Assembly: GCF_036568485.1 (NCBI RefSeq)
Contig: NZ_DATCSL010000089.1
Location: 30,367 to 94,366, forward strand
Source of the DNA: Thiomicrospira sp.
GTDB lineage: Bacteria > Pseudomonadota > Gammaproteobacteria > Thiomicrospirales > Thiomicrospiraceae
DNA length: 64,000 bases
Direction: 5' to 3'
The translations under genes were made by a program, and so were the position numbers. The notes under the pieces are model-generated. The model was not told where the DNA came from. It worked only from the letters and a program-made list of their open reading frames with translations, and did no database searches. Below are positions 1 to 64,000 of this stretch, piece by piece; within the stretch, counting starts at the first letter, position 1; each line of letters starts with the position of its first letter.

Positions 1-586
1 CAGTATAAATGGTTTAGGCTTAGGTTTAGCGACCATGGCCGTTTTGCTCACCTCGAACATTTTGGTTTCGTTGATTCGTCACTGGGTGCCGTCTGAAATT
101 CGCATTCCGGTTTTTATTGCGATTATTGCGGCCGCCGTCACCATTATTGACATGCTGATGCATGCCTACTTTTATACCTTGCACGGCATTTTAGGTATCT
201 TTATTCCACTGATCGTCACCAATTGCGCGATCCTAGCGCGCGCGGAATCTTTTGCCTCCAAAAACTCGCTGGATAAATCAATTGTCGATGCGTTGTTTAT
301 TGGGATTGGGTTTACGATTGTGTTGGTTATTTTAGGCAGTCTGCGTGAACTGGTGGGCAATGGCACGCTGTTTGACCAGGCCTGGTTGTTATTCGGCGAA
401 ACCGCCCGCAACTGGACCTTGCATTTAAGTAGCGATTACACACCCGTATTGCTCGCGATTTTACCGCCTGGGGCCTTTATTGGCTTAGGCTTATTGATCG
501 CGCTAAAAAACTATGCCGATCAACGTCTGAAAAAAACCAAACTATTAAACATTCCGGTTGAGATTAAAGCCTCTTCTACCTCCTAA
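1..586 (+). CDS. rnfE: Rnf/Rsx electron-transport complex subunit E, 5' end cut by the window edge (frame starts at nt 2)
   Basis: The translation (…[16 protein letters not shown]…[18 protein letters not shown]…[11 protein letters not shown]) is collinear with E. coli RsxE. The reading frame is open back to nt 2. Confidence 0.85.
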
Positions 587-594
587 CTTTTTAG

Positions 595-1236
595 ATGAAT
601 AAACTCAAACGCCAACAAATTTTTGATCGTTTAGCGCAAGCGATTCCGGAGCCGGAAACCGAGCTGAATTATTCGACACCTTTTGAATTATTGATTGCGG
701 TGATTTTGTCCGCACAGGCGACGGATAAGGGTGTAAATATCGCCACCGCGAAACTTTTCCCTGTTGCCAATACCCCCGAAGCCATTTATGCGCTCGGCGT
801 GGATGGTTTAAAAAGTTATATTAAAACCATCGGGCTGTTTAATTCGAAAGCAGAAAACATAATTAAAGCCTGTAAAATGTTGGTTGAGCTGCATAACAGT
901 GACGTGCCGCAAACGCGTGAGGAATTGGAAGCCCTGCCCGGCGTAGGTCGAAAAACCGCCAATGTGGTGCTCAATACCGCGTTTGGTCAAATTGCAATGG
1001 CAGTGGATACCCATATTTTTAGGGTATCGAATCGTACCAAAATCGCGCCCGGCAAAAACGTGCTGGAAGTCGAACAAAAACTGCTTAAGTTCACGCCTAA
1101 AGAACATTTAATGGATGCGCATCACTTGCTGATTTTACATGGCCGCTACACTTGCATGGCGCGCAAACCACGTTGCGGCAGTTGTGTCATTTTTGATCTG
1201 TGCGAATTTAAAGACAAAGAAAAATACGTTGAGTAA
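595..1236 (+). CDS. nth: endonuclease III
   Basis: 213 aa with the HhH-GPD motif LPGVGRKTANVVL and a C-terminal 4Fe-4S cluster C-x6-C-x2-C-x5-C (CMARKPRCGSCVIFDLC). It follows rnfE as in enterobacteria. Confidence 0.93.
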   Translation: MNKLKRQQIFDRLAQAIPEPETELNYSTPFELLIAVILSAQATDKGVNIATAKLFPVANTPEAIYALGVDGLKSYIKTIGLFNSKAENIIKACKMLVELHNSDVPQTREELEALPGVGRKTANVVLNTAFGQIAMAVDTHIFRVSNRTKIAPGKNVLEVEQKLLKFTPKEHLMDAHHLLILHGRYTCMARKPRCGSCVIFDLCEFKDKEKYVE

Positions 1237-1254
1237 ATCAAACATAACCCATAT

Positions 1255-1268
1255 CACCAGGCCTGGTG
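1255..1268. repeat. intergenic copy of the iterated palindrome CACCAGGCCTGGTG
   Basis: Exact 14-mer located 19 nt after the nth stop codon. Confidence 0.9.
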
Positions 1269-1287
1269 GTGAAGTTAAAAAATCTTT

Positions 1288-1902
1288 ATGCTGACCTTGT
1301 ATCTTGTTTATTTAGCCGCTTCGGCCGCCGCGATTATTAGCCCAGGCCCGGGTGTGGTGATGACGCTTTCTAATGCGTTGCGTTTTGGTTTTCGTCCTGC
1401 GTTTTACGGCATTTTGGGCATTAGTATCGGCACGATTATTGTCGGTTATTTGTCCGTCACCAGTTTAGGTTTGCTACTTGCGGGCTCAGAAACGGCGTTT
1501 CTGTTGGTGCAAGCGCTGGGCGCGACTTATTTAATTTACCTTGGGATCAAGCTTTGGCGACGCGGTATTGCGGATATTCAGACTGACCAAGCGCATCGTG
1601 GCAAACCCTTGCAACGCTTTATCGAAGGCGTGCTGATTCAATTTACCAACCCGAAACTGATCTTGTTTTTTCTGGCGGTTTTTCCGCCGTTTATGTTGCA
1701 ATCGCAACAGTTAGGCCTAAGTTTGCATTTGTTTGTGCTAAGTTACGGCGGCTTGTTGATTTTAGTTCATCTAGGTTATGCGCTATTGGCGAACCGAGCA
1801 CAACGCTGGTTGCATTCTGATGTTGGGCGTTTGCGTTTAGGCCGAGTCAGCGGCAGTATATTTATCTTTTTCGGCTTGCTCATTGCCTGGTCTGCCTTTT
1901 AA
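1288..1902 (+). CDS. LysE/RhtB family amino-acid exporter
   Basis: 204-aa multi-TM protein with a LysE-type N-terminus (ISPGPGVV…) and the FTNPK motif. Confidence 0.8.
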   Translation: MLTLYLVYLAASAAAIISPGPGVVMTLSNALRFGFRPAFYGILGISIGTIIVGYLSVTSLGLLLAGSETAFLLVQALGATYLIYLGIKLWRRGIADIQTDQAHRGKPLQRFIEGVLIQFTNPKLILFFLAVFPPFMLQSQQLGLSLHLFVLSYGGLLILVHLGYALLANRAQRWLHSDVGRLRLGRVSGSIFIFFGLLIAWSAF

Positions 1903-1928
1903 AATGAGCCATCCCTATCGCCAAAGGT

Positions 1929-1942
1929 CACCAGGCCTGGTG
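1929..1942. repeat. intergenic copy of the iterated palindrome CACCAGGCCTGGTG
   Basis: Exact 14-mer located 27 nt after the LysE stop codon and followed by CTTTTG. Confidence 0.9.
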
Positions 1943-1973
1943 CTTTTGAATTTAGTCTAAGGAAACGCTATTT

Positions 1974-2408
1974 ATGTTCACATCCGAACGAGACAAACTA
2001 CGCCAACACTACGCGGATATTTGGCAGAAAGCCCGCAACAATCAGCCTTTGGATGCGTTGGAACAGCAGATTGCGCAAGTGATTGATCAGCATCCTGAAT
2101 ATCACAAAATGTTCGAAAACAAACAGCATTTAAAAAATGAATATCTACCTGAAATGGGCGAAACCAACCCGTTTTTGCACATGGGTATGCACTTAGGTAT
2201 TCGTGAACAGGTTGCCACAGATCGACCCGCCGGGATTGCACAAATTCACCGTGTGTTAACGCTTAAACACGGTAGCGTATTAGAAGCCGAACATGAAATG
2301 ATGGAATGTTTGGCGGAAGCCTTGTGGCATAGTCAGAAAAACCAGCAACCACCAGACGAACAAGCCTATTTATTGTGTTTGCAACAACGCGGCGGCATGG
2401 CGAATTAA
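1974..2408 (+). CDS. DUF1841 family protein
   Basis: 144 aa containing HPEYH…GETNPFLHMGMHLGIREQVATDRPAGI, which is typical of DUF1841. Family assignment is from memory. Confidence 0.7.
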   Translation: MFTSERDKLRQHYADIWQKARNNQPLDALEQQIAQVIDQHPEYHKMFENKQHLKNEYLPEMGETNPFLHMGMHLGIREQVATDRPAGIAQIHRVLTLKHGSVLEAEHEMMECLAEALWHSQKNQQPPDEQAYLLCLQQRGGMAN

Positions 2409-2457
2409 ATCCACAAACCCGCTGACAACATTGAGGTCTAAACCAAAGGAATCAAGT

Positions 2458-2667
2458 ATGTTATTTAACCCAATACAACGCGCATTACGCAATGGACTAT
2501 TGTTAAGTTTGGCCGTGGGCGCCGTCGTACTTTGGCAAGGCGAAGGTTGGTTAACGGCGTTAAGCAGCTTTGCGTTTACCTTCGCAATTATTACGCCGGC
2601 GTTTTGGTTGTCCTACAAATGGGCGAATCATCTCGCCGCCAAAAACCGCAATAAGCCAGACCAATAA
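2458..2667 (+). CDS. small two-TM membrane protein, hypothetical
   Basis: ORF 2431-2667. I prefer the ATG at 2458, preceded by AAGGAA, over the upstream TTG. Two hydrophobic helices are present. Confidence 0.45.
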   Translation: MLFNPIQRALRNGLLLSLAVGAVVLWQGEGWLTALSSFAFTFAIITPAFWLSYKWANHLAAKNRNKPDQ

Positions 2668-2693
2668 TTCCGATTAATAAGCTTAAACCCTAG

Positions 2694-2713
2694 AAGCACC
2701 AGGCCTGGTGCTT
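2694..2713. repeat. intergenic iterated palindrome, extended to the 20-bp perfect palindrome AAGCACCAGGCCTGGTGCTT
   Basis: Lies about 27 nt after the stop at 2667. Its right arm overlaps the -35 box of the predicted btuB promoter by 2 nt. Confidence 0.9.
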
Positions 2714-2739
2714 GCAAATTTTCGGCAACCCTCTACAAT
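2712..2739 (+). promoter_or_regulatory. sigma70-type promoter for the B12-riboswitch/btuB operon
   Basis: TTGCAA (2712-2717), a 16-nt spacer, then TACAAT (2734-2739), just upstream of the riboswitch. Confidence 0.5.
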
Positions 2740-2747
2740 AATCTCCT

Positions 2748-2932
2748 TCGTTAGGTGCGCGGTTTAAATGCCGCGTTAAACGGGAAGAGTCGTACGAATC
2801 CAAATACCTTGGATTCAAATCGAACGCTGCCCCCGCAACGGTGATGGAGAAGACAGGTTATTAAGCCATTGGGTTTTTAAATCCGAGAAGGCAATCTGAA
2901 ATCGCTCCTCAGCCCGGATACCGGCCTAATGA
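2748..2932 (+). promoter_or_regulatory. cobalamin (AdoCbl) riboswitch
   Basis: Core elements are AAACGGGAAG…GAATCC…GCTGCCCCCGCAACGGTGA, then AAGCCATTGG…CCGAGAAGGC, and the B12 box CAGCCCGGATACCGGCC (about 2910-2927). They are collinear with the E. coli btuB leader and lie upstream of btuB. Confidence 0.85.
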
Positions 2933-3073
2933 GTTGTTAAACCTATTGCGGTGGGCAATACGGAGCACTTGTAAAATTTTCCTTGTAGAAATGCCTGAAC
3001 CTGTTTCAGGATAAGTCCGTTTTGCCTTCGTTCATAACAGATATTGAATCTATGAATTGAAGGACTCTTTTAA

Positions 3074-4840
3074 ATGCAAACTCATTACAAATTCAAACCG
3101 CTAATCGCGGCTCTCTTAATAGCACCAGGCCTGGTGTCGGCTGAAAACAGCCTGAACAATATTGTAGTCACCGCCAACCAAGTCGAACAAGACCTTGAAA
3201 AAGTGACATCCGATGTCACCGTTATTACGGCCGCCGAACTCAGAGCCAAACGAGCTAATTCATTAACGGAAATTTTAAATCAGGTTAACGGCTTAAGCTT
3301 TACCCAAAATGGCGGCTTAGGCACGAGTGCCAGCTTGTATACACGTGGTTCGGATAACCAACGTACACTCATTTTAATTGATGGCGTACGGGCGCAAGAT
3401 CCTTCCAATACCAGCGGTGCCAACCTGTCTGACTTAATGGTGGCGAATATTGAACGCATTGAAATTATTAAAGGCGCACAATCTGGTGTTTGGGGGTCTG
3501 ATGCGGCCGCTGGTGTCATCAATATTATTACCAAGCAATCAACTGACACCCAGATTAATGTTGAACACGGTGCCTATAACACTGGCAAATCGGCCATATC
3601 AACCGGTTTTAAACTCGGCGATGCGCGACTTTTCGTGAATGCCTCCCACCTTACAAGCGAAGGATTTAGTGCCCAAGCACCGGTTGATGAAAACATTGAT
3701 CAGTACGAAAAAGATGGCTATACCCATAGTAATGTGGCATTACGTGCGGTTGTACCTATAGCAAAAAACCAACAGCTTACTTTAGCGCACAATGCCACGG
3801 AAGCGCTCGCTAACTACGATAGCTGGGGGGCTCCTAACGCGATTAAACGCTCAAAAAACCGTACCGACCTAAGCCAGATCAGCTATCAAATAGCCGACAC
3901 CAAACTTACCGCTGAACAGTCCGTATTCAGTAGTAAACAGCTGGATGAAACGGCTCCAGACATTGTGCGTGGACAAACGCGCAGTTTGCAGCTAACCCAG
4001 ACATTTAATGATTTCTTACTGGGTGCCGCTTATAGTAGCAATGAAGCCAACTCAGACAAATATTCTAGTTTTATGGAAGAACAAACTTATACTCGTTCAG
4101 CCTTTGCCAACCACAGCACCCGCTGGCGATATTTAACCTTTAATGAAGCTTTACGTTATGACGATTACAGCAATTTTGGTTCAGAAGTGACCGGAAAACT
4201 GGGCGTTAAATTGGATATCACGACCCATCAATCTTTAGCGGTGAATTATGGTACGGCTTATAACGCGCCCAATATTATTCAAATACTGAATCCTTGGGGC
4301 ACCGCTAATCCCGACTTAACGCCCGAAAAGTCCGCAGAGGCCAGCATCTCTTATGCCCTGCACGGCCTAAGCCTTACCTACTTTGATAAAAAAGTCGAAG
4401 ACTTAATCAAATGGAGTACAGGTAGCCAATACCAAAATGTTGAAGGCACCACTCAAATCAAAGGCGTTGAAGCTGAATATAAACGTCGATTCAACGTTTG
4501 GGGTTTGGGGGTGAATTACACTCACTTAAACACTGAAGATGCCAATGGCGACCCGCTCGCCCGTCGACCTGATAACCAAATTGGGCTGGATTTAAATTGG
4601 TATCCAAACGACCAACTCGACATTAATCTAAACGGTCAATATATCGCAACCCGTGGTGGCGATGTCCATACCGCGACCGAAAACTACAGTGTTTGGAATG
4701 GCGTCATTAACTATCAGATCGATCCAACGGTAAGTGCTTATTTGAAACTGAATAACTTGTTTAACACCTATTACCAAGTCGTCGAAGGTTATGCCACCGC
4801 TGAACGCAGTGCTTATCTAGGTTTAAACGCTCGCTTTTAA
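3074..4840 (+). CDS. btuB: TonB-dependent vitamin B12 outer-membrane receptor
   Basis: 588 aa with a signal peptide, the TonB box NNIVVTANQ, a plug domain and beta-barrel, and a C-terminal …[10 protein letters not shown]12 riboswitch precedes it. Confidence 0.88.
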
Positions 4841-4851
4841 GGAACTCCGAC

Positions 4852-6339
4852 ATGACCGCCAGTTTAATGATTCAAGGCTGCACCTCCGATGCAGGCAAAA
4901 CCACCTTAGTGGCGGGATTATGTCGGGTATTGGCAAGGCGTGGTGTCAAAGTCGCGCCGTTTAAACCACAAAATATGGCGCTCAATAGTGCCGTTACCGC
5001 CGATGGGGGTGAAATTGGTCGTGCGCAGGCGTTACAAGCACAAGCCGCCAATATCGTCCCCACGGTTCACATGAACCCAGTATTGCTCAAACCCAATAGC
5101 GATACCGGTGCTCAGGTGATTTTACAAGGTCAGTCGATTGGCAACCTAAATGCCCTCGACTACCATGCTTATAAACCCAAAGCCGCGCAAGCGGTGTTCG
5201 ATTCTTTTCAAATTCTGTCAGCTGACTATCCGCTTATTTTGGTTGAAGGCGCGGGCTCGCCTGCTGAAATCAATTTACGCGAAGGCGATATTGCCAATAT
5301 GGGTTTTGCCGAAGCGGTAGATTGTCCGGTGATTCTGATTGCCGACATCGACAAGGGCGGCGTGTTTGCGCATATTGTCGGCACCCTCGCCTGCTTGTCA
5401 GCATCTGAAAGAAATCGAATCAAGGGGTTTGTGATTAACCGTTTTCGCGGGGATATCGCATTATTGCAAGACGGATTAGATTGGCTGGAACGTGAAACCG
5501 GCAAACCCGTTTTAGGTGTATTGCCTTATTTACACGGCTTACACCTTGATGCCGAAGATGCGGTTGGTTCGTTTGAATATAACCACGAAGCACACGAAGG
5601 TCACGAAGTTTTAAAAGTGATTGCCCCGTTGTTTCCGCATATTTCCAACCATACCGATCTTGATCCGCTGATTCAACATCCTCAGGTGGATTTTACATGG
5701 GTCAAACATAACGAGCCGATTCCGGCGGCGGACTTAGTGATTCTGCCGGGCAGTAAAAGTGTGATGGCAGATTTGGATTGGCTACAAAACCACACTAGCC
5801 ACCAGGCCTGGTTGCCTTATTTGCACAAACATTGTCGTTATGGCGGCAAACTTATCGGCATTTGTGGCGGCCTGCAAATGCTGGGCACACTGATTAACGA
5901 CCCGCACCATATTGAATCTGATCAAACCCAAATACCTGGTCTGGGATTAATGAATTACACCACGACCTTTTACCCGCACAAACAACTCATCAATCGCCAA
6001 GGTTTGTTGCAGCTACCAGGCCTAGTTGAACCAGTCAAAATCAGCGGTTATGAAATCCATCAAGGCCAAACCGACTTTAGCCAATATGCCCCCGCTATCC
6101 ATTGGCAAAACGGCGACACCGATGGCGCCGTGTCAGACGATAATCAAATATTCGCCACCTACTGTCACGGCTTGTTTGACCAACCGCAAGCCCTGCAAAA
6201 CCTGCTTAACTGGGCAGGCCTGGTGCAAGCACAAGCCTTCGACCTCAATCAACAACGCGAACAACAACTCAACCGTTTAGCGGATACGTTAGAGCAGCAT
6301 TTAGCGATGGATAAAATACGGGAACTCATACAGCCATGA
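4852..6339 (+). CDS. cobQ: cobyric acid synthase
   Basis: 495 aa with an N-terminal [10 protein letters not shown] nucleotide loop and a C-terminal GATase-like [10 protein letters not shown]. Confidence 0.92.
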
Positions 6340-7142
6340 AAACATACCAATTAATTTCTCGACTATGGCTGGCCGCTTGCCTTCTCAGTTTCAGCGCAAC
6401 GGTATTCGCACAATGCCCGCGCATAATTAGCCAGTCACCCTATATCACCCATCAACTCGACTATTTAGGCGTTAAACACTGCATTGTTGGCGCAAGCAGA
6501 TACAACAAAGAACTTGCTGTGACTGATACCGGCGGGCTGCTCGACCCAGACCAGCAAGCCATTCAGTCGCTTAAACCCGACTTATGGCTCACCTCCGATT
6601 GGACTCCGCAAGATCAATTTGACGCGATTGAAACCCATATTGCTAAAGCCATTCGGCTCGAAAGTTTTGGCTCGATGCAACAAATCGAACACAACCTGCT
6701 TGATATTGCGCAACACTTAAACAATCCGGTTGCGCTCAAAAAAGCGCAGGATTTTGCCCAAGATTGGCGGCAAACGGCGAAAACAATTGACGGCAAAGGG
6801 CAAAAACTACTATTGGTATCATCCTGTTCTGGTTTACCCTATAGTTTTGGCTTAGATTCCTGGTTGGCGGATTTGTTTAACTACACCGGTTTTCAAGTAG
6901 TCGGTCATCAACAACGCATTACCCACCTGCCGATCACCACTGACGAAAACCAACTTCAAGCGCTGATTAATCAACTGCAACCCGATTTAGTGTTTATTTT
7001 TGAACGCAAACTCACCCCGGTTTGCCAGATTATGAGCCTGCCGCAAAACACCCGCATTATCACCCTAGACGGCACCGACTTTTTACAGCCCGCACCGATT
7101 ATGCTAAAAGGCCTAAGTCAGCTCAAACAACATCCTTGGTAA
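6336..7142 (+). CDS. periplasmic substrate-binding protein, BtuF/siderophore-type (Peripla_BP_2-like)
   Basis: 268 aa with a signal peptide (…SATVFA/QC). Its start overlaps the cobQ stop (ATGA), so it appears to belong to the riboswitch-controlled operon. The ligand is unknown. Confidence 0.6.
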
Positions 7143-7283
7143 GTCAAACTGAAAGTGCAACAATCTTAGCCATAGAGAACAGTTTTGCGTGATAACTAAA
7201 TCAGGATTCTTTAGTGCTACTCTGAGTTGAAAAGCAGTAAATCATCCATATCTGTATCACATACCTTTTATCCTTACCAAGGC

Positions 7284-7727
7284 CTATTGGTTTAAATAAG
7301 GAGCCATTTTATTTTTAAGTAAGGTTATTTGCTTTCCAAGCCAAAATGTAGTTTCTTTTGAAACTTTAGCAGCCTCAAAATAATCAGGAGTTCCTTCCCA
7401 CTCTTTTCCATGTCGCTTAAATCCAATACTTTTGAATGACTCAGAATGCATTGTGTCCAGAAGTTCGAAAATACTGGGATCTTGTGAAAAGAGAAACTTA
7501 GATGCTGCTTTACTGCCAATAAAATCTCGGTGAACCTCTTTACTTACATCACCCTCAACGAGCTCTTGATAAAAGCAAAGTGTGTCTGAGTATACTTTAA
7601 AGCGTTTATTGTAGAGTTCCAGAGCCAGTTTTTTCCGGTTAATTGACATCTGTTGATATGCAATATAAGCCAAAAATACAGCCATTATTGCTGTTAGCAT
7701 AAGCTCTATTATTTGCGCCAAAGTCAT
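7284..7727 (-). CDS. hypothetical protein with one N-terminal TM helix (orphan)
   Basis: 147-aa ORF with a strong Shine-Dalgarno sequence (GGGGAGGTGGTGA-ATG). It lies in AT-rich DNA and I recognise no family. Confidence 0.55.
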   Translation of the reverse strand: MTLAQIIELMLTAIMAVFLAYIAYQQMSINRKKLALELYNKRFKVYSDTLCFYQELVEGDVSKEVHRDFIGSKAASKFLFSQDPSIFELLDTMHSESFKSIGFKRHGKEWEGTPDYFEAAKVSKETTFWLGKQITLLKNKMAPYLNQ

Positions 7728-7870
7728 TCACCACCTCCCCTTTTTTGTAAAGTTTAATCGACTAGGCTCACAACAGAGCCTCCCAAGAAACGAGCCTAGT
7801 TAGCTGATGAGCTGTGGGTATTATATAGAGTGATAAATCCGACTTAAAAATGCCAAGCATCATAATAATC

Positions 7871-8419
7871 CTACCAAACCAAATCATCCGGGATTTCGAA
7901 TTTGGCGTAATAATCTTGGTCTTCTTTCGAGATGGAATCGTCTTTATCTGCAAAGGGAATTAACACGCTTGCATCGCGCAACTCAACCTTTTCCACCGCC
8001 GTATCCGGGATCAAGACATACGCGCCGTCCAACCGCGCAATACGAATTCGGCCATTGATTAAACCCTTTTGAGTTTTAGCATTTACTCGCAAGGTTTTAA
8101 CCTGCTTGTCATCCGCAAAATTAAACGTCAGTTCGCCCTCAAAACCTTTTAACTGATTCGACTGCAAAATTTGTTTTAACTCCGCTTGCTTGGCCTTTTC
8201 GGCTTGCTGTTGCTGACGTTCTAGGTTCAATTGTCGGTCTTTCTCAGCTTTTAAGCGCGCTGCTTCAGCCGCCAGTTTTGCCGCTTCATTCTCTACTGGC
8301 TCGGCCTTCTGACCCTTTTTCTTTTTAGATTGCTGATACTTCTCTTTCTTAATCTGCTTGGCCTTATGCTCATTCACCAAACCCGACTTTTTCAACTGAT
8401 CAAATAACGATCCGGCCAT
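7871..8419 (-). CDS. DUF2058 (YaiL-like) protein
   Basis: MAGSLFDQLKKSGLV…, then a Lys/Gln/Glu-rich coiled segment and a C-terminal beta region, as in E. coli YaiL-type proteins. I prefer the ATG at 8419 to the GTG at 8425. Confidence 0.7.
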   Translation of the reverse strand: MAGSLFDQLKKSGLVNEHKAKQIKKEKYQQSKKKKGQKAEPVENEAAKLAAEAARLKAEKDRQLNLERQQQQAEKAKQAELKQILQSNQLKGFEGELTFNFADDKQVKTLRVNAKTQKGLINGRIRIARLDGAYVLIPDTAVEKVELRDASVLIPFADKDDSISKEDQDYYAKFEIPDDLVW

Positions 8420-8586
8420 CACCACACCCCTTCAAAACCCAAAATTATGCCGCCTATTCTAACTGAATAACCACTACAAGGCATAAAACTGAAGTTTAGA
8501 GATTTTTTTAAGTACACTTGATTAAATTCACCGAAATGGTGGCTTTTCATAAGAACTGAGTTCTGCCAGATACAATTCTCAATAGG

Positions 8587-8991
8587 CTATTTCAATATCA
8601 GGGTGAATGTGAAAAGAATAAAAGCGATTAGCATAGTTAATGTTTGAAATTTAAGGATTCCCCATGTTAAATATCCCAAGTCAGAAGACTTTTGTGTTAA
8701 CGCATTAAACTTCTTTTTAAAACCTTCATTTTCTTTTATTTCATTCTTTTTTATTTCGTACCTCTGATAATTGAAAAATACAACACTGAATAAAGCAGGT
8801 ATTGGACTGCATAGTCTTTGTTTATGTTTTTTTTCCTTGATTATCACGTTTTTATCTAATGCTCTTTTTCTAGTTAAAACTATATGGGATGTTAAACGTA
8901 AATCGTAAAGTCTTGACAAAGACAGTGTGAAGCCTGCAAAAACAGATATTCCGGTGAATATAAGACCTAGTACAAAAAAGTGACTATCCAA
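8587..8991 (-). CDS. hypothetical multi-TM membrane protein (doubtful, possibly a remnant)
   Basis: 134-aa ORF with only a TTG start and no clear SD. The DNA is very AT-rich (one 60-nt line hand-counted at 22% GC). The 250 bp upstream carry only stop-interrupted fragments. Confidence 0.3.
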   Translation of the reverse strand: MDSHFFVLGLIFTGISVFAGFTLSLSRLYDLRLTSHIVLTRKRALDKNVIIKEKKHKQRLCSPIPALFSVVFFNYQRYEIKKNEIKENEGFKKKFNALTQKSSDLGYLTWGILKFQTLTMLIAFILFTFTLILK

Positions 8992-9241
8992 TCGATTTCA
9001 TTGAAATCAATAACTAGCTTTGTGTATATGCTGCTTCTTTCTGACCAGAAATACCCTATTAATGCAATACCAAGAGTAAGAAGAAGATTGTTATGGAACG
9101 AAAGCTGAGAAATTCTTTTATCAGTCCAAAATCGATACCGCTCTTAATACTCTTGTCGCTTATCTTGTTGATTATCTGATGGTTTACACATTATTTTTGC
9201 CTTGAATAAATATGTAGAGTAAATTTAACCTACTTGCCCTT

Positions 9242-9538
9242 TTACGCCATTTGAACGTTATAAGGTGAAACTTGAAATGACGCTTTTTGTTGTCGTGTTT
9301 GCCAGAGATCATAGGCGTTTTGCATGCGTAGCCAATGATCGGCTGTTGGCTTACCAAAAGCCAGTTCTAGCCGAACAGCCATTTCCGGTGTAATAGAACC
9401 GTGTGCATTTAAAATCTTAGACAAGGTTTTACGACTCACACCCAAATGAGATGCAACATCGGTAATCGTTAAGCCTAAAGACTCGATAATTAGTTCTTTT
9501 AAGATTTCTCCAGGGTGCGCTGGATTAAACATTGCCAT
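9242..9538 (-). CDS. higA: HigA-family antitoxin (XRE-type HTH)
   Basis: 98 aa with the HTH segment [22 protein letters not shown]. Its start overlaps the higB stop by 1 nt (TAATG). Confidence 0.88.
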
Positions 9539-9816
9539 TAGTGATAATCCTCATAATTTACAATTTCGACATCCCGCCCATCAAAGCGATAAGTAATTCT
9601 CAAGTTTCCACTTACACACACAGACCATATTCCGCTGCGTCCACCTTTCAGCGGGTGCATAAAAAGCCCTGGCAAATCCATGTCATCTGGGCTTTCAGCT
9701 TGGTCCAAGTTGGTAAGGATAAGGCGTAGTTTTTTCTCATGCTTTTTCTGAATACCAGAAGTATTGCCTGAGGCGTAAAACTTTTGAAGTCCTTTATGGA
9801 TAAAACTTTTAATCAT
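9538..9816 (-). CDS. higB: HigB-family toxin (RelE/ParE superfamily, 'plasmid maintenance system killer')
   Basis: [14 protein letters not shown]…RITYRF…V.IVNYEDYH is typical of HigB. I prefer the ATG at 9816 to the upstream TTG at 9834. Confidence 0.85.
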
Positions 9817-9904
9817 GGGACAAGTGTAACTCAAAGGGTTACGAAATGCTATTTTACATTAATTAGATTAGTGTGGTCGGCTTTCAAATCTAGTCAAAAC
9901 ACGC

Positions 9905-9944
9905 CACCAGGCCTGGTACTATCACTTCACCACCAGGTCTGGTT
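9905..9944. repeat. two adjacent copies of the iterated palindrome (CACCAGGCCTGGTA and the variant CACCAGGTCTGGTT)
   Basis: Copies at 9905-9918 and 9931-9944, 12 nt apart. They lie at the right edge of the AT-rich islet, downstream of the SPFH gene stop on the minus strand. Confidence 0.85.
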
Positions 9945-9962
9945 ATTCTTGGGCACTAATGT

Positions 9963-10712
9963 TTATTTCTTTTTATTGAAAATCACATCCGCTAAATCCA
10001 TCGGCAGTGGAAAGACAATGGTATTGGAGCGGTCGTTGGCAATTTCGGTTAGGGTTTGCAGATAACGCAACTGTAAGGCTTGCGGTTGTTGCGATAGGAT
10101 TTGCGCAGCTTCTAATAACTTTTGCGAAGCTTGCATTTCGCCTTCGGCATGAATCACTTTGGCGCGTCGGCTACGTTCGGCTTCGGCTTGTTTGGCGATA
10201 GCGCGAATCATACTTTCATCCAAATCCACATGCTTGATTTCGACATTGCTGACTTTGACACCCCAAGCATCGGTTTGTTCGTCGAGCGATTTTTGGATAT
10301 CAATGTTCAAACGATCTCGTTCGGCGAGCATTTCATCCAGCTCATGCTGACCTAACACCGAACGCAAGGTGGTTTGCGAGAGCTGACTAATCGCTTCGTG
10401 AAAATCTTCGACTTGGATAATGGCTTTATCCGGTTCAATCACGCGGAAATACACCACCGCATTCACATGCACGGATACGTTATCGCGCGAAATCACATCT
10501 TGGCTGGGCACGTCCATCACAACAGTGCGTAAATCCACTCTTTCCATTTGCTGAATGAGCGGAATCACGATAATAATGCCCGGCCCTTTTACCTTGGTAA
10601 AACGCCCTAACATAAAAATAACGCCACGTTCGTATTCACGCAGAATTCGGATGGCGCTGACAAAAAATAATACGACCAGCCCGAACACGATATAAAGTGC
10701 AAACATACTCAT
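9963..10712 (-). CDS. qmcA: SPFH/band-7 (stomatin-like, QmcA-type) membrane protein
   Basis: 249 aa with an N-terminal TM helix, an SPFH domain and a coiled coil ([17 protein letters not shown]). It overlaps the upstream nfeD stop (ATGA-type overlap). Confidence 0.88.
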
Positions 10713-12121
10713 GTTACATCCTCCTTTTGTGGATTTTCAGAATCCAGCGGCTCAACGCTAAGAATCAGGTTTTTAAGACCGGTGACTTTGACGGTTTGCG
10801 CTTTCTTTAGAGGCTTATGGGTGATAGCTTGCCAATGTTCTCCGTGCATAATGACTGAACCTTTTTCATCAAAATCTTCAATCACCACCGCTTCACTGCC
10901 AATCAAAGCCTCCAAACCGCTGACGATTTGACTACGAGTGGATTTCACCGCCAACCACAATATTGCGCCTAACACCAATACACTCAAAACCGTAAGACTA
11001 ATAATCAAGGATAAATCGATGCCATAAGCCGGTTGATCGGTATCCATTAAAATGATGGAACCGATCACAAACGAGGCAATACCGCCCAGTCCCAATACAC
11101 CAAAACTCGGATCAAACGCTTCAGCAATCATCAACGCGACCCCGAGAAAAATCAGCGCCAAACCAGCATAATTAACCGGCAATAATTGAAAGGCATACAA
11201 AGCCAGCAATAACGCAATCGCCCCCACAATGCCTGGAAAAAAACCACCTGGATTAAAAAACTCCAGAATCAGGCCATAAATGCCGACTAAAAGCAGAATA
11301 TAGGCAATATTGGGATTGGTGATCACACTCAATAATTGACTGCGCCAATCGGGTAAAATTTCGACGACTTGGGCATTAGCGGTATTAAGTTGATGGGGTT
11401 GCTGATGAATAATGACCTTACGGCCATCAAGCTGATTTAATAAATCGGCTCGACTGTTGGCAATTAAATCAATCACATTTTGCTTTAACGCTCCATCTGC
11501 GGATAAACTCGCAGCTTGGCGCACGGCTTTTTCCGCCCATTCGGCATTGCGTCCACGCAGTTGCGCCAAACCTTGAATGTAAGCAACCGCATCATTGATG
11601 ACTTTGCGTTTAGACGGGTCTTGCATGGCCTGCTCTAACCCAGCCTCGTTAGGTGCTTGGGTTTCGCTGGTATTATCTGACGCGGAACTGGGTTTGATGT
11701 CTGGCGGAGAAAACCCGCCGATTTGTACGGGCGTTGCCGCACCAAGATTCGTGCCGGGCGCCATTGCCGCAATATGACTGGCATACAGAATATAAGTACC
11801 CGCGCTGGCGGCTCGTGCGCCGCTGGGTGACACATAGGTTACGACCGGAATGTTGGCATTAGCGATGTTTTTGATAATCGCGCGCATAGCCGAATCTAGG
11901 CCACCCGGCGTATCCATTTTCAGAATAATAAGTTGGGCTTGCTGAGCTTCGGCTTTTTGAATACCGCGTTGAATATAATCCTGAGTGGCTGGGCCGACGC
12001 CGCCCCCAATGCTCAATTCAACCACCAGGCCTGGTGCTTTATTGGCTGAGACATTATTGAAACCCAATAAGGCCATTAAAATAAATGCCCAAAGCGTAAA
12101 ACGGCTTGTAATTCGCTGCAT
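10709..12121 (-). CDS. NfeD-family membrane-bound ClpP-class serine protease
   Basis: 470 aa with a signal peptide, a ClpP-like domain, a multi-TM segment and a C-terminal NfeD OB-fold. It pairs with the SPFH gene in the classic arrangement. Confidence 0.85.
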
Positions 12122-12192
12122 AACTTAGCTCCTTACGGGATACATATCCTGCTTTCCACTTTACGCTTCTTAACTAAGATTTCAAGCCAAAA

Positions 12193-12969
12193 TCAAATAC
12201 TTAAACGGGCATTAGGATCTTGCCGATAAAACAAACATAATTGCTCATAAACTGCAGGAAAATGGTGATTCAGCAAATGAGGTGCGGTAAAAAAGTACTC
12301 CGTTGAGACAGCAAAAAATTCAGCTGGATCTGTCGCCGCATACGGATTAATAGCCGGATGATGGCCATGTTCGACTTGATGTTGTAGTTGCTCAAAAGCC
12401 TTACTAAAAGCTTGCGTCCAGTGTTCGCGATTCATGGTTTTATGCAATGACGGCATGCCATTAGCCGCGCCATTGAGCATATCTAACTTATGCGCAAACT
12501 CATGTAACACAAGATTACGCCCTGGTGTGAATTCGTCCGACTCAGCCTTAAAGCTCTGCCATTCCAACACCACCGGGCCAGTTAACCAAGCTTCACCCCC
12601 TAAAACTTGCGCTTGATGCACTACTACGCCCAATTCGTCCGTTTCATCGCGCTCAACCACAAACGCGGTTGGGTAAACGATGATATCGCGCCAGCCTTGG
12701 TAGTAATCCAAACCCAACTCTAAAATCAATAAACAAGCATGCGCCGAAATCGTCAGCGCCATCGATTGCGTTAAATTGAAGTCATCGCTTGCACGAAAGT
12801 TTTTTTGATACTTAAATAAGGTGGTCAGTTCGCGCAAATGGGCTTTTTGCACCGAACTTAGGTCTGCAAATAGCGGATCTTTTGCCATTAGGTTATGCCA
12901 AAACTCGTGCCCAATTGGCTCACGTTTTAAAACACGCCTTACTTGCCAGTGCTTAATCCAGCTCATCAA
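12193..12969 (-). CDS. mtfA: M90-family zinc peptidase MtfA
   Basis: Collinear with E. coli MtfA, including LHEFAHKLD (HExxH) and DPAEFFAV..EYFF.AP. Confidence 0.85.
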   Translation of the reverse strand: MMSWIKHWQVRRVLKREPIGHEFWHNLMAKDPLFADLSSVQKAHLRELTTLFKYQKNFRASDDFNLTQSMALTISAHACLLILELGLDYYQGWRDIIVYPTAFVVERDETDELGVVVHQAQVLGGEAWLTGPVVLEWQSFKAESDEFTPGRNLVLHEFAHKLDMLNGAANGMPSLHKTMNREHWTQAFSKAFEQLQHQVEHGHHPAINPYAATDPAEFFAVSTEYFFTAPHLLNHHFPAVYEQLCLFYRQDPNARLSI

Positions 12970-13143
12970 TCAATCCATTCCACCATTTTTCGATATTAAC
13001 GCGTCGATAAGCTTAGCTTGGTTTTCAATTCAATAGTAGTCAAAATTGCTCGAGTCTCGCTGGCCAGTTTCGCTTGCTCCAGAACCACGAGTCTTTATAA
13101 TCAAACCCACAGTCTCATTTAAACAAAACAGGTCAAACCACAT

Positions 13144-14085
13144 ATGAATCACCCTACTAAAAACTCGACACCCGCTAAAAATAAAACGGTTTCATTGGTG
13201 TTAGGCAGCGGTGGCGCACGTGGTTTAGCGCACATTGGCGTGATTCGTTGTTTAGAAGAAAAAGGTTACCAAATTTGCTCGATCTCCGGTTGCTCGATGG
13301 GCGCGTTAATTGGCGGCCTCTACGCCACCGGCAAACTCGATGCTTATGAAGACTGGTTAAAACAGCTCAGCAAAACCGAGTTACTAGGATTAATAGATGT
13401 ATCTTGGAACAGCAGTGGCCTGATTAAAGGCGAAAAACTCTTTAATAAACTGGCCGATTTTTTGGGTGATGTGCAAATCGAAGATTTGGATATCGCCTAC
13501 ACCGCTGTGGCGACCGACATTGATCACGAAAAAGAAGTTTGGCTGCAAACCGGTTTGTTGCATAAAGCGATCCGTGCCTCAATTTCATTACCCATGATTT
13601 TCACACCATATGAACATCATGGCATGACATTGATTGATGGCGGGGTGCTCAACCCAGTGCCGATCGCCCCCACTTTTAGCGACCACAATGATTTAATTAT
13701 TGCGGTGAACTTGGGCGGTAAACCCCAAGACAAGGTGCAAGAGACGCCTGAAAACGACAAGCAAAACTCGTCTGAATCGTCTGATTGGTTAGGTCACCTA
13801 AACGGTATAACCGATACGATTAAAGATTTTTTTGTCGAGAAATTTGGTCAGCAAAAAGACAAGTCCATAGGACTGGATTGGGATGTGCTGGATATCAGTA
13901 ATCGTGCCTTCGACAGCATGCAAAACACCATTGCCCGCCAAAAACTGGCGAGTTATCCGCCAGACTTTACAATTGATATTCCGCGTAATGCCTGCGGCAT
14001 GTTGGAATTTAACCAAGTTGAGCGCATGGTGAAATTAGGTTATGAACAAGCTGAAAAAGCCTTAAGCACCAGGCCTGGTAATTAA
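13144..14085 (+). CDS. patatin-like phospholipase (RssA-like)
   Basis: Contains GSGGARG (oxyanion), GCSMGA (GxSxG) and the DGG catalytic Asp. The last five codons are supplied by an iterated palindrome copy. Confidence 0.85.
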   Translation: MNHPTKNSTPAKNKTVSLVLGSGGARGLAHIGVIRCLEEKGYQICSISGCSMGALIGGLYATGKLDAYEDWLKQLSKTELLGLIDVSWNSSGLIKGEKLFNKLADFLGDVQIEDLDIAYTAVATDIDHEKEVWLQTGLLHKAIRASISLPMIFTPYEHHGMTLIDGGVLNPVPIAPTFSDHNDLIIAVNLGGKPQDKVQETPENDKQNSSESSDWLGHLNGITDTIKDFFVEKFGQQKDKSIGLDWDVLDISNRAFDSMQNTIARQKLASYPPDFTIDIPRNACGMLEFNQVERMVKLGYEQAEKALSTRPGN

Positions 14086-14107
14086 GCTGGCAAGTGCTAA
14101 TATTTAT

Positions 14108-14398
14108 TTAGACTGTTTTAGGTGTGCGGTAGCCGGGCTTGACAAGAATTTCAATATAACAAGATGGCCAATTTTGCGCTTCAGCTTGATTTAACGAAGC
14201 ATCTATTTCGGCGATATGAATCACCCTACTACTCGTCGCCTGCTCGCCAAAACGGCAATCAAAATCCCAAAAATCCGCCCCTGCCGGCAAAGTTTTAGCG
14301 CGTTCGCGCTTTAAATATTTACGAACATCGTGTTTAACCGCTTCAATTAATCGAGCTGGTTGGATTTTTTCGTGGGTTAAGCTAAAGGTTTTTTTCAT
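14108..14398 (-). CDS. small conserved hypothetical protein (possibly DUF6172-type; from memory, unverified)
   Basis: 96-aa ORF, basic, with no TM helix, convergent with the patatin gene. Confidence 0.5.
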   Translation of the reverse strand: MKKTFSLTHEKIQPARLIEAVKHDVRKYLKRERAKTLPAGADFWDFDCRFGEQATSSRVIHIAEIDASLNQAEAQNWPSCYIEILVKPGYRTPKTV

Positions 14399-14556
14399 GG
14401 CGATCTCGATAGAGCTGGAATAAGAAACTAAGGTATGGATTATAGAGACTTTTGTTAACTGGATTGATATTTAATGCGTGCAAAGCCGATTTATTAACCA
14501 ATAAACTGCATAAGTTTTGTAAACTGTTGGCTTTAATTTAAACAGTGAATTTTAGA

Positions 14557-15165
14557 ATGAGTCACGACGATAAGAAATCCCAGTATCATAAAATCCGTAT
14601 GGCGCGTAAAAAGGCGCAAATTGATGCCGCGATTGCACGTGCCGACCAAAAAAAGGGCTTGTTAATTGTCATCACCGGTCATGGCAAAGGCAAATCCACC
14701 TCCGCCTTTGGCTCCATTGCTCGCGCACTAGGACATGGCTTGAAAGTGGGTGTCTGCCAGTTTATTAAAAGCCGCACCGATACCGGCGAAGAAGCCTTTT
14801 TTAACGCCCAACCCAATTGCGAATGGCATGTACTGGGCGATGGTTTTACCTGGGACACCCAAGACCGTCAACAAGACATCGCGACCTCACAGCGCGGTTG
14901 GCAAGTTGCCACCCAAATGCTGACTGACCCAAGTTATGACTTAGTGGTATTAGACGAATTAACCTATTTGCTCAGCTACGATTATTTGGATAAAGACACG
15001 GTACTTAATATCATTATGGAGCGACCTGAAGGCCAACACGTGATTGTCACTGGCCGCTCTGCGATTGCGGAATTACGTGAACTGGCGGATACCGTGTCGG
15101 AAATTCAAGACGAAAAACACGCTTACAAAAGTGGCATTCAAGCCCAACCAGGTATTGATTTTTAA
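14557..15165 (+). CDS. cobO: cob(I)yrinic acid a,c-diamide adenosyltransferase
   Basis: P-loop GHGKGKSTSAFG and the …LDELTY… motif typical of BtuR/CobO. I prefer the ATG at 14557 to the GTG at 14545. Confidence 0.9.
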   Translation: MSHDDKKSQYHKIRMARKKAQIDAAIARADQKKGLLIVITGHGKGKSTSAFGSIARALGHGLKVGVCQFIKSRTDTGEEAFFNAQPNCEWHVLGDGFTWDTQDRQQDIATSQRGWQVATQMLTDPSYDLVVLDELTYLLSYDYLDKDTVLNIIMERPEGQHVIVTGRSAIAELRELADTVSEIQDEKHAYKSGIQAQPGIDF

Positions 15166-16247
15166 TGTCTCAACACGGTGGTCAATTTTTTGAGTTTGCT
15201 CAACGCCAAGGTTTAAGCCCGCAACAAGCTTTGGCGAGAGTATTGGATTTTTCCGCCAGCATTAACCCAAACCAACCGCGTTACGATTTAACCCTGCAAC
15301 CGGCTTTATGGTCACATTATCCGCCACAACAAGCACACGATTTGCGGGTGGCGATCGCTGAAAAGTTTCAGTTAGCTACCGATCATATTCGTTTAACCAA
15401 TGGCATTTCGAGCGCGATTTTGAGTTTGTTTGCGCACTTGCGCCCTCACACCACCCTGCTTTTCACGCCCTTGTACGGCGAATATCAGCGGGCAGCGGCG
15501 TTTTATAGCCAAACCACGATTGAGCTTAAACGCGATTTTAATCAGCCTGACCACCAGGCCTGGTGCTTGCCCGATCTGCCAGCCAATAGTCTGGTGGTAT
15601 TTGTGAATCCCAGCACGCCGGATGGCCATTATTATGCGCCACATAAACTCGAAAAACTGATTGCCCATTGGCGTAAACAAGATTGTTGGGTGGTGATGGA
15701 TGAATCCTTTTTGCCATTTTTGGGATTTGAGCATGATCTCAGTTTTCGCCGATACCTGAAAGACTGGCCAAAGCTCATTATTATGCAATCCTTAACCAAA
15801 TATTACGCTTGTCCAGGTTTGCGTGTGGGTGCGGTGTTTGCGCAACCGGACTGGCTAAAAACTTGGCCACAAGCAGCTTGGCCGATTTCTTATCTGGATA
15901 GTCAATTATTGCAACAAGCGCTACAAGACCCAGACTTTGATAACCACAACCAGGCCTGGTTGTTGAGCGCCAAAGCCGATTTAATCCAACGCCTGCAAAG
16001 TTGTACGTTGCTCAAAAAAGTGATGCCGGGTTCAGCCAATTTTGTATTGGTGCAAACCCAACAGCCGGCTCAACAGATTGCCCAAGCCTTGGAGGATCAG
16101 CAGATTTTAGTCCGAGCTTGTGATAGTTTTGGGGTCGAATTAGGCCAAGATCACCTGCGCATTTCCGTGCAAACCCCGACTCACCACCAACGTTTAATAC
16201 ACGCTTTTAACCAACTTAACCAGGAAACACCCCATGCTATTATTTGA
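15165..16247 (+). CDS. cobD: threonine-phosphate decarboxylase (class I/II aminotransferase fold)
   Basis: 360 aa with the PLP-lysine context QSLTKYYACPGLRVG. It sits between cobO and cbiB. Confidence 0.8.
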   Translation: MSQHGGQFFEFAQRQGLSPQQALARVLDFSASINPNQPRYDLTLQPALWSHYPPQQAHDLRVAIAEKFQLATDHIRLTNGISSAILSLFAHLRPHTTLLFTPLYGEYQRAAAFYSQTTIELKRDFNQPDHQAWCLPDLPANSLVVFVNPSTPDGHYYAPHKLEKLIAHWRKQDCWVVMDESFLPFLGFEHDLSFRRYLKDWPKLIIMQSLTKYYACPGLRVGAVFAQPDWLKTWPQAAWPISYLDSQLLQQALQDPDFDNHNQAWLLSAKADLIQRLQSCTLLKKVMPGSANFVLVQTQQPAQQIAQALEDQQILVRACDSFGVELGQDHLRISVQTPTHHQRLIHAFNQLNQETPHAII

Positions 16248-17160
16248 TCCCAGCTGGATTTTAATCAGCGCCTTATTAGCGATCCTTTTCGACCGATTTT
16301 TTGGCGAATTTATGGGACGTGCGCATCCAGTAATTGGGCTGGGAAAACTGATTAGCTGGTTTGAAAAGCGATATTATGCCGATTCGATTTTACGCGGTGC
16401 CGGTTTAGTTTTTAGCTTGTTGATATTCAGTTTATTGGCCGCCACAATCGTCAGCTTGTTACTGTTTACCCTGCCTTTATGGCTGCACTTATTCATTAAT
16501 GGTTTATTAGCTTCGACCTTGATTGCGCATCGTATGTTGCGTGACCAAGTGGCCGGTCTCATCACCCACCCGCAACCTCAACAAGCCGTGGCGATGTTAG
16601 TGAGCCGCGACACACAAGACCTGGATCAAAGTGATTGTTTTAAAGCGGGTGTCGAAACCTATGCGGAAAATTTAAGCGATGGCGTCATTGCACCGATGTT
16701 TTACTTTTTATTGTTTGGCCTACCAGGCCTGGTTGTTTACAAGGCGATCAACACCATGGATTCAATGGTCGGCTATCGCAACGCACGCTACGAGCGTTTT
16801 GGTAAGGTCGCGGCACGTTTGGATGACGTGGCAAACTGGTTACCGGCTCGCATCACGGCCTTATGGATGGCATTGCTGAGTTCCAAAGTTGGACTGTTTA
16901 GTTGGTGGCGTCAAGCAGGTGGGCATGCCAGCCCCAACGCGGGTTATCCAATTGCGGCGATGGCTTGGCGAATTGGTGCACAGTTGGGCGGCCCCACCCG
17001 CTACTTTGGTGAGCTGACGGATAAACCCTATTTTGGTGATCCACAGTCACCCAAACAACTGGAGGCCAGCCATTTAAAACGGGCGTTAAGTTTAAGCTTG
17101 CCGCTCGACTTAGGCATGATTTTATTGATCTTAATTGGGCTGCTTTATCATGTGGTTTAA
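16234..17160 (+). CDS. cbiB: adenosylcobinamide-phosphate synthase
   Basis: 308-aa CobD/CbiB-family membrane protein (…AHPV…MDSMVGY…GHASPNAG). Confidence 0.9.
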   Translation: MLLFDPSWILISALLAILFDRFFGEFMGRAHPVIGLGKLISWFEKRYYADSILRGAGLVFSLLIFSLLAATIVSLLLFTLPLWLHLFINGLLASTLIAHRMLRDQVAGLITHPQPQQAVAMLVSRDTQDLDQSDCFKAGVETYAENLSDGVIAPMFYFLLFGLPGLVVYKAINTMDSMVGYRNARYERFGKVAARLDDVANWLPARITALWMALLSSKVGLFSWWRQAGGHASPNAGYPIAAMAWRIGAQLGGPTRYFGELTDKPYFGDPQSPKQLEASHLKRALSLSLPLDLGMILLILIGLLYHVV

Positions 17161-17164
17161 ATTG

Positions 17165-18013
17165 ATGAACTTCAAAAAACTCAGTATTTACAGTTTTTTA
17201 ATTAGCCTATTATTTACCAGCTGGGCGGCCCAAGCTGAACCAGCGGCCAAACGCATTATTTCACTTGCTCCCAGTTTAACCGAGTTGGTTTATTCAGCCG
17301 GTGCAGGCGATCAATTGGTAGGCGTGGTCAACTACTCCGATTACCCTGAAGCCGCCTTGTCGCTTCCGATTGTCGGTAGTTATAACGCACTTAATTTTGA
17401 AGTGATTATGCAACTCAAACCAGACTTAGTATTAGCCTGGCAATCTGGCAATCGTCCGCAAGATTTGGATCGTTTAGAACGCCTGGGGTTAAATCTATTG
17501 ATTCGTGATACCCAAGGTTTAGATGCTATTCCGAATTTGATCGAAGAAATCGGTCGGGTGAGCCAACAAACGCAGACCGCCAGAACGGAGGCCAAACGAC
17601 TGCGTGAGCAACTAAACCAATTACGAAAACATTATCAAGATGCGCCAAAAGTGCGGGTGTTTTATCAAGTTTGGCATCAACCCACCATCACCATTAATGG
17701 CGAACAGTTTATTAGCCAAGCGATTGAAGTGTGTGGTGGCACCAATGTATTTGCCGATTTAAGTGCGCTCGCACCGCATGTCAACCGCGAAGCCGTGATT
17801 CAGCAAAATCCAGACATGATTTTACTGGGTGGGTTGGATCATGTTCAACAACAATGGCTTGCCGAATGGCAGAAAATTGCACAACTCAAGGCGGTTAAAA
17901 ACGGCCATATCTATCCTTTAAACGCCGATCATTTTCAACGCCCAACCGCACGTTTAATTGATGCACTTGATAACTTATGTCAGTTAATGGATAAAGCTCG
18001 CGCTCAAGATTAA
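17165..18013 (+). CDS. btuF: periplasmic cobalamin-binding protein (BtuF-like)
   Basis: Signal peptide MNFKKLSIYSFLISLLFTSWAAQA, then …RIISLAPSLTELVY…PDLVLAW. The start is uncertain (ATG at 17150 or 17165; TTG at 17135). Confidence 0.75.
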   Translation: MNFKKLSIYSFLISLLFTSWAAQAEPAAKRIISLAPSLTELVYSAGAGDQLVGVVNYSDYPEAALSLPIVGSYNALNFEVIMQLKPDLVLAWQSGNRPQDLDRLERLGLNLLIRDTQGLDAIPNLIEEIGRVSQQTQTARTEAKRLREQLNQLRKHYQDAPKVRVFYQVWHQPTITINGEQFISQAIEVCGGTNVFADLSALAPHVNREAVIQQNPDMILLGGLDHVQQQWLAEWQKIAQLKAVKNGHIYPLNADHFQRPTARLIDALDNLCQLMDKARAQD

Positions 18014-18730
18014 TAAAGCGCCGATTTCTAATACTTCAGTCATCAAACCCGCGCCATCGCCATTCATGCCGCCCAAATAGCGAATCAATAACCAACGTAC
18101 CCAAAACCAAGCCAACACAATCAGCACCAGGCCTGGTGCTTTAACGATCATCAAACCAAGCGCGATCACCAACCACAACCAAACCATTTTGCGATTCAGA
18201 TGACGAAACATGGTTTCAGCCATGCCATTTTGTGACGCATAAGGTGTCGTCATCATTAACATAAGCGAGCCAATGCGTGCCCAAAAAGGAATCAATACCA
18301 ACAAAACCAACCAATCGGTTTGTAATAGTTGAGTTAACAAAACCCACTTGGTTAACAAAATCAACCCGATTGCCACCCCGCCACCTGTGCCGATTCGGCT
18401 GTCTTTCATTATTTCTAAAGCACGGGTTTTGTCACCACAGCTGCCCAACCAAGCATCGGCAAAATCCGCCGCGCCATCAATATGTAAGCCGCCCGTGCTC
18501 CACACCCAAGCCAGTAAGATAATTAAGGCGACAACTGACTCTGACCACCAGGCCTGCAAGCTTGTCAAAGCCCATAAACCCAAACCAATGAATAAGCCAA
18601 CCAATGGCAACCAGGCCAAACTGCGCCCCATTTCTTCGGAGCTCACCGAGGCATATTGCGGGGTTGGCCAGCGCGTAAAAAACTGTACCGCTAACCAAAA
18701 CGATTTAAAAAAGCGTTTAAAGGCATTCAT
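17984..18730 (-). CDS. cobS: adenosylcobinamide-GDP ribazoletransferase (cobalamin synthase)
   Basis: 248-aa polytopic membrane protein of the CobS family. Its 3' end overlaps the btuF-like gene convergently by 30 nt. Confidence 0.88.
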   Translation of the reverse strand: MNAFKRFFKSFWLAVQFFTRWPTPQYASVSSEEMGRSLAWLPLVGLFIGLGLWALTSLQAWWSESVVALIILLAWVWSTGGLHIDGAADFADAWLGSCGDKTRALEIMKDSRIGTGGGVAIGLILLTKWVLLTQLLQTDWLVLLVLIPFWARIGSLMLMMTTPYASQNGMAETMFRHLNRKMVWLWLVIALGLMIVKAPGLVLIVLAWFWVRWLLIRYLGGMNGDGAGLMTEVLEIGALLILSASFIH

Positions 18731-19335
18731 TATAAATTTCCTGGTCGAATCTCAACCAACTGCACAAACGGTTGAGTTTGAGTAGGCGTGACTTCCAATA
18801 AAATTTGCACACCGTAATCGAGTTTAAGCTGGAATAAAGCCTGATCCGCTAAGCCTAATATTTGCTGCATCAATAATCGTAAAACACCACCATGCGTAAT
18901 ACATAAAATGTCTTGTGCTGGATGATTTAATAGCGCCCACCAGGCCTGGTTTAAACGTGCGCGCATTTGATCCCAGCTTTCGGCTTGCGGCATCACATAA
19001 TTAAATGGATCATCGTAATAAGCCTGTAAATCAGACGGCTTGATATCGGCGCTATGCAAGCCATCCCAACTTCCCCAGTCACGCTCTTGCAAGCCATCCA
19101 GATAGTCAACTTGAAGCTTGTTTGATTTTGCCACCTGCTCGGCTAAAGTTCGGCAGCGTTGCAAAGGGGAACTGACTACCGCATCAAAAGGTTTTTTTTG
19201 CAACCTCTCCACTAGTTGCTGGCTAGATGACGCACACGCCTGAAGGTCGGTGCGACCGATAAACAAACCCGTGGTGTCCGACACCAATTTCGCGTGACGA
19301 ACCAGTTGTATGCGTTTCGGTTGCAACGAACTCAT
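18730..19335 (-). CDS. cobC: alpha-ribazole phosphatase (histidine phosphatase family)
   Basis: Contains the LVRHAK (RHG-type) motif and ITHGGV. It lies between cobT and cobS. Confidence 0.82.
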   Translation of the reverse strand: MSSLQPKRIQLVRHAKLVSDTTGLFIGRTDLQACASSSQQLVERLQKKPFDAVVSSPLQRCRTLAEQVAKSNKLQVDYLDGLQERDWGSWDGLHSADIKPSDLQAYYDDPFNYVMPQAESWDQMRARLNQAWWALLNHPAQDILCITHGGVLRLLMQQILGLADQALFQLKLDYGVQILLEVTPTQTQPFVQLVEIRPGNL

Positions 19336-20381
19336 GCGCCGCTACTTACCGAGGCTTCGGCAAAGGTTGCCATTTGGTTGTGCAAAACACAGGCTTGTTG
19401 CAATAACGGCCAAGCAATCGCCGCCCCCGAGCCTTCACCTAAACGTAAATCCAATTGCAACAAAGGCTTCACACCTAAAAAATCCAATGCGATTTTATGA
19501 GCCGGTTCGACCGATAAATGACTAAAAACCCACCAGTCTTTCGCTTGCGGTGCAATCGCATTCGCCACTAATGCCGCCGAAGTGGTAATCACACCATCCA
19601 CTAAAACCGGTAAACCCAATTGCGCACAACGCAAATAAGCCCCCGTTAAAGCCGCTATCTCAAAACCGCCCACACACGCCAAAATATCTAAGGGTTGGGC
19701 TGGCTTTAAACTTGAGGCATGGCGATCCAAAACCTGTTTTAAAATCTCAACTTTGTGCGCAACACCCGCTGAATCTAATCCCGTACCGGCCCCCACTAGA
19801 GGCGCAATTTCGGTTTGCATCAGACAGGCGAGCAGTAAACTAGACGAAGCGGTATTGGCAATCCCCATTTCACCGGCAATAAAACAAGATGCACCAGCCT
19901 GATACGCCCTTTCAGCCGCACGCTTTCCAACCTCTAAAGCCTGCTGACATTCAGCTTGAGTCATAGCTGGCTGATTTAAGGCATTAGCCGTACCGTAGCC
20001 CACTTTATCGACCACCAGGCCTGGTTGTTTGGCAAAATCCGCTTTGACACCGACATCCACCACTTCAAAAGGCACTTGGTGTTGACGTGCCAATACCGTG
20101 ATTGCCGCCCCACCTGATATAAAGTTTTGCACCATTTGAGCGGTCACCTGCTGCGGAAACGCCGACACACCCGCTTCAGCCAAGCCATGATCAGCGGCAA
20201 AAACGCTAATCCAGGCCTGGTGCATAGTTGGTTTATCGGTGCCCTGCATCGCCGCTAATCGAACCGCTAATCGCTCTAACTCACCCAACGAACCAGCCGG
20301 TTTGGTGAGTTGTGTTTGACGAGCTTCGGCCTGAGCTTGAGCTTGGACATCTAAAACTTTTACTGGCTCGTTTAGCCACAT
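19332..20381 (-). CDS. cobT: nicotinate-nucleotide--dimethylbenzimidazole phosphoribosyltransferase
   Basis: 349 aa with LTKPAGSLG.LE and GEMGIANT motifs. Confidence 0.92.
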   Translation of the reverse strand: MWLNEPVKVLDVQAQAQAEARQTQLTKPAGSLGELERLAVRLAAMQGTDKPTMHQAWISVFAADHGLAEAGVSAFPQQVTAQMVQNFISGGAAITVLARQHQVPFEVVDVGVKADFAKQPGLVVDKVGYGTANALNQPAMTQAECQQALEVGKRAAERAYQAGASCFIAGEMGIANTASSSLLLACLMQTEIAPLVGAGTGLDSAGVAHKVEILKQVLDRHASSLKPAQPLDILACVGGFEIAALTGAYLRCAQLGLPVLVDGVITTSAALVANAIAPQAKDWWVFSHLSVEPAHKIALDFLGVKPLLQLDLRLGEGSGAAIAWPLLQQACVLHNQMATFAEASVSSGA

Positions 20382-20406
20382 ACTGCTTGTCCTTTATAAA
20401 TGCGGC

Positions 20407-20913
20407 TTACTTAACCGTCATAGGTAGCCCAGCCACCATTAAAGTTACTTGATCGGCGCGTGCGGCCACCTGTTGATGCAAACGCCCTAGGCTATCGACA
20501 TAATCTCGAGATAAAGCGCCCATCGGCACGACACCCATCGAGATTTCATTTGACACCAGTAATAAATCGCCTTTGAACTGCACTAACGATTCGACAAAGT
20601 GGTCAATCGCCTGCTGATTCACTTGCGGATGCTCTGCAAAACACGTCATCATCCACAGGGTTAAACAGTCAATAATGACACAATGCTCAGCATCAATTGA
20701 ATTTAATGCCCCGCCCAAATCATCAGCCACCTCAAGTGTGCGCCACTCTTGTGGGCGCTGAGTTTGGTGATGTGCAATCCGGTTTTGCATTTCGGCATCG
20801 TCGGCCTGGGCTGTAGCAATATATACCACCGGCTTGGCTTGTGTTTTGGCCATCTGTTCAGCATAAGCGCTTTTGCCGGAACGTGCGCCGCCTAAAATAA
20901 AGTGAATCGACAA
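20407..20913 (-). CDS. cobU: bifunctional adenosylcobinamide kinase/adenosylcobinamide-phosphate guanylyltransferase
   Basis: 168 aa with the P-loop GGARSGKS and a CobU/CobP-type layout. Confidence 0.9.
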   Translation of the reverse strand: MSIHFILGGARSGKSAYAEQMAKTQAKPVVYIATAQADDAEMQNRIAHHQTQRPQEWRTLEVADDLGGALNSIDAEHCVIIDCLTLWMMTCFAEHPQVNQQAIDHFVESLVQFKGDLLLVSNEISMGVVPMGALSRDYVDSLGRLHQQVAARADQVTLMVAGLPMTVK

Positions 20914-21105
20914 AAAACCAACCTCAAATTAAGTGAAGGCATAATCATACCATCGGCCTCTAGGTTTTACAGACCCAGCCTTATCAAAGCGGGCATATTG
21001 CATACCTAATTCGTGAACAAATGTGAATTAACAATGTTCCGTTACTTTTATCTAAGCGTTATTGCTAAAATCAAATGCATTGATTATTAACAATGAGGAT
21101 AGATC

Positions 21106-21486
21106 ATGATTAACAAAGCCACCCTCGCATTTGCATTTATTTCGAGCCTTGCATTACACACGACGGCCATGGCGAGCGATGACATGCCACGGCATTTCAA
21201 AGGCGAAGCATCACATACACTAGAAGCAGCGGTTAAAAACTTTTCTGAGTACAACAAGGAATTGGCTGCTATTTTGCAAAAAGATGAACTTAAGCCTGTA
21301 GATATGGCAGAAATTCATAAAATCACCTATACGCTGGAAAACGCGCTAGATGTGATTGAAGATGCGATAGACAATATTGAAGACAACTTGGAAGACCTGC
21401 ACAAAGCGAGTGAAAAAGCCCAGTATGATAAAGCGCTTAAAAAGGGTCGTGAATATTTAGATGAGTCTCAAAAAATCATTCCTTAA
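21106..21486 (+). CDS. secreted helical hypothetical protein
   Basis: 126 aa with a signal peptide (…HTTAMA/SDD), rich in acidic and helical sequence. I do not confidently recognise a family. Confidence 0.5.
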   Translation: MINKATLAFAFISSLALHTTAMASDDMPRHFKGEASHTLEAAVKNFSEYNKELAAILQKDELKPVDMAEIHKITYTLENALDVIEDAIDNIEDNLEDLHKASEKAQYDKALKKGREYLDESQKIIP

Positions 21487-21502
21487 AGCTTAATTGCCGC
21501 CA

Positions 21503-21546
21503 TAAAAAAAGCGCCGTCCATAAAATGGAGGCGCTTTTTTTGTTTG
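21503..21546. terminator. bidirectional rho-independent terminator
   Basis: AAAAAAAGCGCCGTCCA-TAAAA-TGGAGGCGCTTTTTTT lies between the convergent 21106 ORF and clpA. Confidence 0.8.
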
Positions 21547-21562
21547 TACCTTAGATTAAAAA

Positions 21563-23809
21563 TTAACTTGTTGATTTAACTTTAAATACGAGGTCATCGG
21601 CTTTTAAATCAATCGTCACTTGGCCGCCATTTTGCAGCTCACCGAACAATAGTTTTTCCGCCAACGGCTGCTTAATCTTATCTTGAATTAATCGGTTCAT
21701 TGGTCGCGCGCCCATTTGTGGGTCGTAACCTTTTTTCGCCAACCAAGCTCGTGCCTTGGTGGTTAAAACCAAGGTTACTTTTTTATCCGCCAAGCTTTGT
21801 TCCAGCGCATAAATAAACTTGTTAACTACCGATTCCATCGACTTTTCAGATAACTTATTAAACTGAATCACGGCATCGAGACGGTTGCGGAATTCGGGTT
21901 TAAATACCTTTTTCAGCTCTGCTTCAAAATCTAGGGTGTGATCTTGTTCGGTAAAGCCAATGCTGGCGCGACTCATATTTTCGGCACCAACATTAGACGT
22001 CATAATCAATACCACATTGCGAAAATCGACTTTACGGCCGTTGTTGTCGGTTAAGGTGCCGTGATCCATCACTTGTAATAATAGGTTATAAACATCGGGA
22101 TGGGCTTTTTCAATTTCATCCAACAAGACCACCGAATGAGGCTGACGGTTGACGGCTTCAGTCAACAAACCACCCTGATCATAACCCACATATCCAGGCG
22201 GCGCACCAATTAAACGCGATACGGTATGGCGTTCCATATATTCCGACATGTCAAATCGAATCAACTCCACGCCTAGATGTTTTGCCATCTGCTGGGTTAA
22301 TTCGGTTTTACCTACCCCAGTTGGGCCGGAAAACAAAAAACTGCCGGTTGGTTTGTCTGGGCTAGCTAAACCGGAACGTGCCAATTTAATCGCCGAGACC
22401 AACTGTTTAATGGCATGATCTTGGCCAAAAACCACTCGCTTCAAACTGTCCTCTAGATCAAACAATTTGTCTTTTTCTTTCTGGGTAATGTTGGCGATTG
22501 GAATACGCGCAATATTCGCCACCACTTGCTGGATTTCTGGCACCCCAATCTGTTTACGGCGTTTACTTGCCACCATCAAACGTTGTTTAGCACCCGCTTC
22601 ATCAATCACATCAATCGCTTTGTCAGGTAAATGGCGATCGGTAATATAACGCTCCGCCAATTCAGCTGCGGCTTTTAACGCCGGTTGGGTATATTTAACA
22701 TCGTGATGCGATTCAAACTGCTCTTTTAAGCCTTTTAAAATTTGTATGGTTTCAACCACTGAAGGTTCACGTACTTCGACTTTCTGAAAACGTCGCGCTA
22801 ACGCACGGTCTTTTTCAAAGATACCGCGATACTCTTCATAAGTGGTCGCGCCAATGCAACGTAACTTTCCATTGGCCAGTGCGGGCTTCATTAGGTTAGA
22901 CGCATCCATTGCACCACCTTGCACCGCACCAGCCCCAATAATAGTATGTATTTCATCAATAAACAGAATCGCATGCGGTTGTTTCTCAAGGCTATTAAGT
23001 AGAGATTTAAAACGTTTTTCAAAATCACCACGGTAACGTGTACCGGCTAATAACGCACCCATATCCAGGCTGTAAACCACCGCATCACCTAAGCTCTCCG
23101 GTACTTCGCCATGCACAATTTTATGAGCTAAACCTTCTGCAATGGAGGTTTTACCCACACCGGGTTCCCCAACTAATAATGGGTTGTTTTTACGGCGGCG
23201 ACTTAATATTTCTAAGGTGCGATTCAACTCCCAACCCCGCCCAATCATCGGGTCAATTCGACCTTCGAGCGCTTGTTGATTTAGATTAAGCGTAAAGTTT
23301 TTTAAGGCATCATCGTTGGAGGATTCACTTGCTTGTTCCGAAGATTCATCCTCTTCTGCACGATAATATTCATGCTCATCAGATGAAACAATGCCATGGG
23401 ATAAGTAACTAAGCACATCAACACGCTGAATGCCGTTCAACTCTAAAAGATAAGCTGCATGCGAGTCGGGTTCAGCATACATTGCCGCTAACAAATGCAC
23501 CCCCATGACTTCGTTATAGCCGTTAGATTGGACCATATAAATCGCACGCTCAATCACACGCTGAAACCCCATTGAAGGATGGATTTCTTGACGATCCGGG
23601 TTGGCCACAACCGGTTCAGATTCTAGATACTCTTCGAGAGCAGCTTCAATTTGTTCTAATTGGCCGCCACAGGCCACTACCACTTCTTGCACATCCGGCA
23701 AGCTGAGTAGCTCTAATAGCAAATGCTCCAAGGTAACGAACTCATGTTCGTATTCATGTGCCATACCAAAGGCATTGCTGAGTGACATTTGCACGGGTTT
23801 ACTTAACAT
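21563..23809 (-). CDS. clpA: ATP-dependent Clp protease ATP-binding subunit ClpA
   Basis: 748 aa with two AAA+ modules (GEPGVGKT and GPTGVGKT). clpS is immediately upstream. Confidence 0.95.
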   Translation of the reverse strand: MLSKPVQMSLSNAFGMAHEYEHEFVTLEHLLLELLSLPDVQEVVVACGGQLEQIEAALEEYLESEPVVANPDRQEIHPSMGFQRVIERAIYMVQSNGYNEVMGVHLLAAMYAEPDSHAAYLLELNGIQRVDVLSYLSHGIVSSDEHEYYRAEEDESSEQASESSNDDALKNFTLNLNQQALEGRIDPMIGRGWELNRTLEILSRRRKNNPLLVGEPGVGKTSIAEGLAHKIVHGEVPESLGDAVVYSLDMGALLAGTRYRGDFEKRFKSLLNSLEKQPHAILFIDEIHTIIGAGAVQGGAMDASNLMKPALANGKLRCIGATTYEEYRGIFEKDRALARRFQKVEVREPSVVETIQILKGLKEQFESHHDVKYTQPALKAAAELAERYITDRHLPDKAIDVIDEAGAKQRLMVASKRRKQIGVPEIQQVVANIARIPIANITQKEKDKLFDLEDSLKRVVFGQDHAIKQLVSAIKLARSGLASPDKPTGSFLFSGPTGVGKTELTQQMAKHLGVELIRFDMSEYMERHTVSRLIGAPPGYVGYDQGGLLTEAVNRQPHSVVLLDEIEKAHPDVYNLLLQVMDHGTLTDNNGRKVDFRNVVLIMTSNVGAENMSRASIGFTEQDHTLDFEAELKKVFKPEFRNRLDAVIQFNKLSEKSMESVVNKFIYALEQSLADKKVTLVLTTKARAWLAKKGYDPQMGARPMNRLIQDKIKQPLAEKLLFGELQNGGQVTIDLKADDLVFKVKSTS

Positions 23810-23828
23810 ATTCTGGTTCTCAATCGCT

Positions 23829-24143
23829 TTATTCGGCTTCGATTTGGCACAGTAATGGGTGCTGGTTCTGACGTGAAAATTGATTCACTTGATAGGCCTT
23901 GGTCTCCGCCACATCGCGGCTATACACGCCACAAATCCCTTTACCTTGGTGGTGGACTGCGAGCATAACTTGCATGGCTTTGGCCTCATCCATCGCAAAA
24001 AATCGCATTAAGACATCCACCACAAAATCCATCGGCGTAAAGTCATCATTTAATAATACAACTTTATAACGTTTAGGCGGCTTGGCTTTTTGTGTTGCCT
24101 TATCTAACAACAGATTATCACTGGTTTCATCGAAATGAGACAT
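23829..24143 (-). CDS. clpS: Clp protease adaptor ClpS
   Basis: 104 aa with YKV.LLNDD.TPMDFV, typical of ClpS. Confidence 0.93.
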   Translation of the reverse strand: MSHFDETSDNLLLDKATQKAKPPKRYKVVLLNDDFTPMDFVVDVLMRFFAMDEAKAMQVMLAVHHQGKGICGVYSRDVAETKAYQVNQFSRQNQHPLLCQIEAE

Positions 24144-24173
24144 AAAGTTTTAGCTTTCAAATTATTTGACAAA

Positions 24174-24959
24174 TTAAGCGGCAATTAAACGCGCATAGAG
24201 ATGGCCGGCTAGACCACGTTCATCGGAGGGTAAGCCTTTGTTATGAACTTTAATAAAATCATTCTGACTATAATTAATGGGAACAACCACGGTTAGCGCG
24301 CCCACCGGTGACTCAAATTGTACCTTAGAACCAGGCACTAGCAAACTTTTCGGCACTTTTACTTCGCCATATAAATCGGCACCTTTTAATTTCCAGCTTA
24401 AGCTGTCCTGGCTAATTTTAAAGCTGACTAGATAATCACCCGGACGACCCCCAAATAAACCCTGGTAACCTTTGCCTTTTAAGCGGAAGGTTTTGCCTTC
24501 AAACGCTTGCCGAGTAAACTTCATTTTTACCTTTAGACCTGGAATATAAAAGAAGCCTTGGTGAAGTAATCGAATGGCATAACGCAGGGTTAACGGATAA
24601 GCAATCACGCGATCCTTACCATTTACGGGGGCACGCTGCCATTGACGGTGGTTTTGATAATGTGGGTTGGATTGCTGAGACTGCCAAGATGATTGCTGCT
24701 GGTTAAAACCCGAATGGTTCGAACGGTTATGACGACGTTTGTGTTCTCGGCAATAAGCGTCCCGATACTTACTTAAAACCTCGTAAGCCTCTGAAATTTC
24801 TTGGAATTTCGTGGTCGCATCCGGCATTTTGGAGACATCGGGATGATAACGTCTTGCCATACGCCGATAGGCTAGCTTAACGGTCTTTTCGCAGGCCTGG
24901 TCATGTAATCCCAGTACAGCAAAATAATCTTTAGTGACATCAAAGTGTTGCGATAACAT
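24174..24959 (-). CDS. J-domain protein with a Q/N/H/S-rich linker and a DnaJ-C-like domain (CbpA-like)
   Basis: J domain DYFAVLGL…YRRMARRYHPDVS…EAYEVL, a low-complexity linker NRSNHSGFNQQQSSWQSQQSNPHYQNHRQWQ, and a C-terminal beta domain. I prefer the ATG at 24959 to the TTG at 24977. Confidence 0.75.
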   Translation of the reverse strand: MLSQHFDVTKDYFAVLGLHDQACEKTVKLAYRRMARRYHPDVSKMPDATTKFQEISEAYEVLSKYRDAYCREHKRRHNRSNHSGFNQQQSSWQSQQSNPHYQNHRQWQRAPVNGKDRVIAYPLTLRYAIRLLHQGFFYIPGLKVKMKFTRQAFEGKTFRLKGKGYQGLFGGRPGDYLVSFKISQDSLSWKLKGADLYGEVKVPKSLLVPGSKVQFESPVGALTVVVPINYSQNDFIKVHNKGLPSDERGLAGHLYARLIAA

Positions 24960-25198
24960 GCTTTGAGAAAGCCCCAATTGATAACCAAAATTTGAACCCC
25001 AACCAAGTTGAGTATTCCCCTAAATGCGGCTTTTAGCCCAAAAACAGCTAGCAAAGTTAATGCCACTTTTTCGCCTTCCAGGCCGTTTTGACTTTTAATT
25101 TAAAGCACTCAGTCTTTAAGCAGCTTGAGTTTCAAACTATTAAATAGCGGTTCGCGTTAAAATAGTCTAAATTTTAGCATTTCGAATCAAGTCAAAAT

Positions 25199-25756
25199 AT
25201 GTCTAGCGTACTTTTATTTAATAAACCCTATAACGTTTTATGCCAATTCACCGATGATCTGGGACGTGAAACCCTTGCCGATTATATTCAACAACCTGGA
25301 TTTTATGCTGCAGGTCGGTTGGATCGTGACAGTGAGGGCTTATTGGTTTTGACCAACGATGGGCCATTACAGCACCAAATAAGTGATCCTAAACATAAAT
25401 TAGCTAAAACCTATTGGGCACAAGTGGAAGGTCTGATTGATTCAGCCGCTATCAAACAATTATGCAAAGGTGTGATGTTAAAAGATGGTCCAACCAAGCC
25501 CGCACAGGCTCAAATGGTAAATGAGCCAGACTGGTTATGGCCGCGTAACCCACCAATACGAGAACGACAATCCATTCCGACCAGCTGGCTAAAACTTACT
25601 ATCACTGAAGGTAGAAACCGGCAGGTCAGGCGTATGACTGCGGCGGTGGGTTTTCCAACTTTACGTTTAATTCGAAGCCAAGTTGGGCCTTTCAACTTAG
25701 ATGGACTCACACTCGGCCAAAGCCGATTAATTCACCAGGTCAATCTGTTAAAATAA
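25199..25756 (+). CDS. rluE: 23S rRNA pseudouridine synthase E
   Basis: 185 aa, RsuA/RluE family without an S4 domain, with the catalytic [11 protein letters not shown]. Confidence 0.82.
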
Positions 25757-25783
25757 CCACTTATTTATTGAATAGAATTAACT

Positions 25784-26911
25784 ATGAACTCAAACACCAA
25801 AGTCATTGTCGGTTTATCCGGTGGCGTAGATTCTTCGGTTACCGCCCTACTGCTCAAACAGCAGGGATATCAGGTCGAAGGTTTGTTTATGAAAAACTGG
25901 GAAGGCGATGATACCGAAGACTACTGCCCCGCCGCAGAAGATTTACAAGATGTCTTTAGTATTTGCGAACAGCTTGATATTCCTTTGCATGTGGAAAATT
26001 TTTCGAATGAATATTGGGATCGCGTTTTTGAACACTTTTTAGCCGAATATAAAGCCGGTCGTACGCCAAATCCTGATATTTTGTGTAATAAAGAAATCAA
26101 GTTTAAAGCTTTTCTAGACCATGCATTAGCCTTGGGTGCCGATAAAATCGCAACCGGTCACTATGCACGCGTTGCTCAGACTGAGAATGGTGACTTCCAG
26201 CTATTAAAAGGGCTAGATAACAATAAAGATCAAAGTTATTTCTTATATACCTTGCAACAAAATGCCCTAAGTAAAACCCTATTTCCAGTTGGGGAGTTAC
26301 AAAAACCTGAAGTTAGGAAACTGGCTGAAGAGGCCGAATTGATTGTGCACAATAAAAAAGACAGCACCGGCATTTGTTTTATTGGTGAGCGTAAATTCAA
26401 AGACTTTCTGCAACGCTACCTGCCTGCTCAACCCGGTGACATTATTAATGAACATGGCGACATAATTGGACGCCATGAAGGATTGATGTATTACACGTTA
26501 GGTCAGCGTAAAGGTTTAGGAATCGGTGGCGGTCACGGAGAACTCGACAGCCCTTGGTTCGTTGCGGATAAAAACCTACAAACCAATCAGTTAATTGCCG
26601 TACAAGGTGAAACGCATCCTTTACTACACCACAAGGCTTTAAGAGCAAGCCAACTGGATTGGGTCAAGGGCGAATGTCCAGCGATTAATAAGCCACTAAA
26701 AGCCAAAATTCGTTATCGTCAAACGGAGCAGCCATGTCAAATCAAACAGTCTCATAATGGCCAAATTTTAGTCGAGTTCGACTTAGCCCAAAAAGCCATT
26801 ACACCTGGTCAATCAATCGTATTTTATGATGAACAAGTTTGCCTTGGAGGCGGAGTCATTGAAGAGCGTGCTAATTCAGTGAATGCCCTAGAGATCAACC
26901 CAGTTAACTAA
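25784..26911 (+). CDS. mnmA: tRNA 2-thiouridine(34) synthase
   Basis: PP-loop GLSGGVDSS and conserved Cys residues. hflD follows it, as in E. coli. Confidence 0.95.
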
Positions 26912-26920
26912 AGGAATCCT

Positions 26921-27589
26921 ATGTCGAACTACACAGATCAAGATCGTAGCCTCGCGCTCACTGGTATTTACCAAACGGCCAAGTTGGTTTTTGATTTGGC
27001 CACCACAGGCAAGCTTGATGAACAAGCCTACCAGACCTCGATCAACTCTTTGTTTGTCGACAACCCCAGCTCAACCTTAGATGTTTATGGCAACGATGCT
27101 AAAAATATACAAGTTGGGGTAAAGACCTTGTTATCACAAATGGGCGCAACTGATGCCGAGGAAATACGCAATTTAGAGGTCACTCGTTATGCGCTCAACT
27201 TGATCTTGTTAGAACGCAGTTTAGCCAAGGACAATAGTGCACTGGATAAGGTGGCAAACACATTGGATACCGCCAGAAACCAACGTGCTCATTTTGATGA
27301 CTGGCACGAAAATGTGATTGCCTCGATTGCACGAGCTTATACAGAAAACGTTAGTCAGCTCAGCCCGCGCATTATGGTAAAAGGTCAACATGGTCACTTA
27401 CAAAAACCACAAAATGCCAATAAAATACGCGCCCTGTTACTTGCTGGCATTCGCTCCGCCATGCTTTGGCGTCAAGTCGGTGGGACTCGTTGGGGATTGC
27501 TTTGGAATCGCAAAAAATATTTACAAAACGCGCAAGCTTTATACCGTTCCAATCACAGCTCAGATCAGAATCGTTTTAAACCGAATTAA
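26921..27589 (+). CDS. hflD: high-frequency-of-lysogenization protein HflD
   Basis: 222 aa with …SLALTGIYQTAKLV… typical of HflD. Synteny with mnmA supports the call. Confidence 0.82.
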   Translation: MSNYTDQDRSLALTGIYQTAKLVFDLATTGKLDEQAYQTSINSLFVDNPSSTLDVYGNDAKNIQVGVKTLLSQMGATDAEEIRNLEVTRYALNLILLERSLAKDNSALDKVANTLDTARNQRAHFDDWHENVIASIARAYTENVSQLSPRIMVKGQHGHLQKPQNANKIRALLLAGIRSAMLWRQVGGTRWGLLWNRKKYLQNAQALYRSNHSSDQNRFKPN

Positions 27590-27605
27590 TTTAAACTTTA
27601 TGTAA

Positions 27606-27643
27606 GCCAATAAAAAAGCGCCTTAAGGCGCTTTTTTATTGGC
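27606..27643. terminator. bidirectional rho-independent terminator
   Basis: The 38-nt near-perfect palindrome GCCAATAAAAAAGCGCCTTAAGGCGCTTTTTTATTGGC lies between convergent hflD and ppiD. Confidence 0.85.
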
Positions 27644-27656
27644 TTTTGATATGTTT

Positions 27657-29552
27657 CTATTTTATTGTTTTATAAAGCTCGGGCTTCTTAATCTTAGCAG
27701 CGGCTTTAATCGAATCAATACGCGCCTCAACTTCAGAAGCACCATAGATTGAAACTAACGCCTGCTCTATCTGACCCATTTGTGAGCGAGTCTCTTCATT
27801 TTCAAGCACATCTACCTGGTTAATACGAACCAACACGGTATCCCCCGTCGTTAGCTGAGTACGCGTCCAGCTCGGTTGATCATCCTGAGGTTTTTTCGCC
27901 TTAAAAGCAGCTTGAGAAATTTGGGGTAAAACTTGCTGGTTTTGACGTTCAATAAAACCGACCACATGCCACTCTACACCTGAGCGCACCAAGGATTTTG
28001 GATCTTTGCCTTCTTCAATCTGAGCCATCACTTCGTCAGCTAACTTAGCGGCTTTTTCTATGGAAGCTTGGCGAACTAAACGCGCGTTAATCTGATCTTT
28101 TACTTCCGCAAAAGTTTGCTGATACTCAGGCGTGTAATCTTTGATACGCAATACAATCGAAGTATTGGGTTCCACTTCAATCGCGGCTGAGTTTAGACGT
28201 GATTTAAATACGTCTTCTGAAAAGGTGGCTTCCAATACTTTGGGCAACGCCATCCAACCTTCAGTCGCGCCTTCACGTGGAAAAGCTTCAGAAGTTTGAA
28301 TATCACCATCTACAATTGACAGCAAAGGCTCAAGGCTATCTGGTTGCTCATAAGCCACTGTATTCAAGGTTTCAAGCTGCTCAAAATAGAGGCGTTCCGC
28401 CATTTCAAGCTTTAGCTGTTCTTCTACATCTTGTTTGACGTCTTTAAAATCCAATGCACGCTGTTCGTTAATATCAGTTAATTGGATTAAGTGCCAACCA
28501 AAATCGGTTTTAACAACATCACTAACCTCATTCACTTGCATGTTAAATACCACTTCATCAAACTCGGGCACCATCATACCGGCTTCGAAAAAATCAAGGT
28601 CTCCACCGTTCATTGCAGAACCTGGATCTTGCGAATGCACTTTTGCAAGTTCGGCAAAATCTTCTCCGGCGGCTAATTTAGCTTGAATATCCTTAATCTC
28701 AGCCAACGCAGCTTCTTCATCTTCACCACGAATCAAGATATGGCGCGCACGGCGCATTTCCGGCTGAGTAAACATTGCAATATTGGTTTCGTAATACTCA
28801 CGTACGTCTTGATCACTGATCTGTAAGCTTTCAGCAATCTTATCCATGGATAACGTGACATATTCAACGACCACTTGTTCAGGTGTAATAAAACCATCTT
28901 TATTGGCTTCGTAATAAGATTGCATATCCTCTTCGCTGACTTCAATTTGATCACGATATACACGCTGATCTAAACGAATGTAGTCAATATCACGACGCTG
29001 ATTTTGTAATTGGAAAAGTGTTTCTAGTTCAGAGGGTGTGGTAAAAACCGAACTTTCTGTTAAACCTCTAAACTGGGATTCAATTAGAAACTGGCGTTGC
29101 TCAAATTCAAAACTTGACACGGTTAGACCATTTCTCATCAGTAGGTCTTGATATACCTGTTCAGAAAACTGACCGTTTTCTTGAAACACTTCAGCCGCTT
29201 GAATCACCGATGCCAATTGCTGATCGCTGATTAGTAACCCCTGTTTTTCAGCCCATTGTTTAATTAATCGGCTTTCAATCAATGAATCTAATACCTGCTC
29301 GCGTAGCTGCGCATCCTCAACCACTTGATCATACATATCGCCAAACTGTTCCTGCAAACGCATGCGCTGGCGATTATAAAAACGTAAAAAGTCAGTGCCA
29401 CTAATCGATTCGCCATTAACCTCTGCTACTACTTGCTGACGTTCACCAGTTGAGTATTGATCAATGCCCCACAAGGCAAAAGGAACAATCAATACCAACA
29501 CAATGGCCCAAGCTATCCAGCCCTGAACTTTTTCACGAATCGCTAATAACAT
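27657..29552 (-). CDS. ppiD: periplasmic chaperone / peptidyl-prolyl isomerase PpiD
   Basis: 631 aa with an N-terminal TM anchor, a SurA-N-like region and a parvulin domain (…ARHILI…GGDLDFF…). Confidence 0.88.
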   Translation of the reverse strand: MLLAIREKVQGWIAWAIVLVLIVPFALWGIDQYSTGERQQVVAEVNGESISGTDFLRFYNRQRMRLQEQFGDMYDQVVEDAQLREQVLDSLIESRLIKQWAEKQGLLISDQQLASVIQAAEVFQENGQFSEQVYQDLLMRNGLTVSSFEFEQRQFLIESQFRGLTESSVFTTPSELETLFQLQNQRRDIDYIRLDQRVYRDQIEVSEEDMQSYYEANKDGFITPEQVVVEYVTLSMDKIAESLQISDQDVREYYETNIAMFTQPEMRRARHILIRGEDEEAALAEIKDIQAKLAAGEDFAELAKVHSQDPGSAMNGGDLDFFEAGMMVPEFDEVVFNMQVNEVSDVVKTDFGWHLIQLTDINEQRALDFKDVKQDVEEQLKLEMAERLYFEQLETLNTVAYEQPDSLEPLLSIVDGDIQTSEAFPREGATEGWMALPKVLEATFSEDVFKSRLNSAAIEVEPNTSIVLRIKDYTPEYQQTFAEVKDQINARLVRQASIEKAAKLADEVMAQIEEGKDPKSLVRSGVEWHVVGFIERQNQQVLPQISQAAFKAKKPQDDQPSWTRTQLTTGDTVLVRINQVDVLENEETRSQMGQIEQALVSIYGASEVEARIDSIKAAAKIKKPELYKTIK

Positions 29553-29686
29553 CCAAATTCCTTTAATCAGCTAAATTTTTTAATCGCCATATCATACCAA
29601 GCTAGATTGTGACTTTGCATAAAAAATTGAATTAGTTGCGGGCTTTTGTCGATTTCACATAGAATGGCCTCACCGTTTATTACAAG

Positions 29687-30055
29687 ATGACTAATATGAA
29701 GAAAATACTTTACGTTGACGATGCTCATTCATTACGGCAACTCATGGATATGGTGTTATCTAAACACTACCAAATAAGTTTGGCAGAAAATGGCGCAGAG
29801 GGACTGCAACTGGCTCAAGAGTCGGACTTTGATCTCGTGATATCGGATATTAACATGCCGGTTATGAATGGTTTTGAGTTGTTAGAAAATCTTCGTAAGC
29901 TAGACAAGTATAAGTTCACACCTATTCTGATGCTAACCACCGAGGCCAGCGCCGAAATGAAAGAGCAAGGCAAACAATCTGGTGCAACTGGCTGGATCAT
30001 TAAACCTTTCGACCCAGATAAAATACTCAAAGTGATTGAACGCGTGCTTGGTTAA
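29687..30055 (+). CDS. stand-alone CheY-like response-regulator receiver
   Basis: 122 aa with the DD pair (YVDDA), phospho-acceptor D in ISDINMP, T in LTTE and K in IIKP. There is no output domain. The ATG at 29696 is an alternative start. Confidence 0.85.
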   Translation: MTNMKKILYVDDAHSLRQLMDMVLSKHYQISLAENGAEGLQLAQESDFDLVISDINMPVMNGFELLENLRKLDKYKFTPILMLTTEASAEMKEQGKQSGATGWIIKPFDPDKILKVIERVLG

Positions 30056-30069
30056 GATGTGCGTTTTTA

Positions 30070-30110
30070 ATGTATAAAAAAAGGCTCAATATGAGCCTTT
30101 TTTTATACAT
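30070..30110. terminator. bidirectional rho-independent terminator
   Basis: ATGTATAAAAAAAGGCTCA-ATA-TGAGCCTTTTTTTATACAT lies between the receiver gene and purA. Confidence 0.85.
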
Positions 30111-30126
30111 AGTAGGTATCTAAATT

Positions 30127-32648
<2,522 letters not shown>

Positions 32649-32656
32649 CTTTATTT

Positions 32657-32845
32657 TTAACCCCAAATCCACAATATAAGTAACCCAATTGAAATACTAA
32701 TCAATCCGGTTAACCTTAATTGGTTTTCGGGCATTTGTGTGGCTTGAGTCATGACACGACGCCAAAAGTTAGGAAACAGAAATGGCAATAAACCCTCGAA
32801 TATAAATACCAGAGCAATCGCACTAATTAGAGCTGTTTCAAACAT
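32657..32845 (-). CDS. DUF2065 (YjeT-like) small membrane protein
   Basis: 62 aa with two TM helices, positioned after hflC as yjeT is in E. coli. Confidence 0.7.
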   Translation of the reverse strand: MFETALISAIALVFIFEGLLPFLFPNFWRRVMTQATQMPENQLRLTGLISISIGLLILWIWG

Positions 32846-32856
32846 AAGGTGCTTCC

Positions 32857-32884
32857 ATAAAAAAGGTGGGTTACCCCACCTTCG
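32857..32884 (-). terminator. rho-independent terminator or attenuator after hflC
   Basis: On the minus strand, AAGGTGGG-GTAA-CCCACCTT is followed by a T-run. It lies between the hflC stop and the DUF2065 start. Confidence 0.6.
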
Positions 32885-32895
32885 TGTGTGACATT

Positions 32896-33753
32896 TTAGT
32901 TGGATGACCGATTAAAGTGCTTAAAGAAATCGGTACTCGGATCTAATACAATCATATCCGACTTATTCGAAAACGATTCTTGGTAAGCATTTAAACTTTG
33001 ATAAAACGAGAAAAACTCTTTATCCGCGCCATAGGCTTTAGAATAAATTTGAGCGGCCAGTCCATCACCCTCGCCTCGTGTTTGCTCCGCTTCACGATAC
33101 GCCTCAGCGATGGTCACGGTGCGCTGTCTATCAGCGTCAGCGCGTAAACGTTCCGCCGCTTCCGCACCTAAAGATCGAAGGTCCGCAGCAACACGATTAC
33201 GTTCAGCTTCCATACGACGATAAACCGAATCACTGATATCACGTGGCAAATCGATGCGTTTAATTCGAACATCAACAATATCGATCCCAAACTGAGCCGC
33301 TTCAACATTCGCTAATCGGGTAATGTTTTCAGCCACTTCAACACGATCGCCTGACACAACTTGCTGCACTGTACGGCTACCAAACTGGGCTCTTAAACCA
33401 TCTTTTACAATTTGTGACAAACGCTGGTTGGCCAAAGTGAAATCGCCGCCCATTGCCGTATAGAAACGCTCTACATTCGACACGCGCCACTTAACATAAG
33501 AATCCACCTCTAGGTTTTTCAACTCGCCGGTTAAATAACGTTCTGGCTGTGAATCCATAGTTTGAATACGTCGGTCAAAAGTACGCACATTGTTGATAAA
33601 TGGCGTCTTTAGATGCAAACCTGGCTCAAGATCGGATTTCACAATCTCACCTAAACGAAAAACTACACCCGTTTCCCATTGGTTAACTACAAACAAAGCA
33701 TTGCTGCCGATAAACAATACCGCAGCGATAAATAAACCGATAATCGCTTTCAT
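32896..33753 (-). CDS. hflC: FtsH protease modulator HflC
   Basis: 285 aa with an N-terminal TM helix and an SPFH domain. It follows hflK. Confidence 0.93.
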   Translation of the reverse strand: MKAIIGLFIAAVLFIGSNALFVVNQWETGVVFRLGEIVKSDLEPGLHLKTPFINNVRTFDRRIQTMDSQPERYLTGELKNLEVDSYVKWRVSNVERFYTAMGGDFTLANQRLSQIVKDGLRAQFGSRTVQQVVSGDRVEVAENITRLANVEAAQFGIDIVDVRIKRIDLPRDISDSVYRRMEAERNRVAADLRSLGAEAAERLRADADRQRTVTIAEAYREAEQTRGEGDGLAAQIYSKAYGADKEFFSFYQSLNAYQESFSNKSDMIVLDPSTDFFKHFNRSSN

Positions 33754-33754
33754 A

Positions 33755-34999
33755 TTAACGTAACTCCCTTTGTCTTAGGTAATCGCGAATGTTCGTTTCC
33801 GATTTCGCTTGATTTGCAGGAGTGCTAGTACCTTGTGAAGTATTTGAGTTATTACTGGTGCTTTGTCCACTAATCGGTGAAAAAGGCAAAGTTGGCTGAC
33901 TTGAACTGCTACCTGACCCCATCATTTTATCCAATGGCAAATACATAATATTGTTTGAGCCCTCAGCCCCCATCAATACTTTACTTGTATTAGACAATAC
34001 GGCTGACATCGCATCTAAGTACAAACGTTCACGCATAATTTCAGGCGATTTTTTGTACTCAGTCACAACGCTGGTAAAGCGATCAGCCTGACCTTCTGCA
34101 CGTGACACAACTTGATCGCGATAAGCACGTGCTTCTTCAACAATACGCGCTGCTTGACCACGTGCTTCAGGTAAAATTCTATTAGCATAAGCTTCCGCCT
34201 CGTTGATTAAACGTTCGCGGTCTTCTCGCGCCTTAACCACGTCCGCAAAGGCTGACTGAACTTGCTCAGGAGGCTGAGCATCCTGTAAATTCACACTGGT
34301 AATGAATAAACCCGTTTGGTAATCATCCAGGTTTTTCTGTGTTAATTCTTGCACTTGTGCCACAACTTCGTCACGACCTTGGGTCAATACAAAGTCCATG
34401 CTATTTTTACCGACAATTTCACGAATGGCGCTTTCAGAGGAGGCACGAAGTGATTCATCTGGATCTTTCACATTGAATAAGTAGTCCGATGCTGATTGCA
34501 CGCGATATTGAACCGCGATACGAATATCCACAATATTTTCGTCACGCGTTAACATTAAAGATTCAGCTAACACACTACCAGAACGATTTTGTGCATCAGA
34601 ACGATAACCAATTTCAGTGGTACGAATACGGTCAACGTTTACCTTAGTAACCGATTCTATTGGATAGGGAATATGCCAATGTGGGCCAGGACCGGTTTCA
34701 GTCACTAACGCGCCAAAGCGCGTAACCACACCACGCTCTGCCGTATCGACAATATAAATACCCGACAATAACCAAACGACCAGAATAATTAAGAAAATGG
34801 CGCCACCACCGATACCGCCGATACCACCATTAAACTTATTTCCGGCACCACCAAACATCTGTTGGGCTTTTTTCAACAACTCATCAATGTCTTGATCTGA
34901 GCGTTTTCTTGGCTCTTTTGGCTCATCTTTCTTGCCAGAGCTACCGCCAGAGTTACCCCAGGGATCTTGTCCTGGTTTTCCTGGTTCATTCCAAGCCAT
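33755..34999 (-). CDS. hflK: FtsH protease modulator HflK
   Basis: MAWNEPGKPGQDPWG… matches the E. coli HflK N-terminus. GGAGAAGGA lies just upstream of the ATG at 34999. An SPFH domain is present. Confidence 0.93.
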   Translation of the reverse strand: MAWNEPGKPGQDPWGNSGGSSGKKDEPKEPRKRSDQDIDELLKKAQQMFGGAGNKFNGGIGGIGGGAIFLIILVVWLLSGIYIVDTAERGVVTRFGALVTETGPGPHWHIPYPIESVTKVNVDRIRTTEIGYRSDAQNRSGSVLAESLMLTRDENIVDIRIAVQYRVQSASDYLFNVKDPDESLRASSESAIREIVGKNSMDFVLTQGRDEVVAQVQELTQKNLDDYQTGLFITSVNLQDAQPPEQVQSAFADVVKAREDRERLINEAEAYANRILPEARGQAARIVEEARAYRDQVVSRAEGQADRFTSVVTEYKKSPEIMRERLYLDAMSAVLSNTSKVLMGAEGSNNIMYLPLDKMMGSGSSSSQPTLPFSPISGQSTSNNSNTSQGTSTPANQAKSETNIRDYLRQRELR

Positions 35000-35089
35000 A
35001 TCCTTCTCCAAAATTTTAAGGTTGTACTATTTTAGGGTGTTGGTTGCAAATTGTCATCCCTATTAATTAACTTTATAGCTGTTTATGAA

Positions 35090-36400
35090 TTATTGATCCA
35101 AATCCAGTAGATTGGCGCCTAATAATTCTGGCCAACTTTGTACTTTTTGCCATTGCTGTTTGGTTAAGTTCATCGTGATCAATGCATCACCATGTTCATT
35201 AAACGTTTCTGCATCAACTTTACCAAGTTCATGTAGCTGGGCACGCCGTTGCCCCGCATGTGGTGGCAACACAACCTGAGCTTTAACAAATTCGCCCTTA
35301 AAAAAGGCGGCCAAGGCATCATTTAATAAATCAATTCCTTGATTATTTTTTGCCGATAGCCAAACTCGCTCAGGTAAGCCTTCATCATTAAAGTCAGTAT
35401 GTGGTTCAACAACAGGTTCTAAGCGGTCAATTTTATTAAACACCAATAAAATAGGTACGTCTTCAGCCCCCACTTCAGCCACCACTTTATTTACCTCGTG
35501 AATTTTCTCTTCACGTAATGGATCACTCGCATCCACTAAATGAATCAGTAAACTGGCCTCACTGGTTTCTTCTAATGTGGAGCGGAAAGCCACAACTAAA
35601 TCATGTGGTATGTGGCGAATAAAACCAACCGTGTCGGCCAAAATCACGCCGCCCGCGCCTGGCAGATGCACTTTTCGCAAGGTCGCATCTAATGTCGCAA
35701 ACAATCGATCTTCAGCGTAAACATCCGCTGTGGTCATTTGGTTAAATAAGGTGGATTTTCCAGCATTGGTGTAGCCCACAATGGTAATCGTCGGCACTTC
35801 CGACTTTTTGCGGGTGCGTCGTCCGAGTGCACGCTGCTGGCGTACTTTATCAATTCGCTTTAAAAGAAACTTTATACGCTCTTGCAGTAGGCGGCGATCG
35901 GATTCGAGCTGGGTTTCACCCGGCCCTCTTAAGCCTATCCCACCTTTTTGACGTTCAAGATGCGACCAACCCCGAACTAAGCGTGTTGACATGTGTCGTA
36001 GCTGCGCAAGTTCGACCTGAAGCTTACCTTCATGAGAGCGCGCACGCTGGGCAAAAATATCCAAAATCAAACCAACTCGGTCCAATACGCGACATTCGAT
36101 TAATCTTTCTAAATTACGCTCTTGAGCAGGCGTTAAGGCATGATTAAAAATAACCACATCCGCTTCATGCAGCTTGACCGCATCAGCGATTTCTTGTGCT
36201 TTGCCCGATCCAACAAAATATTTTGAATCCGGCGATGTGCGTTTAGTGGTTAAGACCTGAGTGATTTCTGCGCCGGCTGAATCAACCAATTCAAAAAATT
36301 CATCTAAGTCTTCTCTGTTTACTTCATCTTCAAAATCAACGTGCACTAAGACAGCACGATCAATTTCTTTGCGTTCTAAGCGACCAAAAATTTCCATCAA
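35090..36400 (-). CDS. hflX: ribosome-rescue GTPase HflX
   Basis: 436 aa with G1 GYTNAGKST and G3 DTVGF. Confidence 0.95.
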   Translation of the reverse strand: MMEIFGRLERKEIDRAVLVHVDFEDEVNREDLDEFFELVDSAGAEITQVLTTKRTSPDSKYFVGSGKAQEIADAVKLHEADVVIFNHALTPAQERNLERLIECRVLDRVGLILDIFAQRARSHEGKLQVELAQLRHMSTRLVRGWSHLERQKGGIGLRGPGETQLESDRRLLQERIKFLLKRIDKVRQQRALGRRTRKKSEVPTITIVGYTNAGKSTLFNQMTTADVYAEDRLFATLDATLRKVHLPGAGGVILADTVGFIRHIPHDLVVAFRSTLEETSEASLLIHLVDASDPLREEKIHEVNKVVAEVGAEDVPILLVFNKIDRLEPVVEPHTDFNDEGLPERVWLSAKNNQGIDLLNDALAAFFKGEFVKAQVVLPPHAGQRRAQLHELGKVDAETFNEHGDALITMNLTKQQWQKVQSWPELLGANLLDLDQ

Positions 36401-36408
36401 AGTGGCGC

Positions 36409-36684
36409 TTACTCCTCTGTTTCAGCTTTATCTGCGCCGGTCCCATCGCCAAACTCATAGGCTTTAGGATCACGCATTGGCACAATAGTCGAAATAGCAT
36501 GCTTGTATACCATTTGCGTTACATTACTACGCAACAACACCACAAACTGATCAAACGAATCGACACGCCCTTGTAATTTAACGCCATTTACCAAGTAAAT
36601 CGACACGCTAATACGCTCTTTTCTTAGGGCATTTAAATAGGGATCTTGTATCGGTAGCGCTTTGGTCGGTTTTGCTTTTTCCAT
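36409..36684 (-). CDS. hfq: RNA chaperone Hfq
   Basis: Sm1/Sm2 motifs ([28 protein letters not shown]…[10 protein letters not shown]). Confidence 0.98.
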
Positions 36685-36754
36685 TCTTATTTCCTTATTA
36701 TTTTAATGGTATTTTCCAGCTTAAATATTTTCAAAGGATAACATAGGCAAAACC

Positions 36755-37729
36755 TTATAGGTTAGTATTTTTCTGCAAATATAATCCAACCAATTTTGCC
36801 TGCTGCTCGGTCGATAATTCAAATGGATCCAGTGTTAATAAGCCCTGCTCTTTACGCAACCAGGTAAGTTGGCGCTTAGCCAATTGGCGGGTGGCAATCA
36901 ATGCTTTTTGTTCGAAAGTCGTTTGATCGTATTCAGCATTTAGATAACACCAGGCCTGGCGGTATCCCACACTGCGAATTGAGGGTAAGTCTGCGTGTAA
37001 ATCTGGCCGAGCAAATAAGTTTCTCACTTCATCTAGAAACCCCTGCTGATACATAGCTTCAAGCCGGAGCTGAATTTGCAAATGTAAGCGTTCGCGCGAG
37101 GCTGGAATCAAACCGACTTTTAATAAATTTACATTCCAGTTCACACTTGCTTGCTGGGCTTGCAAACGACTCAAAGGCTCGCCCGTAATTTCGTAAACTT
37201 CGAGGGCACGAATCAAACGCTGCGGATCATTGTAATGAATACGTTCGGCGGCCTGTGGATCGCAGTTTTTTAATTGTTGATGCAGTGCTTGAGGATCTTG
37301 TTCATATTGCTGTTGTAGCCTCACACGAATGCCCGGATCGGCACTTGGCAAATCCGCCATGCCTTGCTGTAAGGCATGGAAATACATCATGGTTCCCCCA
37401 ACTAAAACTGGTAAACGACCCCGTTCTAGAATCTCAGAGACCAATCGCTTGGCATCCGTTACAAAATCGGCAGCCGAATAACTTTGCGTCGGGTCAATCA
37501 AATCTATTAAATGGTGCGGTACTTGTTGTCGCTCAGCATGGCTGGGCTTGGCAGTACCAATATCCATGCCTTTATAAATGAGCGCTGAGTCGACACTGAT
37601 AATTTCAATTGGCCACTGTTGGGCTAGCCTTAAAGCCAATGAGGTTTTGCCACTCGCAGTCGGACCCATAATTGCCAATACAGTTTTATGTTGCACCAGC
37701 TTTTCAATGTTTACATCCGCATCGGTCAT
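36755..37729 (-). CDS. miaA: tRNA dimethylallyltransferase
   Basis: P-loop GPTASGKT. The ATG at 37729 overlaps the mutL stop by 1 nt (TAATG). The longer ORF reaching 37783 would run into mutL. Confidence 0.93.
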   Translation of the reverse strand: MTDADVNIEKLVQHKTVLAIMGPTASGKTSLALRLAQQWPIEIISVDSALIYKGMDIGTAKPSHAERQQVPHHLIDLIDPTQSYSAADFVTDAKRLVSEILERGRLPVLVGGTMMYFHALQQGMADLPSADPGIRVRLQQQYEQDPQALHQQLKNCDPQAAERIHYNDPQRLIRALEVYEITGEPLSRLQAQQASVNWNVNLLKVGLIPASRERLHLQIQLRLEAMYQQGFLDEVRNLFARPDLHADLPSIRSVGYRQAWCYLNAEYDQTTFEQKALIATRQLAKRQLTWLRKEQGLLTLDPFELSTEQQAKLVGLYLQKNTNL

Positions 37730-39567
37730 TATTGGCCTCTCATAAATAAGGCGTCCAATTGTTTCATGGATAGCTGCACCCAAGTCGGACGCCCGTGGTT
37801 ACATTGAGAGGAGGCTGGGGTGGCTTCCATGTCTCGTAACAACTGGTTCATTTCAGCCACAGTTAACGGACGGTTCGCCCTTACCGATCCATGACAAGCC
37901 ATGGTAGATAATAAACTATTTATATATTCATCAATCCGCTGGGAGTCACCCTCTGCGGCGCTATCTGATAAGACATCTTGCACCAGCTGCTCAATAGAGG
38001 CTTTTGCAAGAATCGAAGGAACGGCGGTCACTTTAAGCTGCTGCGGCCCCAAGGCCTCAAACTCAAACCCAAGCTGCGACCACCAGGCCTGGTGGTTCTC
38101 CCAAGCCAGCATATGAGACACATCTAAGGTTATAACCATCGGCACCAACAAAGGTTGGGAAATCAAACGTTGCGTTTGCCATTGTTGTTTCATACGCTCA
38201 TACACAATGCGTTCGTGAGCGGCGTGCATATCCACCAAAATCAATCCTTGCGCATTCTCCGCCAAAATAAACACGCCATGCAATTGCATTTTGGCAAAGC
38301 CCAACGGCGGCATCGGACCCTCACTTGAAATAATGGGGTCGACTTGATTGGGCGTCTGATCTTGGTAAAAACCTGCGCCCTCTTCTATGCCTTCAACGCT
38401 TGGCTTTTGAAAATCAAAATAGGCTTGGTTATTTAGAGCAGACAAGGGCGAATTATGTTGCACCGAAAAAGCAGCAGGCCTGGTGTTTTCAACTCCAGTT
38501 TGAGAATCTGCTTGAGCCATGTCGGCTTGTGTCAAAGGTTGACGTACTGCTTCTTTAACTGAGCGGCGAATAAAGTCATACACCCAGCGACCGTTGGCAA
38601 AACGCACTTCATATTTTGCCGGATGCACATTCACATCCACCTGATCAACTGGAATCTCTAAAAACAACACATAAACCGGATGACGGCCGTTATAAAGCAC
38701 ATCTGCATAAGCTTGTTTAAGGGCATGAAACAACAAACGGTCACGCACAATGCGACCATTTACAAACACATATTGCATATCGGTTTGTGCCCGATTAAAG
38801 GTCGGCAAGCCCACCCAACCACGTAAAGTTAAGTCTTGCGCGTCATAATGAATATGCATAGATTGATCGACAAACGCTTCACCCATAAGTTTGGCTAAAC
38901 GACGTGCTTGATCTGCAGGTGTTTTAGCCGCCTCCACATGTCGCACCACTTTGTGGTTATGAATCAATTTAAAACTCACATCCATTCGGCTTAACATCGC
39001 ACGTTTGACAAACTCATCAATATGGCCAAATTCAGTGCGAGCGACACGTAAAAACTTTTTGCGTGCCGGGGTATTAAAAAATAGATCATCGACTTTAACC
39101 CGAGTTCCAAATTTGCCTGCAATGGGTTCAGGATCTGGCCAGATTGCGCCACCATCCGACTTTAAACGCCAAGCGTTGGATTCAGCGGCTGGTCGGCTCA
39201 CAATTTCAAAACGCGAAACCGAACTAATACTCGCTAAGGCCTCGCCACGAAAGCCTAAAGTAGCGACTTGAGTCAAGTCTTCATAAGTGGCAATTTTACT
39301 AGTTGCATGTCGACTGACCGCCAAAAAAAGTTCGTCTTTTGCGATGCCACGACCATTATCAATCACCTGAATGGATTTTTCGCCGCCCTCTTCAATCGAA
39401 ACTTCGATTTCAGTCGCACCAGAATCCAATGCATTTTCTAATAACTCTTTAACCACCGAAACAGGGCGCTCCACCACTTCGCCAGCCGCAATTTGATTGG
39501 CTAGAGCCTCGGATAAAGCTTTTATTTTTGCTGTTGAGCTTTGTGCGCTCAGGGCCAATTCAGTCAC
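37729..39567 (-). CDS. mutL: DNA mismatch repair endonuclease MutL
   Basis: 612 aa with a GHKL ATPase N-terminus (ANQIAAGEVVERP, DNG.GI) and a MutL C-terminal dimerisation domain. Confidence 0.96.
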   Translation of the reverse strand: MTELALSAQSSTAKIKALSEALANQIAAGEVVERPVSVVKELLENALDSGATEIEVSIEEGGEKSIQVIDNGRGIAKDELFLAVSRHATSKIATYEDLTQVATLGFRGEALASISSVSRFEIVSRPAAESNAWRLKSDGGAIWPDPEPIAGKFGTRVKVDDLFFNTPARKKFLRVARTEFGHIDEFVKRAMLSRMDVSFKLIHNHKVVRHVEAAKTPADQARRLAKLMGEAFVDQSMHIHYDAQDLTLRGWVGLPTFNRAQTDMQYVFVNGRIVRDRLLFHALKQAYADVLYNGRHPVYVLFLEIPVDQVDVNVHPAKYEVRFANGRWVYDFIRRSVKEAVRQPLTQADMAQADSQTGVENTRPAAFSVQHNSPLSALNNQAYFDFQKPSVEGIEEGAGFYQDQTPNQVDPIISSEGPMPPLGFAKMQLHGVFILAENAQGLILVDMHAAHERIVYERMKQQWQTQRLISQPLLVPMVITLDVSHMLAWENHQAWWSQLGFEFEALGPQQLKVTAVPSILAKASIEQLVQDVLSDSAAEGDSQRIDEYINSLLSTMACHGSVRANRPLTVAEMNQLLRDMEATPASSQCNHGRPTWVQLSMKQLDALFMRGQ

Positions 39568-39860
39568 ACGCTTGCCTTAAATTGATTTAGTTCTGGTACA
39601 AAAACTGCTAAATAGATTTTTTTAAATTCTAAACTCACGATCAAGGTTTATCTGTTTATGTTCTATCAAAAACACGCGCGACAAAACCGTGAAGAGCAAA
39701 CTATTTATTTGCAAATTCCACGACCATTTGTATTTAATGGTCAAATCTGCTGGACTAATCTCCAGCTAGATCAAATGGAACACTATTCTAACAAACATTC
39801 TTCACAGGATGAGCGCACTGAATCAACTAACTGGCTGCATTAAACCAAAGTGACAGACAT

Positions 39861-39886
39861 AAAAAAACCCTGACCAGCAGGGTTTT
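39861..39886 (-). terminator. rho-independent terminator after amiB
   Basis: On the minus strand, AAAACCCTG-CTGGT-CAGGGTTTT is followed by more T residues (seven in the full run). It lies 24 nt after the amiB stop. Confidence 0.8.
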
Positions 39887-39909
39887 GGAAAAGGATGAAC
39901 GTCATTATT

Positions 39910-41592
39910 TTAGTGGGCTGCAGCCAGCACACTTTCTCTAACAGGGACGGTTAGTTCTTTGCCGACATATAGCTGGTTTGCATTTTTAATCTTATTTACT
40001 CGCATCAACTCGTCGACATCCACTTTATGCGCCTGAGCAATTTGTGACAAGGTATCACCGCGTCTTACTGTGTACTTCAGATCATACTGAACAGTTAATT
40101 TATCCGTCACTGGTACTTTTAGTTTACGCCCAACATAAAGCTGATTAGCGTTACCAATGTTATTAATATTCATCAAGTCTCGTGAACCTACCCCATAAGC
40201 CTGCGCTATATCCGACAAGGTGTCACCGCGCTGGACCTCATAATTAACATATAGGGTTTCACCCCAACGTGGCGCATGACCGGTTTGATCAATAAACTTA
40301 TTTAAACCACGTGTAACCGCTTGAGCGAAAGTTTGATGAAAACGTGGATCTTGTAATTTTTTCTCTTCAATGGGATTGGAAATAAATGCCACTTCCAGCA
40401 ACATCGACGGCATATCAATCGACTTCAAAACGGCAAAATCTGCCGATTGAATCGCATGTTTATGTACTTTTACCGTACGCTGCATTTCAGACAAGACGGA
40501 TTGACCCAATTTACGACTCGCACGAATATTGGCTTCACGCGTTAAATCACTCAGTACAAACGCCACATCCTTATCGCGCCCCGCTAACTGCAACACACCG
40601 AGTGCGGCGTTCTCTTGTTTAGCCAAAGTGCGAGCCATCACACTACTGGCTCCAGTATTAGATAACACATAAACCGAGCCGCCTTTTGGCGCGGCAGAAG
40701 AATAGGCATCAGCATGTACTGAAATAAAAATATCGGCGTTTTTTTGCTTAGCAATATCCACACGTTCATGAAGCTGCAAATAAACATCGCTATCGCGCGT
40801 TAATACGGCTTTCATACCCGGTTGTGCATCAATGACTTTCTTTAAAGCTCTGGCTTGCGCGAGTACCACATCTTTTTCATAAGTTCCGGCCGGACCTATC
40901 GCTCCAACATCACGACCACCATGGCCAGGATCAATAGCCACAATAAATTGCTTGGTTTGCACAAAGTCACGGTTATTGTTTAATAAAGATTCGGTCGCCG
41001 AATTGGGCTGTACACGTTCATTGCTGACAGACTTAGTGCGAGCAACCACACTTGGCGTGGGTTTACGAGCTACTACTTTGTTCACTTCTTTAGGAGCAGA
41101 TTCTACGCGGGCAACTGGCTGAGGCTTTTCTTCTACCTGTGCAGAAGCTAGTTGGCTTGGTGAATCGACTTTTGCCAACATAGGCTCTGTCAGATCAATC
41201 ACTAAACGTTCAGGACGGGGCCCATTTTTGCCAAGCGTAAAATATTTATATTGATAGGCATCGCGCAAATCCAACACCACACGTGTTCTTTTTTCATTTG
41301 AAGAGATTCGCATCGACGCGACACGCTGATCTTGGAATCGCTGATTTTTAAAAGACACGGCATTGCGTGCATGATGGAAATCGACCACCACACGTTCTGG
41401 GTTGCTCAAGCGCATCACATCAAAGCTATCGTTATTTCTAATCTCAAACACGACTCGTGTCTGATCTGGTGTTTGACCTAACCGAATACCACTTAATTCC
41501 GTCGCTTTTGCAACCGTCAATTGACTGGTTAGCATTAAAAGCAACGCTAAAAAGAGGCGGCCGATATATCTGAGATTGCGCTCGTTGTTCAT
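39910..41592 (-). CDS. amiB: N-acetylmuramoyl-L-alanine amidase with AMIN domain and two LysM repeats
   Basis: Signal peptide from the ATG at 41592, an AMIN-like N-terminus, an Amidase_3 core (IDPGHGG…HADA) and two C-terminal LysM motifs (RGDTLSDIAQ and RGDTLSQIAQ). Confidence 0.9.
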   Translation of the reverse strand: MNNERNLRYIGRLFLALLLMLTSQLTVAKATELSGIRLGQTPDQTRVVFEIRNNDSFDVMRLSNPERVVVDFHHARNAVSFKNQRFQDQRVASMRISSNEKRTRVVLDLRDAYQYKYFTLGKNGPRPERLVIDLTEPMLAKVDSPSQLASAQVEEKPQPVARVESAPKEVNKVVARKPTPSVVARTKSVSNERVQPNSATESLLNNNRDFVQTKQFIVAIDPGHGGRDVGAIGPAGTYEKDVVLAQARALKKVIDAQPGMKAVLTRDSDVYLQLHERVDIAKQKNADIFISVHADAYSSAAPKGGSVYVLSNTGASSVMARTLAKQENAALGVLQLAGRDKDVAFVLSDLTREANIRASRKLGQSVLSEMQRTVKVHKHAIQSADFAVLKSIDMPSMLLEVAFISNPIEEKKLQDPRFHQTFAQAVTRGLNKFIDQTGHAPRWGETLYVNYEVQRGDTLSDIAQAYGVGSRDLMNINNIGNANQLYVGRKLKVPVTDKLTVQYDLKYTVRRGDTLSQIAQAHKVDVDELMRVNKIKNANQLYVGKELTVPVRESVLAAAH

Positions 41593-41747
41593 AATTATTG
41601 ACCATTGTTGAACTGCCTTGCGGCTATTGTAGAACATTTTTTTACAATTTTTCAAGCAATCACAACAACTTGTGAGCACTTTTTAAAAAACACTTCACAT
41701 TAAGTATATAACAATGACTGTTCAAAATTAACAAATAATCAACAAAT

Positions 41748-42242
41748 TCAAGCGTCTAATTTTGCCAACAAGGCTTCACCTCGTTCAGAACAAGCCTGCG
41801 CAATTACCTCACGCCCTTCGCCTAAGCGGTTCAAATTCAACACTAAATCCGCTTCAGGCAATACACCTTGACCTTTTGAGGGCCACTCCACAAGCGCAAT
41901 AAATGGAGCGACCAATAAATCACGAAGGCCAATATACTCAAGCTCTTCAGGCTCACAAAGTCGATATAAATCAAAATGATAAATCGTCAAATTCGGCGTC
42001 GAATAGCTTTCAACCAACGTATAAGTGGGGCTCTTAACTCGTTGTTCCGGTAAAAAACTTTGTATAAACGCGCGCGAAAATGAGGTTTTGCCTGCACCTA
42101 ACTCACCCTGTAAATACACCACCAGGCCTGGTGGTGCAGCTTCAAGCTCACCAGATAACTTGGCTAAGCTCTGAGCAAATAAAGCCGTCTGAGACTCATC
42201 TGCCAGATGTCGTTTTTTGCTAGAATAGGGTTTATGAATCAC
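41748..42242 (-). CDS. tsaE: tRNA t6A37 biosynthesis ATPase TsaE
   Basis: GELGAGKTSF P-loop and SPTYTLV…YHFDLYR, collinear with E. coli TsaE. The start is uncertain: there is no in-frame ATG, and the candidates are GTG 42242 and TTG 42257. Confidence 0.85.
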   Translation of the reverse strand: MIHKPYSSKKRHLADESQTALFAQSLAKLSGELEAAPPGLVVYLQGELGAGKTSFSRAFIQSFLPEQRVKSPTYTLVESYSTPNLTIYHFDLYRLCEPEELEYIGLRDLLVAPFIALVEWPSKGQGVLPEADLVLNLNRLGEGREVIAQACSERGEALLAKLDA

Positions 42243-43451
42243 ACACTTTCTCCACAAGACTTAAACCAACTGGCTGTAGCTATTAAAAATTGGGCTCAAG
42301 AGCTCGGTTTTGCTGACACAGGCATTACCCATACGGACCTCGCACAATTTGAGGCAGGCTATTTTAACTGGCTAGAGCAAAACTTTCACGGCGAAATGCA
42401 CTATATGCAAGCCCATGGCACCAAACGCACTCGCCCCACCGAATTAATTCCCGGCACGGCCAGCATTATCAGCTTACGCATGAATTATTTTGATTTAAAT
42501 GCTGCCCAAGCAACCGAACAGTTACATAAGGCCGATCAAGCATATATTTCGCGTTATGCGTTAGGGCGAGATTATCACAAAGTCATGCGCCAACGCCTTA
42601 AGCAACTGGTGAGCAAAATTCAACAGCAGATACCTGACTCATCACATCGAATTTTTGTCGACAGTGCCCCGGTATTAGAGCGCCCGATTGCGCAACAGGC
42701 AGGCTTGGGGTTTATAGGAAAAAATAGTTTAATCATTCACCCAAGAGCTGGTTCATGGTTCTTTTTAGCTGAAATTTACACGGACTTAAAACTGCCTGCC
42801 GACCCGCCATTTGAAAAGCAAGGATGTGGTCCCTGCACGGCGTGTATTCAAGAGTGCCCGACTCAAGCCATCTTAGATAATGGCGTAGTGGATGCACGAC
42901 GTTGTATTTCTTATTTAACCATCGAACACTCAAGTGCCATTCCACTCGCGCTACGCTCGGCTATTGGCAATCGTATTTATGGCTGTGATGACTGTCAATT
43001 GGTGTGCCCGTGGAATCATTTCACTCAACCTCAAACCGAACCAGATTTTAAACCTCGGCAGCAATTGGACCAGGTTTCTTTACTCGACCTGTTTGATTGG
43101 AGTGAGTCTGATTTTAACGACAATCTGACTGGCTCGCCAATTCGGCGAATTGGCTACGAACGCTGGATGCGAAACATTGCGGTAGCACTAGGCAATGGCT
43201 CGGCCGAACCGACGGTAAAACAAGCACTATTGAGCAAGCGAGGCAAAGTCAGCTCGATGGTAGATGAACATATTGATTGGGCGTTACAGCAACTGAATGC
43301 TAAAGGATCGAAAAACCGACAAGATCTACCTAATCTCCCTACCAAACCTTGGTTTGCACCGAAATATTATCTACCCAAGTTTAAGCCATCTGAGCGATTG
43401 CATTCACATCACGCACCGCTTCAAGATATAAATGACGATAATGCGAACTAA
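42234..43451 (+). CDS. queG: epoxyqueuosine reductase
   Basis: MNHTLSPQDLNQLAVAIKNWAQELGF aligns with the E. coli QueG N-terminus. Two 4Fe-4S motifs are present (CGPCTACIQECP and CDDCQLVCPWN). Confidence 0.9.
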   Translation: MNHTLSPQDLNQLAVAIKNWAQELGFADTGITHTDLAQFEAGYFNWLEQNFHGEMHYMQAHGTKRTRPTELIPGTASIISLRMNYFDLNAAQATEQLHKADQAYISRYALGRDYHKVMRQRLKQLVSKIQQQIPDSSHRIFVDSAPVLERPIAQQAGLGFIGKNSLIIHPRAGSWFFLAEIYTDLKLPADPPFEKQGCGPCTACIQECPTQAILDNGVVDARRCISYLTIEHSSAIPLALRSAIGNRIYGCDDCQLVCPWNHFTQPQTEPDFKPRQQLDQVSLLDLFDWSESDFNDNLTGSPIRRIGYERWMRNIAVALGNGSAEPTVKQALLSKRGKVSSMVDEHIDWALQQLNAKGSKNRQDLPNLPTKPWFAPKYYLPKFKPSERLHSHHAPLQDINDDNAN

Positions 43452-44598
43452 CCTTACGATCATCTTTGGCTTCGAACGACTGCACAACCTTTAACAAACG
43501 TCCGACCTCCCCACGCTGATAAAGCATACCATCAAGCATCTCATCACTAAGCGGCAACTTTGCTAACGCCTCCTGTAACGTGCAACCCAATACCACATCC
43601 AACATGGAAAAAAGACCCGACAAATAAAAACTCTCTGGGCGAGGTAACCCATCTTGTTGAGCGGCATGGCGTAAAAACAACGCCCTAATGCGTGCCATAT
43701 TAAAAACTTCAGCCGCCACATCTGACTGGGTATCCATCGCTATCATCGAGACCCAAGATTGCACTCTCTTCAAGCCAAATAACATCATGGCTTCTTTTAA
43801 ACTCGAAAACTTCGGCATTCCCAAGGTTCGATAATAAGTCGCTACCTTCAGTAGTTTATGCGCCAGCCCCATATCTTTCTCAACAATCGACAACAACCCA
43901 TCAATTGATGCAGACTCATCACTAATTTTAGCTAACAATTCAAGCAGGTTGAGCTGATTAACCGATAACTTCTTTCCTGAGACAATTTGAGGTTTGGCAA
44001 AATACGCACCCTGAAAAAGCACGCAACCCGCCTCTAGGCAAATTGCAAATTCGTCTTTTGTTTCGACACGCTCGGCCAAGAGTCGAGCCGAGGTTACTTT
44101 TTTAATGCGCTCAAACACCAGTTTAAGGTTTTCGGGTTTAACGGTTGAAATATCAACCTTGATGTAATCGGCTAAACGTAAAAATGGGATAAATTTTTCT
44201 TTAAAAACAAAATCGTCCAAGGCAATTTGATAACCCAGTTTTTTCAAATATTGGAGCCCTTCGATCACTTCTTCAGTAGGTTCAATGGTTTCCAATACTT
44301 CACACACAATCGCGTTACAGTCAAAAAATGGCGGCGTGCGTAATTTAAAAAACGATTCAGGAAAATTCACAAAGGCTTTTGCTTGTCCTACCAACTCATC
44401 CAAATTAAAGCCCATTAAAGCATTATGAAGTACCGTGGCCGTGGCTTGATCATCCGATTCAAACTCGGCGTAGTTCTGCTCGTAGCCATTGCGGAACAAG
44501 AGCTCATAACCATAAACTTGATTTTGTGGATTAAGAATAGGTTGACGCCCAATAAAAACATCAACAAAGGAAGGCGGGGCCGGATTCATAACCGTCAT
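43381..44598 (-). CDS. EAL-domain plus HDOD-domain protein
   Basis: 405 aa. The N-terminal half is EAL-like (QPIL…YELLFR, EVLE, LDDF, KVD, AERVET, FQG) and the C-terminal half is HDOD-like. Confidence 0.8.
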   Translation of the reverse strand: MTVMNPAPPSFVDVFIGRQPILNPQNQVYGYELLFRNGYEQNYAEFESDDQATATVLHNALMGFNLDELVGQAKAFVNFPESFFKLRTPPFFDCNAIVCEVLETIEPTEEVIEGLQYLKKLGYQIALDDFVFKEKFIPFLRLADYIKVDISTVKPENLKLVFERIKKVTSARLLAERVETKDEFAICLEAGCVLFQGAYFAKPQIVSGKKLSVNQLNLLELLAKISDESASIDGLLSIVEKDMGLAHKLLKVATYYRTLGMPKFSSLKEAMMLFGLKRVQSWVSMIAMDTQSDVAAEVFNMARIRALFLRHAAQQDGLPRPESFYLSGLFSMLDVVLGCTLQEALAKLPLSDEMLDGMLYQRGEVGRLLKVVQSFEAKDDRKVSSHYRHLYLEAVRDVNAIAQMA

Positions 44599-44726
44599 TT
44601 AACGCAACTCGGCTGTAGGATCGAACTCGACACTCTACCAAACTGGTAAAAATACGCAAGCTATTAATACTAAAAAGGATTCGATTTAAGTAGGATTTTT
44701 AATGATTCAACAAACAGCGAAGAGTC

Positions 44727-44748
44727 AAAGCACCAGGCCTGGTGCTTT
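44727..44748. repeat. intergenic iterated palindrome extended to the 22-bp perfect palindrome AAAGCACCAGGCCTGGTGCTTT
   Basis: Lies about 20 nt downstream of the cheW stop on the minus strand and upstream of the EAL/HDOD gene. Confidence 0.9.
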
Positions 44749-44766
44749 AATATAGGAAGCGATTAA

Positions 44767-45276
44767 CTAGCGCTCGACAAACATATTATCGGTATCCACT
44801 AGAATAATGACATTATCCTGATAGTGTGCAATCCCTTGAATATAGCCCGAAGCCCCCTCACGTGTTGCCGCCATTAAGTCGACTCTAGACTCAGGAATAT
44901 CTTTAACCTCTTGCACCTTGTCGACCATTAAACCGACCGCACGATCCTCATCCAGTTCCACAATAATAATGCGGGACAATTCATCTGACGGCTTGGAAGG
45001 CAAACCGTAAACACGACGCGTATCGACCACGGTCACAATCACACCACGTACATTAATCACACCGATCACATTCGGTGAAGATCCAGGTACTTTTCGGATT
45101 ACGCCAACACGTAATACTTCACGAATTTTTTTTACATTGATACCAAAGTTTTCATTGTCCAATCTAAACAACACACAACGTATCGTGGGGCTAATGTAAT
45201 CCTCATCATCAAGATCGGCTCCGTCCGAAAACAAACCGGTATTTTGATATTGGCGCTCGCCCGTTTGTACCGTCAT
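44767..45276 (-). CDS. cheW: chemotaxis coupling protein CheW
   Basis: 169-aa CheW-like domain, immediately downstream of cheA. Confidence 0.92.
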   Translation of the reverse strand: MTVQTGERQYQNTGLFSDGADLDDEDYISPTIRCVLFRLDNENFGINVKKIREVLRVGVIRKVPGSSPNVIGVINVRGVIVTVVDTRRVYGLPSKPSDELSRIIIVELDEDRAVGLMVDKVQEVKDIPESRVDLMAATREGASGYIQGIAHYQDNVIILVDTDNMFVER

Positions 45277-45291
45277 AACTTAATGCCCCTC

Positions 45292-47403
45292 TTATTGAAA
45301 ACGTTCCACCAGGCCTGGTAGGTCGAGAATCAGTGCAATACTACCATTGCCTGTTATGGTGGCGCCGGCATAGCCACTAACCTTATGTAGCATTAAACCC
45401 AAGGGTTTAATTACCACTTCTTCCTGACCATTGACCTGTTCAACCACCAAGCCAACGCGCTGGTTACCAATCGCTACGATAACCACTTTATCCCCCTGAT
45501 AGCTTTCCTTTTCTACATCCGGTGCTAACCAATCCGATAAGAAAAACAACGGGATACTCTGCTCTCGCAGACGCACCATTTTTTGGCCATCAATATTATT
45601 GGTTTTGTCTGGATTATAGTCGAAAATCTCTTGCACACTGGTTAACGGAATGGCATAACTATCTTCACCAAATGACACCATTAAGGTTGGTAAAATAGCC
45701 AGCGTGAGTGGCACACGAATTCGAATTTGCGTGCCCTGACCCATGGCGGAATCGATATCGATGCTGCCATTGAGTTTTGTGATCATGTTTTTGACCACAT
45801 CCATACCAACACCACGACCAGAAATATCGCTGACTTTTTCGGCCGTTGAAAAACCCGCGGCCATAATCAGCATAAAGGCTTGTTTATCATCGAGCTGTCT
45901 AGCCGCGGCCTCGTCCATTACCCCTTTTTCAACGGCTTTACGACGCAATAAATCCGCATCCATGCCCTTGCCATCATCGGTAATAGACAAGAGGATATGA
46001 TCCCCTTCCTGCTCTGCACCCAATACAATTTTGCCAACTTTGGCTTTACCAGAAGCAAGTCGATCTTCTGGCATTTCTATACCATGATCTACCGAATTAC
46101 GAACAAGGTGAACAAGCGGATCAGCGAGCGCTTCGACTAGGTTCTTATCCAGATCCGTTTCTTCGCCTTTTAACTCTAGCTCAATATCCTTGCCCAGCTT
46201 ACGTGCCAAGTCACGTACCACTCGTGGAAAGCGGCCAAATACTTTTTTCACTGGCTGCATTCGAGTTTTCATAACTGAGGTTTGTAAATCCGTGGTCACA
46301 TGATCTAAGTTTGCAACCGCATTTGAAATCTCTTCTATACTGGCATCCGCTGAGCGCAAAGTTAACAAGCGATTACGCACCAACACCAGCTCACCCACCA
46401 AATTCATAATTTCATCTAGACGACGAGTGTCAACTCGGACTGTTGAATCGCCTGACGGCTTCGCCTTTTCAGCCGGCTCCTCTTTTTTTGCGTCTACTTT
46501 TTTCGCGGGAGAAGCCGGTTTGGCTTTAGGCTTTGCTGGTGCTTCTGTTGGTTTTTTAGCCGGTGTTTTTACTTCAGCTTTAGGTGCGGAAGGTTTGGAT
46601 GTGATTTGTTCACGCTGAGCTAGTAACGCATCAAATTCTTCATCTGTCATATCGCCATCTGGATCAACCCCTTCTGGCAAAGTTAGACTGGGCTCAGCTT
46701 GTTGAACCGTTTGTGAGGTCGCTTTAGGCGACTCTGTCATCAATTGGTCACGCTGAGCTAATAAGGCTTCAAACTCCTCATCCGTTATATCACCATCCGG
46801 ATCAACCCCTTCTGGCAGACTTAAATTGGGCTCGACCACATCACCATCAGAAGAGACCTCAGCGGTTTTTTGCGCACGCTGTGCTAGTAACGCATCAAAT
46901 TCTTCGTCCGTCATATCACCATCCGGATCGACGCCTTCCGGTAAAGTCAACTCTACTTCAACCGATTCGGCTGGCTCTGATGGCATTTCTTCGGCCGTTT
47001 CCTCTGCTACATCTTGATTAGCAACGGGTTTATAGATCGCGTCTAACTCATCTAACAGTTCGGGTTCAGTATCTTCGATTTCTCGTTCGCCATCGTTTAA
47101 CAACCCAATGATTTGACTAACTTTATCGAAGGCTCTAAGAATGACATCGGCCGCATCGGCATCGTAGGCAACTTCGTGATTACGAATTTTATCGAACACA
47201 TTTTCAGCACGATGACAGATTTCAATTAATGGAACCACACCCAAGAAACCTGCGCCACCCTTGATCGTATGAAACCCTCTAAAAATAGCATTTAGAAGAT
47301 CCGAATCATCCGGTGAATTTTCTAAGTCAACCAACTGTTCATTCAGCTGATCTAAGAGTTCAGTGGCTTCGACTAAAAAGTCTTGTAAAATTTCTTCATC
47401 CAC
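45292..47403 (-). CDS. cheA: chemotaxis histidine kinase CheA
   Basis: 703 aa with a P1 HPt domain (FHTIKGG), P3, a P4 HATPase domain (GRGVGMDVV) and P5 (CheW-like). The region where P2 is expected holds three acidic repeats and a P/A/K-rich linker. Confidence 0.95.
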   Translation of the reverse strand: MDEEILQDFLVEATELLDQLNEQLVDLENSPDDSDLLNAIFRGFHTIKGGAGFLGVVPLIEICHRAENVFDKIRNHEVAYDADAADVILRAFDKVSQIIGLLNDGEREIEDTEPELLDELDAIYKPVANQDVAEETAEEMPSEPAESVEVELTLPEGVDPDGDMTDEEFDALLAQRAQKTAEVSSDGDVVEPNLSLPEGVDPDGDITDEEFEALLAQRDQLMTESPKATSQTVQQAEPSLTLPEGVDPDGDMTDEEFDALLAQREQITSKPSAPKAEVKTPAKKPTEAPAKPKAKPASPAKKVDAKKEEPAEKAKPSGDSTVRVDTRRLDEIMNLVGELVLVRNRLLTLRSADASIEEISNAVANLDHVTTDLQTSVMKTRMQPVKKVFGRFPRVVRDLARKLGKDIELELKGEETDLDKNLVEALADPLVHLVRNSVDHGIEMPEDRLASGKAKVGKIVLGAEQEGDHILLSITDDGKGMDADLLRRKAVEKGVMDEAAARQLDDKQAFMLIMAAGFSTAEKVSDISGRGVGMDVVKNMITKLNGSIDIDSAMGQGTQIRIRVPLTLAILPTLMVSFGEDSYAIPLTSVQEIFDYNPDKTNNIDGQKMVRLREQSIPLFFLSDWLAPDVEKESYQGDKVVIVAIGNQRVGLVVEQVNGQEEVVIKPLGLMLHKVSGYAGATITGNGSIALILDLPGLVERFQ
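46612..46950 (-). repeat. three in-frame tandem repeats inside cheA (L[TS]LPEGVDPDGD[MI]TDEEF[DE]ALLAQR)
   Basis: Protein residues 152-176, 194-218 and 240-264. The DNA copies are nearly identical over about 70 nt each. Confidence 0.9.
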
Positions 47404-47515
47404 GGCAGGTTCCTCATAAAAGCTAAAACTAGCTCAAAATTATCTTGCTCGCTTTAAAGCAATGATTATGCCATTAAATTCAAAAATCTCATTTTAGAAC
47501 AAGGCAACTGAAGGT

Positions 47516-48187
47516 CTAAAAACCTAACTGGCCAAGTAAGTCATCCACATCATCTTGGGAAGAAAGGTTATCTTGTTGACTGGATTTGGTGACATTGGGG
47601 CCGATGCCTTTTAGTTCATCTTCTCGTTTTGAAGACGCGCTACGTTCTGGCAAAGTGGATAGATCATGACCCGATCGAGAAATTAACTCCAATAAACTAC
47701 GTTCAAACGCGCCCATTACAATCATAATCCGATTCAAAACTTGACCCGTTAAGTCTTGAAAAGATTGCGCCATCATAATATTGGTGACTTGCGCTGACGC
47801 CTCATCTAACAAAGGCTTTATCGCCTGTGCTTGAGTAGAAGGAAGTTCAGCCATCAGTTGATTCGCTTGATCAAGGCACTCGGCCACACTCTCGGCAGCA
47901 CTAAGAGTTTTACTACTCGCTTCTTCGGTCGAAGCAATTACATATTCAAGGCGTTCAGATACATCCGGCAAGTCATGCTTTACTTGCTGCAATAGCTCAG
48001 TGTCATCAAGCTCTTTGAGAGTGTCATGTAGGTTGCGCGTCATCCTACCCAATTCTTGATAAAGTTCGTGCTCACGTAATTGAGTTAACTTATCAAGCTG
48101 AGCACCTGCAGCAATTAAATCGCCTGCCTCTAAATCAGACAGGAGAGTTTGCACGTCAGAAATACTTATTTGGGTTAATAACGACAC
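47516..48187 (-). CDS. cheZ: CheY-P phosphatase CheZ
   Basis: 223 aa with the catalytic-Gln context AQSFQDLTGQV and an acidic C-terminal CheY-binding peptide. Confidence 0.9.
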   Translation of the reverse strand: MSLLTQISISDVQTLLSDLEAGDLIAAGAQLDKLTQLREHELYQELGRMTRNLHDTLKELDDTELLQQVKHDLPDVSERLEYVIASTEEASSKTLSAAESVAECLDQANQLMAELPSTQAQAIKPLLDEASAQVTNIMMAQSFQDLTGQVLNRIMIVMGAFERSLLELISRSGHDLSTLPERSASSKREDELKGIGPNVTKSSQQDNLSSQDDVDDLLGQLGF

Positions 48188-48249
48188 ATCGCACCTCGAA
48201 ATATGAATGAATAATCCAGCGTAGAGTTAGAAAGGAAGGGTTAGATACT

Positions 48250-48281
48250 AAAAAAGAGCTAGGTTTCCCCAAGCTCTTTTT
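48250..48281 (-). terminator. hairpin (terminator or attenuator-like) between cheY and cheZ
   Basis: AAAAAGAGCT, an 11-nt loop, then AGCTCTTTTT, located 6 nt after the cheY stop. Confidence 0.45.
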
Positions 48282-48286
48282 GATAA

Positions 48287-48697
48287 TTACTCAGCTGCTT
48301 GTGCGCGTTTTGCGACATTTTCAAAGATTTTTTCAATTTTTGCATTTAAGGTTGCAGCCGTAAAGGGTTTGACAATATAACCATCCACCCCTGCTTGAGC
48401 CGCTTCTAGAATTTGACTGCGTTTTGCTTCAGCCGTAATCAGCAAAAATGGCGTTGCTTTTAATTTCTCATCAGCTCGTACATTTTTTAGCAACTGCAAC
48501 CCAGTCATTTGAGGCATATTCCAATCGCTCACAATAAAATCATACTTGCCTGTTTGCACCATCGGCCATGCGGTGGAACCATCATCGGCTTCATCGAAAT
48601 GACTAAACCCTAGCTCTTTTAAGAGGTTTTTAACAATTCGACGCATAGTAGAAAAATCATCTACCACTAAAATTTTCATATCTCGATTGATTTGCAT
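48287..48697 (-). CDS. cheY: chemotaxis response regulator CheY
   Basis: 136 aa with [20 protein letters not shown] and SDWNMP, near-collinear with E. coli CheY. AGGAA lies upstream of the ATG at 48697. Confidence 0.96.
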
Positions 48698-48737
48698 TCC
48701 ATATTTCCTGAATCTAATTTTTTGTTATTTTAGCATG

Positions 48738-49463
48738 CTAAATCCAGTCTGATAACCTGGATCGTAATCGTTTTATAGCTTGGCTGTGAATTTGACTCAC
48801 CCTCGATTCACTCACATCCAACACTTGGCCGATTTCTTTTAAATTAAGCTCTTCATCATAGTAAAGTGCCATTACCAAACGCTCTTTCTCTGGCAGTTGT
48901 TCAATCGCCTGAGTTAAACCTTCTTTAAATCCTGAATCTGCCAAATCTGCTAGCGGTGACTTGGTATGACTGTCCAGCTGGTCTTCCGATAAGTCTTCAT
49001 GATCAGGCTCATCAATTGACAATAATTGGGCACTACTCGTGTCTATTAGAATTTGATGGTATTCGTATAATGTAACACCTAACTCTTCGGCCACTTCACT
49101 ATCATGCGCTTCGCGACCTAATCTAGCCTCCACACTGGCCATCGCGCCACTCACCTCACGAGACTTACGATGAACCGAACGCGGTGTCCAGTCGCCTTTG
49201 CGAATCTCATCTAACATCGCGCCACGAATACGGATACCGGCATAGGTTTCAAAACTTGCACCTTGGGTCACGTTATATTTTTGCAAGGCTTCCATTAGAC
49301 CTATAACGCCAGCTTGAATGAGATCCTCTACAAACACGCTGCTGGGTAAGCGGCCTTTTAGATGATAAGCAATTTTTTTAACTAAGGGCAGGTAGTGCTC
49401 CACATCCCCTAAAGGACTGTCTTGCGTCGACTGCACCTGGTTATATAAACTGGCTCCGTTCAT
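48738..49463 (-). CDS. fliA: flagellar sigma factor FliA (sigma-28)
   Basis: Sigma-70 regions 2-4 are present (region 4: LNLKEIGQVLDVSESRVSQIHSQA). The start is either the ATG at 49463, with GGAG 9 nt upstream, or the TTG at 49481. Confidence 0.9.
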   Translation of the reverse strand: MNGASLYNQVQSTQDSPLGDVEHYLPLVKKIAYHLKGRLPSSVFVEDLIQAGVIGLMEALQKYNVTQGASFETYAGIRIRGAMLDEIRKGDWTPRSVHRKSREVSGAMASVEARLGREAHDSEVAEELGVTLYEYHQILIDTSSAQLLSIDEPDHEDLSEDQLDSHTKSPLADLADSGFKEGLTQAIEQLPEKERLVMALYYDEELNLKEIGQVLDVSESRVSQIHSQAIKRLRSRLSDWI

Positions 49464-49477
49464 CCGTTTTGACTCCG

Positions 49478-50377
49478 TCAATGACTGTTCCGTTTAAACA
49501 AATTTTCTACAAAAAATTGTAAATACCCTGTTGCGTCGCTTGGCACCGGCCATGTCTGTAGTTTCTTAGCCATGTCTCGAAAGGCTTTAGCAGACGGACT
49601 CATGGGTTGATTTAATGTGACCGGCACTTGCTTTTGAACAGCATCGCGCAAGGCTTGATCAAACGGTACCGTGCCAAAATAATCAATATGAACCTTTAAA
49701 AACTGCTCACATACCCGTGAAAATTTTTCATATAAACGCTGGCTATGCGCTGCTGAACGACTCATATTAGCAACCAAACGAAAGCGTGTAATTTGATAAT
49801 CTCGACTTAACACTTTTATGAGTGCGTAAGCATCGGTTATCGAAGCAGGTTCATCGCACACCACGACAATCACCTCTTGAGCCGCTCGGCAATAACTCAC
49901 CACACTATCTGCAATACCAGCGGCGGTATCAACAATCAACACATCTAATTCATCAGATAATTCTGCAAAAGCATTAATAATGCCAGCATTCTCTAAAGCG
50001 CTTAATTGGGCCATACGTTTTACGCCCGAAGCTGCTGGGATAATCTTAATCCCGCCCGGTCCTTCAACGATAACTTCACGCAAAGTTTTTTGACCGTCTA
50101 ACACATGTGACAAGTTGTATTTGGTTTGCAGCCCCAACATAATATCAACATTAGCTAAACTCATATCCGCATCCATTAGCAAGACTCGACCGCCTAGTTT
50201 GCTTAACGAAATCGCCAAATTAACCGATAGGTTGGTTTTTCCTACCCCGCCTTTGCCGCTGGCAACGGTAACAACCCGCACTGGTTTTTGTGGGCTTTTT
50301 TGTCCTCCTAAACTGACACTAGAAGTCTGAGGAGTGCGCTGCATTGCACGAAGACCTGCTGCTTGATCATTGCGCAT
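49478..50377 (-). CDS. flhG: flagellar number regulator, MinD/ParA-type ATPase FlhG (FleN)
   Basis: MRNDQAAGLRAM… N-terminus and deviant Walker A SGKGGVGKT. The ATG at 50377 overlaps the flhF 3' end. The longer ORF reaching 50464 is unlikely. Confidence 0.9.
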   Translation of the reverse strand: MRNDQAAGLRAMQRTPQTSSVSLGGQKSPQKPVRVVTVASGKGGVGKTNLSVNLAISLSKLGGRVLLMDADMSLANVDIMLGLQTKYNLSHVLDGQKTLREVIVEGPGGIKIIPAASGVKRMAQLSALENAGIINAFAELSDELDVLIVDTAAGIADSVVSYCRAAQEVIVVVCDEPASITDAYALIKVLSRDYQITRFRLVANMSRSAAHSQRLYEKFSRVCEQFLKVHIDYFGTVPFDQALRDAVQKQVPVTLNQPMSPSAKAFRDMAKKLQTWPVPSDATGYLQFFVENLFKRNSH

Positions 50378-51542
50378 TTGACATCTCCTTGCCCATACCA
50401 ATTCGGTATAACAAATCGTCATTCGTATTATTGATTTGCTGGCCCAATACGATCGCACGATCAATTAATTCATTGGCACTCATTTTCTGCAAGTCTTCTG
50501 GTACACGCTGACCAACCGAGACATAGGCCATTGGTAACTCGGTTTCAATCAAAACACTAATCACATTACCCAATTGCAAAGCCTCATCAACCTTAGTCAA
50601 AATACAACCCTTCAATACAACTTGACCAAAGGAATTAACGATATCTCGCATTACATTTAATTGAGTGGCGGCAGATAAAACCAAATAATTTCTAACCGAA
50701 CCGGCTCCTGCGTGACCGGATGTTAATTGCTGAGATAATTGCAAATCGCGCTGGCTCATACCTGCTGTATCAATCAGAACCAAACGCTTCATGTTTAATG
50801 ATGATAAAAGTGCATAGAGTTCACCCTGGGTATTGGCGACATATACTGGAACACCAATTAATTCTGCAAAGGTGCGCAACTGTTCCTGTGCGCCAATTTT
50901 GTAGCAATCTGTTGTAATCAAAGCGAGTTGATTGGCACCATAACGCATAACGAAACGACTGGCTATTTTAGCGATAGTTGTGGTTTTACCCACGCCTGTC
51001 GGCCCAACTAAAGCAACAATGCCTCCGCCATCAATAATGTCTCGTTCATGCTTGGGAATTAAGCTTTCAATATCCTGCAACAGAAATGACCAGGCCTGCT
51101 CCTCGTCCTGTTGTACGTCTTTAACCAGTCTTTGGCTCAGCTCCCAGCTTAAACCAAGGCCCATTAGACGTTTTAGTAAACTAACTTTATTAGGTTGAGC
51201 AATTTCAGATTGACCCCAGGCCAATCCAGATAATTGCTGCTCTAACAGGTTACGCACCGCTTGAAGCTCTTGCGACATTCTGTCCAGCTCTGATCCGGGC
51301 ATACTGGCCATACTTGGTGGGGTTGCAAAGTGTTGGTCGATTGGCGCTTTATAAGTCGCGTGTTTTTGTTCACGCTGACTTTGTTGATAGTGTTCGATCG
51401 CTTCTGGGTCAATAGCCGCGACCACTTCTACCCCTTCTGACAAGGTTCGGGTAGACAGGATCACCGCTTCAAGGCCTTGATCCTCACGAACCTTGACCAT
51501 AGCCTGTCGCATTGTTGGTGCAACATAACGCTTAATTTTCAC
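50367..51542 (-). CDS. flhF: flagellar biosynthesis SRP-type GTPase FlhF
   Basis: (M)KIKRYVAPTMRQAM N-terminus and GPTGVGKTTT. The GTG at 51542 has AGGAG 7 nt upstream. Confidence 0.9.
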   Translation of the reverse strand: MKIKRYVAPTMRQAMVKVREDQGLEAVILSTRTLSEGVEVVAAIDPEAIEHYQQSQREQKHATYKAPIDQHFATPPSMASMPGSELDRMSQELQAVRNLLEQQLSGLAWGQSEIAQPNKVSLLKRLMGLGLSWELSQRLVKDVQQDEEQAWSFLLQDIESLIPKHERDIIDGGGIVALVGPTGVGKTTTIAKIASRFVMRYGANQLALITTDCYKIGAQEQLRTFAELIGVPVYVANTQGELYALLSSLNMKRLVLIDTAGMSQRDLQLSQQLTSGHAGAGSVRNYLVLSAATQLNVMRDIVNSFGQVVLKGCILTKVDEALQLGNVISVLIETELPMAYVSVGQRVPEDLQKMSANELIDRAIVLGQQINNTNDDLLYRIGMGKEMSNAQ

Positions 51543-51562
51543 GACCAAACTCCTGATTCATC

Positions 51563-53653
51563 TCACCCATTCCCAACATTTGCTACCACACTAATTTGTC
51601 GATTTTCTGGCACTTCCGAGTAAGCTAAAATATGCAAACTCGGCAAACTGAATTTAAATAAGCGCGCCAATTGTGCCCGAATCTGCGGCGCCACCAATAA
51701 AACGGGAGCCTGACCTTCCATTTCAACTTTTTGAGATTCTTCTTTTAAGGTTCCATGCAAACGTTCTGCCAGGCCTGGTTCAATAGCCAACTGACCATCT
51801 GGCGCACCTTGAGTGGCCTGCAACAATAGCTGCTCCAGCGACGGTTCAAGCGTAATAACCTTCAACTCTGAGTTCATGCCCACAATATCTTGAATAATCG
51901 AGCGCCCCAAGGCTGCGCGAACATGCATAATAAGTTGAGAAGGGTCTCGCGTTTGCCCTACCTTTTCAGAAATGGCCTCAACGATTGTTCGCATATCACG
52001 AATTGAAATCTTTTCTTCTAACAAGCTTTGTAATACCTTCACTAACACAGCAAGTGATAACTGGTCAGGAATCAACTCATCCACCAATTTAGGCGAGGTC
52101 GCTTTTAATTTATCAAGTAATTGTTGGGTCTCATCAAAACCTAACAACTCAAAAGCATAATCTTGAATAACCTGACTTACATGCGTCGCCACGACAGTAC
52201 TGGCATCGACGACGGTATAACCCAGCGCTTGCGCTTGATCACGATCCACAGGATCAATCCAAACCGCTTCGAGACCAAAAGTCGGATCTTTAGTTGGTGT
52301 TCCGGCTATCTCACCATAAACGTTACCAGGGTTAATAGCCATTTCACGATCTGGCATAACCTCACCTTCACCCGAAGGCACGCCCATTAGCATGATTCTA
52401 TACTGGTTCGGTTTTAAGTCCAAATTGTCACGAATATGCACAGGTGAAACTAAAAAACCCAAGTCTTGAGATACTTTACGACGAACACCACGAATTCGTT
52501 CTAACAACTGACCATTTTGAGATTGATCCACCATCGGAATTAAGCGATAGCCGACTTCTAATCCGAGCACATCTACATTTTGAACGTCGTCCCAATCCAG
52601 TTCAGCTGGTTTCGATTCCTCAGCGAAATCCGGTTCTATAATGTTGCTCTGTACCGCCAGTTTTTTCTGTTGGTTCAGGTAAATAAAATAAGCGCCGATA
52701 CCCGCTAACACAGCAAACGACAAGAACGCAACATTTGGCATACCCGGGATCAGACCCATCGCGCCAACAATTCCAGCCGTCACAGCTAAGGCTTGTGGAC
52801 TCGAAAACATTTGCGATTCAAATTGCTCACCCATGTCTTCTTTGTCACCTGATACTCGGGTGACAATAATCGCAGTAGCCGTCGATAAAAGTAATGCCGG
52901 AATTTGTGCAACCAAGCCATCACCAATAGTGAGCAGCGTGTAAACTTCAACCGCCTCACCAAAACTCAAACCATGCTGCCCCACCCCAATCGCAAAACCA
53001 CCAATAATATTGATGACCAAAATAATAATGCCCGCAATCGCATCACCCCGGACAAACTTACTCGCACCATCCATTGAGCCGTAAAAATCGGCTTCCATGG
53101 TAATTTCTTTACGCCGTTCTTGCGCTTCTTCCTGTGTAATCAAGCCGGCATTTAAGTCAGCATCAATCGCCATTTGCTTACCTGGCATCGAATCCAAGGT
53201 GAATCGCGCGCTGACTTCAGCAACTCGTCCGGCCCCCTTAGTCACTACCACAAAATTGATAATCACCAAAATTGCGAAAATAATAATACCAACTGCATAA
53301 TTGCCACCAATAACAAACTCACCAAACGCTTCAATCACTTTCCCGGCGGCATCGCCCCCGTTATGGCCCTCAAGCAAAATAACGCGAGTTGATGCAATAT
53401 TCAGTGACAAACGGAACAAGGTCGCAATCAAAATAACGGTCGGAAAGACGGCAAAATCCAAGACACGTTTAGCGTATACCGTCACCATCAAAACAACTAA
53501 AGAAATCACGATATTAAAGGTGAAGAAAACATCCAACAAAAGTGGAGGAAGCGGAATCGTAATCATGCCTAACAAGGCTAAAATCAATATTGGTGCCCCG
53601 AGCCCACTTTTTAGCCATTTTTTAGCTTGTTGAAAAATTTGCTGAATATTCAT
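51563..53653 (-). CDS. flhA: flagellar type III export gate protein FlhA
   Basis: 696 aa of the FHIPEP family. Confidence 0.97.
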   Translation of the reverse strand: MNIQQIFQQAKKWLKSGLGAPILILALLGMITIPLPPLLLDVFFTFNIVISLVVLMVTVYAKRVLDFAVFPTVILIATLFRLSLNIASTRVILLEGHNGGDAAGKVIEAFGEFVIGGNYAVGIIIFAILVIINFVVVTKGAGRVAEVSARFTLDSMPGKQMAIDADLNAGLITQEEAQERRKEITMEADFYGSMDGASKFVRGDAIAGIIILVINIIGGFAIGVGQHGLSFGEAVEVYTLLTIGDGLVAQIPALLLSTATAIIVTRVSGDKEDMGEQFESQMFSSPQALAVTAGIVGAMGLIPGMPNVAFLSFAVLAGIGAYFIYLNQQKKLAVQSNIIEPDFAEESKPAELDWDDVQNVDVLGLEVGYRLIPMVDQSQNGQLLERIRGVRRKVSQDLGFLVSPVHIRDNLDLKPNQYRIMLMGVPSGEGEVMPDREMAINPGNVYGEIAGTPTKDPTFGLEAVWIDPVDRDQAQALGYTVVDASTVVATHVSQVIQDYAFELLGFDETQQLLDKLKATSPKLVDELIPDQLSLAVLVKVLQSLLEEKISIRDMRTIVEAISEKVGQTRDPSQLIMHVRAALGRSIIQDIVGMNSELKVITLEPSLEQLLLQATQGAPDGQLAIEPGLAERLHGTLKEESQKVEMEGQAPVLLVAPQIRAQLARLFKFSLPSLHILAYSEVPENRQISVVANVGNG

Positions 53654-53666
53654 TAGATTCCGTTAG

Positions 53667-54794
53667 TTAGGGCTCTGTTTTAAGATCGCTGGGTATATCA
53701 AGGCTACTGACATCCAATGGTTTTGTGCGTTTATTATCGCGCAAACCGAACACATATGCCAACACGGCGGCGACAGCTTTAAATAAAGAATCCGGTATTG
53801 GCTGATCAATCTCAGCATTATAGTACAAAGCTCGTGCCAGTGGCGGGGCCTCTATAATGGGGATATTATGCTCTTTTGCTAAGGTTCTTATTTGCGAGGC
53901 CATAAAATCAACACCTGCGGCCAGCACCACCGGCGCTCGCATGGAATCCTGCTCGTACTTTAAGGCCACCGAAAAATGGGTTGGGTTGGTGATAACGACA
54001 TCCGCTTCAGGTACCTTCTGCATCATACGTCGTTGTGACATTTCTCGCTGAATCTGGCGAATGCGACCTTTAACCTCTGGATTCCCTTCTTGTTGTTTAT
54101 ATTCTTCTTTCACTTCCTGATGCGTCATTTTCAACTGAGTGGTGTGTTGCCAGATCTGAAAAGGGACATCCACAATCGCCACCACAATCAAGGCTAAACT
54201 AACAAAAATAAACGCTTCAATAATAATTTTGGCCGAATGGGCCAACGCTACATTCAAGGCTTGACTGCCAATCCCTATGACTTCCTCATACACATGCCAC
54301 AAAAAATAGACCGCGACGGCTAACACTAAAGTAAATTTGGCCAGCGCCTTGAATAACTCCATTAAGGCCTGAGTTGAAAGCATGCGTTTAATACCCTGAA
54401 GCGGGCTAAGCTTACTGAATTTAGGAGACATGGCTTGCGCACTAAAATTAAAGCCCCCCAACAATGAAGAGCCGATAATGGCGACAATCAGCATTAATAT
54501 GAAAAAAGGCATCAACATCATGATTGACTCGACCACCAAGGCGATAATTAAATCGAGCATTTTAGTCAGGTCAAATGCATGATCACGATCAAAACTCAAT
54601 CCTTTTACCATGATCACTTCAAAAGATTGAATCATTCCCGCACCGAAAAAATACAAAAATAGCGACGCTGAGATCACCATCAAAAATGTAGTGAGCTCTC
54701 TGGAACGCGCAATTTGTCCTTTCTCACTTGCTTCTCGAAGTTTTTTCTCGGAGGGTTCTTCGGTTTTTTCTTGACCGCTGTCGTTCTCTGCCAT
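53667..54794 (-). CDS. flhB: flagellar export switch protein FlhB
   Basis: 375 aa with the NPTH autocleavage site (VVITNPTHFSVAL). Confidence 0.96.
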   Translation of the reverse strand: MAENDSGQEKTEEPSEKKLREASEKGQIARSRELTTFLMVISASLFLYFFGAGMIQSFEVIMVKGLSFDRDHAFDLTKMLDLIIALVVESIMMLMPFFILMLIVAIIGSSLLGGFNFSAQAMSPKFSKLSPLQGIKRMLSTQALMELFKALAKFTLVLAVAVYFLWHVYEEVIGIGSQALNVALAHSAKIIIEAFIFVSLALIVVAIVDVPFQIWQHTTQLKMTHQEVKEEYKQQEGNPEVKGRIRQIQREMSQRRMMQKVPEADVVITNPTHFSVALKYEQDSMRAPVVLAAGVDFMASQIRTLAKEHNIPIIEAPPLARALYYNAEIDQPIPDSLFKAVAAVLAYVFGLRDNKRTKPLDVSSLDIPSDLKTEP

Positions 54795-54802
54795 CTATAA
54801 CC

Positions 54803-55582
54803 CTAGACTGAATTAAGTTGCAAAAGTTGAATGGTTTCCATGGCGCGGGTCAGTAACTCTTGCAAATGGGGCAAGATCATAGGCGTGGTATAAATCATCA
54901 TCACCAGGCCTGCTAATAAGGTGATTGGAAAACCAACGGCAAAAATGTTTAAGGCGGGTGCCGCACGTGTGATCACACCAAAAGATATATTAATTAACAA
55001 CAAGGCTGTAATAGCAGGCAAGGCAATTAAAACCCCTGCCGAAAACATATAACTACCAAACTCATACACCAGTTTAAAACTTTCTGTCGTGAGCATTTCA
55101 GCCCCTACAGGCAAGTAATGAAAACTATCAACAACCGCATAGATCACCATTAGGTGGCCATTTAAGGCTAAAAAGAGCAAGGTTACGATAATGGTAAAAT
55201 ACTGTGATACCACTGGCGCTTGAACCCCACTTGCAGGGTCAACCATTGAGGCAAAGGCCAAACCCATCCCCATGGCAATCATATGCCCAGCCATCACAAA
55301 TGCTTGGAAAACCACCAGAAAAATGATGCCCATCGCTAAACCGATTAGTATTTGCTGCATGATATACATTAACCCCAGCCAAGTGAACGGATCAACCGGC
55401 GGAGGCAAGGCCAACATAGGGGCAACGGCAATAGTAATCAATACCGTCAGAATCAGACGCGAGCGAACCGGAACTGAGCGCATGCCAAATAAAGGAATAA
55501 TTGACAACATCGCGCCAATCCGCACAAACGGCCAGAAGTACAAGCCTATCAATTGAAGAAGTTCTTGATAGGTAAAAGACAT
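54803..55582 (-). CDS. fliR: flagellar export protein FliR
   Basis: 259-aa polytopic protein in the order fliP-fliQ-fliR-flhB. Confidence 0.92.
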   Translation of the reverse strand: MSFTYQELLQLIGLYFWPFVRIGAMLSIIPLFGMRSVPVRSRLILTVLITIAVAPMLALPPPVDPFTWLGLMYIMQQILIGLAMGIIFLVVFQAFVMAGHMIAMGMGLAFASMVDPASGVQAPVVSQYFTIIVTLLFLALNGHLMVIYAVVDSFHYLPVGAEMLTTESFKLVYEFGSYMFSAGVLIALPAITALLLINISFGVITRAAPALNIFAVGFPITLLAGLVMMIYTTPMILPHLQELLTRAMETIQLLQLNSV

Positions 55583-55584
55583 GA

Positions 55585-55854
55585 TTAACCAATCAATGCA
55601 GGGATGTTCATATAGAGCTCAGTTGTGTAGGAAATCATGGTGGTTAACATCCATGGCCCTGCAATCATCAGAGCTACCACAATAATAGCAAGTTTTGGAA
55701 TAAAGCTTAATGTCATTTCGTTAATCTGAGTGGCGGCCTGAAACATACCAATCAACAACCCGACCAACAAAGCCGGAATCAAAAGGGGGGCCGACAATAG
55801 CACGACCACTTCTAACATTTTTTGTCCAAGTGTTAACACGACTTCTGGTTGCAT
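55585..55854 (-). CDS. fliQ: flagellar export protein FliQ
   Basis: 89 aa with two TM helices, of the FliQ family. Confidence 0.93.
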   Translation of the reverse strand: MQPEVVLTLGQKMLEVVVLLSAPLLIPALLVGLLIGMFQAATQINEMTLSFIPKLAIIVVALMIAGPWMLTTMISYTTELYMNIPALIG

Positions 55855-56607
55855 TTAAGTTCCCCCCGCCACAACAAAGCTATTCGCCAATGTGCCAACC
55901 ACCAATGCCCAACCATCAATCAAAACAAACAACATCAACTTAAATGGTAACGAAATAATCATCGGCGACAACATCATCATACCCATTGACATTAACAAAC
56001 TCGCTATGACCAAATCAATAATTAAAAATGGAATAAAAATCATAAACCCGATTTGAAATGCCGTTTTAAGCTCACTGGTCATAAAAGCCGGCACCAACAC
56101 CTTAAGTGGTACCTCTTCAGGAGAAACCAAGGTGATACCCGCCATCTCAGCGAACATTCCCAGATCTGATTCGCGCGTCTGCTCAATCATAAATTGATGC
56201 ATTGGTACAACAGCCAAGTCGACCGCTTCTTTAAAACTCATCTGTTCTTCTAGATAAGGACTGACAGCCGTATTGTATATACGATCCAATACCGGAGACA
56301 TAATAAACAGGGTTAAAAACAGTGCCAATCCAATTAGAACCTGTCCAGAGGGGGTTTGCATTGTGCCTAAAGCTTGTCGCAATAAAGCCAAAACAATAAT
56401 AATCCGTAAAAAAGAGGTGGTGGCAATTAATGCCGCTGGCAACAGTGTTAAACCCGTCATCAGCAATAAAATCTGTATGGTTAAGCTGTAATCTTGGTTC
56501 CCCTGTGGATCGGTTTCCACCGTAAAAGCAGGAATACCCGGCATTGCATGAGCAAAAAAGGGAGCACAAGATAATAAAAGAAAGAGGAAGAATTTAACTA
56601 TTTTCAC
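55855..56607 (-). CDS. fliP: flagellar export protein FliP
   Basis: 250 aa with a signal peptide and the conserved FliP core (…[17 protein letters not shown]…). Confidence 0.95.
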
Positions 56608-57058
56608 CAGTATATCTTTGCTTTAAAGCATCTTGAAGGCGCTGCGAGAAAGAAGGTTTTACAGTTGTTTGATCCTGTTCTTCAATCACGATGGGCTCGG
56701 CTAGTTCATGTAACCTTGTAATACGGCTAGGTGTCACACCAACCAATAACTGTTGGCTGCCCACCTGTAGTAGCATGATGCGCTCTTTTTGTCCGACTGA
56801 AAGCATGCCTAAAACACGAAGTTGGCCATCAGCCACCGCGGAAAAACGCCCATATCGTTTCACCAGCCAAGCACCTATAAAAATAATAGCCAACACCAGA
56901 AGTAATGAAATCATAATCTGGCCTAAGTAGTCACCAGGCCTGATTAAAGATCCACCGATTTCGCTGTTATTGGTTGCTGATTCGGATGCCATAGCCGTGC
57001 CGGCTAACATCATCAAACCAACTATTAATACTGACAGCAAGCACTTAAGGCGTATCAT
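56594..57058 (-). CDS. fliO: flagellar protein FliO
   Basis: 154 aa with a single TM helix, lying between fliN and fliP. Confidence 0.8.
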
Positions 57059-57540
57059 TTAAGTTTTTTAATCCGTTCTTGCGGGCTAATAACATCCGTT
57101 AAACGAACCCCAAACTTATCATTTACCACCACGACTTCACCATGGGCAATTAAGGTGCCATTTACCAATAAATCGAGCGGCTCCCCTGCCAATCTATCCA
57201 TCTCTACCACTGAGCCTTGCGTATAAGACAAGAGATTTCGGATCGATACTTTGGCGCGACCAATTTCAAGCTGCAAAGTGACAGGAATATCGAGTACGAC
57301 ATCCAGGTCAACTTTGTTTTTTGAATCTCCGCGGTCCGCGCTTAAAGCTTCAAAGGCAGCCGCATCCATTGCACCGGCTTTCGTTGCTTTTGCGCCTTCA
57401 GCCGCTTCGGCTTTTGATTGTTCACTGAGCGCACTGCCCCAAGGATCATCATCTGCACCTACATCATCCGTATCAGCTTCCGATTCGGCCTGTTCATTTA
57501 AGGCATCGCCCCACGCATCTAATTCATCTTGATCACTCAT
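57055..57540 (-). CDS. fliN: flagellar motor switch protein FliN
   Basis: 161 aa with an acidic N-terminal extension and a C-terminal SpoA domain (…LDLLVNGTLIAHGEVVVVNDKFGVRLTDV). Confidence 0.93.
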   Translation of the reverse strand: MSDQDELDAWGDALNEQAESEADTDDVGADDDPWGSALSEQSKAEAAEGAKATKAGAMDAAAFEALSADRGDSKNKVDLDVVLDIPVTLQLEIGRAKVSIRNLLSYTQGSVVEMDRLAGEPLDLLVNGTLIAHGEVVVVNDKFGVRLTDVISPQERIKKLK

Positions 57541-58549
57541 TGTACCAGTCCTTCACGTTATCGATCATTCGCTCATGATAAGCAGGATGATGCAAAACTT
57601 CTTCAATTTTTATGGATTTTTTATCATTGCTAATGCCAACTTTACCTCTGGCTAATGCAATGCCTTCGGCTCGAAGTGTCACAGATTTTGGCATTTCAAT
57701 CGGGATAATATCACCCGTTTCCATTTTTAAAATGTCATTCATATCCATTGCAACTTCAGCCAGCGCAGCTGTAATCGTTACTTCGATATTTTTCGACTCT
57801 TCTCTTAGCGTTTTTGACCAGCGGTTATCGGATTCACCTTGTAGGTTCTGCATGCCCTCTTCGAGCTTATCGCGAACCGGCTCCAACATCGCATAAGGCA
57901 TGACAATATCAACCCGTCCTTCCACGCCTTCAAAACGCACATTAATTGGGCTCACCACAATCATATCGGTCGCATCAACAATCCCAGCAAATTTAGGGTT
58001 CATCTCGGAATGCATATATTCAATTTCGACATCCATTACCGGTGCCCATGCTTTTCGCATGTTTTCAGTAGAAATGTCCAAGATGCTACGGATCATACTC
58101 ATTTCTACCGGTGTATATTCACGCCCTTCTATCTTAAAAGGTAATAAACCCGTTCCACCAAAATAGATGTCAACGGCAGTAAAAATCAGTTTCGAGTCTA
58201 AGGTAAATAAAGAAATGCCATTTAGCGGATTAATACGATATATATTTAAACTGGTTGGAACAAACAGATTACGTAGGTAATCAATCATTTTGATGATTTT
58301 AACTTCGCCAGCCGTCACTTCAACGCTTGCCAGAATCATTTCATTAAAATGACGCTGGAACCCTCTAGCGAAACGCTCGTTAATAATATCCAGTGCTGGC
58401 AAACGCCCACGAATAATACGTTCTTGGTTGGTAAAGTCATAGACTTTAGCCGAACCATCTGACGCCTCATCGTTTTCAGTCTCAACATCCCCTTCGCCCA
58501 TACCGCGAAGAAGCGCATCAACCTCATCTTGACTTAGGATATCATCCAT
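57533..58549 (-). CDS. fliM: flagellar motor switch protein FliM
   Basis: 338 aa with the N-terminal CheY-P binding peptide (ILSQDEVDALL). Confidence 0.95.
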   Translation of the reverse strand: MDDILSQDEVDALLRGMGEGDVETENDEASDGSAKVYDFTNQERIIRGRLPALDIINERFARGFQRHFNEMILASVEVTAGEVKIIKMIDYLRNLFVPTSLNIYRINPLNGISLFTLDSKLIFTAVDIYFGGTGLLPFKIEGREYTPVEMSMIRSILDISTENMRKAWAPVMDVEIEYMHSEMNPKFAGIVDATDMIVVSPINVRFEGVEGRVDIVMPYAMLEPVRDKLEEGMQNLQGESDNRWSKTLREESKNIEVTITAALAEVAMDMNDILKMETGDIIPIEMPKSVTLRAEGIALARGKVGISNDKKSIKIEEVLHHPAYHERMIDNVKDWYNE

Positions 58550-58560
58550 CTACACATTCT

Positions 58561-59079
58561 CTACTGCATGACAAAACGAGTTAAGAACACGTTTTGCACA
58601 TATTCAGGGTTTAGACCATTACTTTCAGCCGCTGCACGACCAATTTCCAGAATTCGCTGACGCAGCAGCTCCTGTCCGTTATCTTGGCTCAACTCGGTGT
58701 AAGTTTGCTGACGTAACAACATTTGTAGATCATTCTGCAGAATCGGGCGTATGTGTTCCATATCTTCGATTAATTCAGGATGACGTGACATAAACTTCAG
58801 ATCAACCGCTAAAAAACGCGCACGACCTTCACCTTTGAAATTCACAACAAACTTCATTTCAAAATAAGTTGGTGGGGTTCCGGCGGGTGGCGCAGGGTAT
58901 TCTTTATAAGGTGAAGTGGATTCTGCAACCGCTTGCTCAGCTGAAGAACCATTACTACCTGACCCCATAAGCATCATCGCCATCACAGCCATACCTATAG
59001 CTAATAACAAAACCACGACACTTAATGCAATGATTAATCCCTTACCACTTTTATTTTGAGGTTGGACTTCTTCCGCCAT
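58561..59079 (-). CDS. fliL: flagellar basal-body-associated protein FliL
   Basis: 172 aa with a single TM helix and a FliL domain. Confidence 0.88.
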   Translation of the reverse strand: MAEEVQPQNKSGKGLIIALSVVVLLLAIGMAVMAMMLMGSGSNGSSAEQAVAESTSPYKEYPAPPAGTPPTYFEMKFVVNFKGEGRARFLAVDLKFMSRHPELIEDMEHIRPILQNDLQMLLRQQTYTELSQDNGQELLRQRILEIGRAAAESNGLNPEYVQNVFLTRFVMQ

Positions 59080-59125
59080 GCTTGTATTCCTAATTATTAT
59101 TTAATTGAAAATTGTAACACCAAAA

Positions 59126-60007
59126 TCATGGGGTGTTTTGTAATTGACTGCCTGTCGAATCCACCACGGGTGCATCGCTAAGTGAGCGAATGCGTGCAAT
59201 GGCATCTTGATTAAGTACGACAATACTGATCCGACGATTACGCGGATTATACGGGTTTTCTTTATCGAATGGCACAGTATCAGAAAGACCGACTACTTGA
59301 ACAATTCTGTCAGTATCAACCCCCCCCTGCAAAATGAGGCGACGTGCGGCATTCGCGCGGTCCGCTGACAACTCCCAGTTTGTATATTCAGCATTAGCAC
59401 CATAGCTTGATGAGTCGGTATGACCCGCCACACTGATCTTGCTAGCGCTTTTACCCAAAACCATACCTAATTCTCTAATAATCGTTTGAGCATAAGCTCT
59501 AGGTGCATCCACGCCGGCATCAAACATCGGACGTCGGCGATCATCCAATACTTGAACCTGTAAACCGTTTGGTGTGATATCAAGCTTTAGCTGTTCCTTA
59601 AACTCCTGCAACACCGGTGAGGCTTCGATACGCTGCTCCAGCTCTTGTTTAAGCTGCTGCATTTCTTCTCGCTCTTGCTGACGCGTTTCTTCGTTAATCT
59701 CATCACTCTTATCACCACGAGGGGCATCCGTATGCCCACCCATGTCAATCACAGAATCGGTAGCCTGGCCAGCACGCTCAGATTGAATTAATATTTCAGG
59801 TGACGCCTCTATCACGGTAGGGTCTCGAAAATACTCCGCCATAGACTTAAGCTCTGAATCACTGGTCCCACCCAAAATCCACAACATCAAAAAAAAGGCC
59901 ATTGCAGCGGTCATAAAATCCGCAAACGCAACCTTCCAAGCACCGCCATGGCGAACATGGGGGCACTTATTAACTCGTTTGATAATTATGGACTGTTCAT
60001 CACTCAT
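59126..60007 (-). CDS. motB: flagellar stator protein MotB (OmpA-like C-terminus)
   Basis: GGAWKVAFADFMTAMMAFFL plug/TM segment with the conserved Asp, and an OmpA-like peptidoglycan-binding domain (GHTD…NWELSADRA). Confidence 0.9.
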   Translation of the reverse strand: MSDEQSIIIKRVNKCPHVRHGGAWKVAFADFMTAAMAFFLMLWILGGTSDSELKSMAEYFRDPTVIEASPEILIQSERAGQATDSVIDMGGHTDAPRGDKSDEINEETRQQEREEMQQLKQELEQRIEASPVLQEFKEQLKLDITPNGLQVQVLDDRRRPMFDAGVDAPRAYAQTIIRELGMVLGKSASKISVAGHTDSSSYGANAEYTNWELSADRANAARRLILQGGVDTDRIVQVVGLSDTVPFDKENPYNPRNRRISIVVLNQDAIARIRSLSDAPVVDSTGSQLQNTP

Positions 60008-60019
60008 GCTGATTTGTCA

Positions 60020-60871
60020 TTATTTTTGAGTTTGTAAGTACTCATCCACTTCATTAAAAGTTGGACGTAATTTACCAGGGATCGACTTACGTCCAAATTC
60101 TATTGCAATTTGGGGCGCATAACCGTTTAAGTTTGCCATTAAGCAAGTTTTGATGGTGGTAAAAAAAGCACTCGATTCATGAGCACGATTTCCCATATCA
60201 GAAGCAATCGGGCCGACAAAGCCATAAGCCGCCAAAATACCCAAAAAGGTCCCGACCAGAGCGACCGACATATGATGCGCAATTTCCATTGGACCCGCAT
60301 CCAAATAACTCATGGTAACAATAATCCCCAACACAGCGGCAACGATACCAAAACCAGGCAAAGCTTCCGCCACTTTTGCTACCGCTTCCGAAGGGGCCAT
60401 AGCTTCATGATGATGCACGTCCAACTCTAGAATCATTAAGTCTTCTAGTTGGTAGGGGTTACTGGCACCACTAATCATTAAGCGCAGATAATCACAGATA
60501 AAATCGACCACATGATGATCTTTTACAATTTTAGGGTAAGCATTAAAAATCTCGCTGGCATGCGGCTCTTCAACATCCGCTTCAATCGCCATTAAACCTT
60601 CACGACGCGCCTTGTTGAAAATACGGAACATTAAACCTAACAAGTCCATATAAAGCTGTTTATTAAAGCTCGAAGGTTTTGCCAAAGCTAAAGCCCCAGC
60701 AAAACCACCTTTGATAATCCACCCCGGATTGCCAATAATGTAAGCACCTATCGCGCAACCAAAAATGATTAACATTTCTAACGGTTGGAAAAGTATGCTT
60801 AAACTTCCATGGGGGACATAGCCACCTAGAAAGCACCCCATCACTATTAAGGTTCCGACAATCGCCTTCAC
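60020..60871 (-). CDS. motA: flagellar stator protein MotA
   Basis: 283 aa, collinear with E. coli MotA (…YMDLL.L….., DYLRLMISG, NLNGYAPQIAIEFGRK). It has a GTG start. Confidence 0.92.
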   Translation of the reverse strand: MKAIVGTLIVMGCFLGGYVPHGSLSILFQPLEMLIIFGCAIGAYIIGNPGWIIKGGFAGALALAKPSSFNKQLYMDLLGLMFRIFNKARREGLMAIEADVEEPHASEIFNAYPKIVKDHHVVDFICDYLRLMISGASNPYQLEDLMILELDVHHHEAMAPSEAVAKVAEALPGFGIVAAVLGIIVTMSYLDAGPMEIAHHMSVALVGTFLGILAAYGFVGPIASDMGNRAHESSAFFTTIKTCLMANLNGYAPQIAIEFGRKSIPGKLRPTFNEVDEYLQTQK

Positions 60872-60926
60872 TGTATATTTACCCTTTCTATAAAACGATA
60901 AGGCTCAGACGCTTATCTTATATAAC

Positions 60927-60940
60927 AACCAGGCCTGGTA
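60927..60940. repeat. intergenic copy of the iterated palindrome (AACCAGGCCTGGTA)
   Basis: Lies 19 nt downstream of the MCP stop on the minus strand and upstream of motA. Confidence 0.85.
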
Positions 60941-60958
60941 CCGATGCCTAGATGCTAT

Positions 60959-61972
60959 TTAGTGTTTAATAACATTGGTTAATGCGTCTTGAGCAGATTT
61001 TAACTGATTTAAACTGGTTGCAATATCATGCAAGAAATCACTGACCTTGCCGGCTTGAGTTTGCGTATTCTCTACACGCTCTTGACCATGTTCCATGACC
61101 TGAACAGCGTTTCGGGCACGCTTCTGTAACTCTTCAATAATCGTTTGAATTTCGGTTGTCGCCTGCTGAGTTTTACCAGCCAATATTCTAACCTCATCCG
61201 CAACGACCGCAAACCCCCGGCCATGCTCACCCGCACGTGCGGCTTCAATCGCAGCGTTAAGTGCTAGTAAGTTTGTCTGTTCAGCAATGTCCCGAATTAA
61301 CACCAAAACTGTGCCGATATTGCTACTATCGGATTCGAGCTGTTTAATCACCTCGGTTGCACGCGTTACTTCTTCAGTTAAGCCACTCACTTCGGTTATT
61401 ACGTTTTCAGCCGAAGACATACCCGCCGCTGAGCCGTGGCTCATACGTTCAACCGCCTGTTCAACTTGCTCAGACAATTCAAAAAGCTCACTCATATCCA
61501 GGCCATTTTCAGCAGCCGCACGTACTTCTTCTGTTTCTTCCTGCGCACTGCTTAAGGCGGCATTCAAATTGTTTACTTGTTGTTGCAAACCTTCAATTTC
61601 AGCTTGATAGTTAGACACCTCTTTTGAACGTTGGTCTAACTTTACTTGCGCCTGCTCAAGCAGCTGATTAAGTGCTTTTAATAATTTTGGGTTCGTATTT
61701 GGTGCTTTCAAAACCTGATCAAAGCGATCATCACTGCCTACTTGGTTTAGTTCATCAACCAACTCAGACTGCTCACAAACACCCGCCTTATTACACCATA
61801 ATAAGTAGACTAATGCACTAACGATTACAGCTGTCACCCCGACGGCAACCGCAACAAACCCAATCATCGAGCCGGTTGTAATATCAGTGCTCGCTATACT
61901 GATTGCGGGCAAACCTAGCCCACCTATAAACAGTCCTGTGCTAACGGCTTTCATTTGTCTACTCCTAAGCAT
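60959..61972 (-). CDS. short methyl-accepting chemotaxis protein without a recognisable ligand-binding domain
   Basis: 337 aa with an N-terminal hydrophobic segment and a coiled coil. The MCP hairpin-tip signature is [29 protein letters not shown], with only about 85 aa after the tip. Its start overlaps the fliK stop by 8 nt. Confidence 0.85.
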
Positions 61973-63929
61973 AAAAATCGATCATATTATCTGTTTGTTT
62001 TTTGACTGAAGGTGACTCAACCTCCCCTTCACTTGCAGTATTTGAAACGCTGGCTGCATTGGTTTTTGCTGATTCTGCTGTTTGATCTTGGTTGGATTGT
62101 TCAAAAGCATCCTCATCCTCTACCTTAACCTCATCAAAACTGATACCTGCTTCTTCTAGCATTTCTTTTAATCGTGGGATAGCCGCCTCCAATGCTTCAC
62201 GTGTCGCACCATGCTGGGCGGTCATTGATACCGTCACCATTTGATCTCGATCTAACTGTAAACGCAATTGGATCGGTCCAAGCTTCTCTGGATTAAGACT
62301 AATTTGTGCCTGTTGCATCTGCTGGTTCGCCATAAAAACGATACGCTTACCCACTGACTGAGCCCACTGAGGGTGACGCAAAGGATATGCTATTGAAGCC
62401 AAGGCCGGTGCGCTTGACTTACGTTCCGCTCCGGTTGATGCGACACCTAGTAATTCCAATTCGCCCTCAGCATTGGCGGCTTTATACTTCACATCAGAAA
62501 CTTTTAAAGCTTCTTGCTGTTGCTGCGCCCACTGATCCTTTAAATTTAAATTCATTGCTTGCTGTTGCAAATTAGACTGGTTCAACTGTTGTTGAGACGT
62601 TTGCACTGGCGCTTGAATATCGTTTAATGGCTTGGAGGTTGCCTCATTTGTCGCCGCTTTAAGCTGAACTTTGTCAGCTAACGCGTTAGGATTAGCTGGC
62701 TGAGCTTGACGATTTAGCGCCGCTTGCGCCATGCCAGCTAAACCCTGCGGCGCGGCTTGCTGGGCAGCTTGTGAATTCACAGGAGTAAAAGCGCTCGCTT
62801 GATTGAGCGCTGAGTTAAGGCCTTCTTCAGCTTCCAGAAGATTCATCTCTAAGTCAGGATTTAGCAACTCTTTGCCGTCATCGGCCTTAACTGCTGGGGC
62901 AGGCTGGTTTATGACTTCATTCAACTGACTAGGGATCTGTAAAGTTTGCACAAAACCGACAATCTCCTCCAGACGAGCCAAGTCTTCTTCACTCAGGTTC
63001 TCAACAGCCAAAGCATCGGAAGATAAAAGCTCGGTCAAAGCCTCCAAGGTTTCAAGTCCGTCCAAATCACTGAATTCAGTTTCAACTGACCTTAAACCGG
63101 CAAGATTAGCCTGGTCGGCAGACACACTATCCAATAATTTTTGCGCGCGTGGCAATAAATGTTTTTGAATGAAATCTGTCAGTAATGGCGAATCATCGGA
63201 TGCTGGATCTAATTCAAACTGAGCCTTCAAACCTTGACTCTGCGCCATATCCAACTCAAATTTCACCGATGGCTTCTCTTGTTTGAGAAAAGCCACGAAT
63301 TGCTGCAGTGAATCATTAAACTCGGCTACCGCTAAATGTTTCTGCTCAGGCGTTTCGGCATCTTTTAAGGCCGCAAGCATCGATTGCATGGAGGCTTTAA
63401 GTTCATCGAAGCGCTCGTTTAATTCAGATAGCACTTGAGGAGTTAACTCGTCTGAAGGCACATCTTCAAGCGCCTCAGAAACAGCAACCAGGCCTGGTTG
63501 CTGTTCTAGCGTTGTATCTAGCATCGCATCTAAATCAGCCAACTCCGAAACCAATTCAGCATCAGCCCCTTCAGATACCGAAAGACTTTGTGGCACATCT
63601 CCTGTAAAAGAGGTGGCCAAACCCTGCTGAGCCAACCAGCTAGAAAGCTGCTCGAACATGCTCTCGTCGGATTCCAAATCCACATCAAAAGACAACTTCT
63701 CAGCAAAAGCTTGCAAAGATTGGGGGTCTACTTTTTTAAGGTCTGACAAGGCCGCTAAGTCTAAGTTGCCTTTTTGATACTCCGCCATCATGAGTGCACC
63801 CAACTGGGTAGAGAAATCACTCTGAGCCTCTGGGGCCGCATCCGATAAGAGTAAAGATGGGGTTTCAGGACGATTGATAAACCCAAACATAGGGGGGGTT
63901 GCTCTTGTGTCCGGTGCTGTGTTCAGCAT
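61965..63929 (-). CDS. fliK: flagellar hook-length control protein FliK
   Basis: 654 aa, Q/A/E-rich and low in complexity, with a C-terminal Flg_hook domain (…[29 protein letters not shown]…). Confidence 0.85.
63480..63505. repeat. 26-bp perfect palindrome AACAGCAACCAGGCCTGGTTGCTGTT inside fliK
   Basis: Centred on the iterated-palindrome core at 63488-63497. It encodes EQQPGLVAV on the minus strand. Confidence 0.9.
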
Positions 63930-63965
63930 AATTCATCTCTCATTAAATTCTTCTAACCGAGAATT

Positions 63966-63981
63966 AGCAAACACCATGCCT
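63966..63981 (-). promoter_or_regulatory. candidate sigma-54 (-24/-12) promoter for fliK
   Basis: The minus strand reads AGGCAT-GGTGT-TTGCT, against the consensus TGGCAC-N5-TTGCW. It lies about 37-52 nt upstream of the fliK ATG. Confidence 0.4.
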
Positions 63982-64000
63982 AAACCAAAGACTTCGTTTA

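Follow-up and report, generated by a model that had tools for sequence, protein, structure and literature searches.

The closest described systems are the DNA uptake sequences of Neisseriaceae (DUS) and Pasteurellaceae (USS) and the HIP1 word of cyanobacteria. In Neisseriaceae, DUS reportedly occur as dialects that differ between clades. HIP1 (GCGATCGC) and the alternate HIPs of cyanobacteria are hundreds-fold over-represented, at about 0.3–2.7 per kb, and their palindrome is extended in some lineages, as is that of the word described here (PMC4390886, PMC5861425). One-off variants of HIP1 are biased to the outermost positions (Elhai, PMC4390886). Published work has linked methylated HIP1 to transformation up to >100-fold better, and a phylogenetic correlation between HIP1 abundance and proteins of Type IV secretion systems was read by the authors as a link to DNA uptake. 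The word CCAGGCCTGG, a palindrome of 10–14 bases in a family of sulfur-oxidizing bacteria, looks like an undescribed relative of the DNA uptake sequences and of HIP1; no earlier description of it was found in the literature searched.

The window analyzed is a stretch of 64,000 nucleotides from an uncultured Thiomicrospira. A recount confirmed the 25 exact starts of CCAGGCCTGG given in the preliminary description, with every coordinate right and none overlooked, as well as their extensions (22 12-mers ACCAGGCCTGGT and 10 14-mers CACCAGGCCTGGTG), and the 10 one-mismatch copies listed there are precisely those found in the window. The claimed excess also holds: the 25 copies compare with an expectation of 0.02 from dinucleotide shuffles and 0.03–0.23 from Markov models of orders 1–4 (0.03–0.06 when the copies were masked from training), an enrichment of about 1000-fold over chance, and apart from CCAGGCCTGG and its sub-words there are no hyper-abundant k-mers in the window. 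As had been claimed, 19 copies lie in ORFs with intact reading frames, and the remaining six are intergenic (2.1 expected). The 25 copies show random to clustered spacing (CV 1.09), with 16 of them within the first 20 kb and pairs 77–400 bp apart.

The genes carrying the 19 copies had been named correctly, from rnfE to cobT along the window and from hisZ to fliK (Pfam tables). Nine copies are read in the QAW frame (window coordinates, without strand): 12-nt palindromes in rnfE (375..386), cobQ (5801..5812), cobC (18939..18950) and hisZ (32039..32050, YQAW), 10-nt ones in cobT (20211..20220) and miaA (36950..36959), one of 14 nt in cobD (15552..15565), and perfect 18-nt palindromes again in cobD (15946..15963) and in mutL (38079..38096, HQAWW). 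The PGLV frame is used in btuB (3123..3136) and nfeD (12023..12036), both with 14 nt, in cbiB (16722..16733), cobT (20014..20025) and the final codons of cheA (45308..45319), each with 12 nt, and in the perfect palindromes of cobS (18123..18140, 18 nt), tsaE (42117..42136, 20 nt, PPGLVV) and fliK (63480..63505, 26 nt, QQPGLVAV), the last of which folds as a single-stranded hairpin of −11.7 kcal/mol; the 10-nt copy in flhA (51769..51778) encodes PGLA. The sole copy in the TRPG frame is a 12-nt palindrome in the final codons of the patatin gene (14068..14079).

Five of the six intergenic copies are located 21–47 nt past a stop codon: a 14-nt palindrome 21 nt past the stop of ORF 595-1236 (1255..1268), a terminator-like one of 14 nt followed by CTTTTGAATTT 29 nt past that of ORF 1288-1902 (1929..1942), 12-nt palindromes 47 nt downstream of the Band-7 gene 9963-10712 on the minus strand (9906..9917) and 21 nt downstream of the MCP-signal gene 60959-61972, also on the minus strand (60928..60939), and a perfect 22-nt palindrome 25 nt downstream of cheW (44727..44748; single-stranded hairpin −8.7 kcal/mol). 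The other is a perfect 20-nt palindrome (2694..2713) immediately upstream of the btuB cobalamin riboswitch (2736-2943). The intergenic copies of Hydrogenovibrio are bidirectional terminators with an A-tract and a T-tract. Copies 3′ of genes would be reused as terminator or 3′-end hairpins; a simple terminator scan gave no overall enrichment (35 vs 25±6).

Two properties of the word had been overlooked. Its real core is the invariant 8-mer CAGGCCTG, which seven of the 10 one-mismatch copies in the window retain: 6215..6222 in cobQ and 24892..24899 in a DnaJ-domain gene (both GCAGGCCTGG), 18549..18556 in cobS, 51091..51098 in flhF and 54905..54912 in the fliR-type ORF 54803-55582 (PF01311) (all CCAGGCCTGC), 56935..56942 in fliO (CCAGGCCTGA), and 38475..38482 in the mutL linker, where the ortholog of relative L005 has the exact 10-mer within a perfect palindrome of 32 nt. 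The other three are CCAGGCCCGG at 1342..1351, mismatched at an interior position, CCAGGCCTAG at 6016..6025, which codes for PGLV in cobQ, and the intergenic CCAGGTCTGG at 9933..9942. One-off deviations thus fall mostly at the outer positions (7/10 in the window, 26/31 pooled), and interior variants are at chance level (5 vs 4.2 expected, beside 97 exact copies). The outermost core position prefers C>G>T>>A (18 G, 8 T, 0 A), and the GGCC 'loop' and the inner stem are invariant. The consensus of the window clade is (A)(S)CA-CCAGGCCTGG-TG(S)(T); about 22% of half-sites have a TGG extension, and the asymmetric extension CCAGGCCTGGTGG is found 30:13 on the locally G-rich strand. The second property is covariation of the flanks, with perfect palindromes up to 32 nt within genes. 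The mean arm extension in the window is 2.24, vs 1.52±0.19 for shuffled pairing (P = 0.0006). Arm complementarity beyond the consensus exceeds shuffled pairing for CDS copies alone (P = 0.002) and across independent loci (P = 0.0003), and extensions of at least 4 nt number 13 vs 4.1. Perfect palindromes of 18–32 nt are found within genes such as fliK and the mutL linker of L005, and at one orthologous site compensatory double changes distinguish AAAGCA..TGCTTT (L005/L057) from CAACCA..TGGTTG (L058). The folded single-stranded hairpins reach −8.7 to −16 kcal/mol; the 14-mer forms a weak one (−2.8 kcal/mol, z = −1.4).

The word was also found outside the window, in other Thiomicrospira and Hydrogenovibrio loci. 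In 10 further Thiomicrospira loci, T. microaerophila included (MutL identity 89% to 67%), it is the top palindromic 8-mer in all and the top 10-mer in most, at 0.09–0.41 per kb. Hydrogenovibrio XS5 has 7 copies in 21 kb (GC 50%) and H. crunogenus SP-41 has 4 in 21 kb (GC 42%), while no copy of the 10-mer was present in 22 kb of a Thiomicrorhabdus locus or in 64 kb of Burkholderiaceae. Clades have dialects, cA..Tg in that of the window vs aA..Tt in that of T. microaerophila, and in the L006/L063 lineage the dialect is S..S and the 10-mer has decayed. Resident prophages with copies carry about 0.1–0.3 per kb, which ranges from a reduced to a near-host density, and distant phages 0.003 per kb.

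Alignment of orthologs revealed that the copies arose by point substitutions without indels, some synonymous and some amino-acid-changing. The gains in miaA and mutL changed CAA GCT TGG to CAG GCC TGG; hisZ went from YQ[E/Q/S]W, as in other lineages, to YQAW, mutL from FQPW, as in the Thiomicrorhabdus outgroup, to HQAW, and tsaE from AGLLI to PGLVV. Several gains require transversions (e.g., CCA to GCC in mutL). All 11 QAW tripeptides of the window are encoded CAGGCCTGG (about 10% predicted by codon usage), QAW itself occurs 9 times above the amino-acid expectation, and each motif-bearing relative encodes it as CAGGCCTGG at 100%. The word occupies 9/11 PGL+G contexts vs 0/3 PGL+non-G contexts. 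Ordinary fourfold sites are saturated (identity 0.35–0.46 outside copies), whereas those within copies are fixed (30/32 identical), and window 10-mers were retained in 18/21 comparisons vs 0.08–0.5 expected per genome. QAW sites of the lineage without the 10-mer, which it has lost, are CAAGCTTGG or CAGGCTTGG, forms with C to T at the inner cytosine of Dcm type on one strand or on both; the miaA site has one of these forms or QVW in other lineages. The word is a signature palindrome common to Thiomicrospira and Hydrogenovibrio chromosomes, non-mobile and made in place by point substitutions, and it is held by a strong sequence-specific force on DNA that takes precedence over codon usage and, in some cases, over the amino-acid sequence.

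Our best explanation, a tentative one, is that the word may mark self-DNA for recognition during transformation or recombination, like DUS, USS and HIP1, and may have spread through molecular drive and found further use in terminator hairpins. The force would be exerted, as molecular drive or as selection, by a DNA-recognizing component, symmetric and probably dimeric, of a pathway that favors 'self' DNA in natural transformation. The step concerned would be uptake or processing ahead of recombination, as with Neisseria DUS and Pasteurellaceae USS and, in a recent proposal, HIP1. Word-bearing alleles would be taken up or recombined preferentially, so that every cheap position would convert and remain converted; the extra arm complementarity could aid recognition (kinking or cruciform extrusion) or arise incidentally when templates switch at a hairpin-prone core. 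The abundance, distribution, substitution origin, saturation, maintenance, 3′ placement and prophage densities of the word argue for this explanation, as do its clade dialects, which match the DUS pattern, and the published links of HIP1 to transformation and DNA uptake. Against it, no uptake or transformation data for the motif-bearing family were found in the literature searched, and known DUS and USS are not palindromes and have flanks without covariation, which is strong here. Interior one-off variants form a tighter halo than that reported for DUS and USS. Random-to-clustered spacing and complete codon-level saturation are both better matched by a force acting on each site autonomously than by an uptake advantage per fragment, in which returns diminish.

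Such per-site selection could come from a role in chromosome maintenance, which we consider unlikely. The word would then be either a bidirectional Chi-like signal for RecBCD/AddAB-type end processing or a place where an abundant, dimeric nucleoid protein binds. Two back-to-back 5′-CCTGGTG(G) words would be legible from both sides, and extra copies would always be slightly better, so that very large populations would fill all cheap positions. E. coli Chi is GCTGGTGG, itself an over-represented chromosomal word, and the half-site ...CCTGGTGG matches it at 7/8 bases. The 30:13 bias agrees with Chi but is mild, and base skew, coding strand and shared ancestry all confound it; only about 22% of half-sites have the TGG extension. 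Site-autonomous saturation, random spacing and the copies in phages of these hosts (phages benefit from host Chi) suit a maintenance site; the preference for G:C over A:T at the outermost core position indicates duplex readout by a protein, and a Chi-like role has been proposed for HIP1 in published work. However, at 0.4–0.5 per kb the word is about ten times denser than E. coli Chi, and its roughly 1000-fold excess far exceeds the several-fold one of known Chi sites. Furthermore, the word is palindromic, no known Chi site is, and flank covariation is left unexplained. That covariation, with the gene-internal palindromes, the compensatory double changes, the hairpin energies and the copies past stop codons, would follow from a structure-based element, i.e., a single-stranded DNA or RNA hairpin or a cruciform, in each case sequence-specific at its tip. 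The arms would lengthen via selection for pairing or intrastrand template switching, and the element could act in transcript 3′-end formation or stability or at a single-stranded DNA step, be it during replication or repair or on transforming DNA as it comes in. This reading is rather improbable: most copies are just 10–14 nt with a weak hairpin, the simple terminator scan shows no overall enrichment, the invariant 'loop' and inner stem indicate that sequence is read and not pairing alone, and pairing does not predict that position 1/10 tolerates G (a G-G mismatch in the hairpin) and not A.

The preliminary description had favored a bias of very-short-patch (VSP) type repair linked to a methyltransferase, i.e., a cytosine methyltransferase acting on a nested site (CCWGG, GGCC or AGGCCT) with mismatch-directed repair of near-cognates, as in HIP1/VSP-type schemes. 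The palindrome with nested Type II-like sites, the HIP1-like clustering of deviations at outer positions, the near-absence of interior variants with total synonymous saturation, and the decay of QAW sites at the inner cytosine all fit it, and the two abutting CCWGG could in principle be converted site-autonomously. However, ordinary transition bias also yields C to T decay, several gains need transversions, and the effect is orders of magnitude above VSP bias. Outside the word, CCWGG is under-represented (59 vs 89±9 expected), whereas Dcm-Vsr leaves a CCWGG excess in E. coli, and CTWGG/CCWAG (200 vs 204) and AGGCCT (10 vs 11) are as expected. Methyltransferase inventories of REBASE type, which cover sister strains of the window genome, list neither a conserved cytosine methyltransferase nor any Dcm or Vsr gene: T. 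pelophila DSM 1534 has a single DNA methyltransferase gene, a Type I m6A (Blow et al., 2016, PMC4752239, supplementary files 4 and 5), T. kuenenii two and Thiomicrospira sp. MA2-6 three Type I m6A and no others, and T. crunogena XCL-2 one Type I enzyme and one m5C gene, Tcr_0658 (PMC4752239). The latter is situated inside prophage Tcr0656-0700, which is absent from SP-41, a strain that has the word. Published SMRT data of sister strains, in which m5C is invisible, contain no m4C or m6A motif resembling it. Lacking both a conserved enzyme in sister strains and a Dcm/Vsr signature, this hypothesis is weakened to the point of being very unlikely. The alternatives offered there, an uptake signal or a binding site for some abundant protein that binds DNA, are now the favored candidates. 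A miniature mobile element, insertion scar or assembly or composition artefact, to which a short, abundant and partly intergenic palindrome might point, is refuted by the ortholog alignments, which show substitution and never insertion, as the preliminary description had held in denying a MITE, REP element or insertion scar; flanks are unrelated beyond about 5 nt, so the copies are not embedded in a longer repeat unit, frames are intact, Markov and shuffle expectations are <0.25, and the word is present in independent assemblies, isolates and metagenomes (GC 42 to 51%).

Among known systems, REP/BIME, MITEs and Rickettsia palindromic elements are likewise short palindromic repeats dispersed over the chromosome, and the Rickettsia elements can also lie in-frame within genes, but these spread through insertion of a unit, whereas the word has no unit and no indel and arose base by base at pre-adapted sites. 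The likeness to HIP1 and to uptake sequences proposed earlier is borne out by density and behavior. Like HIP1, the word is a GC-rich perfect palindrome in genes and spacers, made by substitution and conserved beyond neutral expectation; it differs in being longer (10–14 nt, core 8), in its gammaproteobacterial hosts, whose sister strains have no evident cognate Type II methyltransferase, and in its arm covariation to 32 nt, its use in terminator stems and its sub-sites, which are unenriched outside the word. With DUS and USS it shares density, fold-excess, family-level conservation with clade 'dialects', genic copies with preferred reading frames and altered peptides, enrichment in 3′ terminator hairpins and lower prophage density; it differs in its irregular spacing and chance-level interior halo. 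Known DUS and USS are asymmetric and form terminators from inverted pairs, whereas a single CCAGGCCTGG is its own inverted repeat.

The palindromic 10-mer CCAGGCCTGG occurs in 25 exact copies in the 64-kb window (0.39 per kb), 22 of which reach the 12-mer ACCAGGCCTGGT and ten the 14-mer CACCAGGCCTGGTG. The nested counts run from 42 for AGGCCT through 32 for the 8-mer core CAGGCCTG, 25 for the 10-mer and 22 for the 12-mer down to 10 for the 14-mer. The expected number of 10-mers is 0.02 in dinucleotide shuffles and 0.03–0.23 under Markov models of orders 1–4 (0.03–0.06 when the copies are masked from the training), and an unbiased k-mer census revealed the word and its sub-words as the sole hyper-abundant 8-, 10- and 12-mers of the window. 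Nineteen copies lie in ORFs and six are intergenic. The preliminary description, which had claimed such an excess from the sequence alone, proved exact in all 25 copies and start coordinates; recounting gave its numbers of 12-mers and 14-mers, its ten one-mismatch copies are the ten present in the window, its gene names for the genic copies were upheld, and the excess over the Markov expectation stands. Neither the other arrangements of two CCWGG sites (CCTGGCCAGG, CCAGGCCAGG, CCTGGCCTGG and spaced versions) nor 10-mers with the arms CCAG..CTGG around another centre (e.g., CCAGATCTGG) yielded a single copy, compared with 86 of the word.

The spacing of the copies is random to clustered (CV 1.09 vs. 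0.95 ± 0.17), by which regular spacing was rejected, and the closest copies are only 77 bp apart. Sixteen of the 25 are found within the first 20.3 kb of the window, among the rnf, btuB and cob genes (binomial P about 9e-4), a copy-free gap of 11.8 kb extends over 20.2–32.0 kb, and the flagellar and chemotaxis genes (19 kb of the window) have only four copies. The GC skew of the + strand is negative over the whole window (−0.04 rising to −0.14; C 15609 vs. G 12813), and from 18 kb on nearly all genes are on the − strand. The window is part of a single replication arm, on which the − strand is G-rich.

Relatives were sampled as loci of about 12–22 kb around mutL and graded by MutL identity to the window, whose own MutL matches an NCBI 'Thiomicrospira sp.' protein at 100% identity and whose FlhA is encoded on a 224-kb metagenome contig. 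Five 10-mers each were found in L005 (MAG Kmv17; MutL identity 89%, 15.8 kb), L057 (88%, 16.9 kb) and L060 (72%, 15.5 kb), three each in L058 (81%, 11.7 kb) and L062 (T. microaerophila; 67%, 21.9 kb), nine in L059 (75%, 21.8 kb), eight in L061 (69%, 21.9 kb) and four in L064 (68%, 21.8 kb), while L063 (GCA_053527895; 68%, 21.9 kb) has two 10-mers and seven cores, and L006 (68%, 14.9 kb) no 10-mer and two cores. One 21.9-kb locus of Thiomicrorhabdus sp. ZW0627 (MutL 62%) shows no 10-mer and no dominant k-mer, and the word is absent from three Burkholderiaceae loci. A metagenome scan with an 18-mer returned further enriched contigs, including three with a GC content of about 51% whose ArgG is 99% identical to that of 'Thiomicrospira sp. 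XS5', a Hydrogenovibrio. The loci of the XS5 genome and of H. crunogenus SP-41 (GC 42%), 21 kb each, contain seven and four copies. The preliminary description had allowed that the copies might prove confined to the window; they are present in loci of both Thiomicrospira and Hydrogenovibrio with GC contents of 42–51%, and the word is therefore a family-level trait, neither window-local nor a compositional effect. On contig L049 (LZQR01000107.1), the housekeeping genes glnS, argG and that of a dicarboxylate symporter are split into several ORFs compared with the XS5 genome, which looks like frameshift errors of metagenome assembly.

The preferred flanks vary by clade: the window clade favours cA..Tg, the T. 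microaerophila clade aA..Tt and L063 S..S. In the L006/L063 lineage (Thiomicrospira BF2_24 / GCA_053527895), the 10-mer has been lost at conserved QAW sites in hisZ, miaA and mutL, which now read CAAGCTTGG or CAGGCTTGG, and cores with ...CTGC flanks have been gained at new sites (VPGLLI in mutL and QAGLL in tsaE). The dialect may have shifted to SCAGGCCTGS, or the system may be decaying. As an alternative dialect in the motif-poor L006, CAAGCTTG occurs three times in 15 kb and encodes three of the four QAW, numbers too few to call.

Codon alignments of nine syntenic genes from up to 12 genomes revealed no indels at copy sites, and the copies arose by point substitutions. Some gains were synonymous (CAA GCT TGG to CAG GCC TGG in miaA and mutL) and others changed amino acids (YQ(E/Q/S)W to YQAW in hisZ, FQPW to HQAW in mutL, AGLLI to PGLVV in tsaE). 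A mobile element (REP, MITE or RPE) was rejected, since the copy sites show substitutions only and the flanks are unrelated, which bears out the earlier statement that the word is not a MITE, REP element or insertion scar; a mobile element or an artefact retains next to no probability. We conclude that Thiomicrospira and Hydrogenovibrio have in this word a signature palindrome that is not mobile and is made by substitution.

Only two reading frames are freely used, PGL(V) and (H/N)QAW, nine times each, and the AGG-containing frame is represented by one copy, at a C-terminus. All 11 QAW tripeptides in the window are encoded by CAGGCCTGG, against about 10% predicted from codon usage, and QAW itself is nine times above the amino-acid expectation; PGL is encoded by CCAGGCCTG in nine of 14 cases (1.3% expected). 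The complete encoding of QAW holds in all motif-bearing relatives and fails only in the decayed lineage. Where PGL is followed by a codon without initial G, even the 8-mer is absent (0/3), so it is the full 10-mer that is driven in the window clade. Fourfold sites between the compared genomes are saturated (identity 0.35–0.46), and those inside copies are identical in 30 of 32 cases; the window 10-mers are kept in 18 of 21 within-clade comparisons, in which orthologous copies do not count as independent. Motif-rich sequence totalling 318 kb contains 97 exact copies, 26 variants at position 1 or 10, the outermost bases (C>G 18, C>T 8, C>A 0), and five interior variants, a chance number. The one-off variants thus show the outer-position bias of HIP-class words (seven of ten in the window, 26 of 31 pooled). 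Coding constraint explains the T variants at position 1, because the codon before QAW has a silently changeable third base and TGG has none, and RNA wobble reading of these variants was rejected. The variants indicate a strong, sequence-reading force that favours G:C over A:T at the edge, and thereby duplex recognition. What maintains the word is a strong force on the DNA itself that is specific for the sequence and alters codon choice and some peptides.

The flanks of a copy complement each other more than the half-site consensus predicts (mean arm extension 2.24 vs. 1.52 ± 0.19 under shuffled pairing, P = 0.0006), and the excess is found in CDS copies alone (P = 0.002) and in independent non-orthologous loci (P = 0.0003). 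Perfect palindromes of 18–26 nt lie inside cobD, cobS, mutL, tsaE and fliK, and one of 32 nt in the MutL linker of L005; at this linker site the arms have changed together between genomes (AAAGCA..TGCTTT vs. CAACCA..TGGTTG). The covariation could be an aid to a receptor via kinking or extrusion, or could arise incidentally when the template is switched at a core prone to hairpins. Of the six intergenic copies in the window, five are 21–47 nt downstream of a stop codon, and many Hydrogenovibrio copies are classic A-tract/T-tract bidirectional terminators; a consensus terminator scan did not discriminate (35 found vs. 25 ± 6 in shuffles). A cobalamin riboswitch lies upstream of btuB at 2736–2943 (+) (Rfam RF00174, 99.7 bits), and a 20-nt motif palindrome at 2694–2713 directly adjoins the −35 box predicted for its promoter (TTGCAA at 2712).

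A scan of IMG/VR with the 14-mer gave 28 single, chance-level matches, and only two contigs (L028 and L031) belong to the present host group. Both are genuine phage DNA with the word inside phage genes, one encoding an integrase, a CI-like repressor, an antirepressor, YqaJ and SSB, the other a terminase, portal, baseplate, DGR reverse transcriptase and spanin. Cores number about 0.3 per kb in both contigs; a prophage of 98% identity has about 0.1 per kb, and more distant phages (1.18 Mb) have 0.003 per kb. L028, L068 and L069 (IMGVR_UViG_3300000558_000429, 2788499856_000001) represent a myovirus-like prophage of the host group, in which a diversity-generating-retroelement-type reverse transcriptase (phrog_1423, E = 1e-101) adjoins tail genes.

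The preliminary description favoured a methyltransferase-linked repair bias of the VSP type, which found no support. Outside the word, CCWGG is depleted in the window (59 vs. 89 ± 9 expected) and CTWGG/CCWAG shows no deficit (200 vs. 204 ± 16), the opposite of a Dcm-Vsr signature, which was rejected. GGCC is also depleted outside the word (190 vs. 252 ± 15), AGGCCT is as expected, and AGGCTT/AAGCCT is mildly over-represented (61 vs. 42 ± 7); restriction avoidance and near-cognate-site conversion are possibilities for these depletions and this excess. In their supplement, Blow et al. (2016; PMC4752239) tabulate all predicted methyltransferases and SMRT-detected motifs of five strains of the family, with one Type I methyltransferase in T. 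pelophila DSM 1534, two in T. kuenenii, three in Thiomicrospira sp. MA2-6, one Type I and one Type III in H. marinus, and one Type I plus one m5C gene (Tcr_0658) in T. crunogena XCL-2. The latter gene lies within the prophage Tcr0656-0700, which is missing from SP-41, a strain that carries the word. No m4C or m6A motif like the word was detected by SMRT in these five sister strains, and their published inventories contain no conserved Type II or cytosine methyltransferase, SMRT being blind to m5C. No methyltransferase, restriction or competence gene is among the window genes, nor one for a sequence-specific uptake receptor. In cyanobacteria, a conserved cognate methyltransferase acting on the nested core wherever the word is abundant is the hallmark of HIP (Elhai, 2015; PMC4390886). 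A methyltransferase or VSP mechanism is rated unlikely for the present word.

Tentatively, we read the word as a self-DNA recognition word of natural transformation that may have spread by molecular drive and been reused in terminators; the step at which it would be read is uptake or pre-recombination processing. Against uptake stand the palindromic form of the word, the covarying flanks, the site-autonomous saturation, the close spacing of some copies and the absence of competence evidence for the family. A chromosomal site selected copy by copy, be it a Chi-like signal that works in both directions or the binding site of a dimeric protein of high abundance, is possible but not likely. In favour of the Chi-like signal, the TGG-extended half-site CCTGGTGG matches E. 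coli Chi at seven of eight bases, and among the half-sites CCAGGCCTGGTGG of the window and its relatives this form has 30 occurrences on the locally G-rich strand and 13 on the C-rich one, a ratio in which base skew, coding strand and orthology are confounding factors; neither the TGC nor the TT extension favours a strand. Chi sites, which modulate RecBCD/AddAB, are strand-oriented with replication, whereas the word, a palindrome, cannot be oriented.

That the word acts in ssDNA or RNA, as a hairpin or cruciform, appears improbable; folding energies as ssDNA are −8.7 to −16 kcal/mol for the long palindromes and only −2.8 for the bare 14-mer. We consider equally doubtful a methylation-independent intracellular system that would write and police the word site by site through mismatch- or hairpin-directed repair or conversion. 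Such a system would turn near-cognate sequences into CCAGGCCTGG and lengthen the arms by self-templating, and it would explain the total synonymous saturation, the chance-level interior one-offs, the arm covariation and the prophage copies. If true, it would be a new 'genome-writing' drive that reshapes proteins (the QAW and PGLV excess), not an uptake signal. If, as in the recognition reading, uptake is involved, the word would point to natural transformation in a group for which we found none reported.

Thiomicrospira and Hydrogenovibrio, sulfur oxidisers of vents and soda lakes, are a new lineage for such words, and cultured strains, complete genomes and SMRT data are at hand. In practice, the word can serve directly as a taxonomic marker in binning, flags host-adapted prophages and may improve genetic tools for these autotrophs.

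No description of the word was found in the open-access full-text literature searched, including the XCL-2 genome paper, nor any report of uptake or transformation bias by it. To our knowledge, hyper-abundant 'signature words' are few (DUS, USS, HIP1 and Chi), and their origin is debated. Like the DNA uptake sequences (DUS/USS) of Neisseriaceae and Pasteurellaceae, which are in at least 100-fold excess at about 0.3–1 per kb in genes and spacers and on both strands, the word is hyper-abundant in genes and spacers (25 copies vs. 0.02–0.2 expected; 0.39 per kb), is enriched in terminator hairpins 3' of genes, and is family-wide, with an invariant core and flanks that form clade dialects (Thiomicrospira and Hydrogenovibrio have it, the one Thiomicrorhabdus locus being without the 10-mer). 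Like HIP1 it is a palindrome, but apparently one without a cognate methyltransferase, and to these traits it adds arm covariation inside genes. Since this mix is otherwise split among the known words, it offers a clean test between uptake signal, recombination signal and directed repair. The hyper-abundant genomic word is known as a kind, and the present example departs from every known member in defining features.

Follow-up and report, generated by a model that had tools for sequence, protein, structure and literature searches.

Why does a single palindrome recur so often in this DNA, and why is it read in genes mostly in two of its three possible frames? The 64-kb window (the whole stretch of Thiomicrospira DNA analysed here) contains 25 exact copies of the word CCAGGCCTGG, against 0.02 expected from shuffles; 22 of these extend to the 12-mer ACCAGGCCTGGT. 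Frames were assigned from ORFs, with gene calls from a rough custom ORF caller. Nine copies are read as QAW, nine as PGL and one as TRPG; six are non-coding. Every peptide listed in the preliminary description of this DNA is reproduced by these frames, and its gene names agree with NCBIfam for all 17 nameable genes. NCBIfam is the basis of the gene names from rnfE to fliK, except for the NfeD-like ORF, which matches no NCBIfam family at 1e-10. The copies are as follows; G016 is a word-free relative.

376..385, plus-strand gene rnfE/rsxE: C-CAG-GCC-TGG, DQAWLL (G016 orthologue DQAEL)
1257..1266, intergenic: 21 nt past the stop of ORF 595-1236; 8-bp hairpin with a GGCC loop
1931..1940, intergenic: 29 nt past the stop of ORF 1288-1902; hairpin then UUUU, terminator-like
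2699..2708, intergenic: upstream of btuB, within the 18-bp palindrome AGCACCAGGCCTGGTGCT
3125..3134, btuB: CCA-GGC-CTG, APGLVS (G016 TPAYAE)
5802..5811, cobQ: QAW frame, HQAWLP
9907..9916, intergenic: 47 nt downstream of the stop of minus-strand gene 9963-10712; pairs with a one-mismatch copy at 9933-9942 (fold -22.8 kcal/mol, z -2.0)
12025..12034, minus strand, NfeD-like gene (470 aa): PGL frame, APGLVV
14069..14078, C-terminus of patatin (RssA-like): ACC-AGG-CCT-GGT, TRPG, STRPGN then stop; the window's only AGG-frame copy
15554..15563, cobD: QAW frame, HQAWCL
15950..15959, cobD: QAW frame, NQAWLL
16723..16732, cbiB: PGL frame, LPGLVV
18127..18136, minus strand, cobS: PGL frame, APGLVL
18940..18949, minus strand, cobC: QAW frame, NQAWWA (G016 IQRTFE)
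20015..20024, minus strand, cobT: PGL frame, QPGLVV
20211..20220, minus strand, cobT: QAW frame, HQAWIS; 10-mer core only, outer T lost
32040..32049, minus strand, hisZ: QAW frame, YQAWLA (G016 EYQAWL)
36950..36959, minus strand, miaA: QAW frame, RQAWCY (G016 YRQMWR)
38083..38092, minus strand, mutL: QAW frame, HQAWWS, in a variable linker region (Burkholderiaceae MutL STHVLS/SATVLS; G016 AYQAHF)
42122..42131, minus strand, tsaE: PGL frame, PPGLVV (G016 EKGTVL)
44733..44742, intergenic: 25 nt past the stop of minus-strand ORF 44767-45276, in the 22-bp palindrome AAAGCACCAGGCCTGGTGCTTT; 11-bp stem, z -2.1
45309..45318, minus strand, cheA: PGL frame, LPGLVE; stop nine codons later
51769..51778, minus strand, flhA: PGL frame, EPGLAE (G016 also has PGL)
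60929..60938, intergenic: 21 nt past the stop of minus-strand ORF 60959-61972
63488..63497, minus strand, fliK: PGL frame, QPGLVA (G016 MDGKGE)
6016, cobQ: one-mismatch copy CCAGGCCTAG
18548, cobS: one-mismatch copy
51090, flhF: one-mismatch copy

Two window sites, including the one in hisZ, have the same peptide in word-free G016. The last three entries had been cited as deviating copies that keep the peptide. They do exist, but genome-wide only 24 of the 205 coding one-mismatch copies keep it; peptide retention is therefore anecdotal.

The two frames had been described as used almost exclusively. The bias is real (a uniform split is rejected at p=5e-28) but weaker genome-wide, where PGL, QAW and RP copies number 244:238:57 (45:44:11), or 154:147:40 in homology-validated genes only. 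The 57 RP copies are not confined to gene ends but also occur within ordinary genes, and the window's AGG-frame share of 1/19 is compatible with the genome rate (P(<=1)=0.39). The ACC-AGG-CCT-GGT frame requires AGG, which at 1.2 per 1000 is less frequent than any other codon examined; CCA-GGC-CTG and CAG-GCC-TGG need ordinary codons only. With the word's own codons masked, codon usage predicts PGL:QAW:RP shares of.503/.478/.019, against.45/.44/.11 observed. In genus g6 (GC 54%) the counts are 41:80:10 (.31:.61:.08), against a predicted.33/.66/.006. For the PGL:QAW ratio, observation and prediction agree in each of the two genomes (p=0.78 and p=0.92).

Since codon usage predicts frame shares in two genera, the frame bias reflects codon cost, with the scarcity of AGG as its driver; frame choice in genes is proportional to the cheapness of each frame's codons. 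The AGG frame is over-used rather than specially avoided: its counts are 2-6 times those of the multiplicative codon model here (12-mer, 10-mer) and 8-13 times in G015. The penalty that the model puts on a rare codon is therefore too heavy. At the 8-mer level the frame prediction fits G015 poorly, which indicates that flank preferences matter. Codon-driven frame bias has been described before, in DNA uptake sequences and in cyanobacterial HIP1. As a codon-cost outcome, the 9:9:1 pattern tells nothing about the function of the word. The outcome named beforehand as refuting the frame claim, a genome-wide tally in line with codon usage, has essentially come about. What survives of the preliminary interpretation is pressure at the DNA level, not the frame pattern as a special feature.

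In the 2.35-Mb genome of the sulfur bacterium Thiomicrospira there are 767 copies of the CCAGGCCTGG core, 670 of them as the exact 12-mer, and 261 one-mismatch 12-mers; the word is the top k-mer at k = 8, 10 and 12. Codon usage gives an expectation of about 1.7 core copies in coding DNA, and over-representation is at least 280-fold in each of the three frames. About 70% of copies are in genes; 228 are non-coding or partial. The inner eight bases are nearly invariant, and one-letter deviations cluster at the outer positions.

This abundance is visible in the proteome. QAW occurs 326 times against 45 expected (7-fold), and 276 of the 326 are spelled CAGGCCTGG. Overall, the excess is 7- to 18-fold for QAW, PGLV and TRPG and about 118-fold for HQAW; reversed control peptides show no enrichment in proteome counts. 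Such strong enrichment would be expected if selection acted on QAW and PGLV themselves, but three unrelated peptides are enriched only when one DNA word spells them. Nearly all of the excess is word-spelled; other spellings give 50 QAW against 45 expected and 164 PGL against 198. These non-word counts refute selection on the peptides, as do the 30% of copies that are non-coding and the conservation of synonymous sites within the word, and its probability is close to nil.

Comparison with relatives points the same way. Among 1219 shared orthologues, this genome and word-free G016 have 187 and 35 QAW, 63 and 2 HQAW, and 133 and 8 PGLV, respectively. The identical peptide core is found in G016 at 22 of 140 PGL, 6 of 136 QAW (28 of 276 for both) and 4 of 34 RP sites. 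Because the word-free relative lacks the word peptides at orthologous positions, the orthologue comparison does not refute DNA-level pressure. G015 shares the exact 10-mer at 20.4% of sites (1.5% in controls). Among sites with a tripeptide conserved between genera, 67% retain the exact DNA word, compared with 5.8% of controls (odds ratio 32, p=2e-26); G016 carries another peptide at 24 of 28 shared sites. G015 was compared over half its genome and G016 (GC 59%) is the single word-free outgroup, and the direction of change is therefore read mainly from the excess of peptides.

Pressure at the DNA level thus overrides protein sequence, given a word-spelled peptide excess and synonymous positions conserved between genera beyond controls. 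Base substitution in native DNA creates the copies, within genes as well as in spacers, and their sequence is kept exact at the DNA level. It is inexact to say that the word is accommodated wherever QAW or PGL can be tolerated: most of these peptides are new creations, often built on a W or P that was already there. They occur in genes of lower conservation and in local stretches that vary slightly more.

Palindromic copies, some of which extend to 20-40 bp between genes, and the single Y1 transposase gene of this genome might suggest a relic or target of a mobile element (REP/REPIN with a RAYT transposase, or a MITE). However, in-gene copies keep the reading frame in conserved genes with no length change, and word sites have diverged in nucleotide sequence just as much as controls (4.63 vs 4.64 differences per 10 bases). 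Word spacing looks random genome-wide, with a gap distribution close to exponential (coefficient of variation 1.05 in a 130-contig assembly). Y1_Tnp is absent from word-rich G002, G006, G008, G009 and G015 and present in word-free G012, G013, G019 and G020. The lack of co-occurrence with Y1_Tnp and the substitution-only origin effectively refute this explanation, which is left with a very slim chance.

Word density is 0.33-0.41 copies per kb across genes and spacers, and convergent spacers are far richer than divergent ones (2.73/kb vs 0.36/kb). Intergenic copies lie a median 28 nt past stop codons, and their palindromic arms extend by a mean of 3.1 bp, against 1.3-1.8 bp in genes. The position past stop codons and the longer arms, together with the U-runs after some intergenic copies, would fit an RNA-level hairpin or terminator module with in-gene copies as spill-over. 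This is unlikely: 70% of copies are in genes, and there the 12-mer by itself makes a stem of only 4 bp; the z-scores of the folds are modest (-0.5 to -2.1); a T-rich tail follows only 78 of the 227 intergenic copies; and copies also occur in divergent, promoter-side spacers.

The invariant core in the family is the 8-bp palindrome CAGGCCTG; its flanks are species-specific (dialects), extending the word to 12-20 bp. Across 95 family genomes the core is strictly on or off, with either 236-1193 copies or background. Both states are found within genera g3, g4 and g6. The core is at background throughout genera g2, g5 and g7 and in 28 species of g3, g4 and g6; decayed remnants persist in some 'off' genomes. 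No published report of this word, or of its on/off spread among sister species, was found.

A DNA uptake sequence like USS/DUS is a possible, though doubtful, alternative. Competent cells would favour DNA with the word and recombination would spread copies; the frame bias and the effects on the proteome would then be by-products, as they are in Haemophilus and Neisseria. The density, the excess just 3' of genes, the terminator-like hairpins formed by some intergenic copies and the species dialects all fit, as does a 69-kb F-type conjugative element with zero copies, which also marks the word as a signature of native DNA. Codon-following frames, tripeptide enrichment and a preference for poorly conserved genes match those reported by Findlay and Redfield 2009 (PMC2817400). 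ComEC is present, but equally so in all 25 genomes, word-rich and word-free alike. TfoX is found in none of the 25, and ComP_DUS gives no match in a search whose controls were also silent and thus uninformative. A keyword search of the literature listed no report of natural transformation in Thiomicrospira. The word is moreover palindromic and on or off among congeners; to our knowledge, known uptake sequences are not palindromes and are family-wide.

The word consists of two abutting CCWGG sites (CCAGG+CCTGG) and also contains GGCC and AGGCCT. A GC-rich palindrome with nested restriction-type sites, an on/off distribution and outer-position deviations, as for HIP1 (PMC4390886), could derive from methylation-dependent mismatch repair (Elhai's model) or from Dcm/Vsr very-short-patch repair. 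The enzyme searches make this improbable. PF00145 C5 methyltransferases are found in four of the 15 word-rich genomes searched (G000, G008, G021, G024), and the matches in this genome and G021 are no more than weak or fragmentary; the 11 without a match include seven from the window's own genus. Vsr is found in only one of 25 genomes, and PF01555 is absent from this genome and several other word-rich ones. No conserved [DNS]PP[YFW] methyltransferase candidate was found among this genome's proteins without a G016 match; those with the motif are island-located, RlmJ/Dam-like/type I/IIG-like by sequence reading, or lack a clear G015 counterpart. Overall, no C5 or N4/N6 methyltransferase, Vsr, RAYT, ComP or TfoX co-varies with the word. 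Two word-rich genomes have in common 81 genes missing from a word-free genome; 67 of these (at least 35% identity) were read through and none stood out as a DNA-binding reader.

The probable explanation is that ACCAGGCCTGGT is this species' form of a lineage-specific, hyper-abundant word, with frames set by codon cost and with a reader and a one-way copy-building process behind it. A protein would read the double-stranded word; it is probably a dimer, since the site is two-fold symmetric. A one-way process dependent on this reading would build and maintain copies; candidates are biased repair or conversion and uptake-biased recombination. Loss of the reader would let the word decay to background; the on/off pattern among congeneric species would follow. 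Intergenic copies would accumulate just 3' of genes, where constraint is likely lowest, and longer arms there could double as hairpins or terminators. Copies may be maintained by drive or by per-site selection.

REP/REPIN-RAYT systems share with the word palindromic repeats and extended intergenic hairpins. They are defined by extragenic hairpins and a RAYT gene; in contrast, most word copies (70%) are in genes, in frame and made by substitution, and no RAYT co-variation is seen, with Y1_Tnp uncorrelated. In E. coli, Dcm/Vsr very-short-patch repair biases CCWGG-related words, and CCAGG+CCTGG would give a repair-driven route to over-representation. Word enrichment is orders of magnitude larger and specific to an 8-12-mer. 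Vsr (1/25) and C5 methyltransferases (PF00145, 4/15) are missing in most word-rich genomes.

The closest analogues of the word are HIP1 and USS/DUS. HIP1 (GCGATCGC) and alternate highly iterated palindromes are known from cyanobacteria (Elhai 2015, PMC4390886; Xu et al. 2018, PMC5861425), and HIP1 one-letter deviations concentrate at the outer positions (PMC4390886). Both HIP1 and the word have an 8-bp GC-rich palindromic core, hundreds-fold over-represented in genes (all three frames) and spacers; both are conserved at orthologous sites beyond controls and nearly absent from some related genomes. The word differs in occurring in Gammaproteobacteria (Thiomicrospiraceae), in its random-looking gap lengths (in the 130-contig assembly), in its longer species-specific extension and in its strong enrichment just 3' of genes. 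It also has no co-occurring methyltransferase (C5 and N6/N4 families tested) or Vsr; a HIP-type motif would be expected to come with a cognate methyltransferase in every word-rich genome.

For the USS of Pasteurellaceae and the DUS of Neisseriaceae, frame bias is explained by codon preference (Findlay and Redfield 2009, PMC2817400); their encoded tripeptides are enriched, and poorly conserved genes and positions are preferred (PMC2817400). In contrast to these sequences, the word is a perfect palindrome that is on or off within one genus, and its genomes have no TfoX or detectable ComP-type receptor (ComP_DUS controls being silent). Tripeptide enrichment is 7-fold for QAW, against about 2-fold for USS/DUS. 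The word nevertheless carries the USS/DUS genomic signature: about one copy per 1-3 kb, with about 30% of copies in the roughly 11% of DNA that is non-coding, a 3'-end and terminator location, absence from recently acquired DNA, species dialects, codon-following frames and enriched peptides.

The palindromic word CCAGGCCTGG occurs in 25 exact copies in the window, against 0.02 expected from dinucleotide-preserving shuffles, and 22 of these extend to the 12-mer ACCAGGCCTGGT. The assembly that holds the window as contig C89 (G000; 2.35 Mb, 44% GC) encodes a MutL that shares 89% identity with the MutL of a Thiomicrospira MAG. Its most frequent 8-, 10- and 12-mers are all forms of the word: CAGGCCTG (957 copies), CCAGGCCTGG (767) and ACCAGGCCTGGT (670). 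One-mismatch neighbours of the 12-mer number only 261; the changed base is mostly one of the outer two on either side, and CAGGCCTG in the middle hardly varies. A weaker palindromic extension, AA[CG]CA...TG[CG]TT, flanks the word in all site categories. Among one-letter variants, AGCAGGCCTGGT/ACCAGGCCTGCT (which gives the peptide xAGLV or, read from the other side, QAC) is by far the commonest, with 88 copies in G000; it may be an alternative spelling that is also accepted, or a neighbouring dialect.

The distribution of the word was surveyed in 95 genomes of Thiomicrospiraceae; this family is the whole of its order, and the order level therefore adds nothing. The core CAGGCCTG is strictly bimodal, with 47 word-rich ('on') and 48 word-free ('off') genomes.

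Copies of CAGGCCTG per genome in genera g1 to g7 of Thiomicrospiraceae
g1 (the window's genus): 840-1136 in 11 of 11 genomes
g6: 426-1010 in 11 genomes; 2-33 in 11
g4: 236-1193 in 21 genomes; 5-95 in 16
g3: 411, 96 and 6
g2, g5 and g7: background level

Counts of the 10- and 12-mer are far more variable between species than those of the 8-mer; for example, 8-, 10- and 12-mer copies are 900, 27 and 16 in genome G077 and 840, 263 and 181 in G006. The flanks are thus species dialects around the core CAGGCCTG. In G015, a word-rich genome from another genus (g6), the dialect is TTGACCAGGCCTGGTCAA, as opposed to AA[CG]CACCAGGCCTGGTG[CG]TT in G000. Some 'off' genomes contain an excess of remnants with one or two mismatches (109 vs 32 for the control in G052; 66 vs 8 in G012), which can be read as traces of repeated loss of the factor maintaining the word, followed by decay. 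G042 is the only g2 genome with a small excess (40 8-mers, 17 10-mers and 14 12-mers), with many copies on very short contigs; possible reasons are a contaminated bin, transfer in recent times, and a word that is at an early or a late stage. G016, a word-free relative in the same family, has a repeat of its own containing AAAAAGTCGGGGACCCC (about 77 copies), which may be a REP-like element.

The word is kept exact across genera. G000 was compared with the available half of G015 (1.16 Mb), at a median protein identity of 60%. An identical 10-mer stands at the orthologous G015 place for 32 of 157 aligned coding copies (20.4%), compared with 1.5% for control 10-mers from the same genes. Where the tripeptide is conserved between the two genomes, the exact word is retained in 67% of cases vs 5.8% for other conserved tripeptides (odds ratio 32, p=2e-26). 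The G016 peptide differs at 24 of 28 sites common to G000 and G015, so these look like shared derived sites. The word is probably older than the split of the two genera, as judged from these alignments and a single outgroup, which does not fix polarity.

Genes of G000 were called with a simple and rough ORF and codon-score method, giving 2118 genes and 88.6% coding DNA; 434 of the 2118 genes carry at least one copy. Reverse complementation leaves the word unchanged, so it can be read in just three codon phasings: PGL (CCA-GGC-CTG), QAW (C-CAG-GCC-TGG) and RP (ACC-AGG-CCT-GGT, read TRPG). The peptides listed in the preliminary description were recovered one for one: the window has nine QAW, nine PGL and one TRPG copy (the patatin C-terminus, STRPGN*), with six copies non-coding, and the one-mismatch copies cited there are present. 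NCBIfam bears out the gene names rnfE/rsxE, btuB, cobQ, cobD, cbiB, cobS, cobC, cobT, hisZ, miaA, mutL, tsaE, cheA, flhA, flhF, fliK and patatin; no NCBIfam family matched the nfeD ORF at 1e-10.

It had been proposed that two of the three frames are used almost exclusively. Genome-wide there are 244 PGL, 238 QAW and 57 RP copies, with 228 non-coding or partial. The bias is real, since a uniform split is rejected (p=5e-28); exclusivity is not, since RP accounts for 11% of coding copies and for 11.7% in orthologue-validated genes. One RP copy among the 19 in the window is an unremarkable draw at the genome rate (P=0.39). RP copies cannot be put down to mis-calls or gene ends alone; most lie deep within long, well-scoring genes, and their share is equal in homology-validated genes.

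Frame shares were predicted from an independent-codon model, using codon frequencies with the word's own codons masked. For G000 the predicted PGL:QAW:RP shares are.503:.478:.019 (10-mer) and.49:.45:.055 (12-mer); RP is low because AGG is rare (1.2 per 1000 codons). PGL and QAW are observed in the predicted ratio (p=0.78), and the AGG frame is 2-6 times commoner than predicted (p=6e-8 for the 12-mer, 5e-25 for the 10-mer). G015, with 54% GC and different codon usage, provides a second test. Here the prediction is.33:.66:.006 and 41:80:10 copies are observed (.31:.61:.08); once more the two main frames stand to each other as predicted (p=0.92), and copies in the AGG frame exceed prediction (p=9e-9). 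By the preliminary description's own terms, a genome-wide tally with all three frames in proportion to codon usage would speak against its claim. Such a tally is essentially what both genomes give; the sole departure, over-use of the AGG frame, is in the direction opposite to that claim. The frame pattern is a codon-cost effect. In uptake sequences, too, the cheapest codons decide the frame, and the word is a new instance of this known behaviour.

The effect of the word on proteins is large. QAW occurs 326 times in G000 proteins vs 45 expected from composition; 276 of these are spelled CAGGCCTGG, and the other 50 are close to expectation. PGL occurs 427 times (198 expected), 263 of them spelled by the word. 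Excess is also found for TRPG (57 vs 4.4), PGLV (240 vs 13.7) and HQAW (124 vs 1.0), and the reversed control peptides WAQ, LGP and GPR show no enrichment in the same proteins. The whole G016 genome (1.67 Mb, one core copy) served as the word-free comparison, giving 1219 reciprocal-best orthologue pairs at a median identity of 60% with what is a single, GC-rich outgroup. Over the same aligned residues, G000 and G016 have 187 and 35 QAW, 63 and 2 HQAW, 133 and 8 PGLV, and 33 and 6 TRPG, respectively. The core peptide is equal in G016 at only 22/140 PGL, 6/136 QAW and 4/34 RP orthologous positions; among window sites that can be aligned, it is shared at 2 of 11 (hisZ and flhA). In MutL, Burkholderiaceae have STHVLS at the position of HQAWWS in G000.

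Per-residue identity at word sites and, as a control, at matching residue types in the rest of those genes
P-G-L-V:.60/.45/.43/.34 at word sites;.74/.77/.64/.54 elsewhere
H-Q-A-W:.25/.18/.38/.57 at word sites;.51/.32/.57/.68 elsewhere
T-R-P-G:.15/.21/.50/.47 at word sites;.47/.65/.74/.77 elsewhere

W and P are retained relatively well, which suggests that a copy is often built round a W or P already present. Since the excess peptides are spelled by the word and G016 mostly lacks them at orthologous positions, the earlier interpretation of pressure at the DNA level in competition with protein constraint stands. This pressure overrides protein sequence, and the word, as a feature of the DNA, has re-coded proteins. 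Word-bearing genes are less conserved than others (median identity 52.9% vs 62.9%, p=8e-20), and the local flanks of the word vary slightly more than their genes do on average (.477 vs.520, p=6e-6). Unusual nucleotide divergence at word sites is ruled out (4.63 differences per 10 bases vs 4.64 for control 10-mers). Word density has a very weak relation to a codon-bias proxy (rho 0.07).

Non-coding DNA, 11% of the G000 genome, has 30% of the copies, and these are located at the 3' ends of genes. In G015, the non-coding share is 46%.

Density of copies by location in G000
Convergent spacers: 2.73 per kb
Tandem spacers: 0.83 per kb; the median distance from the upstream stop codon is 28 nt
Divergent spacers: 0.36 per kb, which is also far in excess of chance
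Coding DNA: about 0.26 per kb

Palindromic arms are longer in intergenic copies, some of which form 8-11-bp hairpins with U-tails, with modest z-scores. At 9880-9962 of the window, an exact copy (9907) and a one-mismatch copy (9933, CCAGGTCTGG) with 16 nt between them form a long hairpin (-22.8 kcal/mol, z -2.0); it lies just 3' of gene 9963-10712, on the margin of an AT-rich islet.

Spacing of copies is roughly random (coefficient of variation 1.05), the exceptions being long deserts. The largest, 69 kb at C48:1-68953 of G000 and outside the window, encodes F-type TraC and TraN, which points to recently acquired conjugative DNA; type I restriction HsdR-like and SNF2-like helicase genes were also judged by eye to be present. 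The desert resembles a conjugative element, integrated or on a plasmid, that arrived too recently for copies to have arisen in it. The 34-kb contig C14 is also without the word; by eye, it has HsdR-like, heavy-metal-ATPase-like and CcmF-like genes.

Candidate families for the origin or recognition of the word were compared with its presence in 25 'on' and 'off' genomes. A Dcm/Vsr or methyltransferase-linked origin is rejected for the families covered, as C5 (PF00145), Vsr (PF03852) and N6/N4 (PF01555) families do not co-vary with the word in these genomes. A RAYT/REP origin is rejected likewise, as the Y1 transposase (PF01797) does not co-vary with it in the same set. TfoX is absent from all 25 genomes. 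ComEC is present in all of them, 'on' and 'off', and is therefore uninformative. ComP_DUS gave no matches in the 'on' and 'off' genomes searched, and the controls were silent too.

Among G000 proteins with the motif IV pattern [DNS]PP[YFW], no conserved DNA-methyltransferase candidate was found; those without a G016 match are in islands, are RlmJ-like, Dam-like methylase-like or type I/IIG-like on our own reading of their sequences, or have no clear G015 counterpart. A 629-aa open frame at C47:6978-8411 matches the C5 DNA-methylase profile only weakly and in separate pieces (E=1e-10 and 4e-4). It adjoins a Dam-like gene (C47:4763-5543), and codon-usage scores of the genes around it are poor, for which reason the region is probably an island. 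A crude phylogenetic profile gives 81 genes present in G000 and the fetched half of G015 and absent from G016. Inspection of 67 of the 81 (at least 35% identity) revealed genes of metabolic, membrane or sigma/anti-sigma appearance and no evident DNA reader.

By inference, the word owes its maintenance to a sequence-specific protein and to a process that is one-way and drive-like. Drive is favoured over selection at each site because copies are randomly placed, sit at low-cost sites, cost amino-acid changes and vanish completely in sister species. It is a real possibility, at somewhat under even chances, that CAGGCCTG is the target of a dedicated but dispensable Thiomicrospiraceae reader (a receptor for uptake, or else an enzyme for conversion/repair). 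Such a reader would have written about 1000 copies per genome and re-coded about 20% of proteins, and would have been lost several times within genera, with subsequent decay of the word to background. If this is true, the clean contrast between culturable 'on' and 'off' sister species would render the system the first of HIP/USS type with a reader open to discovery by simple gene-presence association and then to genetic tests; the 47 'on' and 48 'off' genomes in one proteobacterial family are a direct comparative route to the protein. In these proteomes, QAW, PGLV and TRPG are DNA artefacts and not functional protein motifs, and hundreds of proteins of chemolithoautotrophic sulfur oxidisers have been re-coded by the word. 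The interest lies beneath an ordinary frame bias, in a spelling kept across genera at about 60% protein identity and present in about 1000 copies or none within one genus.

The literature searched contains no description of the word in the context of bacterial genomes, and no link between Thiomicrospira and uptake sequences or an iterated genomic palindrome. To our knowledge, the purpose and mechanism of HIP1, the highly iterated palindrome of cyanobacteria, have been unsettled for decades, and uptake-sequence receptors are known in Neisseria only. The word behaves like both HIP1 and the uptake sequences (USS/DUS) of Pasteurellaceae and Neisseriaceae. It departs from HIP words, for which a cognate methyltransferase has been proposed, in that none of the methyltransferase families searched (C5, N6/N4) tracks it, and from known uptake sequences in its palindromy and its on/off pattern.
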